Source: a virus (lineage: Duplodnaviria; Heunggongvirae; Uroviricota; Caudoviricetes). Taken from it: a stretch of 64,000 nucleotides of DNA. The stretch is from the IMG/VR virus record IMGVR_UViG_2609459792_000007; one strand, 5' to 3'. Within the stretch, counting starts at the first letter, position 1; every line of letters starts with the position of its first letter. The notes under the pieces were generated by a model. That model made no database searches, had not been told where the DNA came from, and saw only the letters and a list, made by a program, of their open reading frames with translations. Both the position numbers and the translations under genes were made by a program. Shown one piece after another: positions 1 through 64,000 of the stretch.

Positions 1-1160
1 ACTTCATCGGTAAAGATATTGTTTACTTCCACAGCCTGTTCTGGCCTGCCATGCTGGAAGGCAGCAACTTCCGCAAGCCGACCAACCTGTTTGTTCACGG
101 CTATGTGACGGTGAACGGCGCGAAGATGTCCAAGTCTCGCGGCACCTTTATTAAAGCCAGCACCTGGCTGAATCATTTTGACGCCGACAGCCTGCGTTAC
201 TACTACACTGCGAAACTCTCTTCGCGCATTGATGATATCGATCTCAACCTGGAGGATTTCGTTCAGCGCGTGAATGCCGATATCGTGAACAAAGTGGTTA
301 ACCTGGCCTCCCGTAATGCAGGCTTTATCAACAAGCGTTTTGACGGCGTGCTGGCAAGCGAACTGGCTGACCCGCAACTGTACAAAACCTTTACTGATGC
401 CGCTGAAGTGATTGGCGAAGCATGGGAAAGCCGCGAATTTGGTAAAGCTATCCGTGAAATCATGGCATTGGCTGACCTGGCTAACCGCTATGTCGATGAA
501 CAGGCTCCGTGGGTGGTGGCGAAGCAGGAAGGACGCGATGCCGATCTGCAGGCGATTTGCTCTATGGGCATTAACCTGTTCCGCGTGCTGATGACGTACC
601 TGAAGCCGGTACTGCCGAAACTGACTGAACGTGCAGAAGCATTCCTGAATACAGAACTGACCTGGGATGGTATCCAGCAACCGCTGCTGGGCCATAAAGT
701 GAATCCGTTCAAGGCACTGTATAACCGCATCGATATGAAGCAGGTTGAAGCACTGGTGGAAGCATCCAAAGAAGAAGTGAAAGCCACAGCCGCACCGGTA
801 ACTGGCCCACTGGCTGACGACCCGATTCAGGAAACTATCACCTTTGACGACTTCGCCAAAGTTGACCTGCGCGTGGCGCTGATTGAAAACGCAGAGTTTG
901 TAGAAGGTTCTGACAAACTGCTTCGTCTGACGCTGGATCTCGGTGGTGAAAAGCGTAATGTCTTCTCAGGCATCCGTTCCGCTTATCCAGATCCACAGGC
1001 ACTGATTGGTCGTCACACCATTATGGTGGCTAACCTGGCACCACGTAAAATGCGCTTCGGTATCTCCGAAGGCATGGTGATGGCTGCTGGCCCCGGCGGG
1101 AAAGATATCTTCCTGTTAAGCCCGGATGCTGGTGCTAAACCAGGCCACCAGGTTAAGTAA
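1..1160 (+). CDS. metG: methionyl-tRNA synthetase, C-terminal about 385 aa (5' end outside window)
   Basis: Frame is open from position 3; translation ([20 protein letters not shown]...KMSKSRGT...GAKPGHQVK) is recognisable as enterobacterial MetG including the KMSKS motif; stop TAA at 1158-1160. Confidence 0.95.
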
Positions 1161-1180
1161 TTAAACAACCTCTGTTCGCA

Positions 1181-1207
1181 ATGCCCGGCAACACGCTGGG
1201 CATTTTC
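1181..1207 (+). terminator. putative hairpin terminator downstream of metG
   Basis: atgccc-ggcaacacgct-gggcat stem-loop followed by tttc. Confidence 0.4.
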
Positions 1208-1243
1208 ATATAGACACAATCCCTTCTGATTTACGCATACCCT

Positions 1244-1258
1244 AAAACAATTTGTTTT
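1244..1258. promoter_or_regulatory. operator-like palindrome AAAACAA-T-TTGTTTT (family A)
   Basis: Perfect 15-bp dyad; overlaps presumed -35 region upstream of GATAAT at 1274-1279. Confidence 0.5.
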
Positions 1259-1293
1259 CTGCCTTTTGTTAATTGAGATAATAAGCCACATAA

Positions 1294-1309
1294 GAAAACA
1301 AATTGTTTC
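1294..1309. promoter_or_regulatory. operator-like palindrome GAAAACAAATTGTTTC (family A)
   Basis: Dyad between a GATAAT -10-like hexamer and the RBS of the 1322 gene. Confidence 0.55.
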
Positions 1310-1321
1310 GGAGTGGTTGAA

Positions 1322-1621
1322 ATGTTGAACATTACCCAAGCCTACCAGGTGGCATTGATCAGCTCATCTCATACATCAGAGGAAGATGCTCGCCGATTCA
1401 TGATCGCAAGCAATGAGCTGGATTGGGTTTCACAAATTGAGTACGGTTGCATTGTCCACGCCGGGTTACAGGACGATGACTGGAAAGATGAGTTGCGTCG
1501 ATATGGTATATCCGAGGGCGCGATTGCGAACATTCAGAAAGTACTTGATGTAGGCTTTGACTCTGTACATTTTGATTGTGGCGCACCGGTCGTTGAAGGG
1601 CTTGAGTGCTGGCAATGGTAA
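1322..1621 (+). CDS. hypothetical small acidic protein
   Basis: ORF with RBS ggagtgg 6-8 nt upstream of ATG 1322 (ORF track starts at 1313); preceded by family A operator. Confidence 0.6.
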   Translation: MLNITQAYQVALISSSHTSEEDARRFMIASNELDWVSQIEYGCIVHAGLQDDDWKDELRRYGISEGAIANIQKVLDVGFDSVHFDCGAPVVEGLECWQW

Positions 1622-1657
1622 TCCGGCAATCGCTTCATACTAGATAACGGAGAATTT

Positions 1658-1843
1658 ATGCTTAAAGAAGACTCATATCTACTAAAGGCGCTTGAAATGC
1701 GTGGCGTTGAACCTACAGTGAAAAACGCTCACGATATCTACCTTCAGTTTTCGCCAGAGCTGAAACAGCTCATAAATAAATATGGAGTGAATGACTCCAG
1801 CGTCAAAGCCATGATAGATGATGAATTAGACCATCTCATCTAA
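1658..1843 (+). CDS. hypothetical protein (61 aa)
   Basis: ORF with RBS acggag 7 nt upstream of ATG. Confidence 0.5.
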   Translation: MLKEDSYLLKALEMRGVEPTVKNAHDIYLQFSPELKQLINKYGVNDSSVKAMIDDELDHLI

Positions 1844-1859
1844 CCAAACCGTTGATAAT

Positions 1860-2790
1860 GGCGGTCACAATTTGATTCTTTTCTATAAGAATCCGTTGAT
1901 CGCCACTACTCCCCTTCCATACCCGCAATCACATCCTTAAATATCAATAAGTTATAGTTGTTTATACAATCAAGAAAACAACTGAATAACAGATCAACGA
2001 AACGTCAACGCTTTCACCCGATTTGGTCTAAAAAATTGACGTTTTCACACATCACTGCTTATACCCGTAATTCTACGCAGCAGACAGCGCCACAGCGTCC
2101 AATTTTCACCACAGACGACCCAACACACTACCAACAAAAACACACGCTCAAAATCGTTCCCGTTGCGTTACATAACCATATAAACAACTTATTTTCAGGC
2201 ATAACAAAACAACTAAATAACACATATGCCATTACCAAAAACAACCAACCTCTTTATGGCAGGCTACCGAAAAGACCCACCTCTTCTTCCCAGGCTACCG
2301 GACAACCAACCTAACTTTCACAGGCAATCCGAAAACATTCATACGCGCGATACCCACGATACGCCATTCCCCAAATAGCGAAGCACACCAGAATCACTGA
2401 AACCCCCAACGAAGCCTGTAACCGCAAGGTTTCTCTCAATCCCAAAAGACACGAAACAGAACAATCACGGGAAACGCCATTACCCAACACACGAATAACT
2501 ACAAAAGCCTTTCACGCACTCCAGACAAACACAATAACGAAAGGAATCGCCCACCTGCCATTACTCCATATACGGAGAAGAACAATCACCAAAACGACGA
2601 GAACCCCCCATAGAAGAACCACCGCAAAACGAACGAAACCACATACACCGACAGATAAAACAACACACCCAATTCACCAACAGAAATAGTCGTCGTATAG
2701 AACGTTCTGGAAGGAGTGAGCATTAACGCCTATAGAGAGGTTGAGACAGATAAAACACGAAGAAAACACAACATGTATAGCGAAGAAGCC
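1860..2790. repeat. A+C-rich, G/T-poor non-coding tract (strong strand compositional skew)
   Basis: About 900 bp dominated by A and C on the plus strand; only a low-complexity ORF (1958-2314) with no RBS; recurring caggctaccg words. Confidence 0.6.
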
Positions 2791-2899
2791 AGGTATGTAT
2801 AAGTGGGGAGGGAAGGAGGGGTGTCGCCTCCTTTTTCGTATTTATTCAACTCCTGATTTTATCCCCCGTAACACCCCTACGGTCAGCCTTCGGTCCATA

Positions 2900-3035
2900 C
2901 AGGGAAAAGGTTGCATCCCGCTACAGAAACGGCTGGGTTGCCTTCGGGGAACGGCTGGAGGTTTTCAGGGAAACGGTCGAGTTGCCTGTGTGGATTTCGG
3001 GAGAAGGCTCGATGCCGGTTCAGGAACGGTGGCGT
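2900..3035. repeat. iteron-like direct repeats G(G/A)AACGG(C/T), about 22-bp spacing, 5 copies
   Basis: cagaaacggctgg 2924, gggaacggctgg 2947, cagggaaacggtcg 2967, gggagaaggctcg 2998, caggaacggtggc 3021. Confidence 0.6.
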
Positions 3036-3364
3036 ACCGGTATAGCGAGAGGGAGAGTTGCGGCTACCCACCTGTAATGTGCGGGAAGAAGAGAGGCGCT
3101 CACGTAGGCGGACTTGCTTACCGCTGGATTCCCTCTGAATGCCCAGCTACAGCGTAATTGTGCCAGACAGTCAGCGGGTCACAATCGATTTCAGTAGGTT
3201 TTCGGGGAGGGGATTATTCTGCCCACCAGCCATCTTCGGCCACTAAATCAGAATAATGTAAAAAGTGTACTCGATACTGAACCTGAAAACTCACTGCCAA
3301 AACAACATTCACCGGAATAAAATCCTTTTTAGCCTGTGCGTTATTGCGATAATAACACCAACGA

Positions 3365-3380
3365 GAAAACAAGTTGTTTA
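3365..3380. promoter_or_regulatory. operator-like palindrome GAAAACAAGTTGTTTA (family A)
   Basis: Sits 10 nt downstream of GATAAT (3345-3350) and just upstream of RBS aagga. Confidence 0.55.
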
Positions 3381-3391
3381 AGGATTGCTTT

Positions 3392-3721
3392 ATGTTTGCA
3401 AATATCGACATCAACCAAATCAAGAAATTAACTCAAAAAGAGTTTGATCAGTTTTATGAGTTAGAAGGTTGGTCTTCCACTCTGATCAATTCGCGGTGGG
3501 TGCTTGAGCTGATGACTCGTGATGACGCACCTGCTTTGATGATCAGCGACCTGGGTGAAGATGCTGACTTTATGGATATGAGCGAATTTTGTGTGGACAC
3601 ATACAACCGCAGCCAGAAGTACTACTTCACATGCGATAGCGAAAATGACGTGATTTCTAAGGTCTATCTTCACCTCGTCCAGCATTGGGACGTTCAGGAG
3701 TTTCTTGAAGTATTCGAGTAA
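3392..3721 (+). CDS. hypothetical small acidic protein
   Basis: ATG 3392 with RBS aagga at 3380-3384; ORF track alternative start 3374 lies inside the operator; D/E-rich translation. Confidence 0.6.
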   Translation: MFANIDINQIKKLTQKEFDQFYELEGWSSTLINSRWVLELMTRDDAPALMISDLGEDADFMDMSEFCVDTYNRSQKYYFTCDSENDVISKVYLHLVQHWDVQEFLEVFE

Positions 3722-3728
3722 CCCCAAC

Positions 3729-3757
3729 CAAAGCCAGCATTGCTGGCTTAATTTCTC
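3729..3757 (+). terminator. hairpin terminator
   Basis: aagccagc-attg-ctggctt followed by aatttctc. Confidence 0.5.
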
Positions 3758-3848
3758 TATAGCCGCAGGGAAGAACCTGCATATCGCTCATGCACCTGAT
3801 CAATATGCTTTGTAGCCGTTTTCTTACTGGTATTATTTACGCCATTGA

Positions 3849-3864
3849 GAAAACAAGTTGTTTA
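3849..3864. promoter_or_regulatory. operator-like palindrome GAAAACAAGTTGTTTA (family A)
   Basis: Downstream of TATTAT -10-like hexamer, immediately before RBS acggag. Confidence 0.55.
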
Positions 3865-3874
3865 CGGAGTTGTG

Positions 3875-4186
3875 ATGAAAAAATCATTGGTTCTTGGTCT
3901 GGACAAAGACCAGAAGAGAAAAGAGAAGCCTGCGCTGGTTGCTCAATTAACTTTGCTGGACATCGTTGCCAATGGAACCTCTATTCGTCTGTTCCGTGAA
4001 ACAGCGGTGTCTTTCGATAAAAACACCTTTACTCGTTATGTAATGAATGTTCGTCGCCAGCGTGGAAAAGGCTGGGTGGCATTTCAAAGAATGTGGCCGG
4101 AACATCAGCTCGAACTGGCTTTGATGGAAGTTAACCGCGTGGCCCAGCAAGAGATTCAGAGAGCATCAGTGATGGCAATAGCCTGA
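3875..4186 (+). CDS. hypothetical basic protein
   Basis: ATG 3875 with RBS acggag; ORF track start 3845 lies inside the operator. Confidence 0.55.
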   Translation: MKKSLVLGLDKDQKRKEKPALVAQLTLLDIVANGTSIRLFRETAVSFDKNTFTRYVMNVRRQRGKGWVAFQRMWPEHQLELALMEVNRVAQQEIQRASVMAIA

Positions 4187-4220
4187 TAATGTGCAAGTGG
4201 TAATTAGTCGACAGTACGAC

Positions 4221-4249
4221 AGCCCCGCCATCCTTACGGGGCTTTTTTG
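4221..4249 (+). terminator. rho-independent terminator
   Basis: agccccg-ccatccttac-ggggct followed by tttttt. Confidence 0.8.
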
Positions 4250-4253
4250 TATT

Positions 4254-4269
4254 GTAAGTACATACTTAC
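4254..4269. promoter_or_regulatory. palindrome GTAAGTA-CA-TACTTAC (family B, TAAGTA type)
   Basis: Perfect inverted repeat directly after the terminator and upstream of the 4313 gene. Confidence 0.5.
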
Positions 4270-4312
4270 GATCATAGAATATAAAAATAACCAAAACACT
4301 ACGGAGAGTGAA

Positions 4313-4708
4313 ATGACCGTTAAACGCGAAAAACTGACAGTTGATGTTTACTATGCCTCTGAAACCGCCGAAGGTAAGAATGTGGCAAAAATCACCGTTG
4401 TTACGTACAACACCGAAACTGGTGCCGAAGTCCAGGCCAGTACGATTGTGCGTAAAGGTGATGCCTCCGGCGGCGAGTACGCGACTCAATACCAGTCCAT
4501 TCTCGATGCAACTGACCCGCTGCTGCTGAAAATCGAGAACTACTTCCGCCAGGTTGATGAAGAGGTGTTTGAAACCATGATGAATATGGTTAACACCGTA
4601 TTCGCCTCCAGCCTGAATACCAACACTACCTGGATTGGTCAGTACGGCCTGCGCATTACCTCTGGCATTCCTGCCGACACCTTAATCCCTGAAAGCGTAT
4701 TCGCTTAA
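4313..4708 (+). CDS. hypothetical protein
   Basis: ATG 4313 with RBS ggagag 5 nt upstream. Confidence 0.65.
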   Translation: MTVKREKLTVDVYYASETAEGKNVAKITVVTYNTETGAEVQASTIVRKGDASGGEYATQYQSILDATDPLLLKIENYFRQVDEEVFETMMNMVNTVFASSLNTNTTWIGQYGLRITSGIPADTLIPESVFA

Positions 4709-4720
4709 TCCTCTTTAAAT

Positions 4721-4748
4721 GGCGCGTAAACCGCGCCATTTTATTATG
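4721..4748 (+). terminator. rho-independent terminator
   Basis: ggcgcg-taaacc-gcgcc followed by attttatt. Confidence 0.75.
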
Positions 4749-4751
4749 CCC

Positions 4752-4768
4752 GATAACAATTTGTTTTC
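4752..4768. promoter_or_regulatory. operator-like palindrome GATAACAATTTGTTTTC (family A)
   Basis: Same word plus tctgcc flank as the copy at 1244. Confidence 0.5.
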
Positions 4769-4825
4769 TGCCTTATCTGATTTGTGAAAATGATTTCACT
4801 GAAGCAACTTAATAAGGAAACCATC

Positions 4826-5200
4826 ATGGGACTTGATATCTATATCGAGACGCAGCCTAAAAACGATCTGAATAACGAGGCATCCAGAAAGCAGGTTGCT
4901 TACTTCCGTAAGTTCAATGCGCTCGTTGGGTGGATGGAGCGCAACGTAGGTGAAGTCGAAAATTGTGAGCTTTTAGAATTAACGATGAATGACATTTGTT
5001 TTCTGAAGGCTCATTTGATGCACATAAACGAAAGTAATTGCGAAGAGTACTTGCCTACCCGGGAAGGTTTTTTCTTCGGCAGTCAGGAGTACGATGAAGG
5101 TTACTGGCATGATGTGGGGCAGTTGAAAGAGCTTGTGGAAGATCTGATTAAGAACCACGACTTTCACAATAACAGACTGACCTTCTGCGCCTGGTGGTAA
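4826..5200 (+). CDS. hypothetical protein
   Basis: ATG 4826 with RBS aaggaaac; ORF track start at 4784. Confidence 0.6.
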   Translation: MGLDIYIETQPKNDLNNEASRKQVAYFRKFNALVGWMERNVGEVENCELLELTMNDICFLKAHLMHINESNCEEYLPTREGFFFGSQEYDEGYWHDVGQLKELVEDLIKNHDFHNNRLTFCAWW

Positions 5201-5202
5201 AT

Positions 5203-5346
5203 ATGGGCGATTTCAAGAAACGCCTGAAGGAAAGAGCCGAGATGGTCAGAAAGCGAAACGCCTCTTCTGTCATCAGATACGCAAGGCAGTTTAGTCGCAA
5301 CAACAAATCAGTTGAGGAAAAGATCCTTAGCGTAATCGGGCGATAA
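5203..5346 (+). CDS. possible small basic protein (47 aa), below ORF-track size cutoff
   Basis: ATG 3 nt after the upstream stop; K/R-rich translation MGDFKKRLKERAEMVRKRNA...; ends just before terminator. Confidence 0.3.
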   Translation: MGDFKKRLKERAEMVRKRNASSVIRYARQFSRNNKSVEEKILSVIGR

Positions 5347-5349
5347 TTA

Positions 5350-5377
5350 TTAAGGCCACCAGCATTGGTGGCCTTAA
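5350..5377 (+). terminator. hairpin terminator, copy 1 of a twin element
   Basis: ttaaggccacca-gcat-tggtggccttaa. Confidence 0.6.
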
Positions 5378-5501
5378 ATGACTTTTAATAACCGAAGGTT
5401 AGTTTGAAACCTGGCTATCAACTTCCAGAACCTTTCTTGTGTATTCAGCCTGTATTAACTTCTTTTATGCCTTATCTACACTGCGATAATTACACCAACA
5501 A

Positions 5502-5518
5502 GAAAACAACATGTTTAC
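5502..5518. promoter_or_regulatory. operator variant GAAAACAACATGTTTAC (family A)
   Basis: Preceded by GATAAT (5485-5490) plus tacaccaac spacer as at 3345 and 5970. Confidence 0.5.
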
Positions 5519-5535
5519 GCAGTGAGGATATGCTC

Positions 5536-5817
5536 ATGACTGATTTCACCATTACCCCTAAAGCACAAAATGTATTCCTTGAATCATGGCTGGACTTGCC
5601 GGAAACAGAACAGCAAGAAATGGATCATGTGGATTATGACGAGCAGGTAAGCACGCGATTCTTCCACTTTGAGGGCTGCGTTTACGACATTGCCGACTTC
5701 ATGCGAGATGACCGCTTCCCTGAATGGCACGCCAGTTATCCACTAAACGCCTTTGCCATGCTGATGATCCGTGTGGATGATTCAGGGGATACCATCGACA
5801 TCGGTCTGCTCCACTAA
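5536..5817 (+). CDS. hypothetical small acidic protein
   Basis: ATG 5536 with RBS gagga 7 nt upstream; D/E-rich. Confidence 0.6.
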   Translation: MTDFTITPKAQNVFLESWLDLPETEQQEMDHVDYDEQVSTRFFHFEGCVYDIADFMRDDRFPEWHASYPLNAFAMLMIRVDDSGDTIDIGLLH

Positions 5818-5820
5818 AGA

Positions 5821-5848
5821 TTAAGGCCACCAATGCTGGTGGCCTTAA
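5821..5848 (+). terminator. hairpin terminator, copy 2 of twin element (loop inverted)
   Basis: ttaaggccacca-atgc-tggtggccttaa; same stem as 5350 with loop gcat changed to atgc. Confidence 0.6.
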
Positions 5849-5986
5849 ATGACCATCCTGTTTCCCGCAGGCTAAAAACACCAACCTCTTACCTCCAGGC
5901 AACCGACAAACCCACCTGTTCCCGTCCGGCTACCGCAACTTTCCACTTTGACGCCTTATTCGTACAACGATAATTAACACCAACAA

Positions 5987-6002
5987 GAAAACAATTTGTT
6001 AT
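5987..6002. promoter_or_regulatory. sigma70-like promoter plus family A operator GAAAACAATTTGTTAT
   Basis: TTTGAC (5946-5951), 16-nt spacer, GATAAT (5968-5973), then the dyad, then RBS aagga. Confidence 0.6.
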
Positions 6003-6021
6003 TTACGATAAGGAATTAATC

Positions 6022-6504
6022 ATGAATTTTATCGCTACTGTAAACGCACCCGCACATGGCAATATCGCTGTAACGTTCTCTGACATTGAAAAACGAGTAC
6101 TTGGTGCATGGCGCGACAATGAGACGGTAGAACTGTCAGCACAAGAAAAATGCATTATTGCACGCGACATCATTGGCAATCGTCGTTACTCGCGGGTATT
6201 TGAGAAAGCGTATGTGGTAAATTCTGGGTTCGGAACGTTCGTCTTTCCGGTGCGCTCCGGGCGATTCTGCCAGTCCAAGCTGATTGAGTTCGCTACGCAG
6301 ATTTCTGTCTGGATTAAAACTCAATCGTCGTTCAAATTTTCCGACGATGAAGCAGTATCGCAGGGGATGCGGATCGCCAACAATGCGATTAAATGCAAAA
6401 ACATTACGTATACCGCTGGCGTTGACACATGGAAACTGTTTTGCGCTAACTTTATGCTGAATGTATACGCAAGCAACCGCATCCACATCCTTGATGGCGT
6501 GTAA
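6022..6504 (+). CDS. hypothetical protein (160 aa)
   Basis: ATG with RBS aaggaa; preceded by promoter/operator module. Confidence 0.65.
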   Translation: MNFIATVNAPAHGNIAVTFSDIEKRVLGAWRDNETVELSAQEKCIIARDIIGNRRYSRVFEKAYVVNSGFGTFVFPVRSGRFCQSKLIEFATQISVWIKTQSSFKFSDDEAVSQGMRIANNAIKCKNITYTAGVDTWKLFCANFMLNVYASNRIHILDGV

Positions 6505-6513
6505 CTGAGAAGA

Positions 6514-6535
6514 GGGCCAGAAACGGCCCTTTCTC
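6514..6535 (+). terminator. hairpin terminator
   Basis: gggcc-agaaac-ggccc followed by tttctc. Confidence 0.6.
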
Positions 6536-6553
6536 TATAGCCACCAGCTGCCG

Positions 6554-6633
6554 CAGGGAAATTTTCAGAAACGGCGAGGAACGTATTCATGAGCCGACGG
6601 GAAACGGCCAGGATTTTTTCGGGAAACGGCTGC
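6554..6633. repeat. second iteron-like cluster TTTTC(A/G)GGAAACGGC
   Basis: cagaaacggcgagg 6566, cgggaaacggccagg 6598, cgggaaacggctgc 6620; last two exactly 22 bp apart. Confidence 0.55.
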
Positions 6634-7088
6634 ATTCGCCTTTATGTAGAAAAAACATCGGGAAGCTGGTGGAATCCAACCAGCGGTTGTCGGACAGGCG
6701 AGCGGGGAAAATTATGATGACTTTCGTCGCCTGATACATCCAGATTTCTTTCGTAGCGTAATCACATACGTGATTAAGTGGTGTGATTATGTGAAAAATC
6801 ACGCGCACATAATACGCGAGCGGACACAGAACAACACAAAATGCCGATCCGCGCCGACAAATAAACGCGGATCACATAGCAAGACTAAAAGCCAATGATT
6901 AACCATACGCTATAGCGCAATATAACGCGTTTTAAGCGCGTTAATGTGTTAAGTAATGGGTATGTACTGGCAAGGATATAAAAGCGCGTCTATGGCGTTA
7001 TTTTGGCGCTTATTTTTATGTTGTTGGAGTGAGTTAAAGACAATAAAAAACGCCCCATCATGGGCGGGTTATGGGGGGAGTATTGAAA

Positions 7089-7128
7089 AAAAAAAAAGCG
7101 CCCATGGGGGGCGCTCGATTTTATTTGT
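7089..7128. terminator. bidirectional hairpin terminator
   Basis: A-run, gcgccc-catgg-ggggcgc, T-run; ends the minus-strand 8274-7121 operon. Confidence 0.7.
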
Positions 7129-7351
7129 GTAAACTGATTTTAAATCCCATTTCTACAAACGCTTTTAACATTAAAAATATATCAGCGTCGTTCACGTCTG
7201 CTTTTTTTCGCTCCTGGTCGCTCAATAAATCAATTTTACGCGTTGTTTCATCGATAAACTCGACTGCGCGCCCAGCGTAACCAGCGATCCCAGCGATGCG
7301 ATTAACATAATATTCGTTATGGACGTTAACGCCAGCGATAAGAACAAACAT
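7121..7351 (-). CDS. hypothetical protein (76 aa)
   Basis: ORF in AT-rich minus-strand block. Confidence 0.4.
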   Translation of the reverse strand: MFVLIAGVNVHNEYYVNRIAGIAGYAGRAVEFIDETTRKIDLLSDQERKKADVNDADIFLMLKAFVEMGFKISLHK

Positions 7352-7371
7352 GATTAAGCTCCTTAAAAAAA

Positions 7372-7620
7372 TTAAATAGAATTTTGAAGTTTTCCGATTA
7401 ATGCGCTTAAACGTAAGTATTCACGTTTGCGCTTGCAATCTCGCTTGCTGTTAAGCAAATCAGAAAACGTAAAATTTAATTGGTCGCGTTGCGCGATTAA
7501 ATCATCGATTAATTCTAGTTTATAAGCGCGATACTTTGCGCGATATTCCGCGCGGATCTTGTCATAGCTGACCATTTTCAAAGCTCCTTTAAAGCGCCCA
7601 TAGTGGGCGCTTGATTCCAT
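7372..7620 (-). CDS. hypothetical protein (start uncertain)
   Basis: ORF in AT-rich minus-strand block; K/R-rich. Confidence 0.4.
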   Translation of the reverse strand: MESSAHYGRFKGALKMVSYDKIRAEYRAKYRAYKLELIDDLIAQRDQLNFTFSDLLNSKRDCKRKREYLRLSALIGKLQNSI

Positions 7621-7623
7621 TAA

Positions 7624-8274
7624 TTACGCTTTGAAAGCATCAGCTAAATAATTGTAGAAATCATTTTTAATGAAGCGATATTGCTGAGTACCAGCTTTCG
7701 CGCTCCCAGCTCCTTTGACTTTTTCAACAAGTCCAAGACGTTCGCAAAGATTGATCAACTGGTTGGCTTGAGTATAGCCAGCGTCCAATTTAATTTCACA
7801 CGCTTTTTTAGCTTCATTCATTAAATCGAAAACAGCGCCATTAGTGAACGTGTCGATCTCGTCGTTAATCATATCGATTAAAGCGAATACACGAGATCCT
7901 GACATATCAGCGACGGAATAAACACATTTGCCAGCTTTAATGGATTTAACCAGATAAACCAGTTTTTCCAGAGAATAACTATTAGTCATTGCATCACGGA
8001 AAAATACTTCTGGCGCTTGTTTGCTTGCTTTAATCGCATAGTAGAAAACAGAGCATAATTTTTCGTCTTCTACAGCGTTTACAACGTTGTTGATGAAGTA
8101 AGCAAGTTTAGTGGTCGCAGCTTGCATATTTGCTTTGTCTGCTTTAGTGTGCGTACCATTTTTATAATGTTCATTATATGTTTGAGTTGCCAGATCTGCT
8201 TTTTCGCGCAGTTCATCGGATACAATGGAAGCAGCTTCAACGATGGATTTTTTAGAAATGATAATGTTAGCCAT
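7624..8274 (-). CDS. hypothetical protein (216 aa)
   Basis: Long ORF in AT-rich block; no recognisable motif. Confidence 0.6.
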   Translation of the reverse strand: MANIIISKKSIVEAASIVSDELREKADLATQTYNEHYKNGTHTKADKANMQAATTKLAYFINNVVNAVEDEKLCSVFYYAIKASKQAPEVFFRDAMTNSYSLEKLVYLVKSIKAGKCVYSVADMSGSRVFALIDMINDEIDTFTNGAVFDLMNEAKKACEIKLDAGYTQANQLINLCERLGLVEKVKGAGSAKAGTQQYRFIKNDFYNYLADAFKA

Positions 8275-8558
8275 GATAATTTTTCCTTATGTAAATTTAA
8301 AATTTATTGTCGTTAGCGTCTTCGCTTTCGACGAGTTCAATTATCGATATGCGAAAAAAGATTGCAAGTGTTTTTTTTAAATTTTTTTGCAGGGATGAAA
8401 GTCCTAGAAATAAAAGCGAGATCGTCGAAGGTGTTCCCTAAATAAATAATTGATTGCGGCTTTAGACCTTATATATATTTAGGTTATTTGATTTGTAGAT
8501 ATAAAGAAGTGATGTGAAAAATAATAACCGGACTTAGCCGGTTATTAACCTTATAGAT

Positions 8559-8867
8559 TTATTGAACAGACTCTACAGCCTTACGATTGGTGTCAAATAG
8601 CGCATCAACGAACTGTGCCGATGACTCGCTAGATTCGCAATCCAACATTGCCCGTTCTTCATTTGCCACTTTCTTACACAGTTCCACATTCTCACCTATC
8701 GCTTTTCCTGCTTTTACGGCTGCCGAAAATTGATACATGCAAACTGATACATTCTGAGACGTTGAGCACACGTCATTCATCAGCGACTGAATGACAGGCT
8801 TATAGTCCATTGCATTTGCCGCAACTGAGCAAAGTAAAAATAATGGTGGTAACAATATCGATTTCAT
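8559..8867 (-). CDS. secreted cysteine-containing protein with N-terminal signal peptide
   Basis: MKSILLPPLFLLCSVAANA signal-peptide-like N-terminus; followed on minus strand by a terminator hairpin at 8523-8546. Confidence 0.55.
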   Translation of the reverse strand: MKSILLPPLFLLCSVAANAMDYKPVIQSLMNDVCSTSQNVSVCMYQFSAAVKAGKAIGENVELCKKVANEERAMLDCESSESSAQFVDALFDTNRKAVESVQ

Positions 8868-8870
8868 AAC

Positions 8871-9395
8871 TCAAAAAGGCAAAATTCGTTCAACCCAATC
8901 GAACAAAACAACTATTTTTCTACCGTTCTCGACACGTAGTGTAACCTGACAAGCATCTGCGCCTGCTGACACCCCCTCAATTTCACGGCCATCCGCCATG
9001 TACACCCTTATAGATTTGTTTGCTTTGTAGGCTTGGTTGCAAATTGCAAAAAAATCGCGGCGTGATGGCCGATTATCGACATAATCAGGGTGAACTGTTA
9101 GTCGACCTTTGAAATCGTGAGCGATACTGTCAACCACACCTGATTCAATTGTACTAATGCGTTCAAGTGGGAGCCTTATACGATTTTCTTTGTCAAAAGG
9201 GGCTGGGCAAAGGTCAACTTTGTTACGAGATGGCATGAGGCCATAAACGTACATGCAAAACGCCTGGCCATCTTCGAGAGTGACCCTTACAGGAATTTGT
9301 TCTCTGCGCCAGAACATCAGTAGTTTTTCAACGTTAGTGTAATCTCGCGGCCAGAGTTCAGCTTGGATACCGTAGGTAATATCTTTGGTTGTCAT
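8871..9395 (-). CDS. hypothetical protein
   Basis: ORF; likely start MTTKD at 9395 overlapping upstream stop. Confidence 0.5.
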   Translation of the reverse strand: MTTKDITYGIQAELWPRDYTNVEKLLMFWRREQIPVRVTLEDGQAFCMYVYGLMPSRNKVDLCPAPFDKENRIRLPLERISTIESGVVDSIAHDFKGRLTVHPDYVDNRPSRRDFFAICNQAYKANKSIRVYMADGREIEGVSAGADACQVTLRVENGRKIVVLFDWVERILPF

Positions 9396-9399
9396 GTCA

Positions 9400-9822
9400 T
9401 CACAGAGTTGTTGGCAGAATGTCGATGTCACCAGAATTGCTGGTGAACACCCTGAACGCTTTTGTGTCTCCATTCTTCAGAGTCGTTTCTCGCTCTTGAC
9501 GAGCGGGGTTTAGAGCACATAAACCTGCACCTTCAAGAGATGCACCCACAATTAATTCTCCGGCATTTAAATGGAAAGTCGCTTTTTCGCCTGTAGCCAG
9601 TTTTGCGACAGTTTCGCCATTGATGAAAATGGAAGCATCACATCCAGCTCCTACAAAACCTGTGTCTCTCATTACCACCAACGTAGCTGGCGCTGCGCTT
9701 TGATACTTGAACACTTTGGCCTGCGGTGCTGGTTTGGCGTCATGGATTGATATTGGACGTGATTGGCACGCGGTAAGCATCAACACTGGTAACGTTAGTA
9801 GAGGGAGAAGCGAGTATTTCAT
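9400..9822 (-). CDS. putative lipoprotein
   Basis: MKYSLLPLLTLPVLMLTAC: signal peptide with lipobox LTAC. Confidence 0.6.
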   Translation of the reverse strand: MKYSLLPLLTLPVLMLTACQSRPISIHDAKPAPQAKVFKYQSAAPATLVVMRDTGFVGAGCDASIFINGETVAKLATGEKATFHLNAGELIVGASLEGAGLCALNPARQERETTLKNGDTKAFRVFTSNSGDIDILPTTL

Positions 9823-9890
9823 GATAGTTTTAGAACAGAAAGTGAACAGTATGGGAGACTTCATCTTTGTCTCCCTAATTGATAGCGTGA

Positions 9891-10169
9891 TTATTTTAAT
9901 CTGCTTAATAGCGTTTCGAGATCTTCCTTTGTCATATTAGAGTTCTCATAGATACGCATGATTTTCTCACGAGTCTTAGCGGAAGCCCCGACAGAAGATA
10001 TAACCTTGTCAAAGTCGGCCATTGTCAATTGTTCCAGAATGGTATTTATGACTTCAGCCTTAGACATTTTGATATTTTTTTCTTTTAGTTTCACTTGAAA
10101 CTTTCCAAGTTTGTCATTGGCCTTATCAGACAATGCTACCTGACAGTAAGTTGTTTTCTTTTCACTCAT
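9891..10169 (-). CDS. hypothetical protein (92 aa)
   Basis: ORF directly downstream of helicase gene on minus strand. Confidence 0.5.
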   Translation of the reverse strand: MSEKKTTYCQVALSDKANDKLGKFQVKLKEKNIKMSKAEVINTILEQLTMADFDKVISSVGASAKTREKIMRIYENSNMTKEDLETLLSRLK

Positions 10170-10171
10170 AA

Positions 10172-11731
10172 CTAATCTCGTTTCAGAACTCCAAAATCGA
10201 ATGCTCCATCAATAGGCAATACACCTTCTGCAAAGCCAGGTGTGGTGTCGATGATGTGTTTTCGCTCATAAGAGTGAGACAACAGGTATTTGTTGCTAAT
10301 GTCAATGAAATCAGTGATAAAACACACGTTTGCCTGATTTTTTTTGGCTCGTAAGCCACGACCGACACGCTGTCTCATTTCAACTTCTGCTTTCCCACCA
10401 CCAGCAAGAATGACCGCACCAACGCTTGGCACATCAACACCAACATCCAGAATAGTCGAGCCTATTAAAACATCTATTTCACCAGACGCTAAACTATTCA
10501 GCTTTGCTTGCCTTGTCGTCTGGTTAGATTCCCCATAGATGAAATCAACTTTAAGACCTGACTCCTTCATCATCTCCATCAGGATTTGCCCGTGGCGTTT
10601 AAGACGAACCAGAGTCATGCAGTTGAGTGAATGTTGCTTATAAAGCAATGCCTCGCGCACTATGGCCTCGTTACGTCCCAAATTATACACGATCCCCAAC
10701 TGATAAGCCTTTTGGTAGGCGGTGCCCATACCAACTCTAAAATTGAGGTGTTTGTTGGCAAGTTCGGCCTTGATTCTGGCCTCGTCTGGCTTGTAGGCAA
10801 CTTTATGATAAAGGAAGTACGGCTTTGCCAGAATGCCTCGATCAATCAGGTACTTTTCTGTGACTTTAATTTCAATTCGCCCGGCCACCGCCATCAGGCG
10901 CATGTTGGCTTCCGTCGAATCCTTCATGAACGGCGTGGCTGTAAGCGCCAGACGATAGTCTGCGTTCACACATAATCTGGCAATGTCATAGAAATTAGAG
11001 CCTGAAGACTCATGCGCTTCTTCCAGAATAAGCAGAGACACACTTGAAAGGAAGCGTTTCACCAACTCCCGACGTTTGAGGTGGTAGCTCTTTTTATCTG
11101 GTGTTGCATCGCGTGGTGGTTCTTCAAGGAAACTTGCCAGAGTTTGAACTGTAGCGACGTTGATATGTCGTGATACCTGGAACTCACCCGAGCCAATGAC
11201 TCCAACCTTTTGGCCCTTTAACCACGGTTCGCCATTTTCGGCGCGGTAGTCGATGGATCTCTGGAAGTTTTCGGCCATTTGAAACATCAGAACAGAGCGG
11301 GTTGTTAAAAATAATGTCATTCGACCGATACGTGCAGCTGCTTTGCAGGCAACGTTAGATTTCCCGCCACCAGTAGCGATCTGCGCAATCATCATTCCCT
11401 CTCGAACCAGTGTTTCCACAGTCTGATCCTGATACGCATAATCAGGATTGTATGGGAATGGGTTAACCGCCGGATTTGGTTTACCAAGCGCCGGGGCTTT
11501 GTCTTTGCGGATATGAACACATTTGATGCCCGCCTTGTTCAAGTTCGCCGCTACAGGCTTGGCAAAGCCAGCAGGGAACGAGTTTTTACTCCAGTTGAAC
11601 ATCGTGCTTGTGCCCTTCCAGTCGCCAGTCTCGACTTCGTAGCTCAACATTTGCTGCACCAGTTGCTTTACCTTGTCATCTGCGCCAGAAATAAGCGCAT
11701 TTACTGCGTTAGATACAATCCGAACAGTCAT
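10172..11731 (-). CDS. superfamily 2 DNA/RNA helicase
   Basis: Walker A-like TGGGKS, motif II LILEEAH (DEAH-type), C-terminal helicase-domain-like region. Confidence 0.75.
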   Translation of the reverse strand: MTVRIVSNAVNALISGADDKVKQLVQQMLSYEVETGDWKGTSTMFNWSKNSFPAGFAKPVAANLNKAGIKCVHIRKDKAPALGKPNPAVNPFPYNPDYAYQDQTVETLVREGMMIAQIATGGGKSNVACKAAARIGRMTLFLTTRSVLMFQMAENFQRSIDYRAENGEPWLKGQKVGVIGSGEFQVSRHINVATVQTLASFLEEPPRDATPDKKSYHLKRRELVKRFLSSVSLLILEEAHESSGSNFYDIARLCVNADYRLALTATPFMKDSTEANMRLMAVAGRIEIKVTEKYLIDRGILAKPYFLYHKVAYKPDEARIKAELANKHLNFRVGMGTAYQKAYQLGIVYNLGRNEAIVREALLYKQHSLNCMTLVRLKRHGQILMEMMKESGLKVDFIYGESNQTTRQAKLNSLASGEIDVLIGSTILDVGVDVPSVGAVILAGGGKAEVEMRQRVGRGLRAKKNQANVCFITDFIDISNKYLLSHSYERKHIIDTTPGFAEGVLPIDGAFDFGVLKRD

Positions 11732-11777
11732 AAACCTCTTTCCTTAGTGCCTTTTGTATGTTATTTGGCTATTATAA

Positions 11778-11796
11778 TAAGTAAGTGATTACTTAG
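11778..11796. promoter_or_regulatory. family B motif TAAGTAAGTGATTACTTAG
   Basis: Inverted TAAGTA / TACTTA in divergent intergenic region between helicase and ParB-like genes. Confidence 0.45.
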
Positions 11797-11813
11797 TGGA
11801 TTGTAGCAATAAA

Positions 11814-12494
11814 ATGGATGTAAAAATCACGATTTTGCAGGTTGATGTTGCCAACCTTCGCCCGAATACCTGGAACACCAATTCGGTTGGTGCGCAGAAT
11901 TTTGAAAAACTGAAAGGTTCTATCGAAAAATTGGGCTTTTTTAAGCCAATTTTGGCTCGTGAACTTGAAGATGGATTTTTTGAAATCCTCGGCGGCGAAC
12001 ATCGCTGGCGTGCTGCTATTGAGCAAGGAATTTCAACGGTTCCGGTGCTTTCTGTGGGCAAAATTAGCGATGTCGTAGCTAAACAGATGTCACTGGTGGA
12101 CAACGAGCGATACGGTGAAGACGACCAAATCGCATTGCAACGCTTCATTGAAGAAATTCAGTCAGAACTTGACTATCAACTGTCTGAAATCGCCCCGTAT
12201 GACGACGAAATCTCGATGGTTTTAGCAAAAGAGGCGGCAATCGACCTTGAAGCACTGGAGGCGTTGTCTCGTGGTAGTGATGAGCCTGTCGATACCGACA
12301 AACGAGAGAAAACCGAACGTGTGGGTGCGGAACATCAGACCATGCGCTTCAAAGTAACTTTCGATGCGTCAGATCGTGTTGCAGAAACCATAAAAAACAT
12401 CATCAAAGAGCAGGCTATTAACACCGGTAATGAAATGGAGAACGCTGGTGAGGCTCTGGTGTGGCTGGTCGACTACTACAAGGAGCGTATGTAA
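11814..12494 (+). CDS. ParB N-terminal domain (ParB/Srx-like) protein
   Basis: ILGGEHRWRAA motif typical of ParB-NTD; ATG 11814 (track start 11796). Confidence 0.7.
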   Translation: MDVKITILQVDVANLRPNTWNTNSVGAQNFEKLKGSIEKLGFFKPILARELEDGFFEILGGEHRWRAAIEQGISTVPVLSVGKISDVVAKQMSLVDNERYGEDDQIALQRFIEEIQSELDYQLSEIAPYDDEISMVLAKEAAIDLEALEALSRGSDEPVDTDKREKTERVGAEHQTMRFKVTFDASDRVAETIKNIIKEQAINTGNEMENAGEALVWLVDYYKERM

Positions 12495-13162
12495 TGACCA
12501 AAAAGTTTGAAATCGTATATCGCGACCCGGCAGATCTTATTCCCTATGAGATGAATGCCAAAAAGCATGATGAACAGCAGATCAGAGATCTGGCCGCAGC
12601 CATTAAAAAGCGCGGATTTGACCAGCCAATTACGGTCGATAAGAACGACGTAATTATTACTGGCCACGGCCGCCGTGAGGCTGCAATTTTTGCTGGACTT
12701 GAGCGCGTACCGGTTATTGTTCGCGATGATCTCAGTGATGACGAGGTTCGTGCGAAGCGCCTTGAAGATAACCGACTTGCCAGCATTGATTACGATGCAA
12801 TTAAGCTACAGAAAGAGCTTGAGTCGCTTGTTCTGGACGATATCGAGGTTTTCGGCTTTGAAGAGCGTGAGTTGAATGTTCTCGTTGGCAGTATGACAGA
12901 AGAAATGGACACCGACTCGCTAGTTATCGATCTTGGCGAAGAAACTAAACGACAGAAGGATGAACACACCGAGATCAGTCGTGAAGTTGCAGCGGAAGAA
13001 GTACGTGTTGTCGACGTATTGGGCTTTAAAACGCTCCCTGCTGGCTCTGCCATTGTTGTTGGTGATTTGCTTGCCCATATGGAAGAAATGACGGGAGAAA
13101 GCGGGGTAGACGCATTTGTGGCATATGCGGAGAAGATCTCTTCCGGGGAGATGGCTGCATGA
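12494..13162 (+). CDS. ParB N-terminal domain protein, second copy
   Basis: ITGHGRREAA motif; ATG 12494 overlaps upstream stop (TAATG); RBS aggagcg. Confidence 0.7.
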   Translation: MTKKFEIVYRDPADLIPYEMNAKKHDEQQIRDLAAAIKKRGFDQPITVDKNDVIITGHGRREAAIFAGLERVPVIVRDDLSDDEVRAKRLEDNRLASIDYDAIKLQKELESLVLDDIEVFGFEERELNVLVGSMTEEMDTDSLVIDLGEETKRQKDEHTEISREVAAEEVRVVDVLGFKTLPAGSAIVVGDLLAHMEEMTGESGVDAFVAYAEKISSGEMAA

Positions 13163-13824
13163 GCAAATACATCATCAACGTATCGTTTCAGACACGCGTA
13201 AATAAAACCACGCGCACGTTGGAAATCGCTGAGTCGTTCGGGCTTGGCCTGGACGAAAAAGAGTGGACGCTTTACGACAATCTGGAGCTGGAAGTGAAGC
13301 AGGGCGATGTGGTGTACATCACCGGCCAATCCGGTTCCGGCAAATCCGTTGTGCTGCGCGAGTTGCAACGACAGATGAAGGATGAAGGGCTGTCTGTAGC
13401 CTCCATCGATGATTTTACCTTCGATAATGAGGTTAACGTCATCGATCAGTTGGGCAAAACGACCAGTGATGCGCTTGGGTTGTTATCTATGGCTGGTCTG
13501 AACGATGCATATCTGTTTGTTCGCAAGCCTTCTGAAATGTCAGACGGCCAGAAATATCGTCTCAAGATTGCCAAACTGATTGAGTCAGGCGCTAAAGTAT
13601 GGGCTGCTGACGAGTTCGGCGCTGTTCTCGACCGTGTAACCGCTCAGGTTGTGGCGTCTAACCTCCAGCGTGCCGCGCGAAAGGTTGGTGCGACGGTAAT
13701 GGTGGCGACGACTCACGAAGACCTGAAGAACGCGCTGCGCCCGGATATGCAGATCACCAAGCACTACAAAGAACGCGTGAAGGTGGAATATCACAATGGT
13801 AGTCATGATGAGGTCCATTCATGA
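13159..13824 (+). CDS. minimal ABC-type ATPase
   Basis: Walker A GQSGSGKS, signature-like MSDGQKYRL, Walker B VWAADEFG, H-loop ATTHE. Confidence 0.7.
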   Translation: MSKYIINVSFQTRVNKTTRTLEIAESFGLGLDEKEWTLYDNLELEVKQGDVVYITGQSGSGKSVVLRELQRQMKDEGLSVASIDDFTFDNEVNVIDQLGKTTSDALGLLSMAGLNDAYLFVRKPSEMSDGQKYRLKIAKLIESGAKVWAADEFGAVLDRVTAQVVASNLQRAARKVGATVMVATTHEDLKNALRPDMQITKHYKERVKVEYHNGSHDEVHS

Positions 13825-14711
13825 CGGACATCATCATTAAACGCTACCGCCCTGAAGAGTTTCCGCGTCATCTGGACTTTCTGGAGCGAATGACTGTTAC
13901 AAAGGGAACTGTAGAGGACTGGCACGCTCTTAAGTCGCTTCACTACAAAACAGACGGCAAACCTTTCGCGCCAACTTACTATCGCTGCGAACTTGATGAC
14001 CGTCTGGTGGGCGTCGTGGTTATGGCTTACCCGAAACTACTGTTGGCACCTCGCCACCGCATGTTTCCTAAGTTGAAACCAACCACTAATACCACCGTGG
14101 CTAACCAGTACTGGGGTCGGTACGTGAATAACAACTTTGCGGTGATCAGTCGCTCAGTTGTGGATACTCAGTATCGTGGCGTAGGCGTCTCTTATCGAAT
14201 GATTAACCTGGTTAGCAGGATGCATGACCGGCCAATCATTGAGATCCAGTCCTCGATGAGCAAATACAATCCCTTCGCCATGAAAGCAGGGTTTAAGTTC
14301 ATCCGCCCTGAGCGACCGAAGAGCTATGAAAGTGCACTGCGTGTGTTCCAGCGCCATTTCCGCTCCGACCCGGGTGATAACGAGGCGATCGTCAAAGAGT
14401 TGTTCGCTATGAGCGAGTCTCGTCGTCGCCGTGCGCTGCGCGATTTGGTGGCGGACTACCATAAGAACAGTTCCCTGGCAAAAGCTGGGCGGAATCGTGG
14501 CACGACGATTCAGGACATTGCCGACAGTCTGGTGGACGAGGCCAGCATTGTGAAGCTGCTCAAGGACATTCACAACCTGAGCTTTACGTCTCCGTTGTAT
14601 GGTGTGTACCGAAACCCTGACTTTGGCCGTCGACTGCCTGACACGCTGCCACTGCTGGCATTCGACAAACAACCTTTGGATAAACCGTTAGAAATTGCTT
14701 TACCAGCATAA
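13821..14711 (+). CDS. hypothetical protein, possible acetyltransferase-like fold
   Basis: Translationally coupled to ATPase; segment VVDTQYRGVGVSYRMI resembles GNAT motif A (weak). Confidence 0.5.
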   Translation: MTDIIIKRYRPEEFPRHLDFLERMTVTKGTVEDWHALKSLHYKTDGKPFAPTYYRCELDDRLVGVVVMAYPKLLLAPRHRMFPKLKPTTNTTVANQYWGRYVNNNFAVISRSVVDTQYRGVGVSYRMINLVSRMHDRPIIEIQSSMSKYNPFAMKAGFKFIRPERPKSYESALRVFQRHFRSDPGDNEAIVKELFAMSESRRRRALRDLVADYHKNSSLAKAGRNRGTTIQDIADSLVDEASIVKLLKDIHNLSFTSPLYGVYRNPDFGRRLPDTLPLLAFDKQPLDKPLEIALPA

Positions 14712-14720
14712 GGATTTGCC

Positions 14721-14987
14721 ATGACGTTAACCGACAAACAAAAGGACATCATCAAAACGCTCAATCTCGGTTATGAGCGAGGTCATCTACTTGACCTGGA
14801 CGAATTGCTTGAAGTTTTGCCGTACAAGACAACCAAGCAAAGTATCCAGTTCTCAATTCGCGCTCTGATAAAAAAGGGGCTGGTGGAGAAAGGGCATACG
14901 CGCCAACGCAGTGACAATCGCTATCACCGCCGGACTCTTGGGTTAACCACTTTAGGTCGAGCCAAAGCGAAGTTACTGGTGATGTAA
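14721..14987 (+). CDS. putative winged-helix DNA-binding protein
   Basis: 88-aa basic protein; helix-turn-wing-like segment SIQFSIRALIKKGLVEKGH. Confidence 0.45.
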   Translation: MTLTDKQKDIIKTLNLGYERGHLLDLDELLEVLPYKTTKQSIQFSIRALIKKGLVEKGHTRQRSDNRYHRRTLGLTTLGRAKAKLLVM

Positions 14988-15011
14988 TCGGTCTGGGAGC
15001 TTATTTAAAGA

Positions 15012-15066
15012 CCTGCATCTGTATATATAAATAATAAGTAACTTATTAAATATATACGGAAGCAGG
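15012..15066. repeat. 55-bp imperfect palindromic element, copy 1
   Basis: cctgcatctgtatatataaataataagtaacttattaaatatatacggaagcagg; near-identical copy at 47817-47871. Confidence 0.8.
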
Positions 15067-15102
15067 CTTCGTAAGACATGCCAGACCTAATTAAACACCC
15101 CA

Positions 15103-15144
15103 GAAAACAAGTTGGTTAGCAGATGCAGTAAACAAGTTGTTTTA
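15103..15144. promoter_or_regulatory. two family A operator copies upstream of terminase operon
   Basis: gaaaacaagttggtta (15103-15118) and taaacaagttgtttta (15129-15144), then hairpin gagcgc-atggac-gcgctc. Confidence 0.5.
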
Positions 15145-15182
15145 GAGCGCATGGACGCGCTCTGTGTGTTTTAGAGGGATCT

Positions 15183-15815
15183 ATGACGGTCGAAAAAGAC
15201 GAGGTAAAAACTCGCCTGACACCAGCGGAGTGGGCCGAAGCTGAAGCCAAATGGACGTCAGGCGAATATACACTCTCAAAGCTGGAGGAAGAGTACGGCA
15301 TTCGTCGTGAAACACTCTCCAGACATTTCAAAAAGCGAGGATTAGAGAAAGGCGCGGACTCTGTTGGGAAGATGGTTCGTGAGTCTCTTAAATCTGACGC
15401 AGAGCTTCGCGCTAAAGCCCGTGCGGAAAAGATAGAAGAACGTCGTACACGTTATGACGGCTGGGCGTATGCGTTGGGGCAGATGGTGATGGTCGAAGTC
15501 ACTACGGCCAAACGTGAGGGTAAGCCTTTAGGGGCGATTGAGGATTCTCTCAAGAGCTTACAGAGAGCCAGTAATACCCTTGCAAAATGCTTTGAAGTTT
15601 CGTCCAAAGCATTGGGCATGGATCATGCGGAAAATGACGAGGAAGAAATTCCGAACCTGGTATTTGGTGAGCTTACGCCTTCCCAGGTGGCGAAATTACG
15701 TCAGGAAGACGACGAGCCTGAAATCATCGATGACGAATTGCTTGAGACGTTGGAAGAAGAAGCTCTAAGCGAATTTGATGCGACAGATGATGGAAGTGAA
15801 GGGGAGGACGAATAA
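15183..15815 (+). CDS. putative terminase small subunit
   Basis: HTH-like N-terminus, acidic C-terminus, immediately upstream of and overlapping large terminase. Confidence 0.55.
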   Translation: MTVEKDEVKTRLTPAEWAEAEAKWTSGEYTLSKLEEEYGIRRETLSRHFKKRGLEKGADSVGKMVRESLKSDAELRAKARAEKIEERRTRYDGWAYALGQMVMVEVTTAKREGKPLGAIEDSLKSLQRASNTLAKCFEVSSKALGMDHAENDEEEIPNLVFGELTPSQVAKLRQEDDEPEIIDDELLETLEEEALSEFDATDDGSEGEDE

Positions 15816-17071
15816 TGGCAATCCCGTCCTCGCTCAGTCTTGTGCAACTGCATTCTGGACAGATGAAAGTCTTCCAGTCTCCGCATCGATTTAAAGTTGT
15901 TTGTGCTGGTCGACGCTGGGGAAAATCCCGGTTGTCGATCTCCACTATTATTCGTGCGGCGGCAAAGGAAAAAAAGCAAAGAGTCTGGTATGTCGCTCCT
16001 ACTTACCAGATGGCTCGCCAGATTTTGTGGGACGATCTACAGGAAGTTCTGCCTCGTAAGTGGGTTAGGAAAAAGAACGACACCACGATGACAATCGTGT
16101 TGAAGAACGGTTCGGAGATCGCCCTCAAAGGTGCTGATAAGCCTGACACTCTGCGCGGCGTAGCGTTGCATTTTGTAGTGCTTGATGAATTTCAGGATAT
16201 GAAGGCTGACACCTGGTACAAGGTGTTACGACCTACTCTTTCATCGACACGCGGCGGTGCACTGATCATTGGTACGCCAAAAGGCTTCTCGGAATTTCAC
16301 AAACTGTGGACTATAGGCCAGAACGTAGAGCTGCAAAGAAAGGGACAGTGGAAGAGCTGGCAGTTTGTAACTGCCGATTCTCCGTTTGTACCTACGGCGG
16401 AAATTGAAGCTGCTAAGAACGATATGGACCCGAAATCGTTCGCTCAGGAGTACCTGGCGAGCTTTGAGAACATGTCCGGGCGCGTTTACTACCCGTTCGA
16501 TCGTAACGTGCATGTAAAACCGCTTCAGTTCAACCCTCGGTTGCCTATATGGGTAGGGCAGGACTTCAACATTGACCCGATGTCTTCAGTAATTTTGCAA
16601 CCTCAGCCAAATGGTGAGCTATGGGCAATTGATGAATTGGTGCTCTTTTCCTCTAACACGGCAGAGGTTTGTGATGAGCTTGAGAGACGCTTCTGGCGCT
16701 GGAAATCACAGATAACGGTATTTCCAGATCCGGCAGGTGCTTATCGCCAACATGCTCGCGGGGAGTCTGACGTCGACATATTCAAAGAGAAGGGATTCTT
16801 ACGTGTCGATTATTCGAAAAAGCACCCGCCAATTGCGGATCGTGTTAATGCTGTTAACCGAATGCTGATGACCGCATCTGGAGATATCCGGCTGTATATC
16901 GATCCGAAGTGCAAGCATTTGATTGATTCACTGGAAAAAGTCATCTACAAGCCTGGAACACGAGATATGGATAAGACAGGTGGCATTGAGCATAGTGCAG
17001 ACGCATTGGGCTATCCAGTACATCGTAGGTATCCAGTCAAAAACCGTGTTATTCTTGGTGGTTCTCGATAG
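15815..17071 (+). CDS. terminase large subunit
   Basis: ATPase motif VVCAGRRWGKS, Walker B-like VVLDEF, C-terminal nuclease-like region; precedes portal. Confidence 0.8.
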   Translation: MAIPSSLSLVQLHSGQMKVFQSPHRFKVVCAGRRWGKSRLSISTIIRAAAKEKKQRVWYVAPTYQMARQILWDDLQEVLPRKWVRKKNDTTMTIVLKNGSEIALKGADKPDTLRGVALHFVVLDEFQDMKADTWYKVLRPTLSSTRGGALIIGTPKGFSEFHKLWTIGQNVELQRKGQWKSWQFVTADSPFVPTAEIEAAKNDMDPKSFAQEYLASFENMSGRVYYPFDRNVHVKPLQFNPRLPIWVGQDFNIDPMSSVILQPQPNGELWAIDELVLFSSNTAEVCDELERRFWRWKSQITVFPDPAGAYRQHARGESDVDIFKEKGFLRVDYSKKHPPIADRVNAVNRMLMTASGDIRLYIDPKCKHLIDSLEKVIYKPGTRDMDKTGGIEHSADALGYPVHRRYPVKNRVILGGSR

Positions 17072-17084
17072 GTAAGTAATTATC
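17067..17084. promoter_or_regulatory. family B motif GATAGGTAAGTAATTATC
   Basis: Between terminase stop and portal start. Confidence 0.45.
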
Positions 17085-17097
17085 TAAGGTTATTCAA

Positions 17098-18672
17098 ATG
17101 GAATTGAACGACAAACAAATTAAGGATCTGGTGGCGCGACGCCACCCGGAATACGAAAAGAAAAAAGAACATTGGGACTTCCTCGCCAGCACTTACGCTG
17201 GCGGGCGTGGTTGGTTTACAGACAATATCTTTCGTTACTTTAAAGAGGGAGATCAGGAGTTTAAGGAGCGAGTTGAACGTGCTTATCGCTTCAACCACAC
17301 TCGTGAGGTGGTAAACCTCATCAACAAATATCTCTTTAAAGAAGACATTCATAGAAATATCGAAGAGGCACCAGAGCAGATCCGCAATTTCTGGAAACGT
17401 GCGACTCGCCAGAATGCCTCTATTGACTCATTTATGGCCGCTATTGATTTGCAGTCGTCTATTTACGGTCGCATATGGGTTGTTGTCGATAGCACGATGA
17501 GTGGTGATGTTGAGTCAGTAGCTGACGAGAAAAAGAAAGATGCTCGCGCCTACGCCTACTGGATTTCACCTCAGCAAATGCTGGATGTGGCATGGGACGA
17601 CGACGGGAATATGTTGTGGGCGTTAATTGTGGAAGTCGCTCGTGATGACGCAGATCCTTTTACTTCTACAGGTCAGGAATACCAACGTTATCGTCTGTGG
17701 ACACAAAACGAGTGGTATCTGTTCCGTGAGGAAGTGAAGAAGGGCGCTGGTGGAGCAGGTCGCCGTCAGGCAAAAGTTATTTTAGAGGATAGCGGTGAGC
17801 ATAATCTCGGCGTAGTTCCTGTGTTTCCTGTTGATTGTATTGGAGAAAGTGAATCACCGTATTTCAGCCCATCGTTGATCGATGATATCGCTTATCTTGA
17901 TCGTGCGGTTGCAAACTATCTGTCAAACCTTGATGCCATTATTCAGGATCAGACATTTAGCCAGTTGGCTATACCGGTACAGTCGCTTTTACCTGGTGAT
18001 GAAAACCACACTAAAGTGCTTGAAATGGGCACAAAGCGAGTCTTCACCTACGATTCTGAAGGTGGAAACCAGCCGTTTTATCTGTCACCAGACCCGAAAC
18101 AAGCTCAGATGATCATCACTACGATTAAGACGGTGATTAACGAAATCTACCATTCAGTTGGTGTAGCTGGTGAGCGAACGAAGCAGGACAACGCACAGGG
18201 AATCGATAATTCATCTGGTGCCGCAAAAATGTATGACTTCCAGCGTGTAAATAGCTTGCTTGTCACAAAAGCAGAGCGTCTGGAAAGGGCTGAACGCCAA
18301 ATCATGCTACTGGTTGCGAAATGGATGGGGGTAGATCTGGACGAAGACCACTCTTTAATTGCATATCCAGAAAGTTTCGATATTCGTGGCCTTACTGATG
18401 AATTTTCTGTTGCCGAGAAACTGTCATTACTTCAGGCACCGGACTCTGTACGTCGTCACCAGATGGAAATGCTTATTGAGAAGATTTTCCCGAACATTAC
18501 TGAGGCGATGAAAAAGGAATTTGATAAAGATCTCTTGAATTTTCCTCCAAAAAATGATCTAAATACCCTTGAAAATAAGTCAGTACTTACTTATGATCGT
18601 GGTGCAGCCCAAGAAAGCGGGCAAGATCAACCCCGAGGGAATGGGGACTCATCTACTCAAGAGAACGAGTGA
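17098..18672 (+). CDS. portal protein
   Basis: 524-aa ORF between terminase and scaffold genes; RBS aaggttattcaaATG. Confidence 0.75.
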   Translation: MELNDKQIKDLVARRHPEYEKKKEHWDFLASTYAGGRGWFTDNIFRYFKEGDQEFKERVERAYRFNHTREVVNLINKYLFKEDIHRNIEEAPEQIRNFWKRATRQNASIDSFMAAIDLQSSIYGRIWVVVDSTMSGDVESVADEKKKDARAYAYWISPQQMLDVAWDDDGNMLWALIVEVARDDADPFTSTGQEYQRYRLWTQNEWYLFREEVKKGAGGAGRRQAKVILEDSGEHNLGVVPVFPVDCIGESESPYFSPSLIDDIAYLDRAVANYLSNLDAIIQDQTFSQLAIPVQSLLPGDENHTKVLEMGTKRVFTYDSEGGNQPFYLSPDPKQAQMIITTIKTVINEIYHSVGVAGERTKQDNAQGIDNSSGAAKMYDFQRVNSLLVTKAERLERAERQIMLLVAKWMGVDLDEDHSLIAYPESFDIRGLTDEFSVAEKLSLLQAPDSVRRHQMEMLIEKIFPNITEAMKKEFDKDLLNFPPKNDLNTLENKSVLTYDRGAAQESGQDQPRGNGDSSTQENE

Positions 18673-18693
18673 TAAGTAACAAAAGGAATTTTT

Positions 18694-19581
18694 ATGAATC
18701 TGTGGCAAATGCTTTTGGCCCGTCGTGGTCTGATGGATGTCGCTGAAGCGCATGAGCGTGGAGGCGCTGGCGGTGTAGCTGCTGATAATGAGCAGAGTAC
18801 ACAAGATCCTGACAAACAGGGTGAACAAAAAGAGCAGCCGAAGGGCGATGACGAATACGCTGGCATGACTCAGGAAGAGTTACTGGCCGAACTTCGTAAA
18901 ACCAAGAAAGCTGGTGCTGAACTGCTGAAGGAGAACATGAAGCGCAAAGAGAAAGAGCGCACATTGGCCGATCAGCTTGCTCAGTACGGTGATATCGATC
19001 CGGCTCGTGCTCGCCAGCTTTTAGAAGCTGAACAGGCCGCAGAAAACGCACGTCGTGAGGCGGAGCAAGCTGAACTGGAGCGTCGTGGTGAGTTCGATGC
19101 TGTTAAAAAACAGATGATCGAAGCACACCAGGCAGAGCTGGCACAGCGTGACGAACGTTATGCAGCACTGGAAAGTGAAAACGCATTACTGAAATCTCAA
19201 TTAGTCGAGATGACCGTGGGCGCTTCCTTCAGTAACTCTCTCTTCCTACGTGACAAAGTTCTGATGACCCCGGCAAAAGCCCGCGTGATCTACGGTTCTC
19301 ATTTTGAAGTGGGTGAAGACGGTAGCGTAGTGGGTTATGACAAACCGGCAGGTCACAAAGAACGAGCTGTTCTGGTTGACGGTGAAGGTAAGCCGTTGCC
19401 GTTTGAATCCGCGATTGAACGCATTGTGCGGGCAGATCCGGAAGCTGACGCATTGATGCGTAGCGAAGCCAAGCAGGGTGTAGGCTCACATTCCAAATCG
19501 ACCTACACAATATCCCAACCGAAGAACAAGTCGACTATGGATAAGTTGGCCTCCGGTCTGGGGAAAATTGGACTTAAGTAA
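18694..19581 (+). CDS. scaffolding protein
   Basis: Charged, coiled-coil-like 295-aa protein between portal and capsid genes. Confidence 0.6.
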   Translation: MNLWQMLLARRGLMDVAEAHERGGAGGVAADNEQSTQDPDKQGEQKEQPKGDDEYAGMTQEELLAELRKTKKAGAELLKENMKRKEKERTLADQLAQYGDIDPARARQLLEAEQAAENARREAEQAELERRGEFDAVKKQMIEAHQAELAQRDERYAALESENALLKSQLVEMTVGASFSNSLFLRDKVLMTPAKARVIYGSHFEVGEDGSVVGYDKPAGHKERAVLVDGEGKPLPFESAIERIVRADPEADALMRSEAKQGVGSHSKSTYTISQPKNKSTMDKLASGLGKIGLK

Positions 19582-19606
19582 CATCTAAATCAAAGGGAAT
19601 TGATAG

Positions 19607-20482
19607 ATGCCATTACTGCGTGAAGAAGCTGAAAAGCTGTCTAACAACGAACTTGAACAGGGTGTGATCGAAACTATCATCGATCGCGATGACCTGTTTG
19701 CCATCCTGCCTTTTATGAAAATTAATTCAAAGGCATATCTGTACAACCGTGAAAAAACGCTGAGTGAAGCTACCTTCATCGACGTTAACGACACCATCCC
19801 TGAAGGTGCAGCAACCTTCGAAGAATGCGTTGCGAAACTGCGTATTCTGGCTGGTGACGTAGACGTTGATAAATTCCTGGCGACCACTATGGCCGACACC
19901 AACAACCAGTTGGCTATTCAGGTTCGTCAGAAAGTTAAAGGTCTGGCTCGTGCGTTCCGTCGCAACCTGATTTTGGGTGACTCCAGCTCCAACAACAAGG
20001 CGTTTGACGGCATTCCACGCCTGATGCACGCAGATCAGAAGATCGATATCGCCGGTGCATCTATGACTTTCTCTATGTTCGACGAACTGGTCGATGCGGT
20101 GAAAGATCTTGGTGCTGACTGCATCATGATGCGTTCAGAGCACCTGCGTGCTTACCGTGCGCTGCTGCGTACAGTAAACGTAGGTCCGTCTGAAATCATG
20201 ATGGAGAACTTCGGTCGTCCGATGCTGTGTCATAACGGCGTTCCGTTCATCATCAACGACTTCATCCCGACCGATTCTGGCAAAGCAAGCATCTACTGCC
20301 TGCATCTGTCAGAAGAGAACGGCGTTACTGGTCTGTATGGCGGCGACAACGCAGGTATCGTTGTTGAAAACATTGGTACTGTACAGAACAAAGACGCAGT
20401 ACGTACCCGTGTGAAGTGGTACTGCTCTCTGGCGAATAAGCACGATAAGGCTATCGCTGCACTGACCAATGTAAAAATTTAA
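19607..20482 (+). CDS. major capsid protein
   Basis: Position after scaffold; RBS aaagggaattgatagATG; size consistent with a capsid subunit. Confidence 0.7.
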   Translation: MPLLREEAEKLSNNELEQGVIETIIDRDDLFAILPFMKINSKAYLYNREKTLSEATFIDVNDTIPEGAATFEECVAKLRILAGDVDVDKFLATTMADTNNQLAIQVRQKVKGLARAFRRNLILGDSSSNNKAFDGIPRLMHADQKIDIAGASMTFSMFDELVDAVKDLGADCIMMRSEHLRAYRALLRTVNVGPSEIMMENFGRPMLCHNGVPFIINDFIPTDSGKASIYCLHLSEENGVTGLYGGDNAGIVVENIGTVQNKDAVRTRVKWYCSLANKHDKAIAALTNVKI

Positions 20483-20493
20483 TCAGTGAAGTA

Positions 20494-20507
20494 GATAAGT
20501 AATTATC
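20494..20507. promoter_or_regulatory. family B motif GATAAGTAATTATC
   Basis: Same word as at 17067; sits between capsid stop and hairpin. Confidence 0.45.
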
Positions 20508-20515
20508 TATGTTAA

Positions 20516-20541
20516 AGGGTGGGCTATACGCCCACCCTTTT
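20516..20541 (+). terminator. rho-independent terminator after capsid gene
   Basis: gggtgggc-tatac-gcccaccc followed by ttttt. Confidence 0.8.
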
Positions 20542-20555
20542 TGTAGGAGCGAGAA

Positions 20556-21476
20556 ATGCCAGAACAAAAGATGAAGATTACGGAAGAGGCATTTTCGGAT
20601 TTTACGGGGCATATGTGCCGTGCCGGATTTACCAATTCTATCTCCGATGAACCTTTAACCGAGCGACAACAAAGTCAGCTATCTGCTTGTTTGCAGGCGG
20701 TTCCCTTCTCCCGATCCGTAAACATAACCCCGGCTTCACCGTCAGTTTTGGTTGGGAAAACTGTTCAACTTAGTGCAGGTATTACTATGGGTAAGAGTGC
20801 CAGTTCATTCACCTGGAAGTCAGCCAATGATCAAATTGCAACCGTCAACGGCACTGGATTAGTAACTGGCGTAGCACCAGGCAAAGTGAAAATTACCGCA
20901 ACTGATCAGGAAACCCAGCTTTCCGCGTCAGTGGAAGTCACCGTAAATCCGGTAGCCGTTCAATCCGTAACGGTAACGCCAGACTCAACCTCTGTTGAGA
21001 AAGGGAAATCAGTCAGTCTGAAAGCGAATGTTCAGCCGTCAAATGCGACGAATAAGGCAGTTACTTGGTCTTCCAAAAATGAAGACAAGGCAACGGTAGA
21101 CCAGAGCGGGAACGTTACTGGTGTAGAAGTTGGCACTGCGACGATTGAGATCGTTTCCCAAGATGGCAGCAAAAAGGGAACTGCAACGGTGGAAGTAACT
21201 GCGCCTGTTGTGGCTGTTACCGGCGTCGAAATCGACCCAAATAGCACAACCGTTGAGGCAAACAAAACTGTTCAGCTGACCGCAAATGTCGAGCCGGCAG
21301 GAGCAACAAATAAAACCGTTACTTGGGAATCCAAAAATACCGAGTTTGCAACGGTGGATAGCGAAACCGGTGTTGTAACTGGCGTTGCGGCTGGTACTGC
21401 CACAATCGAGGTTACTACCCAAGATGGTAGCCACAAAGCGACAGCGACCGTAGAAGTCACTGCTGCACAGGAATAA
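20556..21476 (+). CDS. Ig-like (BIG2-type) domain protein, likely capsid decoration
   Basis: Three repeated Ig-like segments (VTVTPDSTSVEKGKSVSL..., VEIDPNSTTVEANKTVQL...); follows capsid gene. Confidence 0.65.
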   Translation: MPEQKMKITEEAFSDFTGHMCRAGFTNSISDEPLTERQQSQLSACLQAVPFSRSVNITPASPSVLVGKTVQLSAGITMGKSASSFTWKSANDQIATVNGTGLVTGVAPGKVKITATDQETQLSASVEVTVNPVAVQSVTVTPDSTSVEKGKSVSLKANVQPSNATNKAVTWSSKNEDKATVDQSGNVTGVEVGTATIEIVSQDGSKKGTATVEVTAPVVAVTGVEIDPNSTTVEANKTVQLTANVEPAGATNKTVTWESKNTEFATVDSETGVVTGVAAGTATIEVTTQDGSHKATATVEVTAAQE

Positions 21477-21520
21477 TCAATATTGGGCGGCGAAAGCCGC
21501 CCATGTAGAGAGAATGCGTT

Positions 21521-21955
21521 ATGAAACCAGCAAAAATTGTTTTATTAGAACCGCAATTTTCCGGTTATTCGGGAATGTTGTGCGGCGTTCAGTTCGAGAA
21601 CGGGGTGTCCGTAGCGGAGTTGCCTTTTATCGATCAGCAAAGGATTTGTGCCTCAATGCGAGCATCAACAGTCGAGGGCAAAAATGTTTCTCCGTCTGCC
21701 GCATACAGTGATCGTGGCGAGTTGACCGCAGACCTGATTACCGAGCCAGCAGCACCTGACATTGTGCCAATGAAACGTGGGACACCAGATGAACCGGCCA
21801 AACAGATCCAGACTTTCACACGAGAAGAGTTGGAGTCAATTGCAGACAATGAAGGCATTGCCGGTCTACGTGTGATTGGTAATCAGGTTGGTGTCAAAGC
21901 GAAAGGAATTGTCGAGATGATTGAAGGCATCCTGAAAGCACAAGGCGGTGAGTAA
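21521..21955 (+). CDS. hypothetical head/neck protein
   Basis: ORF in morphogenesis block; preceded by hairpin gggcggc-gaaa-gccgccc at 21486-21503. Confidence 0.5.
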   Translation: MKPAKIVLLEPQFSGYSGMLCGVQFENGVSVAELPFIDQQRICASMRASTVEGKNVSPSAAYSDRGELTADLITEPAAPDIVPMKRGTPDEPAKQIQTFTREELESIADNEGIAGLRVIGNQVGVKAKGIVEMIEGILKAQGGE

Positions 21956-22788
21956 TGGCGCAGATCGACTCGTATCGTAGCGGTGAAGCTGTTTCCCTTT
22001 CATTTGCCTTCAACGTGCTGGATATCGAATCTGCTACCTACACAGTAAAGGACAGCACCGGGGCTATTCTCGTTGATGGCGAGCCGCTAGAAATTACCAG
22101 CGGTCAAATGTCGATTCCGGTTGTCGTGTCGGCTGAATATAACCAGCTCTCTGAGAAAGAACGCGATCTGCGGTACGTCATTGTGAAGGCTGTTGCATCG
22201 GGTCTGACGCATGAAGAGCGGCAAATGTATGTTCTGCTGAATAGTTTTGAACTGTCGATACCAGAACAGTCGTTTGCAACTGTCGCTGATGCTCAAATGC
22301 AGGCGATCGATATGCTGAATGGGGACACTTTGCTGTCGGATGGTGAAGGCTTAATGCGCAAGCGTCTCATTGAGGCTACCAGACGAATTAAAACTTTACC
22401 GTTCTCAATCCGCAAAATTCTACGTATCGACTTTGACCGATACGATCGCCCTCAAAATATGCTGAATGTGTATGACATTCCGTGGGGAGCAGATGGAGCG
22501 TACCGGCATGATTTAGTCGATTGGGAAAAGATGACGCAGGAGAAGTTTGAAGAGTTCCCTGACTACTTCAAAGAAGCGTTGATGCTTGCCGTTGTCAACG
22601 AAGCGTGTGAGATCGCAAATGGCAATGATGTTGCCGCAGCACGAGAGGATGGCATTTTGTCAGAGTCAATCGGTGAAACAACCAACATGTACCGTACCGG
22701 TAAAGCTGCAAACGTTCATGTGGCTCGCAGTACCTGGCGCTTGCTGGTCAGTTACATCAACAACCGTATGATTGTTCGCCGTGCGTAA
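21955..22788 (+). CDS. hypothetical head-tail joining protein
   Basis: ORF translationally coupled to upstream gene. Confidence 0.5.
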   Translation: MAQIDSYRSGEAVSLSFAFNVLDIESATYTVKDSTGAILVDGEPLEITSGQMSIPVVVSAEYNQLSEKERDLRYVIVKAVASGLTHEERQMYVLLNSFELSIPEQSFATVADAQMQAIDMLNGDTLLSDGEGLMRKRLIEATRRIKTLPFSIRKILRIDFDRYDRPQNMLNVYDIPWGADGAYRHDLVDWEKMTQEKFEEFPDYFKEALMLAVVNEACEIANGNDVAAAREDGILSESIGETTNMYRTGKAANVHVARSTWRLLVSYINNRMIVRRA

Positions 22789-22867
22789 CGCCAGTCGCAT
22801 TATTTACTTTTGGTCGAAAGGGTTTTTGGCCAGTAATGAGAGCGACCGACAACAACAGAGAGAGAGC

Positions 22868-23212
22868 ATGAATATTTCGTGGCAAACAGAAATTGCGATC
22901 TACCGCTTTGGCGCAAAGAACGTTTACGGCGAGGCGCAATTACAATTCGTCAGGAAGACGAATGTCGGCGTGGTTAAGTTCGAACAGAGTAATGAGAAAT
23001 CGTCAGTTCGTGCTGATAGCTCTGGTAGTCGTGGTAAGGCGAGTCTGGAGCTGTTTGATGCTGTGTTAGTTGTCCCTTTAGAAGCGGCTGTACAACTTGA
23101 TGATGTGCTGATCCTTGAAGGTCAAAAATTAAAGGTGTCCAGTGTTCATCGCCGCTGGGGGCTACGAGGAAGACCTGGGCATCTTGAAGTAGGGGCGAAT
23201 ATATGGGTCTGA
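22868..23212 (+). CDS. hypothetical head-tail protein
   Basis: ATG 22868 after RBS gagagagag; track start 22772 overlaps upstream gene. Confidence 0.45.
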   Translation: MNISWQTEIAIYRFGAKNVYGEAQLQFVRKTNVGVVKFEQSNEKSSVRADSSGSRGKASLELFDAVLVVPLEAAVQLDDVLILEGQKLKVSSVHRRWGLRGRPGHLEVGANIWV

Positions 23213-23676
23213 AATACGATGCGCATCAGTTCAAACGTGCGGGGAATCGACTCAACAACAGCCAGAAAGCATTTAAGCGATATCTTATCCGGGACATGGA
23301 AAAGCTGGCGCGTTTGGTTGAGCGTCTCAGCCGTGCAATGGCCCCGCTGGAAACCGGATCTCTGGAGACAGCCATCTTTGCCAGGGTGATTAAAGAAGGT
23401 TATTCAGGGCTGCGTATTGAGCTTTCTGTGTCTGGAGCAAAACCACGTCAGGGGCATCCGGGCGTAGAAGTAGGTGACTATGCTAAGTACATGGAGCTGG
23501 GTAAATACCGACTCGGTTATCTTTCTCGAATGAAGAACGTGACAAACCCACCAATTGCCGGTGTTAAACCCCGTGTTGGGCCACACTTTCTGGAAAGAGC
23601 GGTGGAAATTAGCGAGAAGCAGTTCTCAGAAGCGATTCTTGAGGCTGCCAGAAAAGCCGGATTTACGAGAGGTTAA
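23203..23676 (+). CDS. hypothetical head-tail protein
   Basis: ORF overlapping upstream stop. Confidence 0.5.
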   Translation: MGLKYDAHQFKRAGNRLNNSQKAFKRYLIRDMEKLARLVERLSRAMAPLETGSLETAIFARVIKEGYSGLRIELSVSGAKPRQGHPGVEVGDYAKYMELGKYRLGYLSRMKNVTNPPIAGVKPRVGPHFLERAVEISEKQFSEAILEAARKAGFTRG

Positions 23677-23677
23677 T

Positions 23678-24061
23678 GTGTTTATTGAAGCGTTTGCAAG
23701 TTTGATGCAGAAGGCAAAGATTGGCACGGTCGGGACTGACATTTTCTGTCACTACTTGCCTGCCAATGTGAAATCTGGCGTCCTGCTTATTAACCCAAAT
23801 ACCGGCATCAGCATCGATCATGAGCTACAGGGCTTTTATCACGAATCATTCACAATCATTGTGCGTGGTTCGTCAATTACTACGACGGTTGAGAAAGCCC
23901 ATAAAATCATTGAGATGTTTCCAGTAGAGGAAACGGAATCTGGTGGTGTTTATTTTCGACTTGTACGACCGATGGCGATGCCAATCATTTATCCCAAAAA
24001 TGATGGGGCATTAATAGAAGCAGGCATTCCTGTTGAATTTGCTGGCTATTTATTGAATTAA
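23678..24061 (+). CDS. hypothetical tail completion protein
   Basis: GTG 23678 two nt after upstream stop, RBS gagagg. Confidence 0.5.
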   Translation: MFIEAFASLMQKAKIGTVGTDIFCHYLPANVKSGVLLINPNTGISIDHELQGFYHESFTIIVRGSSITTTVEKAHKIIEMFPVEETESGGVYFRLVRPMAMPIIYPKNDGALIEAGIPVEFAGYLLN

Positions 24062-24066
24062 CTCAA

Positions 24067-24086
24067 TTAGTAAGTATATACTTACT
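24067..24086. promoter_or_regulatory. family B perfect palindrome TAGTAAGTATATACTTACTA
   Basis: 20-bp perfect dyad just upstream of major tail gene. Confidence 0.5.
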
Positions 24087-24134
24087 ATTAGCGCAATGAA
24101 TGCGTAGAATTAACGGAAAAAGGAGTTTTCCATC

Positions 24135-24882
24135 AATGTCTAATACCCATGTAAAAAACATCAAACTTGGTGCCTGTAAGGTATCGTTTGGTGGTGTGGA
24201 TTTGGGTTACACCAAAGGTGGTGTTCAGGTTGAAGTAGCCACTGAAACGCTGAAAGTCACCGTCGATCAGTTGGGGCAGACCGTAATTTCCGAATTAGTT
24301 CAGGGGCGCAACATTACCATCACCGCGCCTCTGGCTGAGTCTGTACTCCAAAACATGGTTGACCTGATGCCTGGTTCTACTCTGAGCGAAGATGACAACT
24401 CTGTCACGATCACATCTGCACAGGGCGTTAACCTGATTGATGTGGCGAAGGAGCTGGTTCTGACTCCGCAGGACACCACCGACTATGTGTTGACCATCCC
24501 GAAAGCGGCAACCGCGGGCAACTTCACTATGACCTACCAGTCTGATGATGTTCGTGTGTTCTCTGTTCAGTTCAGCGCATACCCGGATGATGAAGGCGTT
24601 CTGGGCAAAATGAGCGGTCCTAAACCGGTAAAAACTGTGTCGATCTCACCGGAATCTCCAACCGTAAAAGCTGGAGAAACTGTGCAACTGACAGCCGAAA
24701 TCACTCCAGCTGATGCCGCAGACAAAACCGGTGTTTGGGAATCCGAAGACCAGGAAAAGGCCACGGTAGATCAAACGGGTCTGGTACGTGGTGTGGCGCA
24801 GGGTTCTACAAATATCTCCTTCACCAGCAATAGCGGTGGTAAGAAGGCAACTAAGTCAGTAACGATTAACCCCGCAGATTAA
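24135..24882 (+). CDS. major tail protein with C-terminal Ig-like domain
   Basis: ATG 24135 with RBS aaaaaggag; C-terminal BIG2-like segment VSISPESPTVKAGETVQL...; followed by terminator. Confidence 0.7.
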
Positions 24883-24895
24883 TCAGTAATTAAGC

Positions 24896-24923
24896 AGAGG
24901 CTCAGGATGGGCCTCTCTTTTAA
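24896..24923 (+). terminator. rho-independent terminator after major tail gene
   Basis: agaggctc-aggatg-ggcctct followed by cttttaaaa. Confidence 0.7.
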
Positions 24924-24937
24924 AAGGATTTTAACCA

Positions 24938-25255
24938 ATGACCAAATTACTCGATCTCGATTCCATTCTGCCTCCGAAGAAAAGCATCAAATTTGGCGGT
25001 CAGGAATATCCCATCGTTGAAATGACGGTAGGTCTGTTCGTTTCCATCAAGCAGATGGAAGGCAAAGATCTCATGAACATGTCTCCTGTTGAGCAAGTGA
25101 CAGCTTATGCAGATCTGGTTCGTAAGGTTATCCCTTCAGTACCTGACGAAGTTCTTGAAAAACTGACTGTTCCGCAACTCCAGCAGATCTTCACCTTCGC
25201 TATGGAAGTGATTGATGAAGAAAACGAAAAAGCGGCTGGCGAAGGGGCAAAGTAA
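24938..25255 (+). CDS. tail assembly chaperone (G-like)
   Basis: Small acidic ORF immediately before tape measure gene. Confidence 0.6.
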   Translation: MTKLLDLDSILPPKKSIKFGGQEYPIVEMTVGLFVSIKQMEGKDLMNMSPVEQVTAYADLVRKVIPSVPDEVLEKLTVPQLQQIFTFAMEVIDEENEKAAGEGAK

Positions 25256-25605
25256 TTTCCCGCGATGAATCCGGGACAAGGACCGTCTCAATAGATCTCG
25301 GATTCTATTTCAGTCGTGTAGTTGCTCACTACGCCGTGTCGCCATTAGAGCTACTGAACGTTCCTCTCACGATGTTCTGGATGCTCAGTCGCAATATAGA
25401 CCGTCTGCGTGCGGAAGAGGATGTCCGCAACTTACAAGTCGCTCGTGCGTCCCAGGCGGATGGCGAGGCTGTGAAGGCGTTCATGGAGGGTTTGCAACTC
25501 AGGATTGGAAGACCAGTCGTAACAGATAAAGTCTACGATCCAAGCCAGGATAAGGCAGACCCTGACGCCAAAGAGCAACTGATGCAAATATTTGGCAGAG
25601 GATGA
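24938..25605 (+). other. putative G-T fusion via programmed -1 frameshift
   Basis: -1 frame is open from 25219 to 25605 overlapping the end of G; A-rich stretch gaa-aaa-gcg at 25226-25234 could allow slippage. Confidence 0.4.
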
Positions 25606-25612
25606 CAAGGGA

Positions 25613-28600
25613 ATGTCACAAAACGTAGAGTTTATCCTGTCGCTGGAAGACAAACAGTTTACAGCGTCAATCGATCGTGCGGGGAAACTGCTTACTCGAT
25701 TTGGTGAGCAGGTAACAAAGCCTGCTCAAAAAATCCAAACCTTTGAACGCTCTTTGGGTTCGGTCGCCCGTATCATTGGCGTTCTGGAAAGCAAGCTCGA
25801 TTCTACGGCAGATAAACTACAGGATGTAGCTGCCGGTTTTGAGCTTGCTTCAGATGCTACGCGTAAAATGCGTGGCAACATCACCAGCCTCAATTCTGGT
25901 CTTAAAGCCCTGATTGAGCGCGTCGATACGACAACTTCTTCAGTAGATAAACTCACCGCGTCATTACGTAAAGTGCAATCAGAGCTAAATGATTTCTCTG
26001 ATTGGGCGACCTATGCAAGCAAAAGCGCAAGCCGCTTTGGTACGGAGGCCAAAGAAGCCTCTGCGTCCGTGAGTGGCATGAATACGCGCCTTAATACCAC
26101 GACGAAGCGACTCAGTAATTGGGGTGTCACAACGAGTCAGGCTGCCGAGGGACTGAAAAAGGTTCGTGAGCAGATGGACGAAGTTATCGGACGTCAGCAA
26201 CTGATTAGCAAGCCGGTACGCGTTCGTACATCTGGAAGTGGCGATGGTGGTAGCGGGCGGCGTAGCGGCGCTTCTGGCCATAGCGGTAAAAGTAACGAAG
26301 GAGGTATGTTCTCTGGCCTTCGTGGCAACATTTTCCTGCTTGGCGAGATCGGAGATGCAGCCAGAACGGTTACTGACATCATGTTTGGGTGGCAGAAGCC
26401 TATTGTTGAAGCTGCGGCCGAAATGGAACGTATGCGGGTGATGCTTCGAGGGTTGAATAAGGAGAAGTCCAACCCGGGCCAGGCTGCCGCTGATGATATG
26501 AAGTACATCGTAGACATGGCGCAAAATGCGCCGTTCGCGATGCAGGCGTTAACAGATTCCTTCGTGAAGTTTCGTTCTGCTGGCTTAGATCCAACCGATG
26601 GTTCTCTGAAGGCGCTGGTGGACTCCGTTGCTCGTTTTGGTGGTGATAGTGAGCTGTTGAAACGTGCGGCTGTGGCCGTTCAGCAGATGTCCGGTAAGGG
26701 CGTTGTGTCAATGGAAGAGCTACGTCAGCAATTAGGTGAAGCCGTTCCTAACGCGATGCAGGCAATGGCAGACGCCGCAGGCATCACTATGGGGGAACTG
26801 ACTAAAGCCGTTGCCAGCGGTACGGTTGAGGCAAAACAGGCGTTGTCTCTGATGTTTGTTGGTCTGCGTGCGGAGAATGAGAACGCAGCGAAAGACATGA
26901 TGCAAACCTACACAGGTGCGCTGGCGCAACTTCAGACGTCATTCACGTTATTTGCTGATCGGGTTGGTCAGGCCGGATATCTGGATTCTCTATCGAAGGG
27001 GATGAAAGAACTGGCTTCAATCATGAATAGCGCCGAAGGGATTTCGTTTGCCAATTCTTTAGGCTCGGGGTTAACGACGGCAATCGATGGGTTGCGTCAG
27101 CTTGCTCAATGGTTAGCAAAGAACCAAGAGCTGGTAATTAATCTCGGTAAGGTCGTGGCCGCGATGGTTGCGTTCAAACTGATGCGAGCAGGGATCATGG
27201 GGGTAGTTGGCGCAGGCAGCCAGATGGTTAGCACCTTTGCCACGATGGCGACCGCCATACAGACTCCATTTAACCTCGGCGCTACAGCAGTAACCCGATT
27301 CAATCGTGCGGCACGTATGGGGCTGGCTCCGATCCCCTCTCTTATTTTCGCCATCCGTGGGGCGATTACGGGGCTTAAAGGCGCTTTTGCTGGATTAACG
27401 GCGTTCATTGCAGCAAACCCTATAGGGGCAGCATTTACAGTTGCCACTGTAGCTGTTGCTGGCCTAATCACGTACATGACCATGCTCCGCAGCGAAACTT
27501 CAAAGGTCGTTGACGAGATTAGGAAAATACCAGAGGCGATGACGGCGGCCAAACGTGCACAAATGGCCGACCGCGCAGAAAAGCTCGAAAAGCAGATTCT
27601 TGCTGATCAACGAGCATTAAAAACTGGTGAGGGTGTTAATTACGTATCTAACTCTGCCGGTGTTATTACTCACAAAGAGTCGAAGGCTGACATCGAAGCA
27701 CGCCTGAAAAAAAATCAGGAAGAGTATCAAAAGATAACCGGCACGATAGCTCTTGGTGACGGCGCTGTAGCAAAGCGTTTGGCTAAAGAGGCTGCCGAAT
27801 CTCAGATTGAGAAAATTCGAGCGGAAAACCAGATTTTCGCGGCAACATTCGTGAAAGCCCGGCAGGAGGCTCTGGATAAGATCCAGAAAATCAATGATGA
27901 CGGTTCACTTTCAGATGACGAAAAGAACAAGCTATTGGCACCGTTACGTGAAACGGTAAACAAAAGCTATCTGGAGCCTGCGCAAAAACTGGTTGATTCA
28001 CTTTCTTCTCGTAAGAATGCGACCGAGAAGCAAATTGCGACTCTTAATGATCAGCTTGAAAAAGCCAAAAAGGATGGAAATACCGAGCAGATCCAGAAAC
28101 TGCAAGGCAGTATTCGTGGTTATCAGGAGCATTTGGAAGCCGTTGCTCAGGAGCTGACTCAGGCAGAGTTCGAGAGAGATAACGCGGCCAAAACTGGTAA
28201 GGGCGTAATGTCAAACCAGGGGACTGTTCTTGGGTTAGGTACAACTGATAAAGCTGCTCAGAAGGCGTTGGCGCAATATATGCGAAACCAGATGGATTCT
28301 GCGACTTATCAGCGTACTTTGCCTGACGGCACTCCGATGATGGACTTCGAAGGTAAGCCGATTATTGGGCCTAAACAACTCAAGACGCAGCTTAATTTGC
28401 AGAAAGCATCCAGTGCCAGCTCTCTGGAGAAAATGAGCGATGAAGAGCGTGCCGCAGCCATTGCCGCACTTACTAAAGCTCGTGAACAGGATGCAGCAGC
28501 TGCCGAGAAAGCAGCCCAACGATCAGCTAACGCCTCGCAGCGTGCGGCCAAGAAGGAACAGGCAGCGCAACAGAAACTGGCAGCCGGATACCAGAAGGCT

Positions 28601-30184
28601 CTGGACAAAGCTGATCAGCTTATGGGGCAAATGGGTGAAAGCTCTAAGGCTACGGTATCGTTTGATCAGTCTCTTCGCGATACAACGAAATCGCTGACAG
28701 ATTTGGCTAATGCGGTACCTAACGAGTTCATCACTCAAGAGATGATCGACAAGGCGAAAAAACGTCTTGAAGACCTCAAAAATGCGACACCTGAATATCG
28801 CGAGATGTTTAATCGCCGCAATGTTGAGCAGATGATCTCCACTTGGGCACCGGAGGCGGATTCCATTATTAGTGCTGGCTATACGCCGTCTCGCGAAGAG
28901 AAAGTTGCTGATTTCGAAGACACCTACAACCGCAATCTCAAAGCGTTGATAGAACTTCGTGATAAGGCGTCTGATCCTAAAGTTGTGGCGCTTTATACAA
29001 AGAAAATCAATCAACTGATTGCTGCTGGCAATACCGCGCTTATTAAAGAGACGGGGACTGCGACGCAGAAGTTGGCACTGGAATACGAAAATCTGGCAGA
29101 GCAGATCGAAAGCACCTGGACTGATTTGTTTAGTGGCTTAACTGATGTCCTGACTGATTTCGTTATTAACGGGAAGATGAGCTTCTCCAGCCTATCTCAG
29201 TCCATTTTGAAAGATATCACCAATATGGTCGTGAAGTCGCAGATCACGCTGCCTCTAATGAACATGTTGGGGATGGGAACCACCGCAGCTGGTAGTTCAC
29301 AGAGTGGTAATTTGCTCACCGGGGTTGCTTCCGCAGTTGCCAATCAAGGTGTGCGCATAAGCAACACTGTTAATGGCGACAAGTCGGTAGGAGAAGCCAC
29401 GAAGGAGACGTCCAGTTCGGTAACTGGATTGGGGCAAACGACACAGCAGACCACCAGCGCAATTGGCACAGCAACAAATGCGATTGGTAGCTGGGTATCA
29501 GGGCTATTTAATAGCACCGAAGCCAAAGATGCTGAGACAAAAGCAGTGAAGGACTCCATCTTCTCGATGCAGAACCTCAGCTCTGTTACCGGCGCTCTGT
29601 CTGCCGCGTTTGCAATGCTTGGAGCTAATGCTTCCGGCTCTGGTAATAAGTGGTTGAATTTCGGCGCGACAGTTGCATCTGGTTTGGTTTCAGTATGGGC
29701 TGGTGGTGGATTCGATGGATTGATGTCCGGTTCTTCTGGCTCAACTTCCGGGTTCAACAATCTGACCAGTTCTGCTGCCGATGGCACGAATGGTATTCCT
29801 GCAATTCCGAAGTTTGCAAATGGTGGCATATTCGGAAAAGACGGCGTGATCCCGCTCCGGGCATACCAGAAAGGCGGTATCGCCAACTCACCTCAATTGG
29901 CGTTGTTTGGGGAAGGCGATATGAATGAGGCGTATGTTCCATTGCCTGATGGTCGAACAATCCCTGTAACGCTCAGTACCGATGGTATGAGTGGAGGAGG
30001 AAATGTTCTTTCTCCTGTATCAATTGAGATCAACGTCCATAGTGACGGTAGCACAACTGAATCCGGCGATACAGAAAGCATATGGAACAATGCCGCTCAA
30101 CGGATGAAAGCAATCGCGCTTGAGACTATCGCTCAAGAGAAACGCCCTGGCGGATCACTCAACCCAAACACTCAACGTAACTAA
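25613..30184 (+). CDS. tail tape measure protein
   Basis: About 1520-aa mostly alpha-helical protein downstream of G/GT; ATG 25613 with RBS aaggga. Confidence 0.85.
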   Translation: MSQNVEFILSLEDKQFTASIDRAGKLLTRFGEQVTKPAQKIQTFERSLGSVARIIGVLESKLDSTADKLQDVAAGFELASDATRKMRGNITSLNSGLKALIERVDTTTSSVDKLTASLRKVQSELNDFSDWATYASKSASRFGTEAKEASASVSGMNTRLNTTTKRLSNWGVTTSQAAEGLKKVREQMDEVIGRQQLISKPVRVRTSGSGDGGSGRRSGASGHSGKSNEGGMFSGLRGNIFLLGEIGDAARTVTDIMFGWQKPIVEAAAEMERMRVMLRGLNKEKSNPGQAAADDMKYIVDMAQNAPFAMQALTDSFVKFRSAGLDPTDGSLKALVDSVARFGGDSELLKRAAVAVQQMSGKGVVSMEELRQQLGEAVPNAMQAMADAAGITMGELTKAVASGTVEAKQALSLMFVGLRAENENAAKDMMQTYTGALAQLQTSFTLFADRVGQAGYLDSLSKGMKELASIMNSAEGISFANSLGSGLTTAIDGLRQLAQWLAKNQELVINLGKVVAAMVAFKLMRAGIMGVVGAGSQMVSTFATMATAIQTPFNLGATAVTRFNRAARMGLAPIPSLIFAIRGAITGLKGAFAGLTAFIAANPIGAAFTVATVAVAGLITYMTMLRSETSKVVDEIRKIPEAMTAAKRAQMADRAEKLEKQILADQRALKTGEGVNYVSNSAGVITHKESKADIEARLKKNQEEYQKITGTIALGDGAVAKRLAKEAAESQIEKIRAENQIFAATFVKARQEALDKIQKINDDGSLSDDEKNKLLAPLRETVNKSYLEPAQKLVDSLSSRKNATEKQIATLNDQLEKAKKDGNTEQIQKLQGSIRGYQEHLEAVAQELTQAEFERDNAAKTGKGVMSNQGTVLGLGTTDKAAQKALAQYMRNQMDSATYQRTLPDGTPMMDFEGKPIIGPKQLKTQLNLQKASSASSLEKMSDEERAAAIAALTKAREQDAAAAEKAAQRSANASQRAAKKEQAAQQKLAAGYQKALDKADQLMGQMGESSKATVSFDQSLRDTTKSLTDLANAVPNEFITQEMIDKAKKRLEDLKNATPEYREMFNRRNVEQMISTWAPEADSIISAGYTPSREEKVADFEDTYNRNLKALIELRDKASDPKVVALYTKKINQLIAAGNTALIKETGTATQKLALEYENLAEQIESTWTDLFSGLTDVLTDFVINGKMSFSSLSQSILKDITNMVVKSQITLPLMNMLGMGTTAAGSSQSGNLLTGVASAVANQGVRISNTVNGDKSVGEATKETSSSVTGLGQTTQQTTSAIGTATNAIGSWVSGLFNSTEAKDAETKAVKDSIFSMQNLSSVTGALSAAFAMLGANASGSGNKWLNFGATVASGLVSVWAGGGFDGLMSGSSGSTSGFNNLTSSAADGTNGIPAIPKFANGGIFGKDGVIPLRAYQKGGIANSPQLALFGEGDMNEAYVPLPDGRTIPVTLSTDGMSGGGNVLSPVSIEINVHSDGSTTESGDTESIWNNAAQRMKAIALETIAQEKRPGGSLNPNTQRN

Positions 30185-30226
30185 CTATCGACTGCCCCGA
30201 CCGGGGCAGTCTCACAAGGATGTGAG

Positions 30227-30562
30227 ATGGAAAGACAAACGTTTAATTGGTATCCAGATTACGAATCTGAAAAAAGCGTAAAACCGAATGTAACGGTACT
30301 TAATTTTGGTGATGACTACGAGCAGCGACAGGCTCAAGGTCTTAATCGTATTAAAGAAGAATGGTCGTTAACCTTTACCAGATCATACAACGAAATTAAT
30401 GCAATCGATGACTTCCTGACTGAGCGAGCAGGCGTTGAGTCGTTCTATTGGGTTAATCCAAGAGGAAAACGGATTGTAGTTGTATGTGACAGTCATACGG
30501 TCAAGCGATATCAGGGGTACTGTGTCTTAACTGCTACATTCAGACAAGTATTTGAGGCTTAA
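30227..30562 (+). CDS. minor tail protein (lambda M-like position)
   Basis: First ORF after tape measure; preceded by hairpin gactgcccc-gacc-ggggcagtc at 30189-30210. Confidence 0.6.
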   Translation: MERQTFNWYPDYESEKSVKPNVTVLNFGDDYEQRQAQGLNRIKEEWSLTFTRSYNEINAIDDFLTERAGVESFYWVNPRGKRIVVVCDSHTVKRYQGYCVLTATFRQVFEA

Positions 30563-30611
30563 GTATCTGGATAAGTAAGTACTAATTTACTATCATTGTG
30601 GCGCTGACAGG

Positions 30612-31343
30612 ATGTTAGCGCCTACTTATTTCAAGGATGAAACAATGGGAATTAAAGCTGATATTCAGAGCTTATCTCCCTCTGCACTCATTGAGTTGTT
30701 CGTACTGGATATGTCGAACACAACTTCAGGGGGGAAGTTATTCTTCCACGCCGGAACAAACGAACTGATGCAACCGGTCGTCTGGCAAGGAGTGACATAC
30801 GAGCCGTGGCCAATCAAAGCATCAGGCTTTGACAAAACTGGCCAGGGAACGTTGCCACGTCCAAAAATTCAGGTATCGAACTTTGCCGGAACCGTCTCTG
30901 CGGAAGTTCAGGCGAACGACGATCTTGTTGGCTGCCGCATTATTCGCAAGATGACGCTGGCTCGCTTCCTCGATGCCGTTAATTTTAAAGACGGCAACCC
31001 AACAGCAGATCCAAACCAACATTTCCCGGATGAAATGTGGTTTATCGAACAGAAAACTCTCGAAACTCATCAGGTTGTCGAGTTTGAATTGTCCAGTGTG
31101 TTCGATTTGATGGGGGTGCAACTGCCGTATCGTCAGATCATTAAAAACACCTGCCCGTGGAAATACCGAGGGCCAGAATGCGGCTATACCGGTCCATATT
31201 TCGACAAAAATAACCAGCAGACGTCTATGTCTGGTGCGGATTACTGCACAAAACGTTATGACGCCTGTAATGCGCGTCGGAATTATTTTGCCGACGGTGT
31301 GATCCATTTTGGCGGATTTATTGGAGCTACGCGGTATGGGTAA
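30612..31343 (+). CDS. minor tail protein (lambda L-like position)
   Basis: 243-aa ORF with several cysteines; start may be ATG 30645. Confidence 0.6.
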   Translation: MLAPTYFKDETMGIKADIQSLSPSALIELFVLDMSNTTSGGKLFFHAGTNELMQPVVWQGVTYEPWPIKASGFDKTGQGTLPRPKIQVSNFAGTVSAEVQANDDLVGCRIIRKMTLARFLDAVNFKDGNPTADPNQHFPDEMWFIEQKTLETHQVVEFELSSVFDLMGVQLPYRQIIKNTCPWKYRGPECGYTGPYFDKNNQQTSMSGADYCTKRYDACNARRNYFADGVIHFGGFIGATRYG

Positions 31344-32133
31344 TAAAGCAATCCCTGAGCTTGGCTCTGACGTTATGCAGCAAATCTATCTCTGCGCCAT
31401 AAATCGCTACCCTAATGAAGCGTGTGGCTTTCTGGTTAGAACTAATGGCGACAAATATCGCTTTATGGAAGCGCGGAATGTTTCGGAGAACCCGCAGAAC
31501 ACTTTTGTAATGCACGTTGACGACATTATGGCGGCAGAGGATGCGGGTGATGTTATCGCAATCTGGCATTCACATACTGATGAATCAGCAGAAGCATCTG
31601 ATGCCGATCGTGCAGGCTGTGAAGCGACGGAAGTTCCGTGGATGATTCTGGCTATTCGCAAGAATGTTGAGGGAGATGCCCCTTTCCATTTTAGCGAGAT
31701 GAATGTGATCACACCTGATGGTTTCGAAATGCCATACCTGGGCAGACCGTATGTATTTGGCGTATTCGATTGCTGGATGTTGTGTCGGGACTATTTGAAG
31801 CGTGAGTTTAACGTCAAACTAAACCCGAACGCACACCTGCATATTCCATCGTGGTACACCGGCGATAACGACATTCTCGATCAGAACTACCGAAACGAAG
31901 GATTGGTACGGCTTGCGCCCGGAACAGAACCTCAACGTGGGGACGTCTTCTTTATCCAATACGGAAAAATGCCTGACCACTGTGCGGTTTATATCGGCGA
32001 TGGAATGATTCTTCATCACCAGATCGACCGCCTTAGTTGTCGTGCTTATTACGGCGGGATGTATCAGAAACATACGACGCATCACTTGCGTCACAGAGAC
32101 TTGCTCAAGGGAGATGAGACGTGTCTGAGTTAG
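31309..32133 (+). CDS. tail tip assembly protein (lambda K-like; JAB/MPN plus NlpC/P60)
   Basis: JAB-like motif HSHTDESAEASDAD and Cys/His pair (DCWMLC ... HCAVYIGDGMILHH). Confidence 0.7.
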   Translation: MADLLELRGMGNKAIPELGSDVMQQIYLCAINRYPNEACGFLVRTNGDKYRFMEARNVSENPQNTFVMHVDDIMAAEDAGDVIAIWHSHTDESAEASDADRAGCEATEVPWMILAIRKNVEGDAPFHFSEMNVITPDGFEMPYLGRPYVFGVFDCWMLCRDYLKREFNVKLNPNAHLHIPSWYTGDNDILDQNYRNEGLVRLAPGTEPQRGDVFFIQYGKMPDHCAVYIGDGMILHHQIDRLSCRAYYGGMYQKHTTHHLRHRDLLKGDETCLS

Positions 32134-32711
32134 TTCATGTGCAGCTTGGCGGCCCTATGGCCAAACATTTTGGCCGCCACTGGCATCTAAAGGTGCGCAA
32201 TACAAAACAGGCTCTGGATTTAATTGAGGCCAACAAGCCAGGGTTTAAAGCATGGATGAAGCGCAACATCAAAACCTATGACAGATACCACATCCAGATC
32301 ACCAATAAACAGGGCCACAAGTGGTCTGTGGACGAGAGTGAATATCAGATGATGGGGCAGTCTGACAATATTGCAAAAATCCGCATTACCCCTGTTCCGC
32401 GAGGAAGTGGTGGATCTGCTTTTGGATGGTTTCAGACGGTTGTTGGAGCAGTATTAATGGTTGCCTCGATATGGGTGCCCGCTCTTGCGCCTCTCGGTTT
32501 GTCACTGATGATGGGCGGTATAGCGCAAATCATATCTCCGCAAGCCACTAACGAAAGTGTGAGGCAGGCGGATAACTCGAACTCTTATTACTTTGATGGA
32601 CCTCAAAACACAACAAACCAGGGGAACCCTGTACAGCTTATCTATGGCGAGGAAATTTTAGTTGGCTCACAGGTCGTGAGTTCTTCTATCACCATCGACC
32701 AGCTTATGTAA
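32121..32711 (+). CDS. tail assembly protein (lambda I-like)
   Basis: Position between K-like and J-like genes; hydrophobic central segment. Confidence 0.6.
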   Translation: MSELVHVQLGGPMAKHFGRHWHLKVRNTKQALDLIEANKPGFKAWMKRNIKTYDRYHIQITNKQGHKWSVDESEYQMMGQSDNIAKIRITPVPRGSGGSAFGWFQTVVGAVLMVASIWVPALAPLGLSLMMGGIAQIISPQATNESVRQADNSNSYYFDGPQNTTNQGNPVQLIYGEEILVGSQVVSSSITIDQLM

Positions 32712-32722
32712 TCAAGGATTTT

Positions 32723-35700
32723 TTGGACATGGAACAGTTCAAGAAGAAAAAATTACCGCTTCTTATTGCCGGTGCTGGTGGCAAGAAAAGTAAAAGCTCC
32801 AGCCGTACCCCGGTTGAAGCTGATGATACTGTCAATTCTCGTGCTATGGCAGCCATCCTCGACCTTCTTGGCGAGGGGGTTATCGGTGGCCTGGTAAATG
32901 GCGCAAAGTCGATCTTCATCGACGATTTACCGATCTTGAATGAAGATGGCTCTTCCAACTTCAGCGGTATTACATGGGATTTTCGTGACGGCTCACAAGA
33001 CCAGACGCCAATGGCTGGTTTTGATTTTGTTGAAACGCCTAAGTCCGTAAATATTCAGCTTAAAAAAACACACGACGTTACGGTTTCAATCGATAACGAT
33101 GAAGCTGATCGCGTTCGTGTCATCATGAAATTCCCCTCTTTACGTAGCGTTGATAAAAGCTCTGGCGATACAAATGGCACTACGGTGAAGTACAAATTCC
33201 AGATCGCCAACGGAGACGCAACATTTTCTGATGTAGTGGCAGAAGGTGAGAAAAGCGTTGATATCACGCTAACGGCAAAGAAAACAGGCGTGTATTACCG
33301 TAGCTATGAGCTGAAACTACCTAAGCCTGGTCGTGCATACAAGGTTAGGGTGATTCGTCTTACAGATGATAACAGTAGCCAGTACCTCTACAACGACACA
33401 TGGGTTGATTCCATAGGTGAGATTGTCGACACGCCAATGAACTACCCTAACTCTGCTCTTGTTGGCTTGAAGGTCAATTCAGAGCAGTTTGGTAGCACAA
33501 TGCCTTCCCGTTCGTATTTGGTGCGCGGTATCAAAATCCGAGTACCGTCAAACTACAACGAATACACCAATACTTATGTCGGCGTATGGGACGGTACTTT
33601 TAAGCTGTTGTCTTCTTCAAACCCTGCGTGGATTCTCTACGATTTGCTTACCAATACTCGGTATGGTCTTGGGCAATTTGTGTCGGAATCCATGATTGAC
33701 CTCGGCCAGCTCTACCAGATTGGTCGATATTGTGACGAAGAGGTCGATGATGGCTTTGGGGGTAAAGAGAAACGCTTTGCAATCAATACGCAGATCACCA
33801 GTCGACAAGACGCATACCGATTAATTCAGGATATTGCCGGTGCATTCCGCGGCATGGTGTTTTGGGCTGGTGGCATGGTTAACATCATGCAGGATAGCCC
33901 ATCAGATCCGGTAATGATGTTTACCAACTCCAACGTCAAAGATGGACTGTTTACCTATAAAGGTTCTGCGCGTAAAGATCGCCCATCCGTTGCGCTCGTA
34001 ACCTACAACAACAAGGAGGACGGTTATAAGCAAAATATCGAGTACGTTGAAGATCAGGACGCAATGCGCCGTTATGGTGAGCGTAAAACAGAAGTCGTAG
34101 CATTTGGATGTACAAGCCGAGGCCAGGCTCACCGAGTTGGTTTGTGGCTTTTGTATACCGCCAGAATGGAGTCGGATGTAATTACATTTACTGCCGGCTT
34201 AGACGCCTCATTTCTGATGCCCGGTGAAACCGTTCTGATTCAGAACAAATATCGTGCAGGTAAACGTAACTCCGGTCGAATTGTGGAGTTTACCAAAAAC
34301 AGCATCACTCTCGATGCGCCTGTGTCGTTAGCTAAAAGCGGCAGCTTTATTCGGATATTGAATCAGGAAGGCAAAATCGTTGAACGTGATGTTCTTGAAA
34401 CTGGCGAAAACATAACAAAGGTTACGTTTTCAAAAGCTCTGTCGTCAGCGGAAACGCCTGTTTTGAACGGTGTCTGGACAATTACAGAACCAGATCTCGA
34501 ACCTATGCGCGTTCGCATCGTTAACATCGCGCAGGGGGAAACGCCGGGTAGCTTTGACATCACCGCTGTTGAGAACAATCCGTCTAAATATGAGGCAATC
34601 GACAATGGTGCAACGCTTATCCCGCAGAATACGACGGTATTGGACCCGACTTACTCTAAGCCATCTAATTTGCAAATCACTGAAGGGACTTATCTCTCAA
34701 GCCCGGGCAACCTGTCAGTAAAACTGACTGCAACATGGGAAGGAAAATCTCCAGAGTATTGGATCAGTTGGCGACGTTCTGATGAAAACAATGTATCGAA
34801 CTGGCAATCGGCGCGTGTAACCGAAGAGCAATACGAAATCGTTAATGTCGCGGAGAATGGACGCTACGACTTCCAACTGTATGCGGTTTCATTCAACGGT
34901 AAAAAAACAGAGATTATCAGTACCGTTTATCAGGTGTTGGGCACAATGACACCGCCGGATGCCCCAACGTCATTAACGGCCGTTGGAGACTATCGTAATG
35001 TGATACTGAATTGGGTTAATCCAGATTCGGTAGACCTTGATCACATTAATGTTTACGCATCCCAGACCAACAATCTGGATACGGCGAAACTGATCGCAGA
35101 GTCTGCAAGCACCACCTTTACACATGCTGGTCTTGGGGATAGCGAAACGTGGTATTACTGGGTTCGAGCATCGAACAAGCGAGGTATGTTAAGCCCTCCG
35201 AACTCAAACTTGGGTACAGAGGCGACAACTCGCGATGTACTGTCGTTCCTGGCTGGCAAAATTACATCTTCCGAGCTTGGTCAGGCTCTGCTTGAGGACA
35301 TCAACAGTAAAGCCTCTCAAGAAGCAGTTGACGAGTTAAATGAGCATATCAACCAGAGCGTCGAATCTTTGGAGGGGTCGGTAAACGACGTTAAGGAAGA
35401 TATAGCTGAATTAGATAAGCAGTTCAGCGATAACCTCGCGGGTTTTGAAATAAAATTCAACGAGCGTAGCGATGCTTTGGAGAACGCACAAACCGAGCTT
35501 AAAGGTGAGGTTTCGGCAACGATCGACAAGGTCAATGAAGCGTTTGAAAAAATTGATGCTACTGATGCTGCAATTGTTGAAATCGAAAACACCGTATCTG
35601 AACACGATAAAGCTCTCGCTAATACAGTCGAGGCAATAAAGGCTGCAAGAGACGAAGCGGCGGCTCTTATTGCTAAGGAAAGCGAGGCTCGTGTAGAAGG

Positions 35701-37453
35701 TGATGCCGCAAACGCTAAACAACTGGAAGTGTTGCAGTCGACGGTAGAGGAAAGTTCCGCAGCTGTTGAAGAAATGAAAAAGACGGTTGCAGAGGTCGAT
35801 CGTGCCAGTGCAGAACTGACTACGAACATTGAGGCGTTAGCCAAAACAAATATTGACCTGGCTCTTCGTCAAGATGAAGACCAGCACAAGCAGATGGTCA
35901 ATAACGCGAAGATCGCAACAACACAGAAAACCTTTGCTGATGATATGTCTGCAATGGCCACGAAGGTTGAGGAAATTCGCGTAGAAATTGGCGAAGACAT
36001 TAAGGCCAGTATTCTGGAAGAGTCCACCGCTCGTGCCGATGGCGATGAAGCGTTGGCAAAGCGTGTCACTCAGCTGCAATCTAAGTTTGAAGGAGATATC
36101 AGCGCGGCGATTAGTACAGAACAGGAGGCTCGTACATCTGCCGATGAAGCTTTGACGAAACAAATAACTCAGCTTGAGTCGAAAGTAAGCAACGATATTG
36201 TCGCAGCCATTAAGGAAGAGCAAGAAGCCCGAGCAACGGAAGATTCGGCTCTGGCAAGCCAGATCACCCAACTTCAGGCAAAAGTTGATGATGATATTTC
36301 TGCTGCAATACGCAGTGAGCAGGAGGCGCGTGCGAGCGGAGACTCTGCGTTAGCTAAACAAATAAACCAGCTTCAAGCAAAGGTTGACGGTGATATATCC
36401 GCCGCCATCACTCAGGAGCAGGAGGCCAGAGCAAGTGCTGACGAGGCGCTCTCACGAGAAATTAACAGCCTGCGGGCGCAGACCGGAACTGACATTGCCG
36501 CAGCCGTTGCTGTAGAGACAAAGGCAAGGACTGACGCCGATAGTGCATTGTCCAGCCAGATTACATCTCTTACAGCAAAAGCTAATGATCTCGAGGCGTC
36601 TCTTGCCAAAGAAACAACGGCTCGTGCAGATGGCGATACCGCTTTAACAAAAGAGGTTTCAAGTTTAAAAGCACAGACTGCGAAAGATATTAGTGCGGCC
36701 GTTGCAGTGGAAACGCAGGCTCGAACTGATGCTGACTCGGCGCTATCGTCTCAGATCACCAAGCTGACCTCTCAATACAAAGAGGATATTAAAGCGGCTG
36801 TAGCAACCGAAACGAAAACGCGTACAGAGCAAGATGCGGCACTGGCGACTCAAATCACAAACTTAGAGTCTCAAACAGCAGCCAACATTTCTGCGGCGGT
36901 CACAACTGAAACGACAGCGAGAACGCAGGCAGATAATGCACTAAGTGGGCGAATCGATACTCTGAAAGCAGAGGTGGATGGAAATACCGCGACAATTCAA
37001 CAGCAGGCAACAGCCATTGCTGATACCAACAAAAAAGTCTCAACCGCGTGGACGTTGAAAATGGAGACTTCAACGAGCGGAGGGCAGAAGTATGTTGCCG
37101 GTATTGCGCTTGGTATCGACACCACCGGTCTTTCTCAGTTTTTGGTGCAGGCGGACAGATTTGGTTTGGTCAACTCTGTTAACGGGAAGATCACCACGCC
37201 ATTTGTTATCGAAAACAGTATCGCCTATATGAATGGTGCGTATATCAAGGATGGCACAATCACCAATGCAAAAGTAGGCGATCTGCAATCTACCAATTTT
37301 GTTAGCGGTAGATCTGGATGGCGGTTCGGCAAAAATGGAACGCTTGAGATCAACGGTAATAGCGGCGGCAATGGGCGACTGGTCATAAATGGTCAGCGGA
37401 TTGACGTTTATGACGATAACAACGTCCTACGAGTAAGAATTGGCCTTCTGTGA
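32723..37453 (+). CDS. tail tip / host specificity protein (lambda J-like) with internal tandem repeats
   Basis: 1576-aa ORF after the M/L/K/I-like series; central block of about ten 33-aa repeats. Confidence 0.8.
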   Translation: MDMEQFKKKKLPLLIAGAGGKKSKSSSRTPVEADDTVNSRAMAAILDLLGEGVIGGLVNGAKSIFIDDLPILNEDGSSNFSGITWDFRDGSQDQTPMAGFDFVETPKSVNIQLKKTHDVTVSIDNDEADRVRVIMKFPSLRSVDKSSGDTNGTTVKYKFQIANGDATFSDVVAEGEKSVDITLTAKKTGVYYRSYELKLPKPGRAYKVRVIRLTDDNSSQYLYNDTWVDSIGEIVDTPMNYPNSALVGLKVNSEQFGSTMPSRSYLVRGIKIRVPSNYNEYTNTYVGVWDGTFKLLSSSNPAWILYDLLTNTRYGLGQFVSESMIDLGQLYQIGRYCDEEVDDGFGGKEKRFAINTQITSRQDAYRLIQDIAGAFRGMVFWAGGMVNIMQDSPSDPVMMFTNSNVKDGLFTYKGSARKDRPSVALVTYNNKEDGYKQNIEYVEDQDAMRRYGERKTEVVAFGCTSRGQAHRVGLWLLYTARMESDVITFTAGLDASFLMPGETVLIQNKYRAGKRNSGRIVEFTKNSITLDAPVSLAKSGSFIRILNQEGKIVERDVLETGENITKVTFSKALSSAETPVLNGVWTITEPDLEPMRVRIVNIAQGETPGSFDITAVENNPSKYEAIDNGATLIPQNTTVLDPTYSKPSNLQITEGTYLSSPGNLSVKLTATWEGKSPEYWISWRRSDENNVSNWQSARVTEEQYEIVNVAENGRYDFQLYAVSFNGKKTEIISTVYQVLGTMTPPDAPTSLTAVGDYRNVILNWVNPDSVDLDHINVYASQTNNLDTAKLIAESASTTFTHAGLGDSETWYYWVRASNKRGMLSPPNSNLGTEATTRDVLSFLAGKITSSELGQALLEDINSKASQEAVDELNEHINQSVESLEGSVNDVKEDIAELDKQFSDNLAGFEIKFNERSDALENAQTELKGEVSATIDKVNEAFEKIDATDAAIVEIENTVSEHDKALANTVEAIKAARDEAAALIAKESEARVEGDAANAKQLEVLQSTVEESSAAVEEMKKTVAEVDRASAELTTNIEALAKTNIDLALRQDEDQHKQMVNNAKIATTQKTFADDMSAMATKVEEIRVEIGEDIKASILEESTARADGDEALAKRVTQLQSKFEGDISAAISTEQEARTSADEALTKQITQLESKVSNDIVAAIKEEQEARATEDSALASQITQLQAKVDDDISAAIRSEQEARASGDSALAKQINQLQAKVDGDISAAITQEQEARASADEALSREINSLRAQTGTDIAAAVAVETKARTDADSALSSQITSLTAKANDLEASLAKETTARADGDTALTKEVSSLKAQTAKDISAAVAVETQARTDADSALSSQITKLTSQYKEDIKAAVATETKTRTEQDAALATQITNLESQTAANISAAVTTETTARTQADNALSGRIDTLKAEVDGNTATIQQQATAIADTNKKVSTAWTLKMETSTSGGQKYVAGIALGIDTTGLSQFLVQADRFGLVNSVNGKITTPFVIENSIAYMNGAYIKDGTITNAKVGDLQSTNFVSGRSGWRFGKNGTLEINGNSGGNGRLVINGQRIDVYDDNNVLRVRIGLL
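35990..36980 (+). repeat. about ten tandem 99-bp (33-codon) repeats inside the J-like gene
   Basis: Repeating EQEARxxADxALxxQITxLxxKVxxDISAAI units. Confidence 0.8.
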
Positions 37454-37482
37454 TGGTAGAAAAAAATATTTATATCGGTAAA

Positions 37483-37525
37483 AATAAGTAGGTACTTACT
37501 TAATGGTGGGCAAGGATAGCCCACC
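37483..37525. promoter_or_regulatory. family B motif plus GGTGGGC hairpin upstream of fibre gene
   Basis: aaataagtaggtacttactta then ggtgggc-aaggata-gcccacc, then RBS aaggag. Confidence 0.5.
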
Positions 37526-37546
37526 AAATCAAGGAGCATATTCAAC

Positions 37547-40500
37547 ATGTGGTACAGGGAAGGTACTATCACATTTACACAGGGTAGTAATACTCTGGTT
37601 GGGGTTGGGACAGCCTGGAACGTAACAGCTAATGGTGTGTTGCCGGGGATGATCGTCATTGGCCCCGACAATAAGCTGTATGAGATCAAGCGCGTAACAA
37701 GCGATACGAACATTGTTCTCTCAGAACCTTATACCGGTGAAACTCAGTCTGAAGTTCCGTGCCGAATCATTACTACCTATGAAGGCGACTTAACACAGTT
37801 TAGCGCGCGCTTTACCGCGCTAATGTCGCGTATGTCGGCTGATTCCAAGTCCATGCGTAGTTGGTTGACTGCTCTGGATGAGGTGACAATCGAGCGTGAA
37901 GACGGTACAGAAGTGACCGTTAAGCCGCTGATGCAGATCGTCAACGAGCACAACGAAAACGTTGAGTGGTATAAAAATAACACTGACGCGATTGATGCCG
38001 CTGGTGACAAAGCTCGTGAGGCGGCGGCCAGTGCTGCCGCAGCAGCAGAAAGCGCCAATACCGCTGGAGAAAAAGCATCTCAAGCGTCTCAAAGTGCATC
38101 CGCTGCGGCATCCTCACAAAGTGCCGCAAGTGCGAGTGCAACTGCTGCGAAAAAATCTGAAACGAACGCAGAATCAGCATATCTATCGGCAGCAGAATCA
38201 GCGTCTGTAGCGTCGACCAAAGCATCGGAGGCAGCAACATCTGCGTCCAGTGCCTCTGCATCTAAGGATGCAGCCAAAGCATCAGAGACTAACGCTTCAT
38301 CGAGTGCAAACGCGGCTGCATCATTTGCAACAGAAGCTGAAAATTCGTCTAAGGCAGCAAAAGCGTCAGAGACAAACGCAAAAGCATCTGAAACGGCAGC
38401 CGGGCAGAGTGCATCGTCTGCAAACAGTTCGAAATCTGCGGCAGAAGCGTCAGCAAGCGCAGCCTCAGCAAGTGCGGATAGTGCTTCATCAAGTGCAACT
38501 GCGGCAGGAAAATCTGCGGAAAGCGCGTCGTCATCAGCGACAACAGCTACCGCAAAAGCGACTGAGGCGACGAATCAGGCTACAGCTGCTAAAAATTCAG
38601 CATCGGCAGCAAAATCCTCTGAAACAAATGCAAAGGCTTCTGAAGATAATGCCGCTTCCTCTAAAGAGGCAGCTGCTGAATCTGCAAGTTCTGCGTCTGC
38701 ATCAGCCACCTCGGCATCTGCTTCAAAAGATGAGGCGACCAAGCAGGCATCAGCTGCGAAGGGGAGTGCTTCAACGGCATCCACGAAAGCAACAGAGGCG
38801 GCAGGTAGTGCGACGGCTGCATCTCAGAGCAAAGCTGCTGCTGAATCCGCTGCGACCCGTGCAGAAGCTGCCGCTGATCGTGCTGAAGAGATCGCCGGTG
38901 CAGTTGCGATGGAAGACGCAAGCCTTACCACCAAAGGTGTTGTGAAACTTAGCAGTGCTGTCGATAGCACCAGTGAATCGCTGGCCGCAACGCCAAAGGC
39001 AGTTAAAGCAGTCAATGACAATGCGAACAGCAGGGTGCCATCTAACCGAAAAATTAACGGGAAAGCACTGACTGCGGATATCACATTAACGCCGAAAGAT
39101 ATTGGTACTTTAAATTCAATAACGATGTCTTTCTCTGGCGGGGCCGGGTGGTTCAAACTGGCTACTGTTACAATGCCACAAGCGAGTTCCATCGTTTACA
39201 TCGCATTGATTGGTGGCGCTGGTTACAACGTCGGCTCCCCACATCAGGCAGGCATTTCAGAACTGGTTCTACGAGCAGGCAATGGAAACCCCAAAGGGAT
39301 TACAGGTGCTTTGTGGAAGCGTACAGCTGTCGGATTAACGAATTTCGCCTGGATCAACACATCCGGCGATACATATGATATTTACGTTGAAATTGGCAAT
39401 TATGCGACGAGTGTAAATATCCATTGGGATTGTACTGCAAATGCGTCAGTTTCTATTTATACATCGCCAACATATTCAGCGAGTAAGCCTTCCAGCGTTA
39501 CCGATGGTGTTGTTTATACGTTGTATAGCACACATCAGAAACCGACGCCGTTAGATATTGGAGCACTGCCAACAACCGGAGGAACAGTTTCAGGTCCGTT
39601 GTCTGTTACTGGTGGGATCACCGGAACATTAAATGGTAATGCAAGTACAGCAACGAAATTGCAGACGGCAAGATCTATCGGTGGAGTTGTTTTCGACGGT
39701 TCTGCAAATATTAACCTTCCAGGTGTAAACACTACGGGTAATCAGAACACCACTGGTAATGCTGCAACTGCTACAAAACTTCAGACGGCACGCACAATTG
39801 GCGGGGTAGCATTTGATGGCAGTGTCAATATCGACCTGCCGGGCGTGAATAAAGCAGGCAATCAGAGCACTACCGGCAATGCTGCAACCGCTACAAAACT
39901 ACAGACAGCGCGTACAATCAACGGTGTTAAGTTTGATGGTTCTGCGGACATAACGCTGACTCCTGCGAACCTTGACGTATACAGCAAAAGCGAAATAGAC
40001 AATAAAAAAGGGATGAGAAAATACACTTTTTCAGCGCCTGCAAATGCAGTAAGCGGTAAGTGGTATCCTATAGTCTTTCGCCGATCTGGAGGCAGTACCG
40101 ATGAATTAGCCTCACGAGTTGTGATAACTACTTATTCCTCAGCTGGCGGATACGCCATGAATAATTGTGAATTTAATGGGTTTGTTATGCCTGGCGGTTG
40201 GTCTGATCGCGGTTCATATGCGGCTGGTTTTTTCTCAATATATTCTACTGCTGAGCGAGCTATACACTCGATTATTTCAAGTGTGAAAGATGACGATTTG
40301 TGTAGTGTATTTTACGTTGAAGCCAGAGCATTCCCTATCAAGATATTTGCTGAGGAGGGCTTGAACGTAATTGTTCCAACGGCTGATTATGCAGTTGGTC
40401 AAACCACTTATAAGTGGGGGGCAACTGATCCTTTATCAGAAAGTACGAATGCACAGATAATTTTGGACTTTAAAAATGGACGAGGTTATTACTGTTCACA

Positions 40501-41704
40501 TCCATTTATTTCAAGTCTTTCAGGAAATGCTGCTACAGCAACGAAATTGCAGACTGCAAGAACTATCGGCGGCGTGGCCTTCGATGGATCTGCGAACATA
40601 AATTTGCCTGGTGTAAACACGGCAGGTAATCAGAATACAACGGGCAACGCGGCTACTGCTACGAAGTTGCAAACAGCGAGAAACATCAATGGTGTTAAGT
40701 TTGATGGCTCAGGCGATATCAACATTAATACATTGGTATCTCGTGGCCGAGTTACGGCGTTAAGCGGCTCTACTCAAGGCACTGCTGGCATTCAAATGTA
40801 CGAGGCGTACAACAATAGTTATCCGACCACGTATGGCAACGTATTGCACATGAAAGGTGCGAGTGCTGCTGGTGAGGGCGAGTTGCTTATTGGCTGGAGT
40901 GGTACGAGCGGTGCACATGCGCCGGTTTTCATTCGCTCCCGAAGAGATACCACTGATGCGGCATGGTCAGCGTGGGCGCAGGTATATACCGCTAAGGATT
41001 CAATCCCTGGTGTGAATACAACCGGTAATCAGAACACTACTGGTAATGCCGCAACCGCCACAAAATTGCAGACAGCAAGGAAAATTGCTGGTGTGGCGTT
41101 TGATGGCTCTGCCGATATTACTTTGACTGCGGCTAACCTTAATGCTTACACGAAAACAGAGGTAACAAACCTTCTAAGTTCCTATGCAAGCAGATCATCA
41201 CTGACAGGCTATAGTGGCAACCTGGATATTATTGCTGAAACACTGGTTGTCAAATCAGGCGGTAGTGGAGGGTTTGCTATATGGGATATTGGCACAACTA
41301 CTAGCGGTGCCAATATGTACATTGATCCAAACCCAGGTATCAATACAGTTTGGCGTTCAACATCTTCAAGGCGCTATAAAAAGGATATTGAAACATTACA
41401 AGATCGATATGCTGATGAACTTTTGTCATTAAGACCTGTTTGGTATCGTTCAATTTGTCGAGGTGACCGAAAGGATTGGGGGTATTACGGCCTTATTGCT
41501 GAAGAGGTTGGTGAGATTGCCCCGCAATATGTCCATTGGCGTGAACCAACAAATAATGATTCTCCAGAAGATATTTCCTCCAATGGTATGGTCGCTGAAG
41601 GAGTGATGTATGAACGTTTGGTTGTACCACTCATTCATCATATTCAGCAATTGACCAAAAGGGTTGAGGAGCTTGAAAAGAAGTTAAATTCACCTAAAGA
41701 ATAA
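37547..41704 (+). CDS. long tail fibre with C-terminal intramolecular chaperone (peptidase S74-like)
   Basis: 1385 aa; Ala/Ser-rich segment; repeats NTTGNQNTTGNAATATKLQTAR; C-terminus ...DWGYYGLIAEEVGEIAPQYV... typical of autoproteolytic chaperone domains. Confidence 0.8.
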   Translation: MWYREGTITFTQGSNTLVGVGTAWNVTANGVLPGMIVIGPDNKLYEIKRVTSDTNIVLSEPYTGETQSEVPCRIITTYEGDLTQFSARFTALMSRMSADSKSMRSWLTALDEVTIEREDGTEVTVKPLMQIVNEHNENVEWYKNNTDAIDAAGDKAREAAASAAAAAESANTAGEKASQASQSASAAASSQSAASASATAAKKSETNAESAYLSAAESASVASTKASEAATSASSASASKDAAKASETNASSSANAAASFATEAENSSKAAKASETNAKASETAAGQSASSANSSKSAAEASASAASASADSASSSATAAGKSAESASSSATTATAKATEATNQATAAKNSASAAKSSETNAKASEDNAASSKEAAAESASSASASATSASASKDEATKQASAAKGSASTASTKATEAAGSATAASQSKAAAESAATRAEAAADRAEEIAGAVAMEDASLTTKGVVKLSSAVDSTSESLAATPKAVKAVNDNANSRVPSNRKINGKALTADITLTPKDIGTLNSITMSFSGGAGWFKLATVTMPQASSIVYIALIGGAGYNVGSPHQAGISELVLRAGNGNPKGITGALWKRTAVGLTNFAWINTSGDTYDIYVEIGNYATSVNIHWDCTANASVSIYTSPTYSASKPSSVTDGVVYTLYSTHQKPTPLDIGALPTTGGTVSGPLSVTGGITGTLNGNASTATKLQTARSIGGVVFDGSANINLPGVNTTGNQNTTGNAATATKLQTARTIGGVAFDGSVNIDLPGVNKAGNQSTTGNAATATKLQTARTINGVKFDGSADITLTPANLDVYSKSEIDNKKGMRKYTFSAPANAVSGKWYPIVFRRSGGSTDELASRVVITTYSSAGGYAMNNCEFNGFVMPGGWSDRGSYAAGFFSIYSTAERAIHSIISSVKDDDLCSVFYVEARAFPIKIFAEEGLNVIVPTADYAVGQTTYKWGATDPLSESTNAQIILDFKNGRGYYCSHPFISSLSGNAATATKLQTARTIGGVAFDGSANINLPGVNTAGNQNTTGNAATATKLQTARNINGVKFDGSGDININTLVSRGRVTALSGSTQGTAGIQMYEAYNNSYPTTYGNVLHMKGASAAGEGELLIGWSGTSGAHAPVFIRSRRDTTDAAWSAWAQVYTAKDSIPGVNTTGNQNTTGNAATATKLQTARKIAGVAFDGSADITLTAANLNAYTKTEVTNLLSSYASRSSLTGYSGNLDIIAETLVVKSGGSGGFAIWDIGTTTSGANMYIDPNPGINTVWRSTSSRRYKKDIETLQDRYADELLSLRPVWYRSICRGDRKDWGYYGLIAEEVGEIAPQYVHWREPTNNDSPEDISSNGMVAEGVMYERLVVPLIHHIQQLTKRVEELEKKLNSPKE

Positions 41705-41764
41705 ACAACTTCAATCGGGGCTGGAACTAAACCAGCCCCTGCTTAAAAGTATAAGGATATATTT

Positions 41765-42019
41765 ATGAGCTATGGTGCACAGGTTTGGTCGCCATCAAGA
41801 CAGGAGATGGTCGATGCGTTGGCCCCTGTTTATTACCTCGATTATTTTACTCCCTCTGGTTCTGGAAGTAGAACATATGAGGTTGAGGCGGGATTGGGAA
41901 TCGACTATTACATAATGGACGTAACCAATGGGAAATACACAAGTCTTACGGTTTCTGGAAATACCATTTCATGGTCTGGAGCTAGTGGCAATTTAAACAT
42001 ATTGGTTTTTCAAAAATAA
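41765..42019 (+). CDS. hypothetical protein (84 aa)
   Basis: AT-rich ORF after fibre gene; RBS aaggatatatttATG. Confidence 0.5.
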   Translation: MSYGAQVWSPSRQEMVDALAPVYYLDYFTPSGSGSRTYEVEAGLGIDYYIMDVTNGKYTSLTVSGNTISWSGASGNLNILVFQK

Positions 42020-42627
42020 TGTACGGAAGCAAGATATATCGATCTGACGGGAAGGTCTGGATGTCTCCTTCTTTGTCTCCTATCGTTTTTCAGAGAAAGC
42101 AGGTTGTTTCTTTGTCTGGCGGGACAGAGTTTAACACCCAAATATCTCCAGATCGTTCACCGATGATTTTTGTTGCCTATTCGAAAGCTGTTTCATTAAT
42201 AGCCAACAGAATAGTGCGTAACAACCAGGTGATTTACAGTTTCGGAGGTCAGGGTAGCGACTCTAGTGCCACGATATACGTATTTTCGAAAGGTATAGCC
42301 AAAAAAGAAACTTGGGGCATGAGTTTTTTCAATGCGCGAGGAGAGGAGATCTATAATACGGCAAATATCCCACTTTCATTTACCTTTCTTAATAATACGG
42401 AGTGGAACAGTTCTGGAGGGCATGTTTTTGATTACCCGCCAGCGATAATCCCAACATATGCAAATGTGTTCGCGGTTCCAGTACCGGGCGGGGCCATGAC
42501 AATGGTTTATGGATATGCGGCATATGGAAATACTGTTAGTTCCATATTCGTAAACCAACTTAATGGCGGCCATAGTTTTAGCGTAAATGGCAGAGTACCG
42601 GTAATAAATAGAAATCTGTATAACTGA
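42019..42627 (+). CDS. hypothetical protein (202 aa)
   Basis: AT-rich ORF coupled to upstream gene. Confidence 0.5.
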   Translation: MYGSKIYRSDGKVWMSPSLSPIVFQRKQVVSLSGGTEFNTQISPDRSPMIFVAYSKAVSLIANRIVRNNQVIYSFGGQGSDSSATIYVFSKGIAKKETWGMSFFNARGEEIYNTANIPLSFTFLNNTEWNSSGGHVFDYPPAIIPTYANVFAVPVPGGAMTMVYGYAAYGNTVSSIFVNQLNGGHSFSVNGRVPVINRNLYN

Positions 42628-42637
42628 TGAGTAAACG

Positions 42638-42868
42638 ATGAAAAGATTATTTCTAACAATAGCTGTTGTTCTCTCTCTTACTGGCTGTCAGAAATTGCCG
42701 ACACCCATATGTTATGGTGAGGCTATCATTGGTGGACAGGAGACAGTCATACCTATATATGCTGTTAAAAAGGTTAACGGCTATACCTTATACAAAGCGG
42801 GTAGCATCTATAACTGGCGATGGGTTGGAGTAGGTGCTTTCTCATCAGTGCGTTGCAATGCTGAATGA
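42638..42868 (+). CDS. small lipoprotein
   Basis: MKRLFLTIAVVLSLTGC: signal peptide with lipobox LTGC. Confidence 0.6.
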   Translation: MKRLFLTIAVVLSLTGCQKLPTPICYGEAIIGGQETVIPIYAVKKVNGYTLYKAGSIYNWRWVGVGAFSSVRCNAE

Positions 42869-42888
42869 TAAGTAAGTACACACCTACA
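42864..42888. promoter_or_regulatory. family B motif GATAAGTAAGTAC
   Basis: Upstream of lysis genes; followed by TTGACT -35-like hexamer at 42925. Confidence 0.45.
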
Positions 42889-42949
42889 ACAAAAGGGTGA
42901 AATGTGATATAAATCCGCCATCCCGATTTGACTTTTCATGGAGGAAAAC

Positions 42950-43273
42950 ATGTCGAACGAGATGGCGGGCGTTACAACAGAGCAAGTTGAGCGTATTGCC
43001 GCGATCGTTGCTCGGGAGGTTGTTGGCAAATTAGGTAAAGAGCTACGTGAAGAAATTGGCCAGGAGGTCAATGATCAGCTGAAAACCTACTTTGGTGATA
43101 TGACCCCGGCGCAACATAGTATTCAACACTCCAATCTGGACAAACTCCTTAACCGGTTAGATTCCATCTCCAGTGGGTTCTTTGGCGGCATTGTTTCTAA
43201 AATAACGTCGTTCATTATTACCGCACTGCTTTTGGGGTTAGCCGCGTATGGCGTAAAAAATGGACTGCAATAA
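42950..43273 (+). CDS. putative holin-like membrane protein
   Basis: Single C-terminal hydrophobic helix (ITSFIITALLLGLAAYGV); first gene of lysis cluster; start uncertain (42938 or 42950). Confidence 0.4.
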   Translation: MSNEMAGVTTEQVERIAAIVAREVVGKLGKELREEIGQEVNDQLKTYFGDMTPAQHSIQHSNLDKLLNRLDSISSGFFGGIVSKITSFIITALLLGLAAYGVKNGLQ

Positions 43274-43286
43274 CAGGAGATCAAGG

Positions 43287-43979
43287 ATGAAGACTCCGAG
43301 AGGCATTCGTAATAATAACCCCGGTAATCTTGATAAAGGATCACCGTGGCAAGGTCTGGTTGCGAATCCAGACGAACCGCGTTTTTGCACGTTTAAAGAC
43401 CCTGTTTGGGGGATTCGTGCGCTGGCGGTGACTCTAATTACCTACCACGACAAACGTCGCGCAAAAGACGGCTCAAGTATCGATACCATTCGTGAAGTTA
43501 TTGAACGTTGGGCACCGCCGAATGAAAACAACACTGACGCCTACATTAATGAGGTGTCTAAAGCCGTTGGTGTAACCGCAGACATGATCATCGATCTGCA
43601 TGATTACGACATCCTTCGACCTTTGGTTGAGGCAATCATTCGCCACGAGAATGGCCGGGGTCCGCTAAAAACGCTGAACACCTGGTATGCGGCAGAAGTT
43701 ATTGAGGAAGGTCTGCGTCGAGCTGGCGTTGTTAAGCCGGTGAAAACCGTGAAGGCTGTTCCTGTAACTAAAGAAACAGCAGGCGCAACTGTTACAGCAG
43801 GTATTGGTCTGGCGCAACTGGCCGATGTTATGCCGCAGGTTTCCGCTGCTATGGATAAGGCACAAGGCCATATCTCTAGCGGGGATACAGTACGCATCAT
43901 CTTCGGTATTGCCACTATTGTTGTGGCCGGATTCATTGCCTGGTCGCAGGTAAGAAAACACCAGAAAGGGATGGTCTAA
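43287..43979 (+). CDS. putative endolysin with C-terminal membrane anchor
   Basis: ATG 43287 with RBS caggaga; position between holin-like and spanin genes; C-terminal hydrophobic helix; catalytic class not assignable. Confidence 0.45.
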   Translation: MKTPRGIRNNNPGNLDKGSPWQGLVANPDEPRFCTFKDPVWGIRALAVTLITYHDKRRAKDGSSIDTIREVIERWAPPNENNTDAYINEVSKAVGVTADMIIDLHDYDILRPLVEAIIRHENGRGPLKTLNTWYAAEVIEEGLRRAGVVKPVKTVKAVPVTKETAGATVTAGIGLAQLADVMPQVSAAMDKAQGHISSGDTVRIIFGIATIVVAGFIAWSQVRKHQKGMV

Positions 43980-43980
43980 T

Positions 43981-44232
43981 ATGCTAGGCAGCCTGATGAC
44001 AAAGCTAAAAGTTGCTTTGATTACGCTGGCTGCCGTTCTTTTCGTTCTGGTCGGCGCTTACACGATGGGCGGGAATGCAGCACGACGAGCAATGGAAGAG
44101 AAGGCAAAACAGGAAGACAGAAAACGACTTCAAAGCACAGTGGACGTCAAAAATGAAACACTTGATGAGTTACGGCGCAAGGATGCTTCTTCTGTTCATC
44201 ATGAGTTGCACAATAAGTGGTTGCGTGATTAA
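43981..44232 (+). CDS. i-spanin (Rz-like)
   Basis: N-terminal TM helix then charged periplasmic region. Confidence 0.6.
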   Translation: MLGSLMTKLKVALITLAAVLFVLVGAYTMGGNAARRAMEEKAKQEDRKRLQSTVDVKNETLDELRRKDASSVHHELHNKWLRD

Positions 44233-44383
44233 GCCTCAACCCGCTGGTGTGCTTTTCTGCGATGCGGCTACACCGCTATACATCAGCCGTGATGATCTCA
44301 TGACCGAAGAGACTGAAAGAGAGGTGCTTTTTCACAATATGATAGGGGAGCGATTGTGTGGATGGGGCAGAAAAGTACCATAA
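44153..44383 (+). CDS. o-spanin (Rz1-like lipoprotein), overlapping i-spanin in another frame
   Basis: MKHLMSYGARMLLLFIMSCTISGC lipobox; begins inside i-spanin gene. Confidence 0.55.
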   Translation: MKHLMSYGARMLLLFIMSCTISGCVIKPQPAGVLFCDAATPLYISRDDLMTEETEREVLFHNMIGERLCGWGRKVP

Positions 44384-44560
44384 CAGAAGAGGAGTTTTCT
44401 AACATAAAATTTGCATATTATTAGAGCACAAGGTAGATTTGGCACATGGATGTCAAGTAAATCATCCCTTGCATTAATGCTGCGACGCATACTCGTAGCC
44501 TCTAAACCCTGACAAGGGTCGCCGCTATGACATTAAGTTAATACCGGCTAAGGTGGACAC

Positions 44561-44944
44561 ATGCTGAACGAAAAACGTTCTATACAAACAATTCGCGATT
44601 GCACGAGTGTTATCGCAACTCATGTGCTGAATAAGCGCAAACTTGAGGTGCGTAAACTTAACAACGATGCGACTGCGCCAAAAGACACTCGCTTCATCGT
44701 AACTTTCAAAGACGATGTTGAGAATGCTGGTGCCAGTGTAAAACCGTTGGCTGAAGCGATTTTCCTGAACGATCGTGTTCGTTTCATTGTGAAGCCAGCA
44801 AAACAATACCCTGAATTAGCACGGTTTAGTGACCAATTCTCTGAAATTATTGAGAGTGCAATTCGCCGCTTTCTTAATACTCATGGTAGCATTGTCAGCA
44901 ATACAACTGCTGATGGTACTGCTCTAAGATGGCACCTACACTAG
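44561..44944 (+). CDS. hypothetical protein
   Basis: ORF with RBS aaggtggacacATG. Confidence 0.5.
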   Translation: MLNEKRSIQTIRDCTSVIATHVLNKRKLEVRKLNNDATAPKDTRFIVTFKDDVENAGASVKPLAEAIFLNDRVRFIVKPAKQYPELARFSDQFSEIIESAIRRFLNTHGSIVSNTTADGTALRWHLH

Positions 44945-45681
44945 AACGCACATACTCTAAAAATCTTTATGAGTTTCCTCACCGTGGGGAAACTCGCGTT
45001 TCACGTTTTGGCTACCTCATCAACGAAGCATCGCTTTTCAAAATATCTGAAATAACCATTATCGAGCCTGATGATGATATCTGTCTGTATATCCTGATGG
45101 AGAAAGTTGGAGCACGAGATCAGGGTGAACTGATGGACTTCATTCTGGACAGAGGCGAAGATGGAATGTCTGATTCGGACATTATTCAAGCAATTCTGCG
45201 TTCCGACATGCTCGATCAGAGCAGAAACACGATAGCAGGCAGAATTGCATTGCGTGAATACACATTCATCGAGGATGGGGTAGAGATTGACTGCTATCAG
45301 ATTGCAGGTGTTGAAACAGAAAGAGCAATAAGGCAAAGGGGACTGTGCAACCTCACGTATCGCTTCCTCCTTCATTGGTACGAACATCTTGTCTGTGATT
45401 ACAATCAGACCATTCCTGGCGCAAAAATCTGGGCCGGTCCATTAATGCGAACAGGTGATGTAAGAATTTACAACGCAAAAACTGAGACGTTCGAGGATGT
45501 GTTAGGCGAATATGGGATGGGAAAAGAAACCGGCTTTTTGCCGTGGAACAGAGGATTGTTACTTGATCCAGAATTAAGCTCTTGGTTTCCAAATAAGGTG
45601 CAAGTTAACGTTGAGAAATTTATCGTACTTATCATCTCCCGCAAAACAAGAACCCCAGTTGGTTTATATCTAAAAGATTAA
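44929..45681 (+). CDS. hypothetical protein (250 aa)
   Basis: ORF followed by terminator. Confidence 0.55.
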   Translation: MAPTLERTYSKNLYEFPHRGETRVSRFGYLINEASLFKISEITIIEPDDDICLYILMEKVGARDQGELMDFILDRGEDGMSDSDIIQAILRSDMLDQSRNTIAGRIALREYTFIEDGVEIDCYQIAGVETERAIRQRGLCNLTYRFLLHWYEHLVCDYNQTIPGAKIWAGPLMRTGDVRIYNAKTETFEDVLGEYGMGKETGFLPWNRGLLLDPELSSWFPNKVQVNVEKFIVLIISRKTRTPVGLYLKD

Positions 45682-45685
45682 CAAT

Positions 45686-45708
45686 TAGGCGACTTCTGTC
45701 GCCTTTTT
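45686..45708 (+). terminator. rho-independent terminator
   Basis: aggcgac-ttct-gtcgcct followed by tttttt. Confidence 0.8.
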
Positions 45709-45807
45709 TGTTAACAGCCATTGATTCTCGCCTAAAAATTCTAAGGCAGCACCTACCATTTAACCTTTACACAGCAGCCGTAGGCATTTAGGCTATATCA
45801 CATATAA

Positions 45808-45823
45808 GAAAACAAGTTGTTTC
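45808..45823. promoter_or_regulatory. family A operator GAAAACAAGTTGTTTC upstream of partition operon
   Basis: Dyad between promoter-like sequence and RBS of ParA-like gene. Confidence 0.55.
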
Positions 45824-45857
45824 AGACAATAATAATAGACGCAAAGGGAACTCTCCA

Positions 45858-46526
45858 ATGACCAAGATCTTTGTGGTTGGCGGCACAAAGGGCGGGCCTG
45901 GCAAATCCACCGTTGCCCAGCAAATTGCCGTTTGCCTGAAAGTCAAAAAGAAGAAGAAGGTTTATATCACTGATATAGATATTCAGCGCACGACAACAAG
46001 CTGGTGTGAAGACCGTCGACAGAACGAAGACCTTGAGCTGATTCCTTTTGCATACGTTCAGGATGACATCATTAAGCACCTAAAATCGCTTCAGGGTAGA
46101 GCTGAGTTTGTAGTGGTAGATGCTGGTGGCTTTGACTCCGAAATTCAGCGACAAGCGATGCTGATGGCCGACGTTATCATTATCCCGCTTCGTCCTAAGC
46201 GTCGTGATTTGAAATCTCTGCGTGACATCGATCCTATTATCGACAATGTTCGTAATGTAAACGATAAAGTGAAGGTCCGCGCGGTCATGAACCAGTGCCC
46301 GGCTTTGCCATCACAAGTGTCTCGCATTCTGGCGGCTAAAGAGATTGTCGAGACGTTTGGCATCGAGTCTGCGCCAGTCAATCTATATAACCGCAACGTC
46401 TACGATGATGCGGAAGAGTCAGGTCGTTCTATCTTTGAAATGACCGGTAGCGAGCGCGACAAAAAGGCGGAAGCCGAGTTTGAAGAATTTGTAGATTATC
46501 TGTTGAGTCTGGAGGAAGAAGAATAA
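45858..46526 (+). CDS. ParA/MinD-family partition ATPase (small type)
   Basis: Deviant Walker A GGTKGGPGKST; about 220 aa. Confidence 0.8.
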   Translation: MTKIFVVGGTKGGPGKSTVAQQIAVCLKVKKKKKVYITDIDIQRTTTSWCEDRRQNEDLELIPFAYVQDDIIKHLKSLQGRAEFVVVDAGGFDSEIQRQAMLMADVIIIPLRPKRRDLKSLRDIDPIIDNVRNVNDKVKVRAVMNQCPALPSQVSRILAAKEIVETFGIESAPVNLYNRNVYDDAEESGRSIFEMTGSERDKKAEAEFEEFVDYLLSLEEEE

Positions 46527-46885
46527 TGTCCATGAAAATGGGTGACCTAGCAAAGCGCAAAGAGCCTGATGCACCGGCTAAGAACACAACTCCTTTGCGC
46601 CAACCAGTCAGACCACAAGGACGCCCGACTCGTGGCAAAGAGAAAATTAAAAGCCGCACTATGTCACTGGAAGACGAATACTTCGAGCTTCTGGAAATGA
46701 TGAAGTTTATCCCTCGTTTCGAGAAGTTCACCCGCTCTGATGTGATTCGTGCTGCTATTTTCCATCTGGCAGAGAAGTCACCGCAGGAAATCGAGGACAT
46801 CGTGAAACTTAACGAGGCGATCACCGCTGCCGATGTCACGATGCGTACCGATGAAATCAAACGAGAGTTGATGAAGAAAGGTTAA
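46526..46885 (+). CDS. putative partition centromere-binding protein
   Basis: Coupled to ParA-like gene (ATGTCCATG overlap); basic N-terminus and ribbon-helix-helix-like C-terminal half. Confidence 0.5.
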   Translation: MSMKMGDLAKRKEPDAPAKNTTPLRQPVRPQGRPTRGKEKIKSRTMSLEDEYFELLEMMKFIPRFEKFTRSDVIRAAIFHLAEKSPQEIEDIVKLNEAITAADVTMRTDEIKRELMKKG

Positions 46886-46890
46886 AAATC

Positions 46891-46921
46891 ATGCATTGGC
46901 GCGTACATTGCGCCAATGCAT
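46891..46921. repeat. perfect 12-bp inverted repeat atgcattggcgc-N7-gcgccaatgcat
   Basis: Directly downstream of partition operon, between convergent genes. Confidence 0.7.
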
Positions 46922-46937
46922 AACTACAGTGTCAGCT

Positions 46938-47705
46938 TTATGCCGCGCTAACACTATGTTCAGTCCTAACCACCCCAACCTTCACAAAAGGGCTACCGTA
47001 GCTTGGTGGCTTCTTGATTAATTTGCCTACATACAGTTTTCTAATATGCTCATCGGCTATTCTGCCAACAAATTCATATCGTTTTGTGTCGGGGCCAAGA
47101 GCTATATCCCTTGTAAAGTACTGCTGAGAACCGGCTTTGACCCAGCATTCAATCTGATAAACTTCCATTATTAGCCCACCATATGTAGCGTAGGCATATT
47201 TGAGATTCTCGTCTCTTGGAACCTTTGCCCATACGCCACGCGTAGCTTCATATAATGCCAGAGCGGACATTCCTGATTTGTAGGTGCTGTTTAGCAGGAA
47301 GGCAAGACCGGCGTGCTCAGGAGCAATTTCAGTTTCCTCTTGCAGCACTAAGTGATGGTAGGCGTCCAGTGATATTCTGCCCATCATGGAACCACTTCCT
47401 CGAACCTTATTCGTAAGCTCTCCGACCCCCATAAGGTCGATGCATGTCGCCTCAACAAGTTTGGCTGTGGTTTCATCCATACCATGACGAAGAATATCTA
47501 TGCCTAATTTTTTATTAGCCAAAAGTTCTTTGATCCGCATGGATTTGGGAGAGTCATCGGGATACTTGATGTGATCGAGACAACGAGTCGATTTGCCTTT
47601 TCCTATGTAAAACGGTCTTTTCATCTTGTCTTCTGTATCATAGAGACAGTAAACATAGTATTTAGCCTTATCCAAGGATCTCGCGTATACCGATAAATCG
47701 TCCAT
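46938..47705 (-). CDS. GIY-YIG nuclease domain protein
   Basis: N-terminal YYVYCLY ... FYIGKGK motif. Confidence 0.6.
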   Translation of the reverse strand: MDDLSVYARSLDKAKYYVYCLYDTEDKMKRPFYIGKGKSTRCLDHIKYPDDSPKSMRIKELLANKKLGIDILRHGMDETTAKLVEATCIDLMGVGELTNKVRGSGSMMGRISLDAYHHLVLQEETEIAPEHAGLAFLLNSTYKSGMSALALYEATRGVWAKVPRDENLKYAYATYGGLIMEVYQIECWVKAGSQQYFTRDIALGPDTKRYEFVGRIADEHIRKLYVGKLIKKPPSYGSPFVKVGVVRTEHSVSAA

Positions 47706-47816
47706 TATTGCATCTCTTAGCTACTGACTAATGCGTTCTATTTTACACATAAGTTTTTAATCAATTTAACAGGCTCAAAGTGTAGAGCTTCTGGGCGTCT
47801 AAGACGACAAGTTATG

Positions 47817-47871
47817 CCTGCTTCTGTATATATAAATAATAAGTAACTTATTAAATATATACGGAAGCAGG
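47817..47871. repeat. 55-bp imperfect palindromic element, copy 2
   Basis: Identical to copy at 15012 except one base (cctgcTtctg vs cctgcAtctg). Confidence 0.8.
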
Positions 47872-47952
47872 TCTTTTAAAAGACACCACCAGAACAACTC
47901 CCTTCCGTTTCCACTTCCAAAAACTGCCACCAGTCGCTATCATCCGCTCATT

Positions 47953-47976
47953 GTGATAAGTAAGTAACTACCTACC
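47953..47976. promoter_or_regulatory. family B motif GATAAGTAAGTAAC
   Basis: About 25 nt upstream of the 47988 gene. Confidence 0.45.
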
Positions 47977-47987
47977 AGGTGAGCCAC

Positions 47988-48728
47988 ATGAGCCAAATCT
48001 TTTTCGATACCATCGACAACGACCAGTACGACTTCATGACAGAGTGGAATACCGCTGTTATGGACAAGTGGGTCGCTGAAAACATTGGTTTGTCGCGCTG
48101 TAAAGACGAGGCTGAACTCTTCGAGACGAAGTGGTTTGATTACCGCGACATGCATCCTCTCATGGCCACCTGTCTTTTTACGGAGGCATACAAACGTCAG
48201 TACTCAAATATCATGCTGACGCACGGTCGCGAACACTTTGAAACAGCTCCGTTCACCACCGGGTTAAAACGCCTGCCTTATCAGGAGTTGTCGACTGCCA
48301 ATAAAACGTCGCTATGGAAAGCACGCCAGTTTGCGGATCGCTATTGCTGCTCATACGACTATTTTATCTCCACCGTTCTTTCCGCAGCTGCACGACGGCT
48401 GTGGGACAAGCTGCCGCGCCCACAGCATTTATGGCAGCCAGAGCTGGTTGAGATATTCGAAGAGAAATTAGCCAGACGCGCAACAACCCGTCTGGATGAC
48501 TCTCTGGTTAGTTTTAAGCATATGGGAGACATGCAGTTCAACCCGATTCAGGAAAGCTATTTTGAGTGGATTCTGGAGCGTTTACGCGCCATCCCCCGCA
48601 GCAAGCGCATACGCGCAATTTTCTCCGCTATCTGGCTAATGGAAATCGTTCCAGAGCGCCTTATTTCCGCCCACTTTCCAGAAGAACTGGAAGAAGCACG
48701 GCGGTTTATTGATCCCCTATCTAATTAA
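47988..48728 (+). CDS. hypothetical protein upstream of replicative helicase
   Basis: ATG 47988 with RBS aggtgag; position suggests a replication accessory role. Confidence 0.55.
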   Translation: MSQIFFDTIDNDQYDFMTEWNTAVMDKWVAENIGLSRCKDEAELFETKWFDYRDMHPLMATCLFTEAYKRQYSNIMLTHGREHFETAPFTTGLKRLPYQELSTANKTSLWKARQFADRYCCSYDYFISTVLSAAARRLWDKLPRPQHLWQPELVEIFEEKLARRATTRLDDSLVSFKHMGDMQFNPIQESYFEWILERLRAIPRSKRIRAIFSAIWLMEIVPERLISAHFPEELEEARRFIDPLSN

Positions 48729-48737
48729 CTAATACTA

Positions 48738-48753
48738 GAAAACAATTTGTTTA
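48738..48753. promoter_or_regulatory. family A operator GAAAACAATTTGTTTA upstream of helicase gene
   Basis: Dyad followed by RBS aaaggaaag. Confidence 0.55.
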
Positions 48754-48771
48754 AAAAACAAAGGAAAGCAC

Positions 48772-50112
48772 ATGACCGAACTTTGCCATACAGGACGCGG
48801 GCTGTCCGAAGAGTTTGATGAAGATTTCCAGAACAGACTGACGGCATATTTTTGTCGTGATCACGAGTTTCTTACTCGTGCGGGAGATCTGGTTGTGCCT
48901 AGCCAATTTGCCAATGCGGCCAATGCCATATTGGTTAATATGGTTTCGGGCTATTACCGTATGTACAAGAGCGCGCCCTCTTCATCTGCAATTCTGGATA
49001 TGCTTAAGCGTGCGAAACGCGATAAGACTATCCGTGAGGAACTATTCGCCGATGTTGTTGCTGCGTTTAAGCGCATCCTTGCAGAAAAATTGTCCGATAC
49101 CTCGTACATGGTTGACCAGGTATCAACCTTCGCAAAAAGCGTAGCGTTTGATGATGCTCTGATTAAGGCTGCTGAACTGAAAGAGAAAGGCGACTTTCAG
49201 GGGGCGATGGCAATCATGGCCAAGGTTCAGCAGATTGGATCGAACGAAGCGACCGGAATCTATGACTACTACACCTCCGCAAGTGAGCGATTGAAAGCGC
49301 GTGAATATGAGGCTTCAGAGGAGTATGTGCCAAACAGCATTACAACTGGACTCCCTCTGCTCGATAGGTTGCTGTACCAAAAAGGCTGGGCGAAGCGTGA
49401 AATGGTGCTCTTCATGGGGTTCGCTAAATCCGGTAAATCGACCGCAATGGGTGAGTTTTCCATAAACGCAACGCTTGCTGGCTACAATGTTCTGTATCTC
49501 TCGCTGGAGGTTCACACCAACATTTTGTCCGACCGTTTTGATGCAAGATTGTCGGAGACGGAAATGTCCAAGTTGGTGGAACGGCGCGATGAAGTTCATC
49601 GTAAGTTGGCAGAGTTGGGAGCCTCTAAGGGGATTGGTAGTTTGTGGGTTGTTGAGCGTCCGTCAGGAAGTATGTCACCGGCAGATCTGGACCGTATGCT
49701 TAACAGCATGAAAGCCAACGGCATGGTGCCTGACATGGTTGTTGTCGACTACGCAGATTTGATGCGTGCCAGTTATGACCTTCGTGATGATCGCGCCAAC
49801 ATTCGTAGTATCTACACCGATTTACGTGCTCTTTATGACAAGCATAACGTTGCTGGTATCACGGCGTCGCAAACAAACCGTGAAGGTGGCGCGTCAGAAG
49901 TTGCCACAATGATGCACGCTGCCGACAACATCGAAAAAGTACGTATTGCTGACCTGGTAATAACGATCAACAAAACCGAAGAAGAAGAAGCGAAAGGAGA
50001 GGCTCGTCTCTACTTTGCTGGTTCGCGTAACCAGCAGGGAGGGATCAGCATTCGCGTTAAACAAAACCTCGAACAAATGCGCTTCATTGAGCGGATCTTA
50101 GACGTTACCTAA
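48772..50112 (+). CDS. DnaB-family replicative helicase
   Basis: RecA-like C-terminal domain with Walker A GFAKSGKST and Walker B VVVDYADLM. Confidence 0.75.
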   Translation: MTELCHTGRGLSEEFDEDFQNRLTAYFCRDHEFLTRAGDLVVPSQFANAANAILVNMVSGYYRMYKSAPSSSAILDMLKRAKRDKTIREELFADVVAAFKRILAEKLSDTSYMVDQVSTFAKSVAFDDALIKAAELKEKGDFQGAMAIMAKVQQIGSNEATGIYDYYTSASERLKAREYEASEEYVPNSITTGLPLLDRLLYQKGWAKREMVLFMGFAKSGKSTAMGEFSINATLAGYNVLYLSLEVHTNILSDRFDARLSETEMSKLVERRDEVHRKLAELGASKGIGSLWVVERPSGSMSPADLDRMLNSMKANGMVPDMVVVDYADLMRASYDLRDDRANIRSIYTDLRALYDKHNVAGITASQTNREGGASEVATMMHAADNIEKVRIADLVITINKTEEEEAKGEARLYFAGSRNQQGGISIRVKQNLEQMRFIERILDVT

Positions 50113-50121
50113 AAAATAAGC

Positions 50122-51375
50122 GTGGAGAACACCTCCACGCTTGATTCATTGGTGAAACAACTTTTCTTTTGCCAAACCACAAAAGAAAAACACATGAGCC
50201 TTTATGTTATATCAACATTTAGGTTGGTCACAATATTGCCTGTTAAAAGTGGAATTATCGTGAGCGAGCTGAAAGAGCTAATTACCGAATTAGATTTTGA
50301 ACAATGGTTGGACACTGAAGGTATCGTTTATCGACGTGGAGGCGTGAGTGCTCGCGGTCGTGAAGTGAATATCAAGGAGTGTCCGGTATGCGGCAGCTCC
50401 AACTGGAAGGTATATTTCAATCTGACCAGTGGCGTCGGCAAATGCTTTGCTGGTGATCATCCCGAAGAGATTCAGTTCAATAAGCTGGTCTTCCTCAAGC
50501 ACTACAGCGGTAAATCACGACGACAGTTCGAGGAATATGTGCAGAACGCTCTTCTTTCCCAGGGGTGGGCACCAAAGAAAGAAGAGCTAGTGCTTGCAAG
50601 CACAGTCGAGTTAGAGGGGCCAGTTGCACTCCCTCGTCATTACGAGCTTCCTATAGATGGCCGTCTTCCAGACTATCTGGTTGAACGAAACATATCACCT
50701 GAAATGGCAAAGTATTTTGACCTACGATACTGCGTCGAAGGCAAGCACGCTTATGTAGATCCGTATACAGATCAGGTAAAAGGGCAGATATTCGATATGC
50801 GAGTACTGATACCGGTTTACGATCTGGATGGGGTAATGAAGACATTTCAGGGACGAGACATTACCGGTACAGCAGAACGCCGCTACCTCTTTCCTATGCA
50901 GCTTCCAGCTTCAGGTAAATTTCTCTACAACGGCCATAATGCAGTCGGCAAACAGACTGTAGTTGTCTGTGAGGGTGCGTTCGATGTTATGGGGGTCAAA
51001 CGAGCTATTTTCGACGAAGAAACATTACGTGATTACGTGGAGCCAATAGGAACGTTCGGGATGCATCTATCTGGTAACACCACTCAGGATGCAGAAGATC
51101 AGTTAGGCGCGTTCCTGACGCTCAAGGCGCGTGGGTTACGTAATGTGATCATGATGTGGGATAGTGAAAAGCAAGCTATACGCAACACTATGGCCGCAGC
51201 CAGGCGACTGACCAGTATCGGTCTTAATGTCAAAGTTGCGTGTTTGGGTGAGGAAGGACTCGACCCGGGCGGTGCAACGCCAGAACAAATTATCAAAGCC
51301 TATTATCGGGCAAAACCGTATACCAAACAGTTGGAGTTGCAAAGCAAGGTTTTGGGCATTAAGGCGCTATCGTAA
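50122..51375 (+). CDS. DNA primase (zinc-binding plus TOPRIM)
   Basis: CPVCGSS...KCF zinc-ribbon-like segment and TOPRIM-like VVVCEGAFD; start codon uncertain. Confidence 0.7.
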   Translation: MENTSTLDSLVKQLFFCQTTKEKHMSLYVISTFRLVTILPVKSGIIVSELKELITELDFEQWLDTEGIVYRRGGVSARGREVNIKECPVCGSSNWKVYFNLTSGVGKCFAGDHPEEIQFNKLVFLKHYSGKSRRQFEEYVQNALLSQGWAPKKEELVLASTVELEGPVALPRHYELPIDGRLPDYLVERNISPEMAKYFDLRYCVEGKHAYVDPYTDQVKGQIFDMRVLIPVYDLDGVMKTFQGRDITGTAERRYLFPMQLPASGKFLYNGHNAVGKQTVVVCEGAFDVMGVKRAIFDEETLRDYVEPIGTFGMHLSGNTTQDAEDQLGAFLTLKARGLRNVIMMWDSEKQAIRNTMAAARRLTSIGLNVKVACLGEEGLDPGGATPEQIIKAYYRAKPYTKQLELQSKVLGIKALS

Positions 51376-51386
51376 CAAGTGCCGCT

Positions 51387-51410
51387 AAAATAAGTAGATG
51401 ATTACTTATC
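51387..51410. promoter_or_regulatory. family B motif, reverse orientation
   Basis: aataagtagatgattacttatc. Confidence 0.45.
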
Positions 51411-51450
51411 TTTCTGTAAGAATACTTTCATCTGTTAGCTAGGAGTTGGT

Positions 51451-52233
51451 ATGAAAGACGAAATTCACAAATTAGCCTGCGACATCATTGATAAAACTGG
51501 TTTAGAAATCAGCGAGAGCAATCGACTAGACATCATTGAAAAAGCGGTAAAAACAGCAATGGATCATATCGCCACTCGTTTGGTTGAGATCCCGCTACCA
51601 GGGCTACCTTATCTGAAAGTTGAGTTACACGTATGGGGTGAACCTTCTTGTGCACGGCGTTCTGCATTAGTTGTTTTTATTAGCAAAGAAAACCCGCTCA
51701 GTCTTAAAGTGCAGGTTGGTGCATGGATGGATGGCAAAGTGATCTACACAAATACCGTTTTTTGTGCGCCAAACGACAGTATTATTGAAGAGGCTATTCA
51801 GGAATCACTTCTAACTATGCATAGCTTAGTTTTGCTGGAAGACAAGCAAAACTACGAAGAGTACTTACGGTCGATAAAAGGTGAGAGAACATTGTCACTT
51901 AGAGCCGATTTCGTTACCCCGACAAACCTGTTGGAAGTCTTGCTTAATAAAGGGGCTAATGATGCCGTAAATGTAATCAGAGAGAGTGAGTATGCGTCTC
52001 TTTGCGACATGTGCAAAAGCCAGTTGGATCTGGTGCATATCGTTATTGATGCTGGGAAGGCATGTGATGGCGTAATGGCGGAATTTGCTGGGAAGATGGT
52101 CAGGATTGCTAACGAATTACCGATGATAGAGCAAGAGGCTAAATCATACGCCACCAATCATGTCACAGAGCTTCTTGTCCCCTATCGCTTAGAAAGCAAT
52201 CAGCGCAAGATGATTAGCTGGGGAAGTTGGTAA
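51451..52233 (+). CDS. hypothetical protein (260 aa)
   Basis: ORF with RBS aggag. Confidence 0.55.
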   Translation: MKDEIHKLACDIIDKTGLEISESNRLDIIEKAVKTAMDHIATRLVEIPLPGLPYLKVELHVWGEPSCARRSALVVFISKENPLSLKVQVGAWMDGKVIYTNTVFCAPNDSIIEEAIQESLLTMHSLVLLEDKQNYEEYLRSIKGERTLSLRADFVTPTNLLEVLLNKGANDAVNVIRESEYASLCDMCKSQLDLVHIVIDAGKACDGVMAEFAGKMVRIANELPMIEQEAKSYATNHVTELLVPYRLESNQRKMISWGSW

Positions 52234-52265
52234 TCTCTCCGCGCGTCGTTTTTTTACGCAAACAA

Positions 52266-52285
52266 TGATAGGTAAGTACAAGATT
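52266..52285. promoter_or_regulatory. family B motif GATAGGTAAGTAC
   Basis: Ends about 12 nt before the ATG of the 52290 gene. Confidence 0.45.
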
Positions 52286-52289
52286 ATTT

Positions 52290-52772
52290 ATGGCGATAGT
52301 TGTGAAAGCTGATTTGTCAAAAATCCCCTCTATTTCAGGAAATAATGGTTATTCACTTCGTTGTGAGGAAGTAAAGATAAACGGTGAGTCGGCATATTGC
52401 AGTTACTCCGTTTGCCAGCACACCATTCTTGCCTTCAAAGAAAACCGTCTTCCTCGAACTTCTTTCCAGTCGTGCGCAACCGCTATTAAAGCAGGCAAAT
52501 GCAAGGCGTTAAAAATGATGGTTGAAGAGATTCGTAAAGGAGAATCTCTGTATTTCGAAGATATGACCGCACTCATTAAGGAGGTTGAAGAACGGAATAA
52601 ACAAGCCAGAACTATAAAACGAAAACGTGACAGTGTAACGATTAATAGCATGGTTAAGAAGAGCGCCACATCACAAACAGCGATCACTGACGTGTATGCG
52701 GCGTTGCTTGAAGAAACAACAAAAGAAACACATGAGCAAATCGATCAACATATGGAGGCAAAACAACAATGA
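52290..52772 (+). CDS. hypothetical cysteine-containing protein
   Basis: ORF between primase and ligase genes. Confidence 0.5.
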   Translation: MAIVVKADLSKIPSISGNNGYSLRCEEVKINGESAYCSYSVCQHTILAFKENRLPRTSFQSCATAIKAGKCKALKMMVEEIRKGESLYFEDMTALIKEVEERNKQARTIKRKRDSVTINSMVKKSATSQTAITDVYAALLEETTKETHEQIDQHMEAKQQ

Positions 52773-54091
52773 AAAAGTTGATCGCACTTAAGCATAAGCT
52801 GGACGAAATGAAAGCTATGGGAACCAATGCAAAAAAAGAGGCATTGGCCAACATGGATGACTTTGAACAAAGCATGGTTTCATTGATGCTCAACCCTTTC
52901 ATCCGTTTTGGGGTAAAGAAATACAAAGTGGCAGAGCCGCTTAGTGAGTCCGTCCCAAGTGACGAAAAAGCCATTGATGTACTGAATAAGCTGGCCTCTC
53001 GCGAGCTGACGGGGAACGCAGCAATAGTTGCTGTTGAGTCTATCGTAGCGTCAATGTGCGCCGATGGGCAGGACGTGTTCCGTCGTTTCCTCTTAAAAGA
53101 CCCGAAAGCAGGTGTTGGGATTAGCCTATGCAACAAGGTTTTTGAGAATCCCATTCCGAAATTCGAGGTGCAGCTGGCGTCACCGTATAAAGAAAAAGGC
53201 GACAAATACCCCTTCAAGCCAAATCCTAAAGCAAAATGGCCGATGATTGGCAGTCTTAAGCTCGATGGTTTGCGAGTAATTTGCGAGGTTATTGTTGACG
53301 AGGAAGAGGTTAACTTCCTTTCTCGTACTGGTAATCCAATCACGTCTCTCGATCACCTAAAGCCAGCAATGCTCGAATTAGGCAAACTTTCAGGCCACAA
53401 ACACATCTTCTTCGATGGTGAAGGAACAGCCGGTTCATTTAACCAGTCCGTATCTGCATTGCGCAAAAAGAACGTGCAGGCAATTGGCGCTATTTATCAT
53501 GTTTTCGACTTCTTCCTACCGGAATGGCGGGCACAGGCTAAATCCAAAGAGTATGCAAAGACAGGTATGAAGCTGAAAGAGCGCCTGGCTATGCTGGTGG
53601 CGTTGTTCAAAAACGATCGCAGTGAAGGCTACGGACAAGACATTCACCTGCATCCGTTCTATATCATCCATAGCCACGAAGATTTCATCGAACGCTTTAT
53701 GAAACGCCTGGACGATAACGAAGAAGGGGAGATGGGCAAAGATCCGAACTCTGTTTACGAGTTTAAACGTACCCGCAGCTGGTGGAAGTTAAAAGACGAA
53801 GATTCAGAAGATGGTGAAATTATCGACTTTGAGCCGGGCGACCCGGACTCTGGTTTTGCCAACACACTTGGAAAAATTGTTATTCGTCTTGAAAACGGCG
53901 TCATCGTTCGTGCGAGCGGCATTAAGCATAAATATCTGGACGAGATCTGGAACAACAAAGAGAAGTACCGTGGTCGTATTGTTGAGGTTCATTGTCACGA
54001 GAAAACGCCGGATGGCAGCTTACGCCACCCACGACTGAAATGGCCGCGTTGCTTACGCGATACAGAAGATCGAATCGGAGATAAAGAATGA
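52769..54091 (+). CDS. ATP-dependent DNA ligase
   Basis: Adenylation motif KLDGLR (SLKLDGLRVICEV) and downstream nucleotidyltransferase-like motifs. Confidence 0.8.
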   Translation: MKKLIALKHKLDEMKAMGTNAKKEALANMDDFEQSMVSLMLNPFIRFGVKKYKVAEPLSESVPSDEKAIDVLNKLASRELTGNAAIVAVESIVASMCADGQDVFRRFLLKDPKAGVGISLCNKVFENPIPKFEVQLASPYKEKGDKYPFKPNPKAKWPMIGSLKLDGLRVICEVIVDEEEVNFLSRTGNPITSLDHLKPAMLELGKLSGHKHIFFDGEGTAGSFNQSVSALRKKNVQAIGAIYHVFDFFLPEWRAQAKSKEYAKTGMKLKERLAMLVALFKNDRSEGYGQDIHLHPFYIIHSHEDFIERFMKRLDDNEEGEMGKDPNSVYEFKRTRSWWKLKDEDSEDGEIIDFEPGDPDSGFANTLGKIVIRLENGVIVRASGIKHKYLDEIWNNKEKYRGRIVEVHCHEKTPDGSLRHPRLKWPRCLRDTEDRIGDKE

Positions 54092-54267
54092 TGCTCGGCT
54101 GGATGATTGCATTTTTAGCGGTTGGTTTTTTAATCGGTATTGTGGTGATGTCCAGTTGCATCAATGACTACATTAAAAGCGGTGTTATAGAACGACGCGG
54201 TCGTATTTATCGCATTGTAGAAATAACCCACACAGTGAAGGAGATTAAGGATGATCGTATTAAGTAA
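54088..54267 (+). CDS. small membrane protein (59 aa), not in ORF track
   Basis: ATGA overlap with ligase stop; N-terminal TM helix; C-terminal RIYRIVEIT resembles the ORF at 54463. Confidence 0.35.
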   Translation: MMLGWMIAFLAVGFLIGIVVMSSCINDYIKSGVIERRGRIYRIVEITHTVKEIKDDRIK

Positions 54268-54466
54268 GCGGGAGAAGGAAACGCTTCATGAAATCAGTAA
54301 GTGGCCGGAGTTCCCTGAGTACTGGAAGCCTAAAACGCGGGCTAAGTTAGAGCGGTTAGGGTTGGTTGCAAACGTTTCTGAAACGTGGTGTTCGGCCAAC
54401 TACCAGTTAACTGATAAAGGGAAAGTATTGCTACAGCAATTAGTAGAATCAGGAGCGTTAAAATGA
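54251..54466 (+). CDS. hypothetical protein (71 aa)
   Basis: ORF with RBS gaaggag. Confidence 0.45.
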   Translation: MIVLSKREKETLHEISKWPEFPEYWKPKTRAKLERLGLVANVSETWCSANYQLTDKGKVLLQQLVESGALK

Positions 54467-54615
54467 TTCCATACATCTCATTAGCTTTTATGGGTGGCTT
54501 CCTTATTGGCTTCGGCATCTGTCGTGATTTAATTAAGCAGGAACTTAAAACCAAAACACTGTGCATCGGAAAGCGTGTGTATCGGGTAGTTCATGAAACA
54601 AAGGTTAGAAAATGA
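54463..54615 (+). CDS. small membrane protein (50 aa), paralogue-like, not in ORF track
   Basis: RBS aggagcg; starts with the ATGATTCCATACATC word; TM helix then RVYRVVHET. Confidence 0.35.
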   Translation: MIPYISLAFMGGFLIGFGICRDLIKQELKTKTLCIGKRVYRVVHETKVRK

Positions 54616-54902
54616 GCAATTTAACTTCTTGGGACTGGTGGTTGGTCACCTATTTCTTAGCGGCTGGAGTAGCATTCGCCTTTTACGTAGGTCAGTTAGT
54701 CGTAAAACTGTTGCTGATTAAATTTGCTAGTCATAAACGTATCGATGATGGTCTGTGGCGTCTTGGCACCTTGGTGGAAACTCGCTACGGGCAACTTAAG
54801 GAGAACGAAACCATTACTATCCAAGCGAAACGATTCACTGCCACCATCACAAGAACACCTAGTCGTAGAGTGGCCTTGATCAAAAAAGTCACAACCGAAT
54901 AA
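54612..54902 (+). CDS. membrane protein (96 aa)
   Basis: N-terminal TM helix WWLVTYFLAAGVAFAFYV. Confidence 0.45.
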   Translation: MSNLTSWDWWLVTYFLAAGVAFAFYVGQLVVKLLLIKFASHKRIDDGLWRLGTLVETRYGQLKENETITIQAKRFTATITRTPSRRVALIKKVTTE

Positions 54903-54910
54903 AAATACAA

Positions 54911-54933
54911 TGATAAGTATTTACTTACTTATC
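54911..54933. promoter_or_regulatory. family B motif GATAAGTA-N7-ACTTATC
   Basis: Inverted GATAAGT arms at the start of the structured region before the tRNAs. Confidence 0.45.
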
Positions 54934-55681
54934 TTATATGTATAAGATGACTTTGTTTTCGTTGAGACGCGACTGTTTGAACTTAAATACAAGTGCAAAC
55001 GAAGAAGTCTATCTGGCAGTAGCCTAATAAGCCAAACACCAGCGAGGTCAGTTTCCAGCCTCGTTACCGAAATGGGACACACTGAGCGAGTGTGATTGCA
55101 GAACGCAGGAGGGAACATTCATGTTCCCTCCGATGAAGTAACAGAATGGGCGGTTGGTATATTTTCAACTCCATATGACTCCCGGATTCTTAGCCACTGA
55201 CCGCCCATTCTGTTACGTCATTTTGTTCAATTATGTCGTTTATACTGGGTTAAAAAGCGGCGACGTAGCCCGGCTGGTATGGTCAGCCAGCACACAACGT
55301 TGAGGCCATTACATTTTTATCAATTCTAAGGTTCTATTCACAGAGATACCGGCGAGCGTTGATATGTAACATGTTGGGCAAACATTCAATCGGAGTAGTG
55401 GCCTCAACGTTGTGAAAATAGGATAGTTGTGTAGGTTTAACCACTGTTGCCATTGGTACCTGTTTTCACAACAAATGATTCCATACATCACATTGTATAA
55501 ATTACAAAGTAGGTGCTGTCCTCAGAAACATCATCTACTTAAATAATTTGCCTTCTACTATTGAGCGAAGTCGAAAGCGTCTGGCACTAACGAAAAGTGC
55601 AAGTAGCGGTGCGTTTCCTGGCAGAAACTAACACCGCCGCGATTGGCACTGTTGAGTAATAAATACTGGCAGTGCTGAATT

Positions 55682-55756
55682 GATGGTGTAGCTCAGCGGT
55701 AGAGCAGTTGGCTGTTAACCAACTGGTCGGTGGTTCGAATCCACCCACCATCGCCA
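55682..55756 (+). tRNA. tRNA-Asn (anticodon GTT)
   Basis: Manual cloverleaf: acceptor gatggtg/caccatc, D arm gctc-agcggta-gagc, anticodon loop ctGTTaa, T loop ttcgaat. Confidence 0.85.
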
Positions 55757-55761
55757 ATTTA

Positions 55762-55848
55762 GGGGAGTTAGTCCGTAGAGGTAGCGGGGTAGACTGTAAA
55801 TCTACTGTCATGGAGACTCGGGTGGTTCGACTCCATCACTCCCCACCA
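55762..55848 (+). tRNA. tRNA-Tyr (anticodon GTA), long variable arm
   Basis: Acceptor ggggagt/actcccc, anticodon stem-loop gtaga-ctGTAaa-tctac, long variable arm, T loop ttcgact, 3' CCA. Confidence 0.7.
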
Positions 55849-55852
55849 AATT

Positions 55853-55928
55853 GCCGGTTTAGCTCAGTTGGTAGAGCGCCTGCCTTGTAAGCAGGATGTC
55901 AGCGGTTCGAGTCCGTTAACCGGCACCA
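55853..55928 (+). tRNA. tRNA-Thr (anticodon TGT)
   Basis: Acceptor gccggtt/aaccggc, D arm gctc-agttggta-gagc, anticodon loop ctTGTaa, T loop ttcgagt, 3' CCA. Confidence 0.8.
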
Positions 55929-56152
55929 ATACAACGATAAGATCATTACGGTTAATCGTCGTTCATGTGCACAATGACTGGTCGAAAGGTAGTGATCTTA
56001 CCGTTGTGGTGGATTCGCAGACTGATGCGATAGCTTTCTTGGATGTTAGGGAAATGCGGCCGCAAATCTTCCCTTTCGCGAGCGGTGATCGTCCGTAGTC
56101 CTAATTGGCTGCACCGTATGCCGGAGATTCAGTACCGGCCACCACAACGGCC

Positions 56153-56239
56153 GGAGAGTAGGGAGCATGGTGCTCAAGCGGTCTTGAAAACCGTCCCATT
56201 GCGCAAGCGATGATGGTTCGATTCCATTACTCTCCGCCA
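56153..56239 (+). tRNA. tRNA-Ser (anticodon TGA), long variable arm
   Basis: Acceptor ggagagt/actctcc, anticodon stem-loop gcggt-ctTGAaa-accgt, long variable arm, T loop ttcgatt, 3' CCA. Confidence 0.7.
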
Positions 56240-56396
56240 GACACAGCGTTGAGCGGTTTGGCCTTTTAATCAACTCGATTAAGACTCCGCTAACATAAAC
56301 CAGACCGCTCAACGCTGTGATAGACAATTACGGCAGACGTTCTTAACCATAGCTTGCTAACATCCTAGCAACACTTTTTTTCAGCGCAAAATTCAA

Positions 56397-56423
56397 AGGG
56401 GCTTCGGCCCCTTTTTTGCAACT
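56397..56423 (+). terminator. rho-independent terminator after tRNA cluster
   Basis: aaaggggc-ttcg-gcccctttt followed by ttgc. Confidence 0.85.
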
Positions 56424-56460
56424 GAAAGAGTCAAGTCTACGAACTTTGTAGGGAGAAATA

Positions 56461-56811
56461 ATGACCAGCAAAGAGAACACACCACTAAAAGTCACCCCTG
56501 AACACATTGAACAACTCATTCAAAGTGAACATTATTTCACTGCATATGATGCCAGCCACGGGGATAACTTCATCTCTGTTTACAATTCAAAAACAGATAT
56601 CGACAAAGGTCATGAGTCGTTAAAACTCTTAACGTTCTGCGTTATGGTTCTCAAAAATGGATATACCGTAACGGGAAAATCTGCGTGCGTAAGACCAGAA
56701 ATCTTCAACTTTGATGTTGGTCGTGAGTACGCTCGAAAAGATGCTATCGATCAAATCTGGCCCCTGGAAGGCTATCTCCTGAAGCAAAAGTGGCATGAGG
56801 CAAAGCAATGA
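56461..56811 (+). CDS. hypothetical protein (116 aa)
   Basis: ORF with RBS gggagaaataATG; coupled to glutaredoxin gene. Confidence 0.5.
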   Translation: MTSKENTPLKVTPEHIEQLIQSEHYFTAYDASHGDNFISVYNSKTDIDKGHESLKLLTFCVMVLKNGYTVTGKSACVRPEIFNFDVGREYARKDAIDQIWPLEGYLLKQKWHEAKQ

Positions 56812-57053
56812 CGATCACTATCTACGGACGAGATAACTGCTCATACTGCAAACGTGCGGTCGAGCTGGCGAAGCAACTAAAGGGACATGGCTACGGTGAT
56901 TATGAGTACATAGACATCACCACTGCCGGTATCGACAAGAAAAAACTAAGTGAAATTGTTGGTAAACCGGTAGAGACTATCCCCCAAGTACTGATCGATG
57001 GTCAACCGATTGGCGGATACACAGAACTGGCTGCATACGTCAGCACCCTCTGA
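56808..57053 (+). CDS. glutaredoxin-like (NrdH-type) redox protein
   Basis: CSYC active-site motif near N-terminus; 81 aa. Confidence 0.75.
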   Translation: MTITIYGRDNCSYCKRAVELAKQLKGHGYGDYEYIDITTAGIDKKKLSEIVGKPVETIPQVLIDGQPIGGYTELAAYVSTL

Positions 57054-57131
57054 TTTTAACGGCTCACAGGAGCCGTTTTTATTACCACCAAACTCACTCC
57101 CATTTCCCTTAAAATTCAAAAAACAACGTCA

Positions 57132-57164
57132 AAATGATTCCATACCTACTATGTATGGAATCAT
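57132..57164. other. candidate site-specific recombination site: perfect 13-7-13 inverted repeat
   Basis: AATGATTCCATAC-ctactat-GTATGGAATCATT, 100 bp upstream of tyrosine recombinase gene. Confidence 0.55.
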
Positions 57165-57217
57165 TAGTGAAAATGAGTTACTTTTACTCTTGATCCTATA
57201 AGAATCTATGCCTAATA

Positions 57218-57237
57218 TACTGTTTACTTATACAGTG
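57218..57237. promoter_or_regulatory. LexA-box-like sequence upstream of recombinase gene
   Basis: TACTGT-ttacttat-ACAGTG fits CTGT-N8-ACAG; 27 bp upstream of ATG 57264. Confidence 0.45.
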
Positions 57238-57263
57238 AATCGGCGTAACTCGGTGATTGTCAT

Positions 57264-58367
57264 ATGAAAAATAGCTTTGACAGAGCACGCGCTGCGGAGA
57301 ACACCTCAAAAGAGGCGATTGAGTATCTCGAAAGAGCATCTCAAATGCAGGCCGTTATGATCTCGCAGGTTAGCATTGATATGAGATTCTCGGACGCATT
57401 CATGTTATTCACTCGCTTATCTCTGCTGATAACCAGACGTCGGCCAGAGATCGCTGTTCATTGTATTTTGATACATGTTTTGCCGCACATTGCCGATGTA
57501 AAAGTAAGTGACATTAATAGGTTCATGGTGAACCAGCTGGTCAACCCACTAATACTGGATGGCAAAATTGTTATGGGCCGCCGCGTTTTCTCTCTGATGA
57601 AACAGTTCCTTAGCTGGTGCGCCTTCCAGGGGATGATAGACGTGTCACCGTTAAACGATATGTCACTAAACAAAGTTGCCGGTGGCGCAAAGCCCACACC
57701 TCGCGAGCGGAAGCTGACCGACGCAGAGGTATGGGTGTTCTGGAATATATGGGACTACTTCAATGTGTGCGCTGGTACAAAATGGGCGGCCAGGCTGTGT
57801 CTTGTATCAGCAAGACGACCTGACGAAGTACTGCGGGCTAAAAAAAGTGAGTTCAATCTTAAGCGTGGGGTTTGGAATCAAGGCAAGAGAAACAAGTCAG
57901 CACGTGAGCATTCGCTGCCTTTAAGCACATTAATGCGCACATGCATTGAAGAGTTGTTCGAATACGGTAAAGACAGCCAGTGGCTCGTGCCTTCGAATAA
58001 AAAAATCGGGAAAGACCTTCCTATGTCTAAAGTGGCAATAGCCCAGGCATTACGTCGTATTCTGGAACGACCAGAACTGATGGAGCTTGAGCCATTTACA
58101 CCCCGAGATTTGCGCCGTACTGCGCGTAGTTACTTCCCAGCATTAGGCATAAGCCAGGAGGTATCACGCAAAATCATGAACCACAGTCTTGAGGGGATAG
58201 ATCGGGTCTACGACCGGCACGATTATATGGACGAGATGCGAGACGCCTTAGAAAGTTTCTCGACGTACATCGCATCAATCGTAGAGCAACCGGATTTAGA
58301 CGAAATTGACCACAAATTCAAGGGAGATCGTCTATCAACAGAGCTTATTCGTGTAAATTTTTCATAG
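57264..58367 (+). CDS. tyrosine recombinase / integrase family protein
   Basis: C-terminal catalytic-domain-like residues (ARRPDE, DLRRTARSY, MNHS, RVYDRHDY). Confidence 0.7.
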   Translation: MKNSFDRARAAENTSKEAIEYLERASQMQAVMISQVSIDMRFSDAFMLFTRLSLLITRRRPEIAVHCILIHVLPHIADVKVSDINRFMVNQLVNPLILDGKIVMGRRVFSLMKQFLSWCAFQGMIDVSPLNDMSLNKVAGGAKPTPRERKLTDAEVWVFWNIWDYFNVCAGTKWAARLCLVSARRPDEVLRAKKSEFNLKRGVWNQGKRNKSAREHSLPLSTLMRTCIEELFEYGKDSQWLVPSNKKIGKDLPMSKVAIAQALRRILERPELMELEPFTPRDLRRTARSYFPALGISQEVSRKIMNHSLEGIDRVYDRHDYMDEMRDALESFSTYIASIVEQPDLDEIDHKFKGDRLSTELIRVNFS

Positions 58368-58748
58368 AGACTTTATGGCCTCAACAACCTTTTGTGATGC
58401 GCCTTTCTCTTTACCGAATCGCTCGTTATACGCAGCAAGAACCTGTTTTTCGTCCTCGTTAAGAGGAGCGGTGCCTTCTTTGTATAAAAATGCTGCGAGT
58501 TCAGGTTGGCGTTCTTCCAGCACCATCATCATAAGACGACTTGGTTCAATACCCAGCGCCAGCGCCAGCGGACGAACCTTATCGATAGGCAAAGGAATTT
58601 TGCCACTTTTAATTAAAGAAAGGTTGTTGGCATTTTTATAACCAATAAGTCTGGCTATTTGGGCCTGACTCATAGGTGAGGATTCAATCAGCCCTGCGAT
58701 AAAAGCAGCATAGCGACTTTCTATAAATTCAATCTTGTTGTCAGACAT
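58362..58748 (-). CDS. XRE-family helix-turn-helix transcriptional regulator
   Basis: HTH-like segment SQAQIARLIGYKNANNLSLIKSGK in a 128-aa protein. Confidence 0.7.
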   Translation of the reverse strand: MSDNKIEFIESRYAAFIAGLIESSPMSQAQIARLIGYKNANNLSLIKSGKIPLPIDKVRPLALALGIEPSRLMMMVLEERQPELAAFLYKEGTAPLNEDEKQVLAAYNERFGKEKGASQKVVEAIKSL

Positions 58749-58786
58749 TGTTACAACCTTTGCGCGTTTAATTCTCTCTGGTAAGT

Positions 58787-58800
58787 GCTTACCGATATTA
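58787..58800. promoter_or_regulatory. palindrome GGTAAG-TG-CTTACC upstream of regulator gene
   Basis: Perfect dyad about 40 bp upstream of the regulator start; related to family B. Confidence 0.45.
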
Positions 58801-58999
58801 CATCAAAGGTTAGGGTTGTAAAGCTATTATCATTTTTTTCGGCAGGCACTTGTAAGACCGAGCAAAGGTCCATGCATGGAGAAAAACTAGCCCAAAATAG
58901 GTAAGAAAATTAACTTGCATCTGATATAGATGTATTCAGTATTGATACAAATTTTAGTAGTATTCCTTACCATAGTATAAGTTAGAATGGATTGATTGA

Positions 59000-59212
59000 A
59001 TGAAAACCACTATTTCCAGCCTAATCGCTCTTGAGATCGGACACGTACAGAAATTAGCTGATGAGTGTGTAGCTGACATCCTCACCGATCTACCGAATGA
59101 GCAGATTCAGGTTGGTGTGAATGACACAACTGGCTTTATATTCGAACTTAACAACAAACGCTTCACGCTTCTCAATACCGGCTCCGGGTCTTTAGCCGTC
59201 AGAATCTGTTAA
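59000..59212 (+). CDS. possible small protein (70 aa)
   Basis: ORF in AT-rich intergenic region; followed by hairpin ctgcgcgaa...ttcgcgcag. Confidence 0.3.
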   Translation: MKTTISSLIALEIGHVQKLADECVADILTDLPNEQIQVGVNDTTGFIFELNNKRFTLLNTGSGSLAVRIC

Positions 59213-59310
59213 CCCCTCTTCTCCCTGCGCGAATGGCTTAGTTCCCTGTTCGCGCAGTGCTACATTAAACACACTAGTAAATAATTTGTTTTCATAACAA
59301 AGGATTAGCC

Positions 59311-61419
59311 ATGTCTAAAAAACGTTCCATCAAAGAGGTTCAGGACTTCCGTGACAGTGTAAAACGAGTAGTCGCTCTCCTTTCAGGTAAAAACATCCCT
59401 GTTGCAGAACGAGGGGACGACGCTTATGTACGCTATAACGATGATGGAGAGCCAATTCTCGTAAACATCCCATCAATCCCGGATAACGCAACACCGGCAT
59501 TGATGAATGCTGTGCGCGGATTTCTCGATCATGAGGTTGCTCACATTTTGTTTACCGATATTCGTGTGTCCAACAAAATGAGAGAAAAAGGACGCGTTCC
59601 TTCCTGGTCGCTATGGAATGCCTTAGAAGACGTGTTCATCGAGCGAAAAATGGGTCAGGTCTTTAACGGAACAAGACGTAATCTGATGGCAACTCAGCGC
59701 CTTATAATCGAAAAAGTCTTTAAACCAAAGGCTTCAGAGGCTATTGCTTATTGTGGCAAAGATCAGCGCGCGCTTTTTCTAAACTTCTTTCTCTGTCCGG
59801 TTGTAAGAGCCTGGGATGGCCAAGCACCGTTCGTAGATTTCATGGATGAATATTGGCCTGTCATTGAGAAACCAATTTCATTATTAAAAGAACATGGTAT
59901 CGATGTGGCCGTGCGTAACATGTCTTGCACCGAGGATTGTGTAAAGGTGGCTGCGACCATAGCTAAGATCCTCAAAGACACTGAAAGTGAAAGCAAAGGT
60001 AAGGAGTCAGCTCCGGGAAAAACTTCCGATCCTTCAGACGCTGACCAGACGGATGCCTCTGGAGAAAACAATGAAGACAACGAAGATCATGAGACACCCT
60101 CATCGTTAGATAATCACAAATCTATTAAATCAGAGTCACATAGTAAGCACAAACATGATAATAACGACAGTGATGATTCAGATAATCCTGAATCATCAGA
60201 AACAATATTCGATGATACAGAAAATGATAAAGCGGTATCAGATTCTGATGCTTCTGATAACGCGGCGTCAGAATCATTAACCGCTGACCACGAAAAAAGA
60301 AAAACGACAGAAGACGGCTCTTCAGACATTCCAACTCCGTCAAAAATGAGTCTGGAAGAGGCTTTAGAGGAGTTGGATAGCATGGAAGATGAAGTCGGAG
60401 GCATGACAGAAGATGCGCTATCCGAAACGATTAAAAGCGAGTTAACAGAAAGCTCGAAAAGCGAATACAGGCCATACAATCGCTCATACGACTTCATCGG
60501 CTCGATTGATCAGGCAGAAGCCCATATCAAACGGCTTATTAAAACATTCTCCGATATTGATTTAGGTGGATATCCAATCAGCCGTTATCGCATCGTTCCT
60601 GAAGGCAACCAACTCTTCGACAAATATATTGAAAAGCACCTTTCGTCAGGTGTTTCGTCGACGCTGGCAAAAGACCTGGAACGTGCAATAGCAAGCAGAA
60701 ACAGAGTTCAGTTTATACCTGGCCAGCGTCGGGGGCGCATTCATGGTTCAAGTATCTACAGATTAACAATGAATGATGATCGCGTGTTTCGTAAAAAAGA
60801 AGAATCTAAAGCCGTTAACGCCTGTGTTCAACAAGTGATTGATTTATCGGGTTCAATGAGTGGCGAAACGATAAAACTAGCTCTTGCAAGTGCATATACC
60901 ATCGCCGATGCACTTGATCGAATAAATGTTCCCAACATTATCACCGGCTTCACTACATTTGGCAGTCATATGGCAGCAGGAGAACTTAAGGCTATCAAAT
61001 ATGAGTTCTCTCGCTTTGAATCTTTAATGCTACCTATCATCAAAAATTGGAATGAAAAAGCAAATTCTCGCGAAGTTCGCTCACGTATGGGGTGCGTAGG
61101 CTACACATTCCCACTTCTTAATAACGTGGATGGTGAAAGCATAGCCAGCCTTGCATCGTTATTTTCCGGTCGCTTGGAGGACAGGAAGATCATGCTTGTT
61201 CTGAGCGATGGCGCGCCGTGGGCTGTTGGGAGAGGTTTTGACGCCCATTTGCGTTCGGTTACGAAGCAAATTGAAACGCAGACTGACATTGATTTGATGG
61301 CAATTGGCATCATGACTGATGCACCGGAGAGATTTTACGCAAATCATGCCCTGGTAACTAGTGTTGATAGTCTTGGTTCATCTGTAGTTACTGAACTATC
61401 TCGTATCATTTTGAAGTAA
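59311..61419 (+). CDS. CobT-like von Willebrand factor A domain protein with acidic linker
   Basis: MIDAS-like motif VIDLSGSMSG; long D/E/S-rich low-complexity region. Confidence 0.65.
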   Translation: MSKKRSIKEVQDFRDSVKRVVALLSGKNIPVAERGDDAYVRYNDDGEPILVNIPSIPDNATPALMNAVRGFLDHEVAHILFTDIRVSNKMREKGRVPSWSLWNALEDVFIERKMGQVFNGTRRNLMATQRLIIEKVFKPKASEAIAYCGKDQRALFLNFFLCPVVRAWDGQAPFVDFMDEYWPVIEKPISLLKEHGIDVAVRNMSCTEDCVKVAATIAKILKDTESESKGKESAPGKTSDPSDADQTDASGENNEDNEDHETPSSLDNHKSIKSESHSKHKHDNNDSDDSDNPESSETIFDDTENDKAVSDSDASDNAASESLTADHEKRKTTEDGSSDIPTPSKMSLEEALEELDSMEDEVGGMTEDALSETIKSELTESSKSEYRPYNRSYDFIGSIDQAEAHIKRLIKTFSDIDLGGYPISRYRIVPEGNQLFDKYIEKHLSSGVSSTLAKDLERAIASRNRVQFIPGQRRGRIHGSSIYRLTMNDDRVFRKKEESKAVNACVQQVIDLSGSMSGETIKLALASAYTIADALDRINVPNIITGFTTFGSHMAAGELKAIKYEFSRFESLMLPIIKNWNEKANSREVRSRMGCVGYTFPLLNNVDGESIASLASLFSGRLEDRKIMLVLSDGAPWAVGRGFDAHLRSVTKQIETQTDIDLMAIGIMTDAPERFYANHALVTSVDSLGSSVVTELSRIILK

Positions 61420-61432
61420 TTAAAACAGCCTT

Positions 61433-61457
61433 AATGATAAGTAACTACTTACCATAG
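61433..61457. promoter_or_regulatory. family B motif GATAAGTAACTAC
   Basis: Between the CobT-like and CobS-like genes. Confidence 0.45.
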
Positions 61458-61514
61458 TTAATGGTATATTTATATAAGAACTTGAACGCTCATTAGAGAA
61501 CAAAGGAAAAGCGC

Positions 61515-62750
61515 ATGACTACTACTGCACTGCAAAATGATAAAAATCCTTCTGATTACCTTGTTTGCAAGTGGTGCGGCAAATCATTTCACTATTTTAA
61601 GTCCCATGTAGCCAATGGTAATTGCGAGGGCATTCCTGAGTCAGTAAAAGATGCCGATCCTGACACCGTACTGAAAATGTACACAACGCAGTTTCCAGAT
61701 GAACCAACGCTATCGAAAAAGGCACTTGATGCAATTCAAGCTAAACGTGCCGAGCAAAAAAGCGAAATGGCGAAATCTTCTGGCTTGACCAGTAGCCCAG
61801 GCTACACAGGCACAGTTGAGTACAAGACAGATCTGGTCGCAGCTCACGAACTGCTAAACGTAACGGTGGAAGAACTCGGAACAAAACGTGGGACGCCGCT
61901 CATGGTTAGCGTCAACGTCAATACGCCGTATCCAGAGTTCGTTCCAGAAGTGAAGAAGGGCTACGTATATGGCGACTTCGAACTTATCAAAGATATTTTC
62001 ATGATGCTTGAACTTGGCATACCTGGCTATTTGTGGGGTCATGCAGGAACAGGCAAATCGTCATTGCCTACACAGCTATGTGCTTTGCTCAATCGTCCGT
62101 TGATCCGTGCCCAACATACAGCATCAATGGAAGAGGCACATGTTACGGGGCAAATTCTGGCGCGTGATGGCTCTACGTATTTCGAGCCTGGCTTGCTTGC
62201 GCTCGCAATGAAGCATGGCTGGGTTTACCTCGCGGATGAATACGACTTTGCGTTTCCACAAATTCTTGGCGTGTATCAGCCAGTGCTGGAAGGTGAGGCG
62301 TTGGTCATCAAAGAGGCAACTCCAGAATGGCGTCGCATTACTCCGCATGAACGGTTTGCTTTCATTGGCACTGGCAACACAAACGGTTCTGGTGATGAAA
62401 CCGGCTTGTACCAGGGTACAAACATCCAGAACGCCGCGAACTTTTCACGTTTTGGCATCGTTTCGAATGTGAAATACATGAGCAAAGAGGCAGAGATCAA
62501 CATGTTGATAAATGCCGGTATCGTGGATGAATACGCAGAAAAGATGGTTAAGTTTGCCGGTATCGTTCGCGATGGATACGAAGAACACCTTATCAGTCAG
62601 CCAATTGGCCCTCGTGAACTTTTGTTGTCGGCCAAGATTGGAATGATGCGAGGCGACTTTGTGACAGGTATTGAGCGTTCTTTCATTAACAAACTCCCTT
62701 CAGCTTCTGCACAAGCGGCTCGTGAAGTTGTTCAAAAAATATTTGGTTAA
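61515..62750 (+). CDS. CobS/MoxR-like AAA+ ATPase
   Basis: Walker A GHAGTGKSS, Walker B VYLADEYD. Confidence 0.7.
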   Translation: MTTTALQNDKNPSDYLVCKWCGKSFHYFKSHVANGNCEGIPESVKDADPDTVLKMYTTQFPDEPTLSKKALDAIQAKRAEQKSEMAKSSGLTSSPGYTGTVEYKTDLVAAHELLNVTVEELGTKRGTPLMVSVNVNTPYPEFVPEVKKGYVYGDFELIKDIFMMLELGIPGYLWGHAGTGKSSLPTQLCALLNRPLIRAQHTASMEEAHVTGQILARDGSTYFEPGLLALAMKHGWVYLADEYDFAFPQILGVYQPVLEGEALVIKEATPEWRRITPHERFAFIGTGNTNGSGDETGLYQGTNIQNAANFSRFGIVSNVKYMSKEAEINMLINAGIVDEYAEKMVKFAGIVRDGYEEHLISQPIGPRELLLSAKIGMMRGDFVTGIERSFINKLPSASAQAAREVVQKIFG

Positions 62751-62929
62751 TCGTGCGTAAAGGATGTTTCGGCTCTCTTATCGCTGCTTCTGAAACTGGT
62801 AAGGCTTGTCTGGTGTGTCCAGACAAGCCCGATTGTCACCAATCAGCAAAAGAAGTTGCGATTTCGATGCATGGGAAGTTCGTAGGCTTCCCCAATGACA
62901 AAATCAAAAAACCAGAAAGGTAAAAACAC

Positions 62930-64000
62930 ATGAAGGCACTGATGGTTCGAACTGACTTCTCACTTGGGGAGTCGGCTCTAAAAGCAGAAAACGCGGTGAA
63001 GATTGCCAGAGAAGCTGGCTACACCGCTGTAATTTCAGCAGATAGCATGAATATTGCGAGCGTTATTCCACTACAACGTGCCGCTGGTGACGACATGGCG
63101 GTTATTTGTGGTGTGAAACTAAACATTGTTGATGATCCCACATACGAGCACCGGGCTAAACTTGCTAAAGAATCTATGAGATGTATGGAATCATTAGAGC
63201 GGGGACGTAACTACTCGTTTACCGCTCTAATTAAAAATGAGCAAGGATATCGCGACATCTGCGAACTAATGACGGCGGCCAACACACGAGAACAGTTCTA
63301 CTTTGTACCGCGTCTCTCGCTCGAACAGTTGGTTTCTACATATGCCAAAGGCAACATCATCCTGCTTACTTCCGACATCGGTAGCGTGTTCCAACGCAAC
63401 GATTTTGCAAAAATCATAAGCACACTGATTACAGCGGGTGGAAAAGACAACTTCTATAGTGTGGTTTATCCGCACCCTACCCCATTCTACGACCAGATTA
63501 ACGTCCGGGCGATGAAAGTCGCCAGCGCATTGAAAATAGAGCCAGTGGCGTTCTATCCCGCTTATTACGAATCGATCGACGATGCAGACATTAAAGACAT
63601 TGCGCACATGGTTACGAACAACATAAAAATCGACCAGCCGCATCGTCTGCGTATCCCCCACCAGCGAGATAACGCCGTCAATGGTCGCCGCCATCTCCTT
63701 GAGGCGCTTAAAGCCTTCTCCGTTCGCATGGATGTGCCGGTAACAGCTGCAATGGCCTCAACAACGCAGGACTCCATTATCGAAGCCTGTACATGGCGCT
63801 GGCATGAATTGCCACCAGCACTGCCCAAGATGGCAGACGACGAGCCTGCAACGCTGATGAAACTGGCTGTTGCAGGGCTGCGCAAACGTCTTACCACAAA
63901 AGAGTTTGGCTACACACCACCGGCTTCTGAGAACAGGGTTTATGTTGAGCGACTTAAGTACGAAATGGACACGCTTACTCGCCTGGGATTTTGTGGTTAC
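62930..64000 (+). CDS. DNA polymerase III alpha-like protein, N-terminal PHP region (3' end outside window)
   Basis: Open frame from ATG 62930 (RBS aaagg) to window end, absent from ORF track because it has no stop; layout resembles DnaE N-terminus. Confidence 0.6.
   Translation, partial: MKALMVRTDFSLGESALKAENAVKIAREAGYTAVISADSMNIASVIPLQRAAGDDMAVICGVKLNIVDDPTYEHRAKLAKESMRCMESLERGRNYSFTALIKNEQGYRDICELMTAANTREQFYFVPRLSLEQLVSTYAKGNIILLTSDIGSVFQRNDFAKIISTLITAGGKDNFYSVVYPHPTPFYDQINVRAMKVASALKIEPVAFYPAYYESIDDADIKDIAHMVTNNIKIDQPHRLRIPHQRDNAVNGRRHLLEALKAFSVRMDVPVTAAMASTTQDSIIEACTWRWHELPPALPKMADDEPATLMKLAVAGLRKRLTTKEFGYTPPASENRVYVERLKYEMDTLTRLGFCGY

What the first reader, a model, noticed from the sequence alone, without database searches (positions are those of the whole stretch)
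1240..6540. Cassette array of small genes built from recurring promoter, operator and terminator modules
Eight or more short ORFs (47-160 aa) are each framed by near-identical units: GATAAT -10 hexamer, tacaccaac spacer, GAAAACAA-N-TTGTTT dyad, RBS, ORF, hairpin terminator. Coding content differs while regulatory modules are conserved, which suggests modular shuffling of early or accessory genes under one repressor.
Basis: seen in the sequence. Interest (0 to 1): 0.75.

Follow-up and report, generated by a model that had tools for sequence, protein, structure and literature searches.

The report
Repeated promoter-operator modules in phage-plasmid
A phage-plasmid of E. coli carries a row of small unknown genes, each with nearly the same promoter and repressor-binding site. 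The same site also guards about ten other operons of the element, so this is one genome-wide control circuit that does not seem to have been described, though it is of a familiar kind.

Summary
The window is an SSU5/pHCM2-type phage-plasmid, 97-98% identical to E. coli plasmids and to phage Cyrano. Positions 1240-6540 hold nine small ORFs in seven transcription units. Six units start with a homologous ~75-bp module: extended -10 (TGnGATAAT), the dyad AGAAAACAA-N-TTGTTT over the start site or over the -35, then an SD. All units end in hairpins.

The dyad gives 17 hits against 0.3 expected. Module identity is 54% against 25% in controls.

The dyad is not private to the array. It also precedes terS, parA, dnaB-primase, cobT/S and, in Cyrano, nrdB and others, about 18 sites per genome. 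It is unchanged in pHCM2, pMT1 and Klebsiella relatives, while the cassette content differs between them.

Published lysogen RNA-seq shows these genes at background level. They rise earlier than the structural genes under stress.

The best reading is a dispersed repressor-operator regulon with swappable early or accessory cassettes. The repressor is unidentified. Presence and absence across relatives favours an FljA-family protein and argues against the ParA partner protein.

A conserved 850-bp A/C-rich non-coding segment and a second palindrome regulon (TAAGTA-NN-TACTTA) are also present and unexplained.

The parts
1241..1321 (+). Module M1. Upstream operator core at 1245-1257 (over the -35), extended -10 TGaGATAAT at 1274-1282, downstream operator AGAAAACAAATTGTTT at 1293-1308, and SD GGAGTGG. 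The two operator centres are 51 bp apart.
   Evidence: (I8, D3, D4). The same 51-bp pair occurs in pHCM2 and pB379_2.
1322..1843 (+). Unit 1: ORF C (1322-1621, 99 aa, DUF5983, pI 4.3) and ORF L (1658-1843, 61 aa).
   Evidence: (PF19419, E 7.5e-13)
1900..3300 (+). Conserved non-coding segment.
- A/C-rich stretch at 1900-2760.
- Reverse dyad at 2182-2194, with TAAATA about 25 nt downstream.
- Three ~30-bp repeats at 2238-2334.
- Hairpin with T-run at 2810-2837.
- About six ~22-bp CRGGRAAMGG repeats at 2880-3060.
- Chi site at 3223-3230.
   Evidence: D2, D5, D8; 75-95% column identity across 5 relatives; no conserved ORF; fold z -1.1
3312..3391 (+). Module M2: TGcGATAAT at 3345-3353, spacer AACACCAAC, operator core at 3367-3379, SD AAGGA.
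3392..3749 (+). Unit 2: ORF F (109 aa, pI 4.2) and terminator hairpin at 3731-3749.
   Evidence: (z -4.1)
3808..3874 (+). Module M3: TGgTATTAT at 3828-3836, operator core at 3851-3863, SD GGAG.
3875..4249 (+). Unit 3: ORF D (103 aa, basic) and terminator hairpin at about 4220-4249.
   Evidence: (z -4.9)
4252..4742 (+). Unit 4, which has a different promoter. -35 TTGTAA at 4252-4257, palindrome TAAGTACATACTTA at 4255-4268, -10 TAGAAT at 4275-4280, ORF E at 4313-4708 (131 aa), terminator at about 4717-4742. It has no AAACAA dyad.
   Evidence: (z -4.6). ORF E is the only cassette with a homologue in the Moellerella relative.
4750..4825 (+). Module M5: the operator core at 4754-4766 lies over the -35 only; TGtGAAAAT at 4783-4791.
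   Evidence: (D4, 80% identical to M1)
4826..5377 (+). Unit 5: ORF G (124 aa), ORF I (5203-5346, 47 aa) and terminator hairpin at 5350-5377, which contains a Chi site on the - strand.
   Evidence: (z -4.4)
5449..5535 (+). Module M6: TGcGATAAT at 5482-5490, spacer TACACCAAC, operator core at 5504-5516 (1 mismatch), SD GAGG.
   Evidence: Conserved in pMT1 and pHCM2.
5536..5848 (+). Unit 6: ORF A (93 aa, pI 4.1; labelled 'ABC transporter' in RefSeq, probably a mislabel) and hairpin at 5821-5848. This hairpin is the mirror twin of the one at 5350-5377 and carries a Chi site on the + strand.
   Evidence: I1, D7; z -5.4
5846..5939 (+). Second set of three ~30-bp repeats, matching those at 2238-2334.
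   Evidence: D2
5946..6021 (+). Module M7: GATAAT at 5969-5974, spacer TAACACCAAC, operator core at 5989-6001 (1 mismatch), SD AAGGA.
6022..6535 (+). Unit 7: ORF B (160 aa), the most widely conserved cassette, and terminator hairpin at about 6507-6535.
   Evidence: (z -3.6). AF2 pLDDT 81 with no structural relative.
6540..6720 (+). Second set of ~22-bp GGGAAACGG-type repeats, matching those at 2880-3060.
   Evidence: (D5, D8, D9)
15105..15142 (+). Two operators (cores at 15105-15117 and 15130-15142) upstream of terS (15183). They are followed by a hairpin with T-run just before the ATG.
45810..45822 (+). Operator at the promoter of parA (45858) and the 119-aa partner gene (46526-46885).
48740..48752 (+). 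Operator upstream of the DnaB-like helicase (48772) and primase.
59279..59291 (+). Operator (1 mismatch), preceded by TGcTACATT, upstream of the CobT-like (59311) and CobS-like genes.
8874..9395 (-). FljA-family protein (174 aa), the best current candidate for the dyad-binding regulator.
   Evidence: (PF03614, E 1.5e-84)
58362..58748 (-). XRE-type HTH protein next to the integrase, an alternative candidate. Its own intergenic region carries a different palindrome, GGTAAGTGCTTACC.

Best explanation
Positions 1240-6540 are the variable small-gene region of an SSU5/pHCM2-type phage-plasmid.

Each transcription unit consists of:
- a sigma-70 promoter with an extended -10;
- a 13-17-bp dyad operator (AGAAAACAA-N-TTGTTT), which starts about 10 nt after the -10 and so covers the transcription start and the first ~20 nt (in two units a copy also, or only, covers the -35);
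- an SD;
- one or two small, mostly acidic ORFs;
- an intrinsic terminator.

The same operator sits at about ten more promoters around the genome (terS, parA, dnaB-primase, cobT/S, nrdB and others). I infer that a dimeric DNA-binding repressor encoded by the element occupies these sites in the plasmid-prophage and blocks RNA polymerase. On induction the sites are freed and the small genes come on early.

Because every unit carries the same ~75-bp module and its own terminator, units can be gained, lost or re-paired by recombination. This would explain why relatives have different cassettes behind the same modules.

Shown: the repeats, their positions, their conservation, the cassette variation, and the silence of these genes in a lysogen. 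Inferred: promoter activity, repression, the identity of the repressor (the FljA-family protein at 8874-9395 is my first guess, at about 0.35), and what the cassette proteins do (perhaps host takeover or anti-defence, suggested only by their acidity).
For: - Over-representation: 17 dyad hits against 0.3 expected.
- Fixed geometry: the -10-like hexamer lies 13 nt before the core, and the core lies 24-33 nt before the ATG, in the cassette modules and in dnaB and cobT.
- Paired operators 51 bp apart, about 5 helical turns, in M1 and in its pHCM2 and pB379_2 counterparts.
- Sites occur in both orientations. In M5 the only site lies over the -35, outside the transcript, which requires recognition at the DNA level.
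- About 18 sites in the whole Cyrano genome, all in front of genes.
- The operator is identical in E. coli, Salmonella, Klebsiella and Yersinia elements.
- Published LF82 RNA-seq: the first genes after a dyad average log2 3.3 in LB (the floor is 2.32). They rise by 2.0 log2 units at 1 h in macrophages, against 0.8 for structural genes (p 0.004).
- Cassette content varies behind conserved modules. Array length also varies among plasmids that are 97% identical.
- Regulator candidates: FljA-like, wHTH71 and p70 are present wherever the dyads are (pMT1) and absent where the dyads are absent (Moellerella). The ParA partner protein shows the opposite pattern.
Against: - No binding or transcript-start data exist. 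The promoter scan flagged only the M4 promoter, because the modules lack a good -35.
- parA carries the operator yet is expressed at 5-9 times background in the lysogen, so repression is at most partial there.
- terS, a late gene, also carries the operator, so 'early' does not apply to every target.
- FljA is reported to act post-transcriptionally on the fliC leader (title of ref. 125 in PMC8306008). The E. coli fliC leader has no such dyad.
- FljA-like variants only 65-67% identical coexist with an unchanged dyad.
- The Moellerella comparison cannot separate loss of a regulator from a change of host family.
Confidence: 0.6

Rival explanations
1. The element acts as RNA. The dyad lies in the 5' leader just before the SD. 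The FljA-family protein, whose C-terminal half shows a weak Sm/Hfq-like match, would bind it to block translation and destabilise the mRNA, as reported for FljA on the fliC leader.
For: - The dyad is inside the predicted 5' UTR in 5 of 6 cassette modules and in parA, dnaB and cobT.
- The FljA family hit is strong, with a weak Hfq hit at residues 120-162.
- The FljA-like protein tracks the presence of the dyad across relatives.
- FljA is described as a post-transcriptional regulator (PMC2652032; reference title in PMC8306008).
Against: - In M5, at 2182 and in several sites in relatives the dyad lies upstream of the -10, outside the transcript.
- A 6-N1-6 dyad cannot form a stable hairpin.
- The 51-bp pairing of two sites around a promoter is typical of DNA looping.
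- The E. coli fliC leader has no similar motif.
Confidence: 0.15
2. The dyads are dispersed centromere and operator sites for the small protein encoded after parA (46526-46885). They would serve partition and gene control together, like the single IR sites of N15 SopB or KorB of RK2.
For: - The dyad sits on the parA promoter in the window and in a Klebsiella element whose partner protein is only 55% identical. A half-site is present in Moellerella.
- The partner protein is expressed in the lysogen.
- It has a disordered basic N-terminal tail and an invariant segment IKSRT-S-EDE...RSDV-RAA that resembles a ribbon-helix-helix.
- N15 has single dispersed IR centromere sites (PMC7205306).
Against: - pMT1 lacks this ParA and its partner yet keeps every dyad intact.
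- Moellerella has the partner, with the same invariant segment, but no dyad regulon.
- The ribbon-helix-helix fold was not confirmed: AF2 pLDDT 63 with no strand predicted, and no Pfam, PDB, hhalign or Foldseek support.
Confidence: 0.08
3. The dyad is a positive element: the binding site of an early activator, or part of a special promoter recognised after induction. The genes would then be silent in the lysogen for lack of that factor.
For: - The modules have poor -35 hexamers, and the sigma-70 scan did not flag them.
- The genes are silent in LB and come up under stress.
- Small winged-helix-like proteins that are silent in the lysogen exist (14721-14987, 54251-54466). One of them, wHTH71, tracks the presence of the dyad.
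Against: - Site positions vary from about -37 to about +10 and occur in either orientation, which is unusual for an activator.
- Extended -10 promoters (TGnGATAAT) normally work without a -35 or an activator.
- A site covering +1 to +20 is a classical blocking position.
Confidence: 0.1
4. A host transcription factor of Enterobacteriaceae and Yersiniaceae binds the dyad, and the element uses it to sense the state of the host.
For: The dyad is invariant across elements whose own regulators differ by 20-43%. It is absent from the element living in a Morganellaceae host.
Against: I know of no E. coli regulator with this consensus (own knowledge, not tested). The regulon covers terminase, replication and partition genes, which points to a self-contained circuit.
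Confidence: 0.07

Closest known systems
CUP (conserved upstream) elements and the ArdK repressor in the leading region of IncN plasmids (pKM101/R46)
   Same: - Repeated conserved promoter-operator modules stand in front of several small establishment or accessory genes.
- All are bound by one plasmid-encoded repressor, which also controls replication and its own gene (PMC6289460, citing Delver & Belogurov 1997).
   Different: - A conjugative plasmid, not a phage-plasmid.
- The CUP and ArdK sequences were not compared here.
- Here the regulon also includes the terminase, helicase-primase and partition operons, and the regulator is unknown.
Dispersed C1 operators of phage-plasmid P1
   Same: A plasmid-prophage whose repressor acts at many operators scattered around the genome, in front of unrelated operons including a DnaB-type helicase gene (own knowledge).
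   Different: - P1 operators are asymmetric 17-mers and C1 is a 283-aa protein; no C1 homologue is annotated here.
- P1 has no array of swappable cassettes carrying a shared 75-bp module.
Global regulators of partition or maintenance loci (KorA/KorB of RK2, omega of pSM19035, N15 SopB with IR1-4)
   Same: One small regulator has palindromic or heptad sites at many promoters of the replicon, including the par operon. In N15 the sites are single and dispersed (PMC7205306; the rest is own knowledge).
   Different: Presence and absence across relatives argues against the partition partner being the binder here. The sites are concentrated in a small-gene array rather than at maintenance genes.
FljA, repressor of phase-1 flagellin (Pfam PF03614)
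   Same: The candidate regulator at 8874-9395 is a clear family member (E 1.5e-84). FljA acts on the leader region of its target (PMC2652032).
   Different: - It is only about 35% identical to Salmonella FljA.
- There is no flagellin gene here.
- Its target would be about 18 phage-plasmid promoters.
- Binding to the dyad is untested.
Integron gene cassettes
   Same: A row of small, exchangeable genes of unrelated function.
   Different: - Each cassette here has its own promoter, operator and terminator.
- No attC-like sites and no adjacent IntI were seen. The tyrosine integrase at 57264-58367 is 50 kb away.

Membership tests
SSU5/pHCM2-type phage-plasmid (identity of the window) | Near-identity and synteny with known members | tested here: met
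   97-98% identity over 5.9 kb to 184 E. coli plasmids and to phage Cyrano, with none on chromosomes. The gene order matches Cyrano: terminase to tail genes, ParA, DnaB, CobT, metG.
Dispersed repressor-operator regulon (P1 C1 type, functional class) | A specific short sequence over-represented in the element | tested here: met
   17 hits against 0.3 expected in the window; 18 sites in Cyrano.
Dispersed repressor-operator regulon (P1 C1 type, functional class) | Sites overlap promoters of several separate operons | tested here: met
   Every site with up to 1 mismatch lies 24-78 nt before a start codon and next to a -10-like hexamer. Promoter activity itself was not measured.
Dispersed repressor-operator regulon (P1 C1 type, functional class) | Target genes silent in the lysogen and derepressed on induction | tested here: inconclusive
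   Genes are at background level in LB and rise 4-fold in macrophages in published RNA-seq of a 97.5%-identical element. No full induction time course is available. parA is moderately expressed.
Dispersed repressor-operator regulon (P1 C1 type, functional class) | A cognate repressor shown to bind the sites | not testable with these tools
   Only presence/absence ranking of candidates was possible.
IncN CUP/ArdK system | ArdK homologue and the CUP 13-nt consensus | not tested
   Neither sequence was available to me. The resemblance is in architecture only.
Type Ib partition system with dispersed centromere/operator sites | Sites co-occur with the centromere-binding protein across relatives | tested here: not met
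   pMT1 has the dyads but no partner protein. Moellerella has the partner but no dyads.
Type Ib partition system with dispersed centromere/operator sites | The centromere-binding protein has a ribbon-helix-helix fold | tested here: inconclusive
   The sequence pattern is suggestive. AF2 gave pLDDT 63 with no strand predicted, and Pfam, PDB profile, hhalign and Foldseek gave no hits.
FljA family (PF03614), for the candidate regulator | Pfam match above the gathering score over the full length | tested here: met
   282 bits against a cut-off of 24, covering positions 1-170 of 170. PHROG 1444 'transcriptional repressor'.
Integron cassette array | Promoterless cassettes bounded by attC sites next to an intI gene | tested here: not met
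   Cassettes have their own promoter modules and terminators. No recurrent attC-like imperfect inverted repeat at cassette ends was found in the repeat search. No adjacent integrase.

The most novel reading that the evidence does not exclude
Three linked proposals:
- The dyad regulon is run by the FljA-family protein. The flagellin phase-1 repressor of Salmonella would then be a domesticated copy of a phage-plasmid master regulator.
- The array it controls is an early host-takeover or anti-defence island, the phage-plasmid counterpart of plasmid leading regions.
- The conserved 850-nt A/C-rich, unstructured non-coding segment, which has its own dyad, is a new kind of regulatory RNA or DNA element, for example a decoy that loads Rho, or a lytic origin flanked by iterons.
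Probability: 0.2. Interest if true: 0.7.

Novelty: new member of a known kind. Interest (0 to 1): 0.45.

Why it matters
SSU5/pHCM2-type phage-plasmids are common in clinical E. coli, Klebsiella, Salmonella Typhi and Yersinia pestis, and they carry resistance genes. Their control circuitry is essentially undescribed; my searches of the held literature found nothing on this operator.

A single 15-bp operator that marks about 18 promoters gives a direct handle on the switch between plasmid life and lytic growth. It also predicts the regulon in hundreds of sequenced elements.

The region is a hot spot where small genes of unknown function, mostly acidic, are exchanged behind ready-made promoter-operator modules. 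That makes it a reasonable place to look for new anti-defence or host-takeover proteins.

The mechanism itself (repressor, operator, terminator) is ordinary.

Tried and rejected
- **ParA partner protein as the dyad binder and as a ribbon-helix-helix protein.** This was my favoured idea for a while. It was demoted by the pMT1 and Moellerella comparisons, and the fold could not be confirmed.
- **XRE repressor as the binder.** It is only 57-66% conserved while the dyad is invariant, and its own control region has a different palindrome. It is not excluded.
- **FljA target comparison.** The E. coli fliC leader shows no dyad. The key FljA papers and the P1 genome paper are not held.
- **Rfam.** Only tRNAs were found, plus one hit below threshold outside the array.
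- **Non-coding segment.** No conserved ORF and no significant RNA structure. My search pattern for the 30-bp repeat had the wrong spacing and found none of the intended copies.
- **Integron reading.** Rejected, because the cassettes have their own promoters and there are no attC-like sites.

Full report
**What the window is**

The first 1160 bases are the 3' end of a metG gene. Positions 1160-7100 match 246 E. coli plasmids, and no chromosome, at up to 98% identity. They also match phage Cyrano (pLF82) at 97.5%, and more distantly Klebsiella, Enterobacter, Salmonella (pHCM2) and Yersinia pestis (pMT1) plasmids of about 100-115 kb that are non-mobilizable.

The rest of the window follows the Cyrano gene order: terminase through tail genes, lysis, ParA, helicase-primase, ligase, tRNAs, integrase with an XRE regulator, then CobT/S-like genes. 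The window is therefore an SSU5/pHCM2-type phage-plasmid, and the finding lies just downstream of its own metG.

**Checking the observation**

Positions 1240-6540 contain nine ORFs of 47-160 aa, each with a good SD. They form seven units, because 1658-1843 and 5203-5346 follow another ORF without a module of their own.

The dyad GAAAACAANNTGTTT, allowing one mismatch, occurs 17 times in the window against 0.30 expected. Its core is AAACAA-N-TTGTTT, usually extended to AGAAAACAA on the side facing the -10.

Six units carry the dyad.
- In M1, M2, M3, M6 and M7 the core begins 13 nt after a -10 hexamer and 24-33 nt before the ATG. The hexamer is GATAAT or TATTAT, and in four of the five it is preceded by TGn.
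- M1 has a second copy over the -35, with centres 51 bp apart.
- M5 has only the -35 copy.

The 50 nt upstream of the core are 54% identical between modules on average (range 38-72%), against 25-26% for random or other upstream sequences. The modules are therefore homologous, not just carriers of a shared motif.

Every unit ends in a hairpin with a folding z-score between -2.8 and -5.4.

'Near-identical' is too strong. One unit (ORF E, 4313-4708) has a different promoter and no AAACAA dyad. A 1.45-kb stretch (1860-3300) has no gene.

**The operator is genome-wide**

Outside the array the same dyad precedes terS (two copies, 15105 and 15130), parA (45810), the DnaB-like helicase and primase (48740), and the CobT/CobS-like pair (59279).

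In the complete Cyrano genome there are 18 sites with at most one mismatch. They also lie in front of CYRAN_58, nrdB, a TciA-like gene, CYRAN_87 and an Eae-like gene.

The operator is unchanged in pHCM2, a Klebsiella plasmid, pB379_2 and pMT1. The array is thus the densest part (8 sites in 4.8 kb) of a regulon that spans the element.

**Cassette variation**

I clustered the annotated ORFs of six elements. In the maps below, * marks a unit with a dyad promoter and nc marks the non-coding segment.
- Window: C* L | nc | F* | D* | E | G* I | A* | B*
- Cyrano: same as the window, but M replaces L
- Klebsiella plasmid: nc | J* H | D* | E | G* A | B* (the module before A is lost)
- pHCM2: N O | K* | C* P | nc | J* H | Q | D* | E | A* | B*
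- pB379_2: R S | K* | T* C | U | nc | H* | F* (a DUF1380 gene sits between module M1 and C, and H has its own module)
- pMT1: only A* B*

Among E. coli plasmids that are 97% identical, the region matched by the 5.9-kb query spans 5.2 to 8.4 kb. That recombination occurs within the modules is an inference.

**Expression**

The LF82 study (PMC9928086) gives per-gene RNA-seq values for Cyrano. In LB the median is 9.8 normalised reads.
- The cassette genes give 5-25. CYRAN_102 and CYRAN_109 give about 57.
- The XRE regulator gives 96, the ParA operon 50-89, and the FljA-like gene 18.

The 15 genes that directly follow a dyad average log2 3.3 in LB (floor 2.32). In macrophages they rise by 2.0 log2 units at 1 h and 2.3 at 6 h. 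The 22 structural genes rise by 0.8 and 2.1. The difference at 1 h has p = 0.004.

This fits genes that are repressed in the plasmid-prophage and released early. However, the data come from a partial, population-level response, not an induction time course. The same study reports 39-fold induction of Cyrano by ciprofloxacin.

**Mechanism**

An extended -10 promoter needs no activator, and a dyad covering +1 to +20 is a classical blocking position. Sites occur in both orientations, and in M5 the only site is outside the transcript. M1 has two sites about five helical turns apart. I therefore favour a dimeric DNA-binding repressor (confidence 0.6).

An RNA-level mechanism acting on the leader remains possible for the +1-type sites (0.15).

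**Who binds the dyad?**

I tested candidates by conservation and by presence or absence across relatives.
- The 119-aa protein after ParA looked attractive. The dyad sits on its own promoter, also in a relative whose protein is 55% identical. It has a basic disordered tail and an invariant segment that resembles a ribbon-helix-helix.
- However, the fold could not be confirmed. pMT1 lacks this protein yet keeps every dyad. A Moellerella relative has the protein but no dyad regulon.
- The XRE protein is present everywhere, but it is only 43-66% conserved, and a different palindrome sits in its own control region.
- The FljA-family protein at 8874-9395 (PF03614, E 1.5e-84; 79-83% conserved), a 71-aa winged-helix-like protein (wHTH71) and a 70-aa protein (p70) are present where the dyads are and absent where they are not.
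- FljA is a known repressor that acts on the leader of its target.

I rank FljA-like first (about 0.35), but this is not settled. A host factor would give the same presence/absence pattern.

**What the cassettes do**

Unknown. Six of the nine proteins are strongly acidic (pI 4.1-4.9), as many phage early anti-restriction proteins are (own knowledge). No search gave a function.

**Other features inside the coordinates**

1. *Non-coding segment (1900-3300).* On the + strand, 1900-2760 is strongly A/C-rich, with GC skew down to -0.56 and AT skew up to +0.57. The segment has no conserved ORF. It is 75-95% conserved across five relatives, and as RNA it would be unstructured. It has its own dyad at 2182, which is perfect in the relatives, and ends at a hairpin with T-run at 2810-2837.
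2. *Repeat sets.* Three ~30-bp repeats (2238-2334) and about six ~22-bp GGGAAACGG-type repeats (2880-3060) recur at 5846-5939 and 6540-6720.

I could not assign a function to either.

**Comparison with known systems and verdict**

The architecture is closest to the CUP promoter-operator repeats bound by ArdK in IncN leading regions. The dispersed operators resemble those of P1 C1 or of KorA/KorB (own knowledge). It is not an integron.

I found no description of this operator in the held literature.

It is a real feature that does not seem to have been described, and it is a new member of a familiar kind. Its interest is moderate. That would rise if the FljA link or the non-coding element proves to be what the novel reading proposes.

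Noticed in passing
window 4255, 11782, 18576, 24071, 30572, 37485, 47961, 54914, 61438: A second over-represented palindrome, TAAGTA-NN-TACTTA, gives 11 hits against 0.06 expected. It lies about 8-12 nt before -10-like hexamers, mostly in the structural-gene region, and at the one cassette promoter that lacks the AAACAA dyad. It is present in Cyrano (14), pMT1 (11) and also Moellerella (7). It looks like a late-promoter element. The 88-aa winged-helix-like protein just upstream of terS (14721-14987) is conserved in all these elements and is a candidate partner.
   Followed up: partly
window 1900-2760: An 850-bp A/C-rich, G/T-poor conserved non-coding stretch with its own dyad operator and a terminator at 2810-2837. 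It has no conserved ORF and no predicted RNA structure. Cyrano ORFs CYRAN_103 and CYRAN_104 annotated here are probably spurious.
   Followed up: partly
window 2238-2334 and 5846-5939; 2880-3060 and 6540-6720: Two kinds of local repeat, each present as two sets: three ~30-bp units, and about six ~22-bp units with GGGAAACGG. Each set lies just after a terminator. They resemble iterons, and are confined to this region of the window.
   Followed up: partly
whole window; 3223, 5356, 5835, 6541, 6665 in and just after the array: Chi (GCTGGTGG) occurs 18 times in 64 kb against 1.4 expected. By my own recollection this is close to the density of the E. coli chromosome. The twin terminator hairpins at 5350-5377 and 5821-5848 are mirror versions of each other and carry Chi in opposite orientations.
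   Followed up: partly
window 15100-15185: The terS leader has two dyads 25 bp apart, followed by a strong hairpin with T-run (15144-15175) right before the ATG. Late-operon expression may therefore also need antitermination.
   Followed up: no
window 58750-59000: The region between the divergent XRE gene and a 70-aa ORF holds a different palindrome, GGTAAGTGCTTACC, and related half-sites. This is probably the XRE protein's own operator. The 70-aa gene (CYRAN_46) is among the most strongly induced Cyrano genes in macrophages.
   Followed up: no
window 8874-9395 (-): The phage-plasmid encodes an FljA-family protein ('repressor of phase-1 flagellin') although it has no flagellin gene. Homologues are in pHCM2, pMT1 and Klebsiella elements. 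The C-terminal half gives a weak Hfq/Sm-like hit.
   Followed up: partly
window 5536-5817: RefSeq labels the 93-aa acidic protein A 'ABC transporter'. No family search supports this, and the label is probably an annotation error that has been propagated.
   Followed up: partly
window 7042-7107 (+): A weak Rfam match to the Hrs1 sRNA (32.7 bits against a gathering score of 56.4, E 0.0018), in a hairpin-rich AT-rich spacer after the array.
   Followed up: no
L016 (pMT1) 30700-37000: pMT1 carries a block with ArdA, DUF1380, DUF905, a DNA methylase and a large ParB-like gene, typical of conjugative-plasmid leading regions. A DUF1380 gene also appears as a dyad-driven cassette in pB379_2. Small genes therefore seem to be exchanged between leading regions and this array.
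   Followed up: no
window 1-1160 and 55682-55925: The element carries its own methionyl-tRNA synthetase gene and three tRNA genes.
   Followed up: no

What the first reader, a model, noticed from the sequence alone, without database searches (positions are those of the whole stretch)
1244..59283. Family A: 16-bp dyad GAAAACAA-N-TTGTTTTC at 12 or more intergenic sites
Copies at 1244, 1294, 3365, 3849, 4752, 5502, 5987, 15103, 15129, 45808, 48738 and a half-site at 59267. They lie between the -10 hexamer and the RBS of early cassette genes and in front of the terminase, partition and helicase operons. The dyad cannot form an RNA hairpin (no loop), so it is most likely a dimeric DNA-binding protein site that co-regulates several modules.
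Basis: seen in the sequence. Interest (0 to 1): 0.75.

Follow-up and report, generated by a model that had tools for sequence, protein, structure and literature searches.

The report
Shared control site of phage-plasmid promoters
A 17-base mirror-symmetric sequence sits at exactly the same spot just downstream of about twenty promoters of an SSU5-type phage-plasmid (relatives include Salmonella Typhi pHCM2 and part of the plague plasmid pMT1), so it is almost certainly the common control site of one undescribed regulon that keeps the phage's lytic-direction genes silent, but the factor that reads it is still unidentified.

Summary
The window has 15 matches to GAAAACAANTTGTTTTC with 3 mismatches or fewer, against 0.63 expected. 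The strong sites are essentially all intergenic.

The window is an SSU5-like phage-plasmid, about 97% identical to E. coli phage Cyrano (pLF82).

The true consensus is A|GAAAACAA-N-TTGTTTAa, with a perfectly symmetric 13-bp core, AAACAA-N-TTGTTT. In 26 of 26 promoter-proximal sites of Cyrano and SSU5 it starts exactly 11 nt after a -10 hexamer (nATAAT, often TGn-extended), at about +6 to +22. A subset of promoters carries a second, inverted copy ending exactly 17 nt upstream of the -10.

The motif is unchanged across E. coli, Salmonella, Klebsiella and Y. pestis pMT1 relatives. In published lysogen RNA-seq, 12 of 15 motif-linked genes are at background and only parA is clearly on.

My best reading (about 0.5) is a DNA operator for a two-fold-symmetric phage repressor. 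The RNA hairpin is weak and not compensated, and some copies lie in untranscribed DNA.

The main rival (about 0.3) is an mRNA-leader operator for the phage's conserved FljA homolog. I show that protein to be a tandem Sm/Hfq-fold protein, and it is missing from the one distant relative that lacks the regulon.

The parts
1243..1259 (-). Family A site of the upstream (inverted) type, TAAAACAATTTGTTTTC. It ends 17 nt before the -10 at 1277-1282 and covers about -46 to -30.
   Evidence: Its centre is 51 bp from the centre of site 1294. The same geometry occurs in SSU5 (88317/88368, 93660/93711) and in L092.
1277..1282 (+). -10 hexamer GATAAT, preceded by TGa (extended -10), of the promoter for the 99-aa gene 1322-1621.
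   Evidence: The hexamer's last T is the invariant T at -12 relative to the motif (26 of 26).
1294..1310 (+). Family A site, promoter-proximal type, GAAAACAAATTGTTTCG, followed directly by SD GGAG and ATG 1322.
2180..2221 (.). Tandem pair of degenerate Family A sites 25 bp apart (2180 ATAAACAACTTATTTTC and 2205 CAAAACAACTAAATAAC), at the head of an A+C-rich stretch poor in ORFs.
   Evidence: Better-preserved pairs occur at the same place in SSU5 (90738), L092 (18358/18383) and L094.
3365..3381 (+). Family A site GAAAACAAGTTGTTTAA, 11 nt after TGcGATAAT. SD AAGGA and ATG 3392 follow.
3849..3865 (+). Family A site GAAAACAAGTTGTTTAC, 12 nt after TGgTATTAT (hexamer frame -17..-12 = ATTATT). SD GGAG and ATG 3875 follow.
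4752..4768 (-). Family A site of the upstream type, GATAACAATTTGTTTTC, just after a terminator hairpin and 21 nt before ATG 4790.
   Evidence: The orthologous site is present in SSU5 (93660), L092 (15670) and L094 (15510).
5502..5518 (+). Family A site GAAAACAACATGTTTAC, 11 nt after TGcGATAAT. The gene starts at ATG 5536.
5987..6003 (+). Family A site GAAAACAATTTGTTATT, 12 nt after GATAAT (hexamer frame -17..-12 = ATAATT). The gene is 6022-6504.
15103..15144 (+). Two Family A sites 25 bp apart in the leader of the terminase/structural operon (15103 GAAAACAAGTTGGTTAG and 15128 GTAAACAAGTTGTTTTA).
   Evidence: Both sites are conserved in 36 distinct upstream regions while the 8-nt spacer and the promoter vary. 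One lineage has a 25-bp deletion that fuses them into a single site.
15145..15172 (+). Terminator-like RNA hairpin GAGCGC-N6-GCGCTC plus a U-tract, between the two sites and terS (ATG 15183).
   Evidence: Compensatory changes occur in relatives (GAGCAC/GTGCTC, and GAGCAT/GTGCTC with a G.U pair).
45808..45824 (+). Family A site GAAAACAAGTTGTTTCA in the promoter of the parA operon (parA 45858-46526).
   Evidence: The site is retained in SSU5 (30447) and in the Klebsiella type L216 (5279).
46526..46885 (+). 119-aa gene after parA. It has a basic N-terminal tail plus an RHH-like pattern, so it is a probable type Ib centromere-binding protein. It is a candidate DNA-level binder.
   Evidence: The fold was not verified. 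The gene is on in lysogens. It is absent from pMT1, which keeps the sites.
48738..48754 (+). Family A site GAAAACAATTTGTTTAA before the DnaB-like helicase (48772-50112).
59277..59293 (+). Family A site GTAAATAATTTGTTTTC before the CobT-like gene (59311-61419).
   Evidence: The orthologs in SSU5 (42727) and pMT1 (36706) are near-perfect.
8871..9395 (-). FljA homolog of 174 aa with tandem Sm/Hfq-like domains. It is the candidate RNA-level binder.
   Evidence: absent from the Moellerella relative that lacks the regulon.
9891..10169 (-). 92-aa protein, possibly RHH. It lies in the same operon as the UvsW-like helicase and the FljA-like gene, and is 12x background in lysogens. It is a candidate DNA-level binder.
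   Evidence: The fold assignment is tentative.
14721..14987 (+). Disfavoured.
58362..58748 (-). Disfavoured, because its own switch region has different repeats.

Best explanation
Family A is the common operator of one regulon of a phage-plasmid.

Shown:
- About 19 (Cyrano) to 27 (SSU5) promoters that drive genes in the lytic direction carry the element. These genes are small early genes, parA, the helicase, cobT-like, nrdB and the terminase leader.
- The promoters have extended -10 elements of the sigma-70 type.
- The element starts exactly 11 nt after the -10 hexamer.
- Some promoters have a second, inverted copy ending exactly 17 nt upstream of the -10.

Inferred:
- With transcription starting about 7 nt after the -10, the sites cover about +6 to +22 and -46 to -30. 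Together they bracket the polymerase contact region.
- A two-fold-symmetric phage-encoded DNA-binding protein, present in the plasmid-prophage state, occupies the 13-bp dyad core AAACAA-N-TTGTTT. It prevents polymerase binding or escape, which keeps these strong promoters off.
- The parA operon, which carries one such site with a slightly different -10 spacing, stays partly on.

The protein is not identified. Surviving candidates at the DNA level are the 92-aa possibly-RHH protein (9891-10169), the 119-aa RHH-like protein after parA (46526-46885), or a protein I did not recognise.
For: - Enrichment: 15 matches against 0.63 expected. In Cyrano, 15-18 of 18 strong sites lie in the 13% of the genome that is non-coding.
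- Symmetry: positions 3-8 and 10-15 are complementary with high information, and the central base is random (A5 C6 G8 T7).
- Geometry: T at -12 and A at -1 in 26 of 26 promoter-proximal sites, and T at -12 in 306 of 336 oriented contexts from all loci.
- Copies outside transcripts: the upstream-type copies are the same element inverted. They lie after terminators (14 and 42 nt beyond the hairpins at 4752 and 1243) and therefore outside the leaders. Centre spacing is 51 bp in every pair examined.
- No RNA structure: hairpin energy is -0.7 kcal/mol for the consensus. No leader folds better than its shuffles. Arm changes are uncompensated (TTGGTT, GATAAC, AATTATTT).
- Conservation: the motif is unchanged at orthologous promoters in SSU5, in Klebsiella-type relatives, and in distant relatives whose FljA-like protein is 53-57% identical, while flanks diverge.
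- Expression: in LF82 lysogen RNA-seq (PMC9928086, table S1; background median 9.8), 12 of 15 motif-linked first genes read 5.7-12.9. The helicase reads 21, CYRAN_111 reads 25.5 and parA reads 50.
- No Family A site precedes any minus-strand gene that is expressed in lysogens.
Against: - No binding protein is identified, and no candidate has a verified DNA-binding fold. AF2 of the 92-aa protein gave pLDDT 55. The 119-aa protein has only a sub-threshold RHH-family hit, E = 2e-4.
- The promoters and start sites are inferred from sequence. The simple -35/-10 scan does not call them, because the -35 hexamers are poor.
- Exact spacing to the -10 is not needed for simple steric repression.
- The outer positions are asymmetric and always oriented with GAAAAC towards the promoter.
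- In the Moellerella relative the candidate DNA binders are present (diverged), but there is neither Family A nor any substitute dyad. The protein that is missing there is the RNA-binding FljA homolog.
- pMT1 keeps 7 sites without the ParA/119-aa pair.
- Silent mRNAs are also what FljA-type repression produces, through translation block followed by rapid decay (PMC4122451).
Confidence: 0.5

Rival explanations
1. The element is an mRNA-leader operator for the phage's FljA homolog. It is transcribed as the first ~25 nt of each mRNA (5'-AAyAA-GAAAACAA-N-UUGUUUAa, followed by SD). The tandem-Sm FljA-like protein (8871-9395), made from the lysogenic-strand operon, binds the A-rich and U-rich halves next to the ribosome-binding site. 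It blocks translation, and the untranslated mRNA is degraded quickly, as FljA does to fliC mRNA in Salmonella.
For: - The protein is a full-length FljA homolog (Pfam PF03614, E = 2.5e-84).
- The gene is core to the group. It is found in all 12 complete SSU5-like phages and in 835 plasmids, including 345 from Klebsiella and 62 from Y. pestis. Those hosts are classically non-motile (general knowledge), so host flagellin is an unlikely target there.
- Every promoter-proximal site is in the sense strand of the predicted leader. In the small early genes it abuts the SD by 0-3 nt.
- Phyletic contrast: the Moellerella relative lacks the FljA-like gene and lacks the dyad, although its promoters and A-rich leaders are kept.
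- pMT1 has the FljA-like gene and the sites but no ParA/119-aa pair.
- The Salmonella fliC leader contains CAAGTTGT, which matches the Family A centre, 9 nt before its SD.
Against: - Perfect complementarity of the two halves has no obvious reason in single-stranded RNA recognition. The hairpin is unstable and not compensated.
- Roughly a third of the sites in SSU5 are inverted copies over the -35 region, beyond terminators, so they are not in the leaders.
- The element's position is fixed relative to the -10 (11 nt) but varies relative to the start codon (9-42 nt).
- The match to the fliC leader is only an 8-mer. E. coli fliC has CAAcgacTTG instead, and whole-leader similarity is no better than chance hits.
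- The phyletic contrast is a single case.
Confidence: 0.3
2. The element is a cis-only part of a mobile promoter cassette. It would be part of a composite terminator/promoter/leader module, like the PeSLs of T4-type phages, spread by recombination. It would be kept for promoter strength, initial transcription, translation efficiency or as a recombination substrate, with no dedicated trans-acting factor.
For: - The early region is a series of terminator, promoter, small-ORF units with conserved blocks (TTTTAnGCCTTAT, TGnGATAAT, aACACCAAyAA).
- The Moellerella relative keeps the promoter, the 11-nt spacer and the A-rich leader without the right arm.
- A 25-bp deletion between the two terS-leader sites shows recombination between copies.
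- A relative has a foreign AbiJ-like gene inserted with its own Family A promoter.
- PeSLs are described in PMC2839356 and PMC4122927.
Against: - The dyad is also kept at promoters whose flanks are unrelated (parA, helicase, cobT-like, nrdB, terS).
- Inverted copies occur at -46 to -30.
- Strong extended -10 promoters that are silent in lysogens need a repressor of some kind.
Confidence: 0.08
3. The element is a site for a host transcription factor or nucleoid protein shared by Enterobacterales.
For: The motif is invariant across phage-plasmids of E. coli, Salmonella, Klebsiella, Enterobacter and Yersinia. This would fit a conserved host protein.
Against: - It matches none of the host consensus sites I could recall (KdgR, PurR, NrdR, TyrR, IHF, LexA, PhoP). 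Either the spacing or the half-site differs. This rests on memory, not on a database test.
- An exact scan of viral contigs finds multi-copy occurrences only in SSU5-like contigs.
- The regulon is absent from a Moellerella relative with otherwise the same promoters.
Confidence: 0.04

Closest known systems
Phage-plasmid P1 C1 repressor with its many dispersed operators (my own knowledge of the P1 literature)
   Same: One element-encoded regulator with one recognition sequence, scattered over a ~100-kb plasmid-prophage at many promoters of lytic and accessory operons.
   Different: - P1 operators are asymmetric 17-mers at variable positions, whereas Family A has a symmetric core at one fixed position (+6 to +22) plus bracketing copies.
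- No C1 homolog was seen here.
- The binder is unknown.
Global plasmid regulators that double as partition proteins: omega of pSM19035, ParG of TP228, KorB of RK2, and SopB of N15 with dispersed centromeres (PMC5016525 for type Ib, omega and ParG; KorB and N15 from my own knowledge)
   Same: - A site sits in the parA promoter.
- A small Walker ParA is followed by a small basic-tailed, RHH-like protein, and that operon is on in lysogens.
- The same sequence recurs at many other promoters. Omega similarly binds three promoter-embedded parS sites.
   Different: - There are no iteron arrays, only single dyads or pairs.
- The RHH fold is not verified.
- pMT1 keeps the sites without this ParA/CBP pair.
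- A Moellerella relative keeps the pair but not the regulon.
FljA-fliC mRNA operator of Salmonella phase variation (PMC4122451, PMC2652032)
   Same: - A homologous protein is encoded.
- The target lies between transcription start and SD.
- Target mRNAs are absent when the regulator is present.
- Both share the central CAAGUUGU.
   Different: - There is one chromosomal target in Salmonella, against about 20 phage leaders here.
- The phage proteins are only 38-40% identical to the FljA-type flagellin repressors recovered in the search.
- A perfect dyad, and copies outside transcripts, are not expected for that mechanism.
T4 RegA translational repressor of many early mRNAs (my own knowledge)
   Same: A phage protein shuts off a large set of early messages through a short AU-rich sequence next to the ribosome-binding site.
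   Different: - RegA sites overlap the start codon and are not dyads.
- No RegA homolog was noticed here.
PeSL composite terminator/promoter cassettes of T4-type phages (PMC2839356, PMC4122927)
   Same: Repeated regulatory cassettes (terminator plus strong sigma-70-type promoter) lie between small, variable early genes. There are signs of recombination between copies.
   Different: PeSLs have no operator-like dyad downstream of the promoter. Family A also occurs at core-gene promoters with unrelated flanks.

Membership tests
Operator of a symmetric DNA-binding repressor (multi-promoter regulon) | Specific sequence over-represented and confined to non-coding DNA | tested here: met
   15 matches against 0.63 expected. 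In Cyrano, 15 of 18 strong sites lie in the 13% of the genome that is intergenic, and the other 3 sit at dubious CDS starts.
Operator of a symmetric DNA-binding repressor (multi-promoter regulon) | Dyad symmetry with an uncontacted centre | tested here: met
   The 13-bp core AAACAA-N-TTGTTT is complementary position by position, and the centre base is random. The outer 2 positions are asymmetric.
Operator of a symmetric DNA-binding repressor (multi-promoter regulon) | Overlap with the RNA polymerase binding region of promoters | tested here: inconclusive
   The spacing is exact: 11 nt after the -10, and 17 nt before it for the second copies. However, the promoters and start sites are inferred from sequence only.
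Operator of a symmetric DNA-binding repressor (multi-promoter regulon) | Targets repressed when the regulator is present | tested here: inconclusive
   12 of 15 motif-linked genes are at background in the LF82 lysogen RNA-seq. There is no regulator-minus comparison.
Operator of a symmetric DNA-binding repressor (multi-promoter regulon) | A cognate protein binds the double-stranded site | not testable with these tools
   This needs EMSA, footprinting or ChIP.
Type Ib partition centromere/operator (ParG / omega type) | Small Walker ParA followed by a small CBP with a flexible basic tail and an RHH domain | tested here: inconclusive
   ParA is 222 aa. The 119-aa partner has the tail and an RHH-like pattern whose strand and helix-2 segments are invariant down to 48% identity. 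It has no significant family or PDB hit.
Type Ib partition centromere/operator (ParG / omega type) | Repeats bound by the CBP upstream of the par operon | tested here: inconclusive
   There is one Family A dyad in the parA promoter and no iteron array. The Klebsiella type adds flanking half-site-like repeats.
Type Ib partition centromere/operator (ParG / omega type) | Sites and CBP occur together | tested here: not met
   pMT1 has 7 sites but no small ParA/CBP pair. The Moellerella relative has the pair but no regulon. The first case may only reflect recent descent.
FljA-type mRNA operator | FljA-family protein encoded | tested here: met
   PF03614, E = 2.5e-84, over the full length. It is a core gene of the group.
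FljA-type mRNA operator | Protein has an RNA-binding fold | tested here: met
   [not shown]
FljA-type mRNA operator | Target lies in the 5' untranslated leader near the SD | tested here: inconclusive
   This holds for the promoter-proximal sites if the inferred start sites are right. It does not hold for the inverted upstream copies.
FljA-type mRNA operator | Resemblance to the known fliC operator | tested here: inconclusive
   The 8-mer CAAGTTGT is shared with the Salmonella fliC leader. E. coli fliC lacks it. Overall similarity is at chance level.
FljA-type mRNA operator | Protein and sites occur together | tested here: met
   They are present together in the E. coli, Salmonella, Klebsiella, Yersinia and distant L092/L094 lineages, and both are absent in the Moellerella relative. 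There is only one negative lineage.
Structured RNA element (5' hairpin) | Stable fold, better than shuffled sequence | tested here: not met
   Energy is -0.7 kcal/mol for the consensus. z-scores range from +1.05 to -1.44. The dyad hairpin appears in 1 of 8 minimum-energy structures. There is no Rfam match.
Structured RNA element (5' hairpin) | Compensatory changes keep the pairs | tested here: not met
   Arm variants are uncompensated (TTGGTT, GATAAC, AATTATTT).
PeSL-like composite terminator/promoter cassette | Repeated terminator + sigma-70-type promoter units between small variable genes | tested here: met
   (13 terminator-like sites against 6.2 expected in 1000-7000).
PeSL-like composite terminator/promoter cassette | Element confined to plastic regions and explained by shared descent of the whole cassette | tested here: not met
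   The dyad is also kept, with the same spacing, at core-gene promoters with unrelated flanks (parA, helicase, cobT-like, nrdB, terS).

The most novel reading that the evidence does not exclude
The element and the phage's FljA homolog form a phage-wide post-transcriptional regulon. A tandem-Sm (Hfq-like) protein, until now known only as the single-target repressor of flagellin mRNA, would silence about 20 phage messages by binding a bipartite A-rich/U-rich operator at their extreme 5' ends. A variant of this reading is that the same Sm-fold protein reads the dyad as DNA at the promoter. Either way, flagellar phase variation would have borrowed its repressor from, or lent it to, a phage-plasmid control circuit. 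The same circuit would be present in S. Typhi pHCM2 and Y. pestis pMT1.
Probability: 0.3. Interest if true: 0.8.

Novelty: new member of a known kind. Interest (0 to 1): 0.6.

Why it matters
SSU5-like phage-plasmids are very common in clinical Enterobacterales. About 800 PLSDB plasmids carry the marker genes used here. They include S. Typhi pHCM2-type plasmids and half of Y. pestis pMT1/pFra, and some carry resistance genes. I found nothing in the searchable literature about how they control their genes.

This element defines the regulon. It maps about twenty promoters precisely and shows which modules are co-controlled: early takeover genes, partition, replication, nucleotide metabolism and the packaging leader. 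It also reduces the question 'what keeps the prophage-plasmid silent?' to three or four named proteins that can be tested with gel shifts and reporter fusions.

Tried and rejected
1. Stable RNA hairpin or known RNA family. Rejected on folding energies, lack of compensation and no Rfam hit.

2. The HTH immunity repressor (58362-58748) as binder. Its own switch region has other repeats and no Family A site.

3. The wHTH-like 88-aa protein (14721-14987) as binder. Its recognition helix is invariant in a relative without the regulon, and it is silent in lysogens. A different dyad family (TAAGTA..TACTTA) is conserved in both lineages and is a better match for it.

4. The small early proteins as autoregulators. 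No DNA-binding domains were found.

5. ParB_N proteins (11796-13162). They are silent in lysogens.

6. The A+C-rich region 1940-2740 as a multi-site sponge. The half-site is only weakly enriched, 4 against 0.8.

7. RNA-RNA pairing between copies. The random centre base argues against it.

8. Host factor sites, compared from memory only. None fits.

9. Structure of the 92-aa candidate. The AF2 confidence is too low to use. hhalign against Mnt, CopG, ParG and omega was not significant.

10. A copy of the fliC leader in the phage. None was found.

11. Yamamoto & Kutsukake 2006 and Aldridge 2006 are not in the held library, so the mapped FljA operator could not be compared.

12. A LexA-box search found only one plausible box, at 57220, unrelated to Family A.

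Full report
**What the window is.** The first 8 kb are 95-97% identical to Escherichia phage Cyrano (the pLF82 phage-plasmid of E. coli LF82) and to 'phage CMS-2020a'. More distant matches are to Klebsiella phage-plasmids and Salmonella phage SSU5. Window position ~15050 corresponds to position 1 of the Cyrano and SSU5 records. I used Cyrano (L001-L003) and SSU5 (L004-L005) as complete-genome proxies.

**The observation.**
- GAAAACAANTTGTTTTC with up to 3 mismatches occurs 15 times, against 0.63 expected. The spacer-less version is not enriched.
The 'half-site at 59267' is a full site at 59277.
- A PWM built from the 12 best sites gives 30 strand-hits of 13 bits or more, against 0.85 in shuffles.
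- Cyrano has 18 sites of 17 bits or more. Fifteen lie in the 13% of the genome annotated as intergenic. The other three overlap CDS starts that are almost certainly mis-called.
- Downstream genes were confirmed as a ParA-like ATPase, a DnaB-like helicase, a CobT-like protein and terS (and the Cyrano annotation).

**Anatomy.** I aligned the 26 promoter-proximal sites of Cyrano and SSU5 on the motif.
- T is invariant 12 nt upstream and A is invariant 1 nt upstream. Positions -17 to -12 read nATAAT, often preceded by TGn. The 11 intervening bases are A/C-rich (aACACCAAyAA).
- Over 336 distinct contexts from all fetched loci, 306 have the T at -12. Most exceptions are chance hits in unrelated contigs or the second class of sites.
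- The motif consensus is GAAAACAA-N-TTGTTTAa. Positions 3-8 and 10-15 are complementary, and the centre base is random. The left 'GA' (25 of 26) is not mirrored.
- The second class (window 1243 and 4752, several in SSU5) is the same asymmetric element inverted. It ends exactly 17 nt before the -10, and its GAAAAC end faces the promoter. Paired sites have centres 51 bp apart.
- With a start about 7 nt after the -10 (inference), the sites cover +6 to +22 and -46 to -30.
- Distance to the start codon varies from 9 to 42 nt.
- Two loci have tandem sites 25 bp apart: the terS leader and window 2180/2205.

**Conservation.**
- SSU5 has sites at the orthologous promoters (terS pair, parA, helicase, cobT-like, nrdB and others), about 27 in all.
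- In 36 distinct terS upstream regions from IMG/VR, the two sites are conserved while the spacer and promoter vary. One lineage fused them by a 25-bp deletion.
- Relatives whose FljA-like protein is only 53-57% identical keep the motif and the spacing unchanged. So does a Klebsiella-type element.
- An exact scan of viral contigs finds multi-copy occurrences only in SSU5-like contigs.
- I found no description of the element or of SSU5-group regulation in the held literature.

**Expression.** Table S1 of PMC9928086 gives RNA-seq for the LF82 lysogen, with a background median of 9.8.
- Motif-linked first genes read 5.7-12.9 in 12 of 15 cases.
- The helicase reads 21, CYRAN_111 reads 25.5 and parA reads 50.
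- Genes clearly on in the lysogen are mostly minus-strand genes without the motif. They include toxin-antitoxin pairs, RepA, the HTH repressor CYRAN_45 (96), CYRAN_117 (114) and, at a lower level, the FljA-like CYRAN_114. The plus-strand parA operon, including CYRAN_29 (89), is also on.
- Strong-looking extended -10 promoters that are silent therefore need a repressing mechanism.

**RNA structure.**
- The dyad can form a 3-nt-loop hairpin, but this is worth only -0.7 kcal/mol for the consensus and -3.5 for a perfect dyad.
- It appears in 1 of 8 minimum-energy structures of natural leaders, and no leader folds better than its shuffles.
- Arm variants are not compensated, and Rfam finds only tRNAs.
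- By contrast, the hairpin between the terS-leader sites and terS does show compensatory changes, including a G.U pair. It is a real RNA terminator or attenuator.

**Candidate readers.**
It is a weak XRE-type HTH. It lies in a divergent switch region with GGTAAG/CTTACC repeats and no Family A site.
It looks like a winged helix, but only from sub-threshold hits.
- **Window 8871-9395.** This is a full-length FljA homolog.
  - The gene is present in every SSU5-like phage and in 835 plasmids, including those of Klebsiella and Y. pestis. Flagellin cannot be the target in those hosts.
- **The 92-aa protein (9891-10169).** It is next to the FljA-like gene in the same operon. It has an RHH-like pattern, but its model is poor.
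- **The 119-aa protein after parA (46526-46885).** Cyrano annotates it as RelE/ParE.
  - It has a basic tail and an RHH-like pattern, which is the architecture of type Ib centromere-binding proteins (PMC5016525).
  - The segments IKSRTMS(L/I)EDE and FTRSDVIRAAI are invariant down to 48% identity.
  - Its fold could not be verified.

**Phyletic contrasts.**
- Moellerella wisconsensis pW18-2-b is a syntenic but distant relative.
  - It has no FljA-like gene and no Family A regulon. Its best intergenic hit is 15.8 bits, at the parA promoter.
  - Its early promoters keep the -10, the 11-nt spacer and an A-rich leader, but lack the right arm. An exhaustive palindrome count finds no substitute dyad.
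  - It retains diverged copies of ParA, the 119-aa protein, the 92-aa protein (putative strand changed) and the HTH.
- Y. pestis pFra/pMT1 has the FljA-like, 92-aa, 88-aa and HTH genes but no small ParA/119-aa pair. It keeps 7 strong sites. Its DNA is too close to SSU5/pHCM2 for this to be strong evidence.

**Comparison with the fliC leader.** Salmonella and Citrobacter fliC leaders read ...CCCAATAACATCAAGTTGTAATTGATAAGGAAAAGATCATG. They share CAAGTTGT with the Family A centre. E. coli K-12 has CAAcgacTTG instead. No phage leader resembles the fliC leader beyond chance. This is a lead, not a test.

**Weighing.**
- For a DNA operator: the perfect complementarity of the core, the random centre, the exact geometry to the -10 on both sides, the inverted copies in untranscribed DNA, and the lack of any RNA structure.
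- For an RNA operator: a conserved RNA-binding repressor with no other plausible target, sense-strand leader location next to the SD, silent mRNAs, and the single lineage in which protein and regulon are both missing.
- I commit to the DNA operator at about 0.5. I give the FljA-leader model about 0.3, a purely cis cassette function about 0.08 and a host factor about 0.04.
- Shown: the element, its geometry, its conservation, the regulon membership, the silence of most targets, and the Sm fold of the FljA homolog.
- Inferred: promoters, start sites, repression, and every protein-site assignment.

**Novelty.** A dispersed single-sequence regulon on a plasmid-prophage is a known kind of system (P1 C1, RK2 KorB, pSM19035 omega, N15 SopB sites). 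This is a new, apparently undescribed member with an unusually rigid promoter-bracketing geometry.

Noticed in passing
[not shown]
   Followed up: partly
window 1940-2740: An ORF-poor, strongly strand-asymmetric A+C-rich stretch (2197-2730: A 40%, C 32%, G 14%, T 14%). It has three GCCATTAC(C) repeats (2229, 2477, 2558) and starts right after a tandem pair of degenerate Family A sites. The layout is conserved in SSU5 and in distant relatives. It may be a long unstructured leader or non-coding RNA; it remains unexplained.
   Followed up: partly
window 15145-15172: An intrinsic-terminator-like hairpin between the terS-leader sites and terS, with compensatory substitutions across relatives. This suggests attenuation or antitermination control of the packaging/structural operon, and a ~75-nt leader RNA carrying two Family A copies.
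   Followed up: partly
window ~15005-15066 and ~47810-47871: A ~60-bp composite palindrome (CTGCwTCTGTATATATAAAT-AATAAGTAACTTATTAA-ATATATACGGAAGCAGG) occurs twice. One copy is just upstream of the terS leader, at the conventional genome start. The other is upstream of ORF 47979. Its outer arms are highly conserved in 36 relatives. It could be a packaging or replication site, or a bidirectional terminator.
   Followed up: no
window 4255, 11778, 18575, 24071, 37485, 51390, 54913, 61438: A second dyad family, (A)TAAGTA-N2-6-TACTTA(T), lies 35-60 nt upstream of start codons of structural, replication and other genes, and in the helicase/parB divergent region. It is also present in the Moellerella relative (25977, 45523, 90402). 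It may be a second regulon, for example for late-gene activation.
   Followed up: partly
window 58776-58975: The divergent region between the HTH repressor gene and the 70-aa gene at 59000 holds the palindrome GGTAAGTGCTTACC plus further GGTAAG/CTTACC half-sites. These are likely the operators of the local immunity switch and are distinct from Family A.
   Followed up: partly
window 57220-57235: A LexA-box-like sequence, CTGTTTACTTATACAG, lies 29 nt upstream of the integrase gene (57264). That gene converges on and overlaps the end of the HTH repressor gene. This is a possible SOS input, since Cyrano is induced 39-fold by ciprofloxacin (PMC9928086).
   Followed up: no
window 46526-46885; Cyrano CYRAN_29, CYRAN_105, CYRAN_110, CYRAN_103: Probable annotation errors in the public Cyrano record. 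CYRAN_29 ('RelE/ParE toxin') looks like the partition centromere-binding protein. The CYRAN_105 start lies inside the motif, and the CYRAN_110 start lies upstream of its own promoter. CYRAN_103 spans the non-coding tandem sites and has zero reads.
   Followed up: partly
window 48755-48771, 59294-59310; SSU5 42744-42760: In the longer leaders a third box, (A)AACAAAGGA, lies about 10 bp after the G of the right arm and runs into the SD. The right arm UUGUUU can pair with it in predicted folds. It could be an extra half-site or an SD-masking alternative structure.
   Followed up: no
window 1200-6100 (early promoters): Early promoters share a conserved block, TTTTAnGCCTTAT, at about -30. They have TGn-extended -10 elements and poor -35 hexamers. 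The block loosely resembles a T4 MotA box (TGCTTtA); this comparison is from memory and is untested.
   Followed up: no
L092 3152-3168 and 3277-4170: A distant relative has an AbiJ-like abortive-infection gene inserted between the 88-aa gene and terS. The insert is driven by its own Family A-bearing promoter, so newly acquired genes are plugged into the regulon.
   Followed up: no
L223/L224 (Y. pestis pFra NZ_CP151628) 36706, 50840, 62952, 63003, 63495, 72386, 72411: The plague plasmid pMT1/pFra retains seven strong Family A sites and the FljA-like, 92-aa, 88-aa and HTH genes. It has replaced the small ParA system with a type Ia ParAB.
   Followed up: partly

Follow-up and report, generated by a model that had tools for sequence, protein, structure and literature searches.

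Introduction

Untranslated RNA that is rich in C, poor in G and unfolded is the textbook substrate of Rho. The T4 origins oriF and oriG are reportedly R-loops, according to the Kreuzer laboratory, and P1 has a dispersed network of C1 operators that includes the C1-controlled P53-repL/oriL lytic replicon. RNA-based prophage origins are also known from cluster A mycobacteriophages (PMC7157519).

Here we compare these systems with a non-coding locus in the window, a stretch of 64,000 nucleotides from virus record IMGVR_UViG_2609459792_000007. The window belongs to an SSU5-type phage-plasmid and is about 97% identical to phage Cyrano/pLF82. Phage-plasmids of this type, among them pHCM2 of S. Typhi, pLF82/Cyrano and many resistance-gene plasmids of Klebsiella and E. 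coli, are widespread in clinical Enterobacteriaceae, and hardly any work has addressed their replication or the control of their lytic cycle. In the literature on SSU5, pHCM2, phage-plasmid origins, termini and RNA-seq we found no description of the region. The initial annotation had marked positions 1860-2790 as an 850-900 bp non-coding tract with extreme A+C versus G+T strand skew next to an iteron-like cluster, and had suggested that it could be transcribed leftward into a G/U-rich RNA, as in R-loop-primed origins, or could act as a long non-coding RNA or as an array that binds proteins. Overall, this interpretation is partly supported by the present analysis.

Composition and coding potential

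In sliding windows of 200 nt, A+C on the + strand forms a single peak that reaches 0.78, about 6.7 standard deviations over the window mean of 0.504 (outside 1700-2900, sd 0.041 and maximum 0.625), and it is the sole such region in 64 kb. Cyrano is 96.6% identical to the window across the region, and nowhere in the other 45 kb of this near-identical phage-plasmid does A+C reach 0.66 or more; comparable skew was found nowhere else in the ~108-kb element. The skew is therefore real and goes far beyond what chance would give, but it had been described as longer and stronger than it is. The strongly skewed core covers only about 650-660 bp (2041-2700) rather than 850-900 bp, and a plus strand described as almost entirely A and C contains 28% G or T in this core (A 40%, C 33%, G 13%, T 15%; 72% A+C). 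Over the whole of 1860-2790, A+C is 0.676. The core has a GC skew of -0.44, an AT skew of +0.43 and a C/G ratio of 2.5, and its YC dinucleotides number 14.2 per 100 nt compared with 9.6 (sd 1.6). When a C-over-G, G-poor run is defined, per 80 nt, as a C excess over G of 0.15 or more with G no higher than 0.18, 2041-2700 is the longest in the window (660 nt; runner-up 180 nt). A rut site calls for ~80 nt or more that are rich in C and poor in G, and the core is an uninterrupted run of this kind.

The tract encodes no protein. Open reading frames of at least 45 aa do not keep the same position, strand or frame from one lineage to the next, which bears out the earlier view that no credible ORF exists here. 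The annotated ORFs CYRAN_103/104 and SSU5_108/109 likewise differ in strand and position between records, and PGAP left the locus without a CDS in nearly all of 838 plasmids. Among eight representative homologues most indels in the tract are not multiples of three, and judged on the same homologues its RNA would be untranslated, as is that of a rut region. We rejected a protein-coding gene since no reading frame is conserved among homologues and no trace of a frame is left. A known RNA family was not recognized either: at the gathering score of Rfam 15 only tRNAs match within the window, and a permissive Rfam search of 1600-3500 gave best E-values of 2.2 or worse.

Conservation and distribution

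The tract sits in a 1.55-kb gene-free region that is found in 838 PLSDB plasmids. An A+C content of 60-80% is retained in 14 of 14 homologues, and tract length and box positions are conserved as well. Between lineages the identity of the tract is 0.60-0.68 compared with 0.37-0.48 at the 4-fold sites of flanking genes, from which it follows that the sequence as well as the composition is selected. The alignment holds 255 invariant columns out of ~694, and these are richer in A+C (72.5%) than the variable columns (67%).

These data bear on the notion that the tract has no function and reflects neutral strand-biased mutation, namely deamination of an often single-stranded G+T-rich strand, or a decayed gene. 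A+C versus G+T is indeed the polarity of such deamination, as in vertebrate mitochondrial DNA, and closely related pairs show an ordinary, transition-rich spectrum. However, synonymous sites of the neighbouring genes evolve much faster than the tract does, the invariant columns of the tract are more A+C-rich than the variable ones and no frame trace of a former gene is left. Purifying selection contradicts both a decayed gene and a neutral deamination skew, and we regard a tract devoid of function as extremely improbable. The substitution-spectrum test itself gave no information, as saturation of the alignment imitates A<->C exchange.

The genes on the left side differ between lineages and the non-coding region is constant, which fits an insulator at a module boundary. 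The gene-free region is among the best-conserved non-coding features of the family and is placed where variable cargo meets the early lytic genes. One natural circulating plasmid carries an IS1 insertion in the tract and persists, so plasmid maintenance does not require the tract.

A scan of genome contigs with the 22 most conserved specified bases returned four SSU5-type loci only, in two Kluyvera genomes and in contigs of a Bacillota MAG and a Catenulispora assembly; the latter two contigs probably do not belong to those organisms. A single-protein locus search gave close relatives only and no distant ones. Both searches indicate that the element seems confined to this phage-plasmid family. 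Partial copies on large Klebsiella IncFIB/HI1B plasmids were considered as a second context and rejected as IS-truncated remnants.

Folding and hybrid energies of the two strands

Only the plus-strand RNA is physically unusual. Its minimum free energy over 2000-2749 is -12.7 to -19.3 kcal/mol per 150 nt compared with a window mean of -37.4 (sd 7.5), which makes it the least foldable RNA in 64 kb and as free of stable structure as a rut region calls for. RNA of the minus strand folds ordinarily (-29 to -41 kcal/mol per 150 nt; mean -35.1, sd 6.8). The tract is a clean natural case of selection for an RNA unable to fold.

We compared RNA:DNA hybrid with DNA duplex energies from nearest-neighbour parameters in ~1,280 windows. 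For a leftward transcript, hybrid minus duplex over the tract ranges from about -4.5 to +13 kcal/mol per 100 nt and is mostly positive, equal to or higher than the window mean of +1.2 (sd 5.0). Such a hybrid is no better than that of ordinary sequence because rU:dA pairs are weak and the RNA would contain 40% U. For a rightward transcript the tract gives -4 to -8, close to the window mean of -2.6 (sd 5.0) kcal/mol per 100 nt. Values become strongly favourable only at 2900-3100, again for the rightward RNA, where the difference of -12.6 to -17.5 kcal/mol per 100 nt ranks second among all windows. A hybrid clearly more stable than the duplex over the tract itself, as an R-loop origin would require, was not found.

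An origin primed by a leftward G/U-rich R-loop, as initially proposed, is consequently very unlikely. In its favour are the non-template GC skew of +0.44, a classic correlate of R-loops, and the presence of an RNase H gene. In addition, the minus strand contains CGGTAGCCTG twice, which agrees at 9 of 12 positions with GGCGGTAGnnTG, the consensus of the RfaH ops element. This match was noticed post hoc and involves 8 specified bases with a chance of ~0.05 of occurring somewhere in the region, so it is a curiosity only. Against the leftward origin stand the unfavourable hybrid, the ordinary folding of the minus-strand RNA and the orientation of the locus: no conserved leftward promoter candidate was found, the flanking genes all read rightward and all promoter-like and terminator-like signals point rightward. 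Since everything leftward of the tract is transcribed rightward, a leftward RNA would be antisense to accessory genes. Furthermore, the RepA replicon lies elsewhere, ~33 kb away in Cyrano, with its own 21-bp CTCTCTATAGTGGAT iterons, and the IS1 insertion is tolerated. An origin-type role is possible in the rightward form only, with the hybrid favoured in the G-rich repeats at 2900-3100.

Left flank and published transcription

The iteron-like cluster noted next to the tract exists and extends to both sides. On the left are five CGTTGAY boxes and palindromes at 1849-2041, on the right six G-rich direct repeats of 21-22 bp at 2900-3045. The non-coding nature of the tract, its unique skew and the adjoining repeat clusters all stand. 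The left flank comprises the following features:

1849-1904, unstranded: left repeat block with CCGTTGATAA at 1849-1858 and the inverted pair GGCGGTCA / TGATCGCC
1874-1893, unstranded: palindrome GATTCTT-TTCTAT-AAGAATC within the left repeat block
1893-1904, unstranded: CCGTTGATCGCC, which holds an invariant GATC
1960-1983, + strand: promoter-leader-like unit GTTTATACAATCAAGAAAACAACT, resembling the -10/leader/half-operator of neighbouring early genes
1992-2041, unstranded: opposed TCAACG/GTCAAC and GTTGAC boxes with the conserved spacer GATTTGGTCT
2036-2065, + strand: candidate sigma-70 promoter, TTGACG-18 nt-TATACC, reading into the tract

The TTTCTATAAGA and CGTTGATCGCC blocks of the left repeat block are unchanged in 14 homologues; as its inverted repeats do not vary, covariation speaks neither for nor against a structure. 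The palindrome has a 7-6-7 layout like that of a tyrosine-recombinase core site, and its 11-mer CTATAAGAATC is found again shortly upstream of the integrase gene at ~57195. The unit at 1960-1983 was recovered with a profile of nine promoter-leader units (nhmmer E=0.013), and its AAGAAAACAA..AATAACA is invariant in homologues. The TTGACG and TATACC hexamers of the candidate promoter are invariant or nearly so in 14 homologues. Its -10 hexamer is without the final T, which is why a consensus scanner that demands T at position 6 of the second hexamer missed it. Both rightward candidates are conserved but match the consensus weakly. A conserved DnaA box or IHF site was not seen by eye in two alignments.

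Published RNA-seq of strain LF82 carrying Cyrano allows a view of transcription at this edge (PMC9928086 S1 Table). Upstream CYRAN_102 reaches 50-64 FPKM in LB and ~590 in B6, whereas CYRAN_103 (window ~1958-2314) is at the floor value with FPKM 0 in LB and ~1.5-2.5 in B6; these figures are per-gene counts from another strain, not mapped 3' ends. In macrophages, log2 values are 3.4-3.6 for CYRAN_103 and 7.5-7.8 for CYRAN_105, and neighbouring early genes rise ~10-fold (PMC9928086 S1 Table). Plus-strand RNA is thus essentially absent from the tract in lysogens. It appears to be lost at the edge of the tract, and a pattern scan found no recognisable intrinsic terminator between CYRAN_102 and CYRAN_103.

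Our leading, though tentative, reading is that the tract may form the untranslated main part of a non-coding unit that reads rightward, is tied to the repressor and acts as a giant Rho-loading barrier. The unit would be part of the conserved SSU5-type core and wired into the lytic repressor-operator network. Its + strand transcript, nearly unfoldable, C-rich, G-poor and free of ribosomes, would be a Rho substrate with a loading stretch about eight times the length of an ordinary rut site. In the lysogen, the tract would then serve as a one-way polarity barrier against transcripts from the accessory genes on the left (metG, apbC, morons), which would be terminated and then degraded before they reach the early lytic genes on the right. 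We infer both Rho as the agent and the firing of the unit's own promoters after removal of the repressor. Alternatively, the drop in RNA could come from an unrecognised terminator or from RNA processing at the 1874-1893 palindrome. If such a Rho-dependent insulator exists, it would explain how these elements accept expressed cargo without leak into the lytic programme, and Rho inhibitors would be predicted to induce them.

Some observations sit uneasily with a barrier. Composition would suffice for it, yet the sequence is under purifying selection. A hairpin terminator would insulate far more cheaply. Moreover, two of the repeat families of the locus, the 31-nt and the G-rich repeats, recur outside obvious transcription units, at 5866-5935 and 6560-6640 respectively.

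Operators and repeated boxes within the tract

The core contains an operator and two families of repeated boxes:

2181-2196, unstranded: operator-type palindrome TAAACAACTTATTTTC, which reads AAACAAGTTGTTT in SSU5-type relatives; a half-site follows ~24 bp rightward
2228-2235, + strand: GCCATTAC box 1
2239-2330, + strand: three tandem 31-nt repeats, ACC(A/C)ACCTCTT-N6/7-CAGGCTACCG
2363-2370, + strand: GCCATTCC box 2, a variant of GCCATTAC
2476-2483, + strand: GCCATTAC box 3
2557-2585, + strand: GCCATTAC box 4 with the full downstream half GCCATTACTCCATATACGGAGAAGAAC, the best conserved copy

The operator palindrome occurs 13 times in the window compared with 0.45 expected, and nine of the sites lie between a -10-like hexamer and a start codon. 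The copy in the tract is invariant in homologues and is also recovered by nhmmer (E=0.02). The repressor gene itself is located at 8871-9473 on the minus strand. The GCCATTAC octamer occurs seven times compared with 1.7 expected, with three of the seven inside the tract. CAGGCTACCG is present twice and invariant, and the related 31-nt copies at 5866-5935 lie between a terminator and a promoter.

Sequence conservation together with the repeated boxes (four to five of the GCCATTAC type, three of 31 nt, and operators) means that the Rho-loading barrier can account for only part of the picture. The tract very likely has another role that depends on its sequence, be it in the RNA or in the DNA, and repeat periods near two and three helical turns hint at protein binding to DNA. 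At the DNA level, the tract might be an array of protein-binding sites on the duplex, serving as a regulatory hub, as a sink for the repressor or a looping element, or as a site of packaging, partition or recombination, in which the skew would arise from stacked A/C-rich sites of the same orientation. At least five repeat families are compatible with this proposal (CGTTGAY x5, operator palindromes, 31-nt x3, GCCATTAC x4-5, 22-bp x6), as are their periods of 31 and 21-22 bp, the recurrence of the 31-nt and G-rich families elsewhere and the recombinase-core-like palindrome whose 11-mer reappears near the integrase gene. Still, proteins that bind duplex DNA need no A+C/G+T strand bias, A+C also makes up 67% of the variable columns between the boxes and the GCCATTAC boxes are irregularly spaced (81-144 bp). 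No binding protein was found either: the genes near the tract encode small proteins that all fall into PHROG families of unknown function. We consider such an array rather unlikely as the explanation of the tract.

At the RNA level, a decoy or sponge RNA of ~0.75 kb is conceivable but unlikely. During the lytic phase it would titrate Rho, Hfq (via ARN repeats), the G/U-rich seeds of small RNAs (GcvB R1) or a phage protein that recognises A/C-rich early leaders. The RNA is extremely unstructured, has promoter-like and terminator-like bounds with operators within, and the early-gene leader ACGCCATT..GAGAAAAC at 3839-3856 resembles the tract boxes ACGCCATTAC..GGAGAAGAAC. Predicted GcvB R1 duplexes are very strong at about -32 to -34 kcal/mol. 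A sponge for GcvB is unsupported, as this duplex energy equals that of composition-matched shuffles. Besides the lack of an Rfam match, two points disfavour a sponge in general: plus-strand RNA stays near zero in macrophages despite the rise of the neighbouring early genes, and an RNA that is sensitive to Rho and free of hairpins should be short-lived and poorly suited for stoichiometric titration. The bolder version, in which the induced, unfolded C-rich RNA is a trans-acting host-takeover factor, appears to us still more doubtful. Here it would be a decoy of Rho, as a poly(C)-like futile substrate, or a sink for Hfq and G/U-rich small RNAs, with the GCCATTAC and 31-nt boxes docking a phage protein. 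If true, a Rho-decoy RNA would relieve termination on phage DNA and be the RNA counterpart of protein inhibitors of Rho such as Psu of P4.

Right flank and a rightward origin

To the right of the core, the gene-free region contains:

2810-2836, + strand: terminator-like hairpin, followed in this window by TTTTTCGTATTTATT (pattern scan)
2900-3045, + strand: six G-rich direct repeats, C(A/G)GGGAA(A)(C/A)GG(C/T)TGG, 21-22 bp from start to start with one 31-bp step
3223-3230, - strand: Chi octamer GCTGGTGG, degenerate in SSU5 and intact in the other aligned relatives; one site alone may be a chance occurrence
3326-3380, + strand: canonical extended -10 promoter TGCGATAAT with the A/C-rich leader and operator of gene 3392-3721, at the right end of the gene-free region

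The stem of the hairpin contains several G.U pairs, which exist only on the + strand. Among 10 tabulated pairs most are kept by one-sided G-C/G-U/A-U changes, with one compensatory change, and the SSU5 and Klebsiella lineages have only a weak T-run. A long-range helix of 14 bp, spotted by eye between the 31-nt repeats and GGGAAGGAGGGG (2810-2823), was rejected because it does not outperform shuffles in any of 14 lineages. A structured RNA in the G-rich part at 2840-3300 was also rejected, being no better than shuffles on the two strands (z = +1.5 and +0.6).

With six copies, the G-rich repeats exceed the four or more direct repeats of ~17-22 bp that mark an iteron-type array. SSU5 retains them and so, judged by eye, do Klebsiella relatives, in whose locus the repeat finder gave no family. 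A second copy lies at 6560-6640 after a terminator. We rejected the repeats as RepA iterons or as an incA-like copy-control array since the iteron sequences differ; repeats that match the initiator next to a rep gene, the hallmark of an iteron origin, are not present at this locus.

The right flank is most relevant to a lytic origin that is activated by rightward transcription or an R-loop. Derepressed transcripts would cross the tract, hybridise in the G-rich 22-bp repeats at 2900-3100 and prime replication or open the duplex for the phage replisome. Apart from the hybrid energy of this stretch, such an origin is suggested by iteron-like repeats, palindromes and repressor operators within 1.5 kb that lacks genes. 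The element also encodes RNase H, homologues of UvsX, UvsY, gp32 and gp46/47, Pol III alpha and an SF2 helicase that matches T4 UvsW (E=1.5e-8) and XPB (1.4e-13), a gene set that resembles the T4 toolkit. Silence in lysogens and dispensability for plasmid maintenance are what one would expect of a lytic origin. On the other hand, inspection by eye showed neither a clearly AT-rich unwinding element nor a conserved DnaA box, there is no adjacent initiator gene, and the second G-rich repeat copy at 6560-6640 lacks such a context. Rho suppresses R-loops and should in addition clear a naked C-rich RNA. Gene orientation confounds the minimum of the cumulative GC skew (3-12 kb), and we found no literature report of origin activity, be it autonomous replication or a marker-frequency peak. 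Since the hybrid advantage falls outside the skewed tract, a rightward origin leaves the skew unexplained. Taken together, we judge this origin improbable, on a par with the binding array. A lytic origin or a decoy RNA, if either is real, would offer a handle for curing or controlling these plasmids.

Comparison with known systems

The Rho-loading barrier that we tentatively favour finds its closest counterparts in rut regions such as lambda tR1 and trp t', which are also untranslated, C-rich, G-poor, little structured and located downstream of an expressed gene; as in these regions, the transcript appears to be lost at the tract without a recognisable terminator made of a hairpin and a U-tract. 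However, the tract spans ~660 nt whereas a typical rut site has ~70-100 nt, and unlike rut regions it is strongly conserved in sequence, carries repeated boxes and repressor operators and occupies a fixed module boundary across a phage-plasmid family.

With ColE1 RNA II, T4 oriF/oriG and the cluster A mycobacteriophage origins (PMC7157519), the locus shares a gene-free region with candidate promoters in an extrachromosomal prophage, a hybrid-prone G-rich stretch downstream, and an element that encodes RNase H and T4-type recombination genes. It differs from R-loop origins in that replication has a separate RepA/iteron replicon, the skewed tract is hybrid-prone in neither direction and disruption by IS1 is tolerated in the plasmid state. 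The six direct repeats of 21-22 bp at 2900-3045 recall the iteron arrays of P1 incA/incC and RepFIB, but they differ from the CTCTCTATAGTGGAT RepA iterons of the element and have no rep gene adjacent.

Short boxes repeated in an unfoldable RNA are also a feature of CrcZ of Pseudomonas (A-rich CA motifs, Hfq/Crc) and of CsrB (GGA motifs, CsrA), and the A/C-rich composition of the tract recalls the CA motifs of CrcZ. In contrast to these RNAs, the tract has no Rfam match and other motifs, with GGA counts not enriched beyond composition, and its RNA is not detectably expressed in lysogens. Finally, the operators resemble the C1 network of P1: one palindromic operator is found at many early and late promoters (13 sites) and also in a non-coding region, although neither the operator sequence nor the repressor is related to its P1 counterpart and a repL-like gene is absent from this locus.

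Composition, conservation and distribution

The A+C versus G+T skew that the initial annotation had noted at 1860-2790 is real and unique, with no equal in the rest of the window or in the remaining 45 kb of Cyrano (pLF82, OV696614), a close phage-plasmid relative. In 200-nt windows of the plus strand, A+C averages 0.504 (outside 1700-2900, standard deviation 0.041 and maximum 0.625) and peaks at 0.78 inside the region. However, the tract is shorter and less extreme than described: the core at 2041-2700 covers about 660 bp instead of 850-900 bp and is 72% A+C instead of almost entirely A and C (A 40%, C 33%, G 13%, T 15%; G+C 45%; GC skew -0.44, AT skew +0.43). It is located in a 1.55-kb gene-free region (1844-3391) that PGAP leaves blank in almost every one of 838 PLSDB plasmids; the host genera are Klebsiella, Escherichia, Enterobacter, Salmonella, Citrobacter, Cronobacter and Shigella. 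ORFs of at least 45 aa differ in position, strand and frame from lineage to lineage and the majority of indels are not multiples of three, in agreement with the earlier statement that no credible ORF is present.

An A+C content of 60-80% over the same ~650-800 nt is kept in all 14 aligned homologues, while the left-hand genes vary by lineage (metG/DUF5983, DUF1380, a GIY-YIG nuclease or IS elements). Compared with its relatives in SSU5, Klebsiella or Cronobacter, the tract of the window has an identity of 0.60-0.68. For the next two conserved genes downstream, identity is only 0.37-0.48 at 4-fold degenerate sites and mostly 0.72-0.74 at first and second codon positions (0.56 for one gene versus Klebsiella). 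Constraint on the tract is therefore nearly as tight as on protein-coding positions. Among ~694 alignment columns, 255 are invariant, and these are 72.5% A+C versus 67% for variable columns, which rules out a neutral, mutation-driven skew and indicates that the sequence carries specific information beyond composition. We regard a tract without function as scarcely credible.

Region 1150-3400 matched 241 of 5,426 complete E. coli genomes, on plasmids only and with no chromosomal match, as well as SSU5-family phage-plasmids; no relatives were found outside this family. Escherichia phage Cyrano is 96.6% identical to this region, PhiR41_1 93%, Klebsiella phage-plasmids ~71% and Salmonella phage SSU5 67%. 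According to annotation of close relatives, a T4-like replication/recombination module and accessory genes lie to the left, and small rightward genes, a leftward operon (repressor, SF2 helicase) and then terminase and structural genes to the right. By homology, the element encodes T4-style UvsY, gp32, UvsX/RecA, SbcCD (gp46/47) and RuvC, in addition to RNase H, the Pol III subunits alpha and epsilon, and a helicase of the SF2 type matching XPB (E=1.4e-13) and T4 UvsW (E=1.5e-8); together, these genes map to window 10172-11731 (minus strand) and Cyrano 52241-57404 and 63331-67874. Window 1-1160 is the 3' end of a copy of metG (methionyl-tRNA synthetase), which the phage-plasmid carries full-length and host-like together with apbC/mrp (apbC upstream in relatives, locus L007); a cluster of three tRNAs lies elsewhere (55682-55925).

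In the 111.6-kb plasmid NZ_CP083480.1 of an E. coli strain isolated from blood, an IS1 copy interrupts the A+C-rich tract at the equivalent of ~2580, so an intact tract is dispensable for plasmid persistence. The large IncFIB/IncHI1B Klebsiella plasmids pKP4 and pJNQH491-1 carry an ~840-bp fragment of the region (positions 5900-6742 of loci L008 and L009), extending from the left repeat block through the fourth GCCATTAC box and ending at an insertion-sequence end. This fragment, which adjoins a type I restriction-modification locus, was probably left behind by recombination.

Repeat families and candidate operators

Features of the gene-free region and related repeats (window coordinates)
1849-2041: five opposed CGTTGAY boxes, with the inverted pair GGCGGTCA/TGATCGCC and an invariant GATC
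1874-1893: 7-6-7 palindrome
1960-1983: promoter-leader-like unit (-10, leader and half-operator as in neighbouring genes; nhmmer E=0.013)
2036-2065: candidate promoter TTGACG-18-TATACC, invariant or almost so in the 14-homologue alignment
2041-2700, plus strand: A+C-rich tract, with four GCCATTAC boxes (five in the SSU5 type; fullest copy GCCATTACTCCATACACGGAGAAGAAC)
2181-2196: operator-type palindrome with a half-site beside it, inside the tract
2239-2330: three tandem 31-nt repeats ending in CAGGCTACCG, inside the tract
2810-2836, plus strand only: hairpin, followed by a T-run in this window
2900-3045: six G-rich direct repeats, spacing mostly 21-22 bp
3326-3380: canonical promoter of the next gene
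5866-5935: 31-nt repeats of the ACCnACCTnTT..C(A/C)GGC(T/A)ACCG type, after a terminator and upstream of the promoter of gene 6022-6504
6560-6640: GGGAAACGG repeats, 22-bp spacing, past the terminator of gene 6022-6504
6541-6548 (minus) and 6665-6672 (plus): Chi octamers in opposite orientation, bracketing this G-rich block
1245-1257, 1296-1308, 2182-2194, 3367-3379, 3851-3863, 4754-4766: 13-bp palindrome AAACAAnTTGTTT
5504-5516, 5989-6001, 15105-15142, 45810-45822, 48740-48752, 59279-59291: AAACAAnTTGTTT

The window contains 13 copies of palindrome AAACAAnTTGTTT, where 0.45 would be expected. In nine cases, a -10-like hexamer precedes the copy and a start codon follows it, in early as well as late regions. 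Most copies are found 10-13 nt past an extended -10 (TGnGATAAT or TAATTA) plus A/C-rich leader, immediately 5' of the ribosome-binding site. This arrangement suggests that the main repressor of the element uses the palindrome as its operator, scattered at early and late genes like the dispersed C1 operators of P1; the repressor gene is likely 8871-9473 (minus strand, phrog_1444). The copy at 2182-2194 would wire the tract into this candidate network.

Two of the repeat families thus have second copies flanking gene 6022-6504, the 31-nt family between a terminator and a promoter and the GGGAAACGG family after a terminator, with periods near three and two helical turns, respectively. These features would fit an array that binds protein at the DNA level, which we consider possible but rather unlikely. 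The G-rich repeats do not have the RepA iteron sequence.

The hairpin forms on the plus strand only, as its stem depends on G.U pairs; the stem pairs are kept mostly via one-sided changes, with one compensatory change. A 14-bp helix between a 31-nt repeat and 2810-2823 was no better than shuffles in any lineage. Pairing with GcvB did not surpass shuffles either. There was no Rfam match, and the G-rich part showed no excess folding.

The 11-mer CTATAAGAATC of the 7-6-7 palindrome (1882-1892) recurs at ~57195-57205, which is ~60 bp upstream of the gene for the tyrosine integrase (57264-58367; ~0.03 such matches expected by chance), and may be a site for a recombinase or regulator. Two similar sequences in direct orientation, both following a TATAAG, bracket the tract (1898-1913 and ~2824-2840), more clearly in SSU5 (GATCGCCACTTTCCCC and GATCGCTACTTTCTCC) and Klebsiella (GATCGCCCCTCTTCCC and GATCGCTCCCTTTCCC), with at least one position changed in parallel between these lineages; they might be recombination sites, twin start regions or the trace of an old duplication. 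On the minus strand, (T/C)CGGTAGCCTG occurs twice, 31 nt apart (2260-2269 and 2291-2300), and agrees at 9/12 positions with the RfaH-recruiting ops element GGCGGTAGnnTG, a match noticed post hoc with a chance of ~0.05 for one in the region.

Strand asymmetry and transcription

We know of no meaning of an A+C versus G+T bias for duplex DNA and therefore infer that the selected property belongs to one single strand. Plus-strand RNA of the tract is the least structured in the 64 kb (-12.7 to -19.3 kcal/mol per 150 nt; window mean -37.4, sd 7.5), whereas its G/U-rich minus-strand RNA folds ordinarily due to G.U pairs (-29 to -41 versus -35.1, sd 6.8). At 660 nt, the plus-strand tract also exceeds every other C>G, G-poor run in the window (runner-up 180 nt), and it has a C/G ratio of 2.5 and a high YC density.

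The initial annotation had pointed out that leftward transcription would yield a G/U-rich RNA, as in R-loop-primed origins. By nearest-neighbour energies, the leftward RNA:template hybrid is mostly worse than the DNA duplex (~-4.5 to +13 kcal/mol per 100 nt relative to it), and every promoter-like or terminator-like signal points to the right, the direction in which all neighbouring genes are also read. This orientation is hence the least supported, and we judge it very improbable. The rightward hybrid is about average within the tract and highly prone to form only at the G-rich repeats (2900-3100; -12.6 to -17.5 kcal/mol per 100 nt, rank 2 in the window).

RNA-seq of LF82, the host of Cyrano, was re-analysed by Misson et al. 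(S1 Table, log2(5+FPKM); PMC9928086); their paper mentions antisense transcripts, so the library appears strand-resolved. CYRAN_103 (plus strand, window ~1958-2314) is at the floor of 2.32 (FPKM 0) in both LB replicates and reaches 2.7-4.3 in other conditions; CYRAN_104 (~2745-3157) shows 2.6-4.7 (PMC9928086). CYRAN_102, immediately upstream, shows 5.6-6.0 in LB and 9.0-9.2 (~590 FPKM) in condition B6, and CYRAN_105, the next gene downstream, up to 7.5-7.8 in macrophages (PMC9928086). By these per-gene counts, plus-strand RNA therefore drops more than 100-fold within ~110 nt of the CYRAN_102 stop codon. A pattern scan found no intrinsic terminator between CYRAN_102 and CYRAN_103, only a tail-less palindrome. 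By far the most strongly expressed Cyrano feature in lysogeny is CYRAN_43 (40268-40822; ~7,000 FPKM, 723x background; PMC9928086), a 'hypothetical protein' adjoining the integrase and repressor genes that could be a non-coding or immunity RNA. It is absent from the window as an indel, leaving only 210 bp between glutaredoxin (ending at 57053) and integrase (57264).

Silence of the tract in lysogeny would agree with a rightward, transcription-activated or R-loop-primed lytic origin, as would the hybrid-prone iteron-like repeats, palindromes and operators, the T4-like toolkit (UvsX/UvsY/gp32/gp46-47 homologues, RNase H, XPB/UvsW-like helicase) and the tolerated IS1 insertion. Nevertheless, an adjacent initiator is missing and the skew itself would stay unexplained, and such an origin seems improbable to us. 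A decoy RNA of the lytic phase is more doubtful still.

Discussion

Starting from the observed composition, strand asymmetry, non-coding state, conservation and RNA drop, we tentatively propose, as the best of several readings that are each less likely than not, that the tract is a rightward, untranslated, repressor-wired unit whose RNA serves as an outsized Rho-loading zone. Transcripts entering from the expressed, often-exchanged cargo genes would be terminated in the tract and then trimmed back, and the early lytic genes would thereby be insulated from cargo-gene transcription. Both the involvement of Rho and the activity of the candidate promoters are presumed here. The barrier model is incomplete, since a barrier needs no conserved boxes; these point to a second function. 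We found no description of the region in the literature searched. If the barrier reading is true, the tract would represent a known kind of element in an unusual variant that is very large and conserved in sequence.
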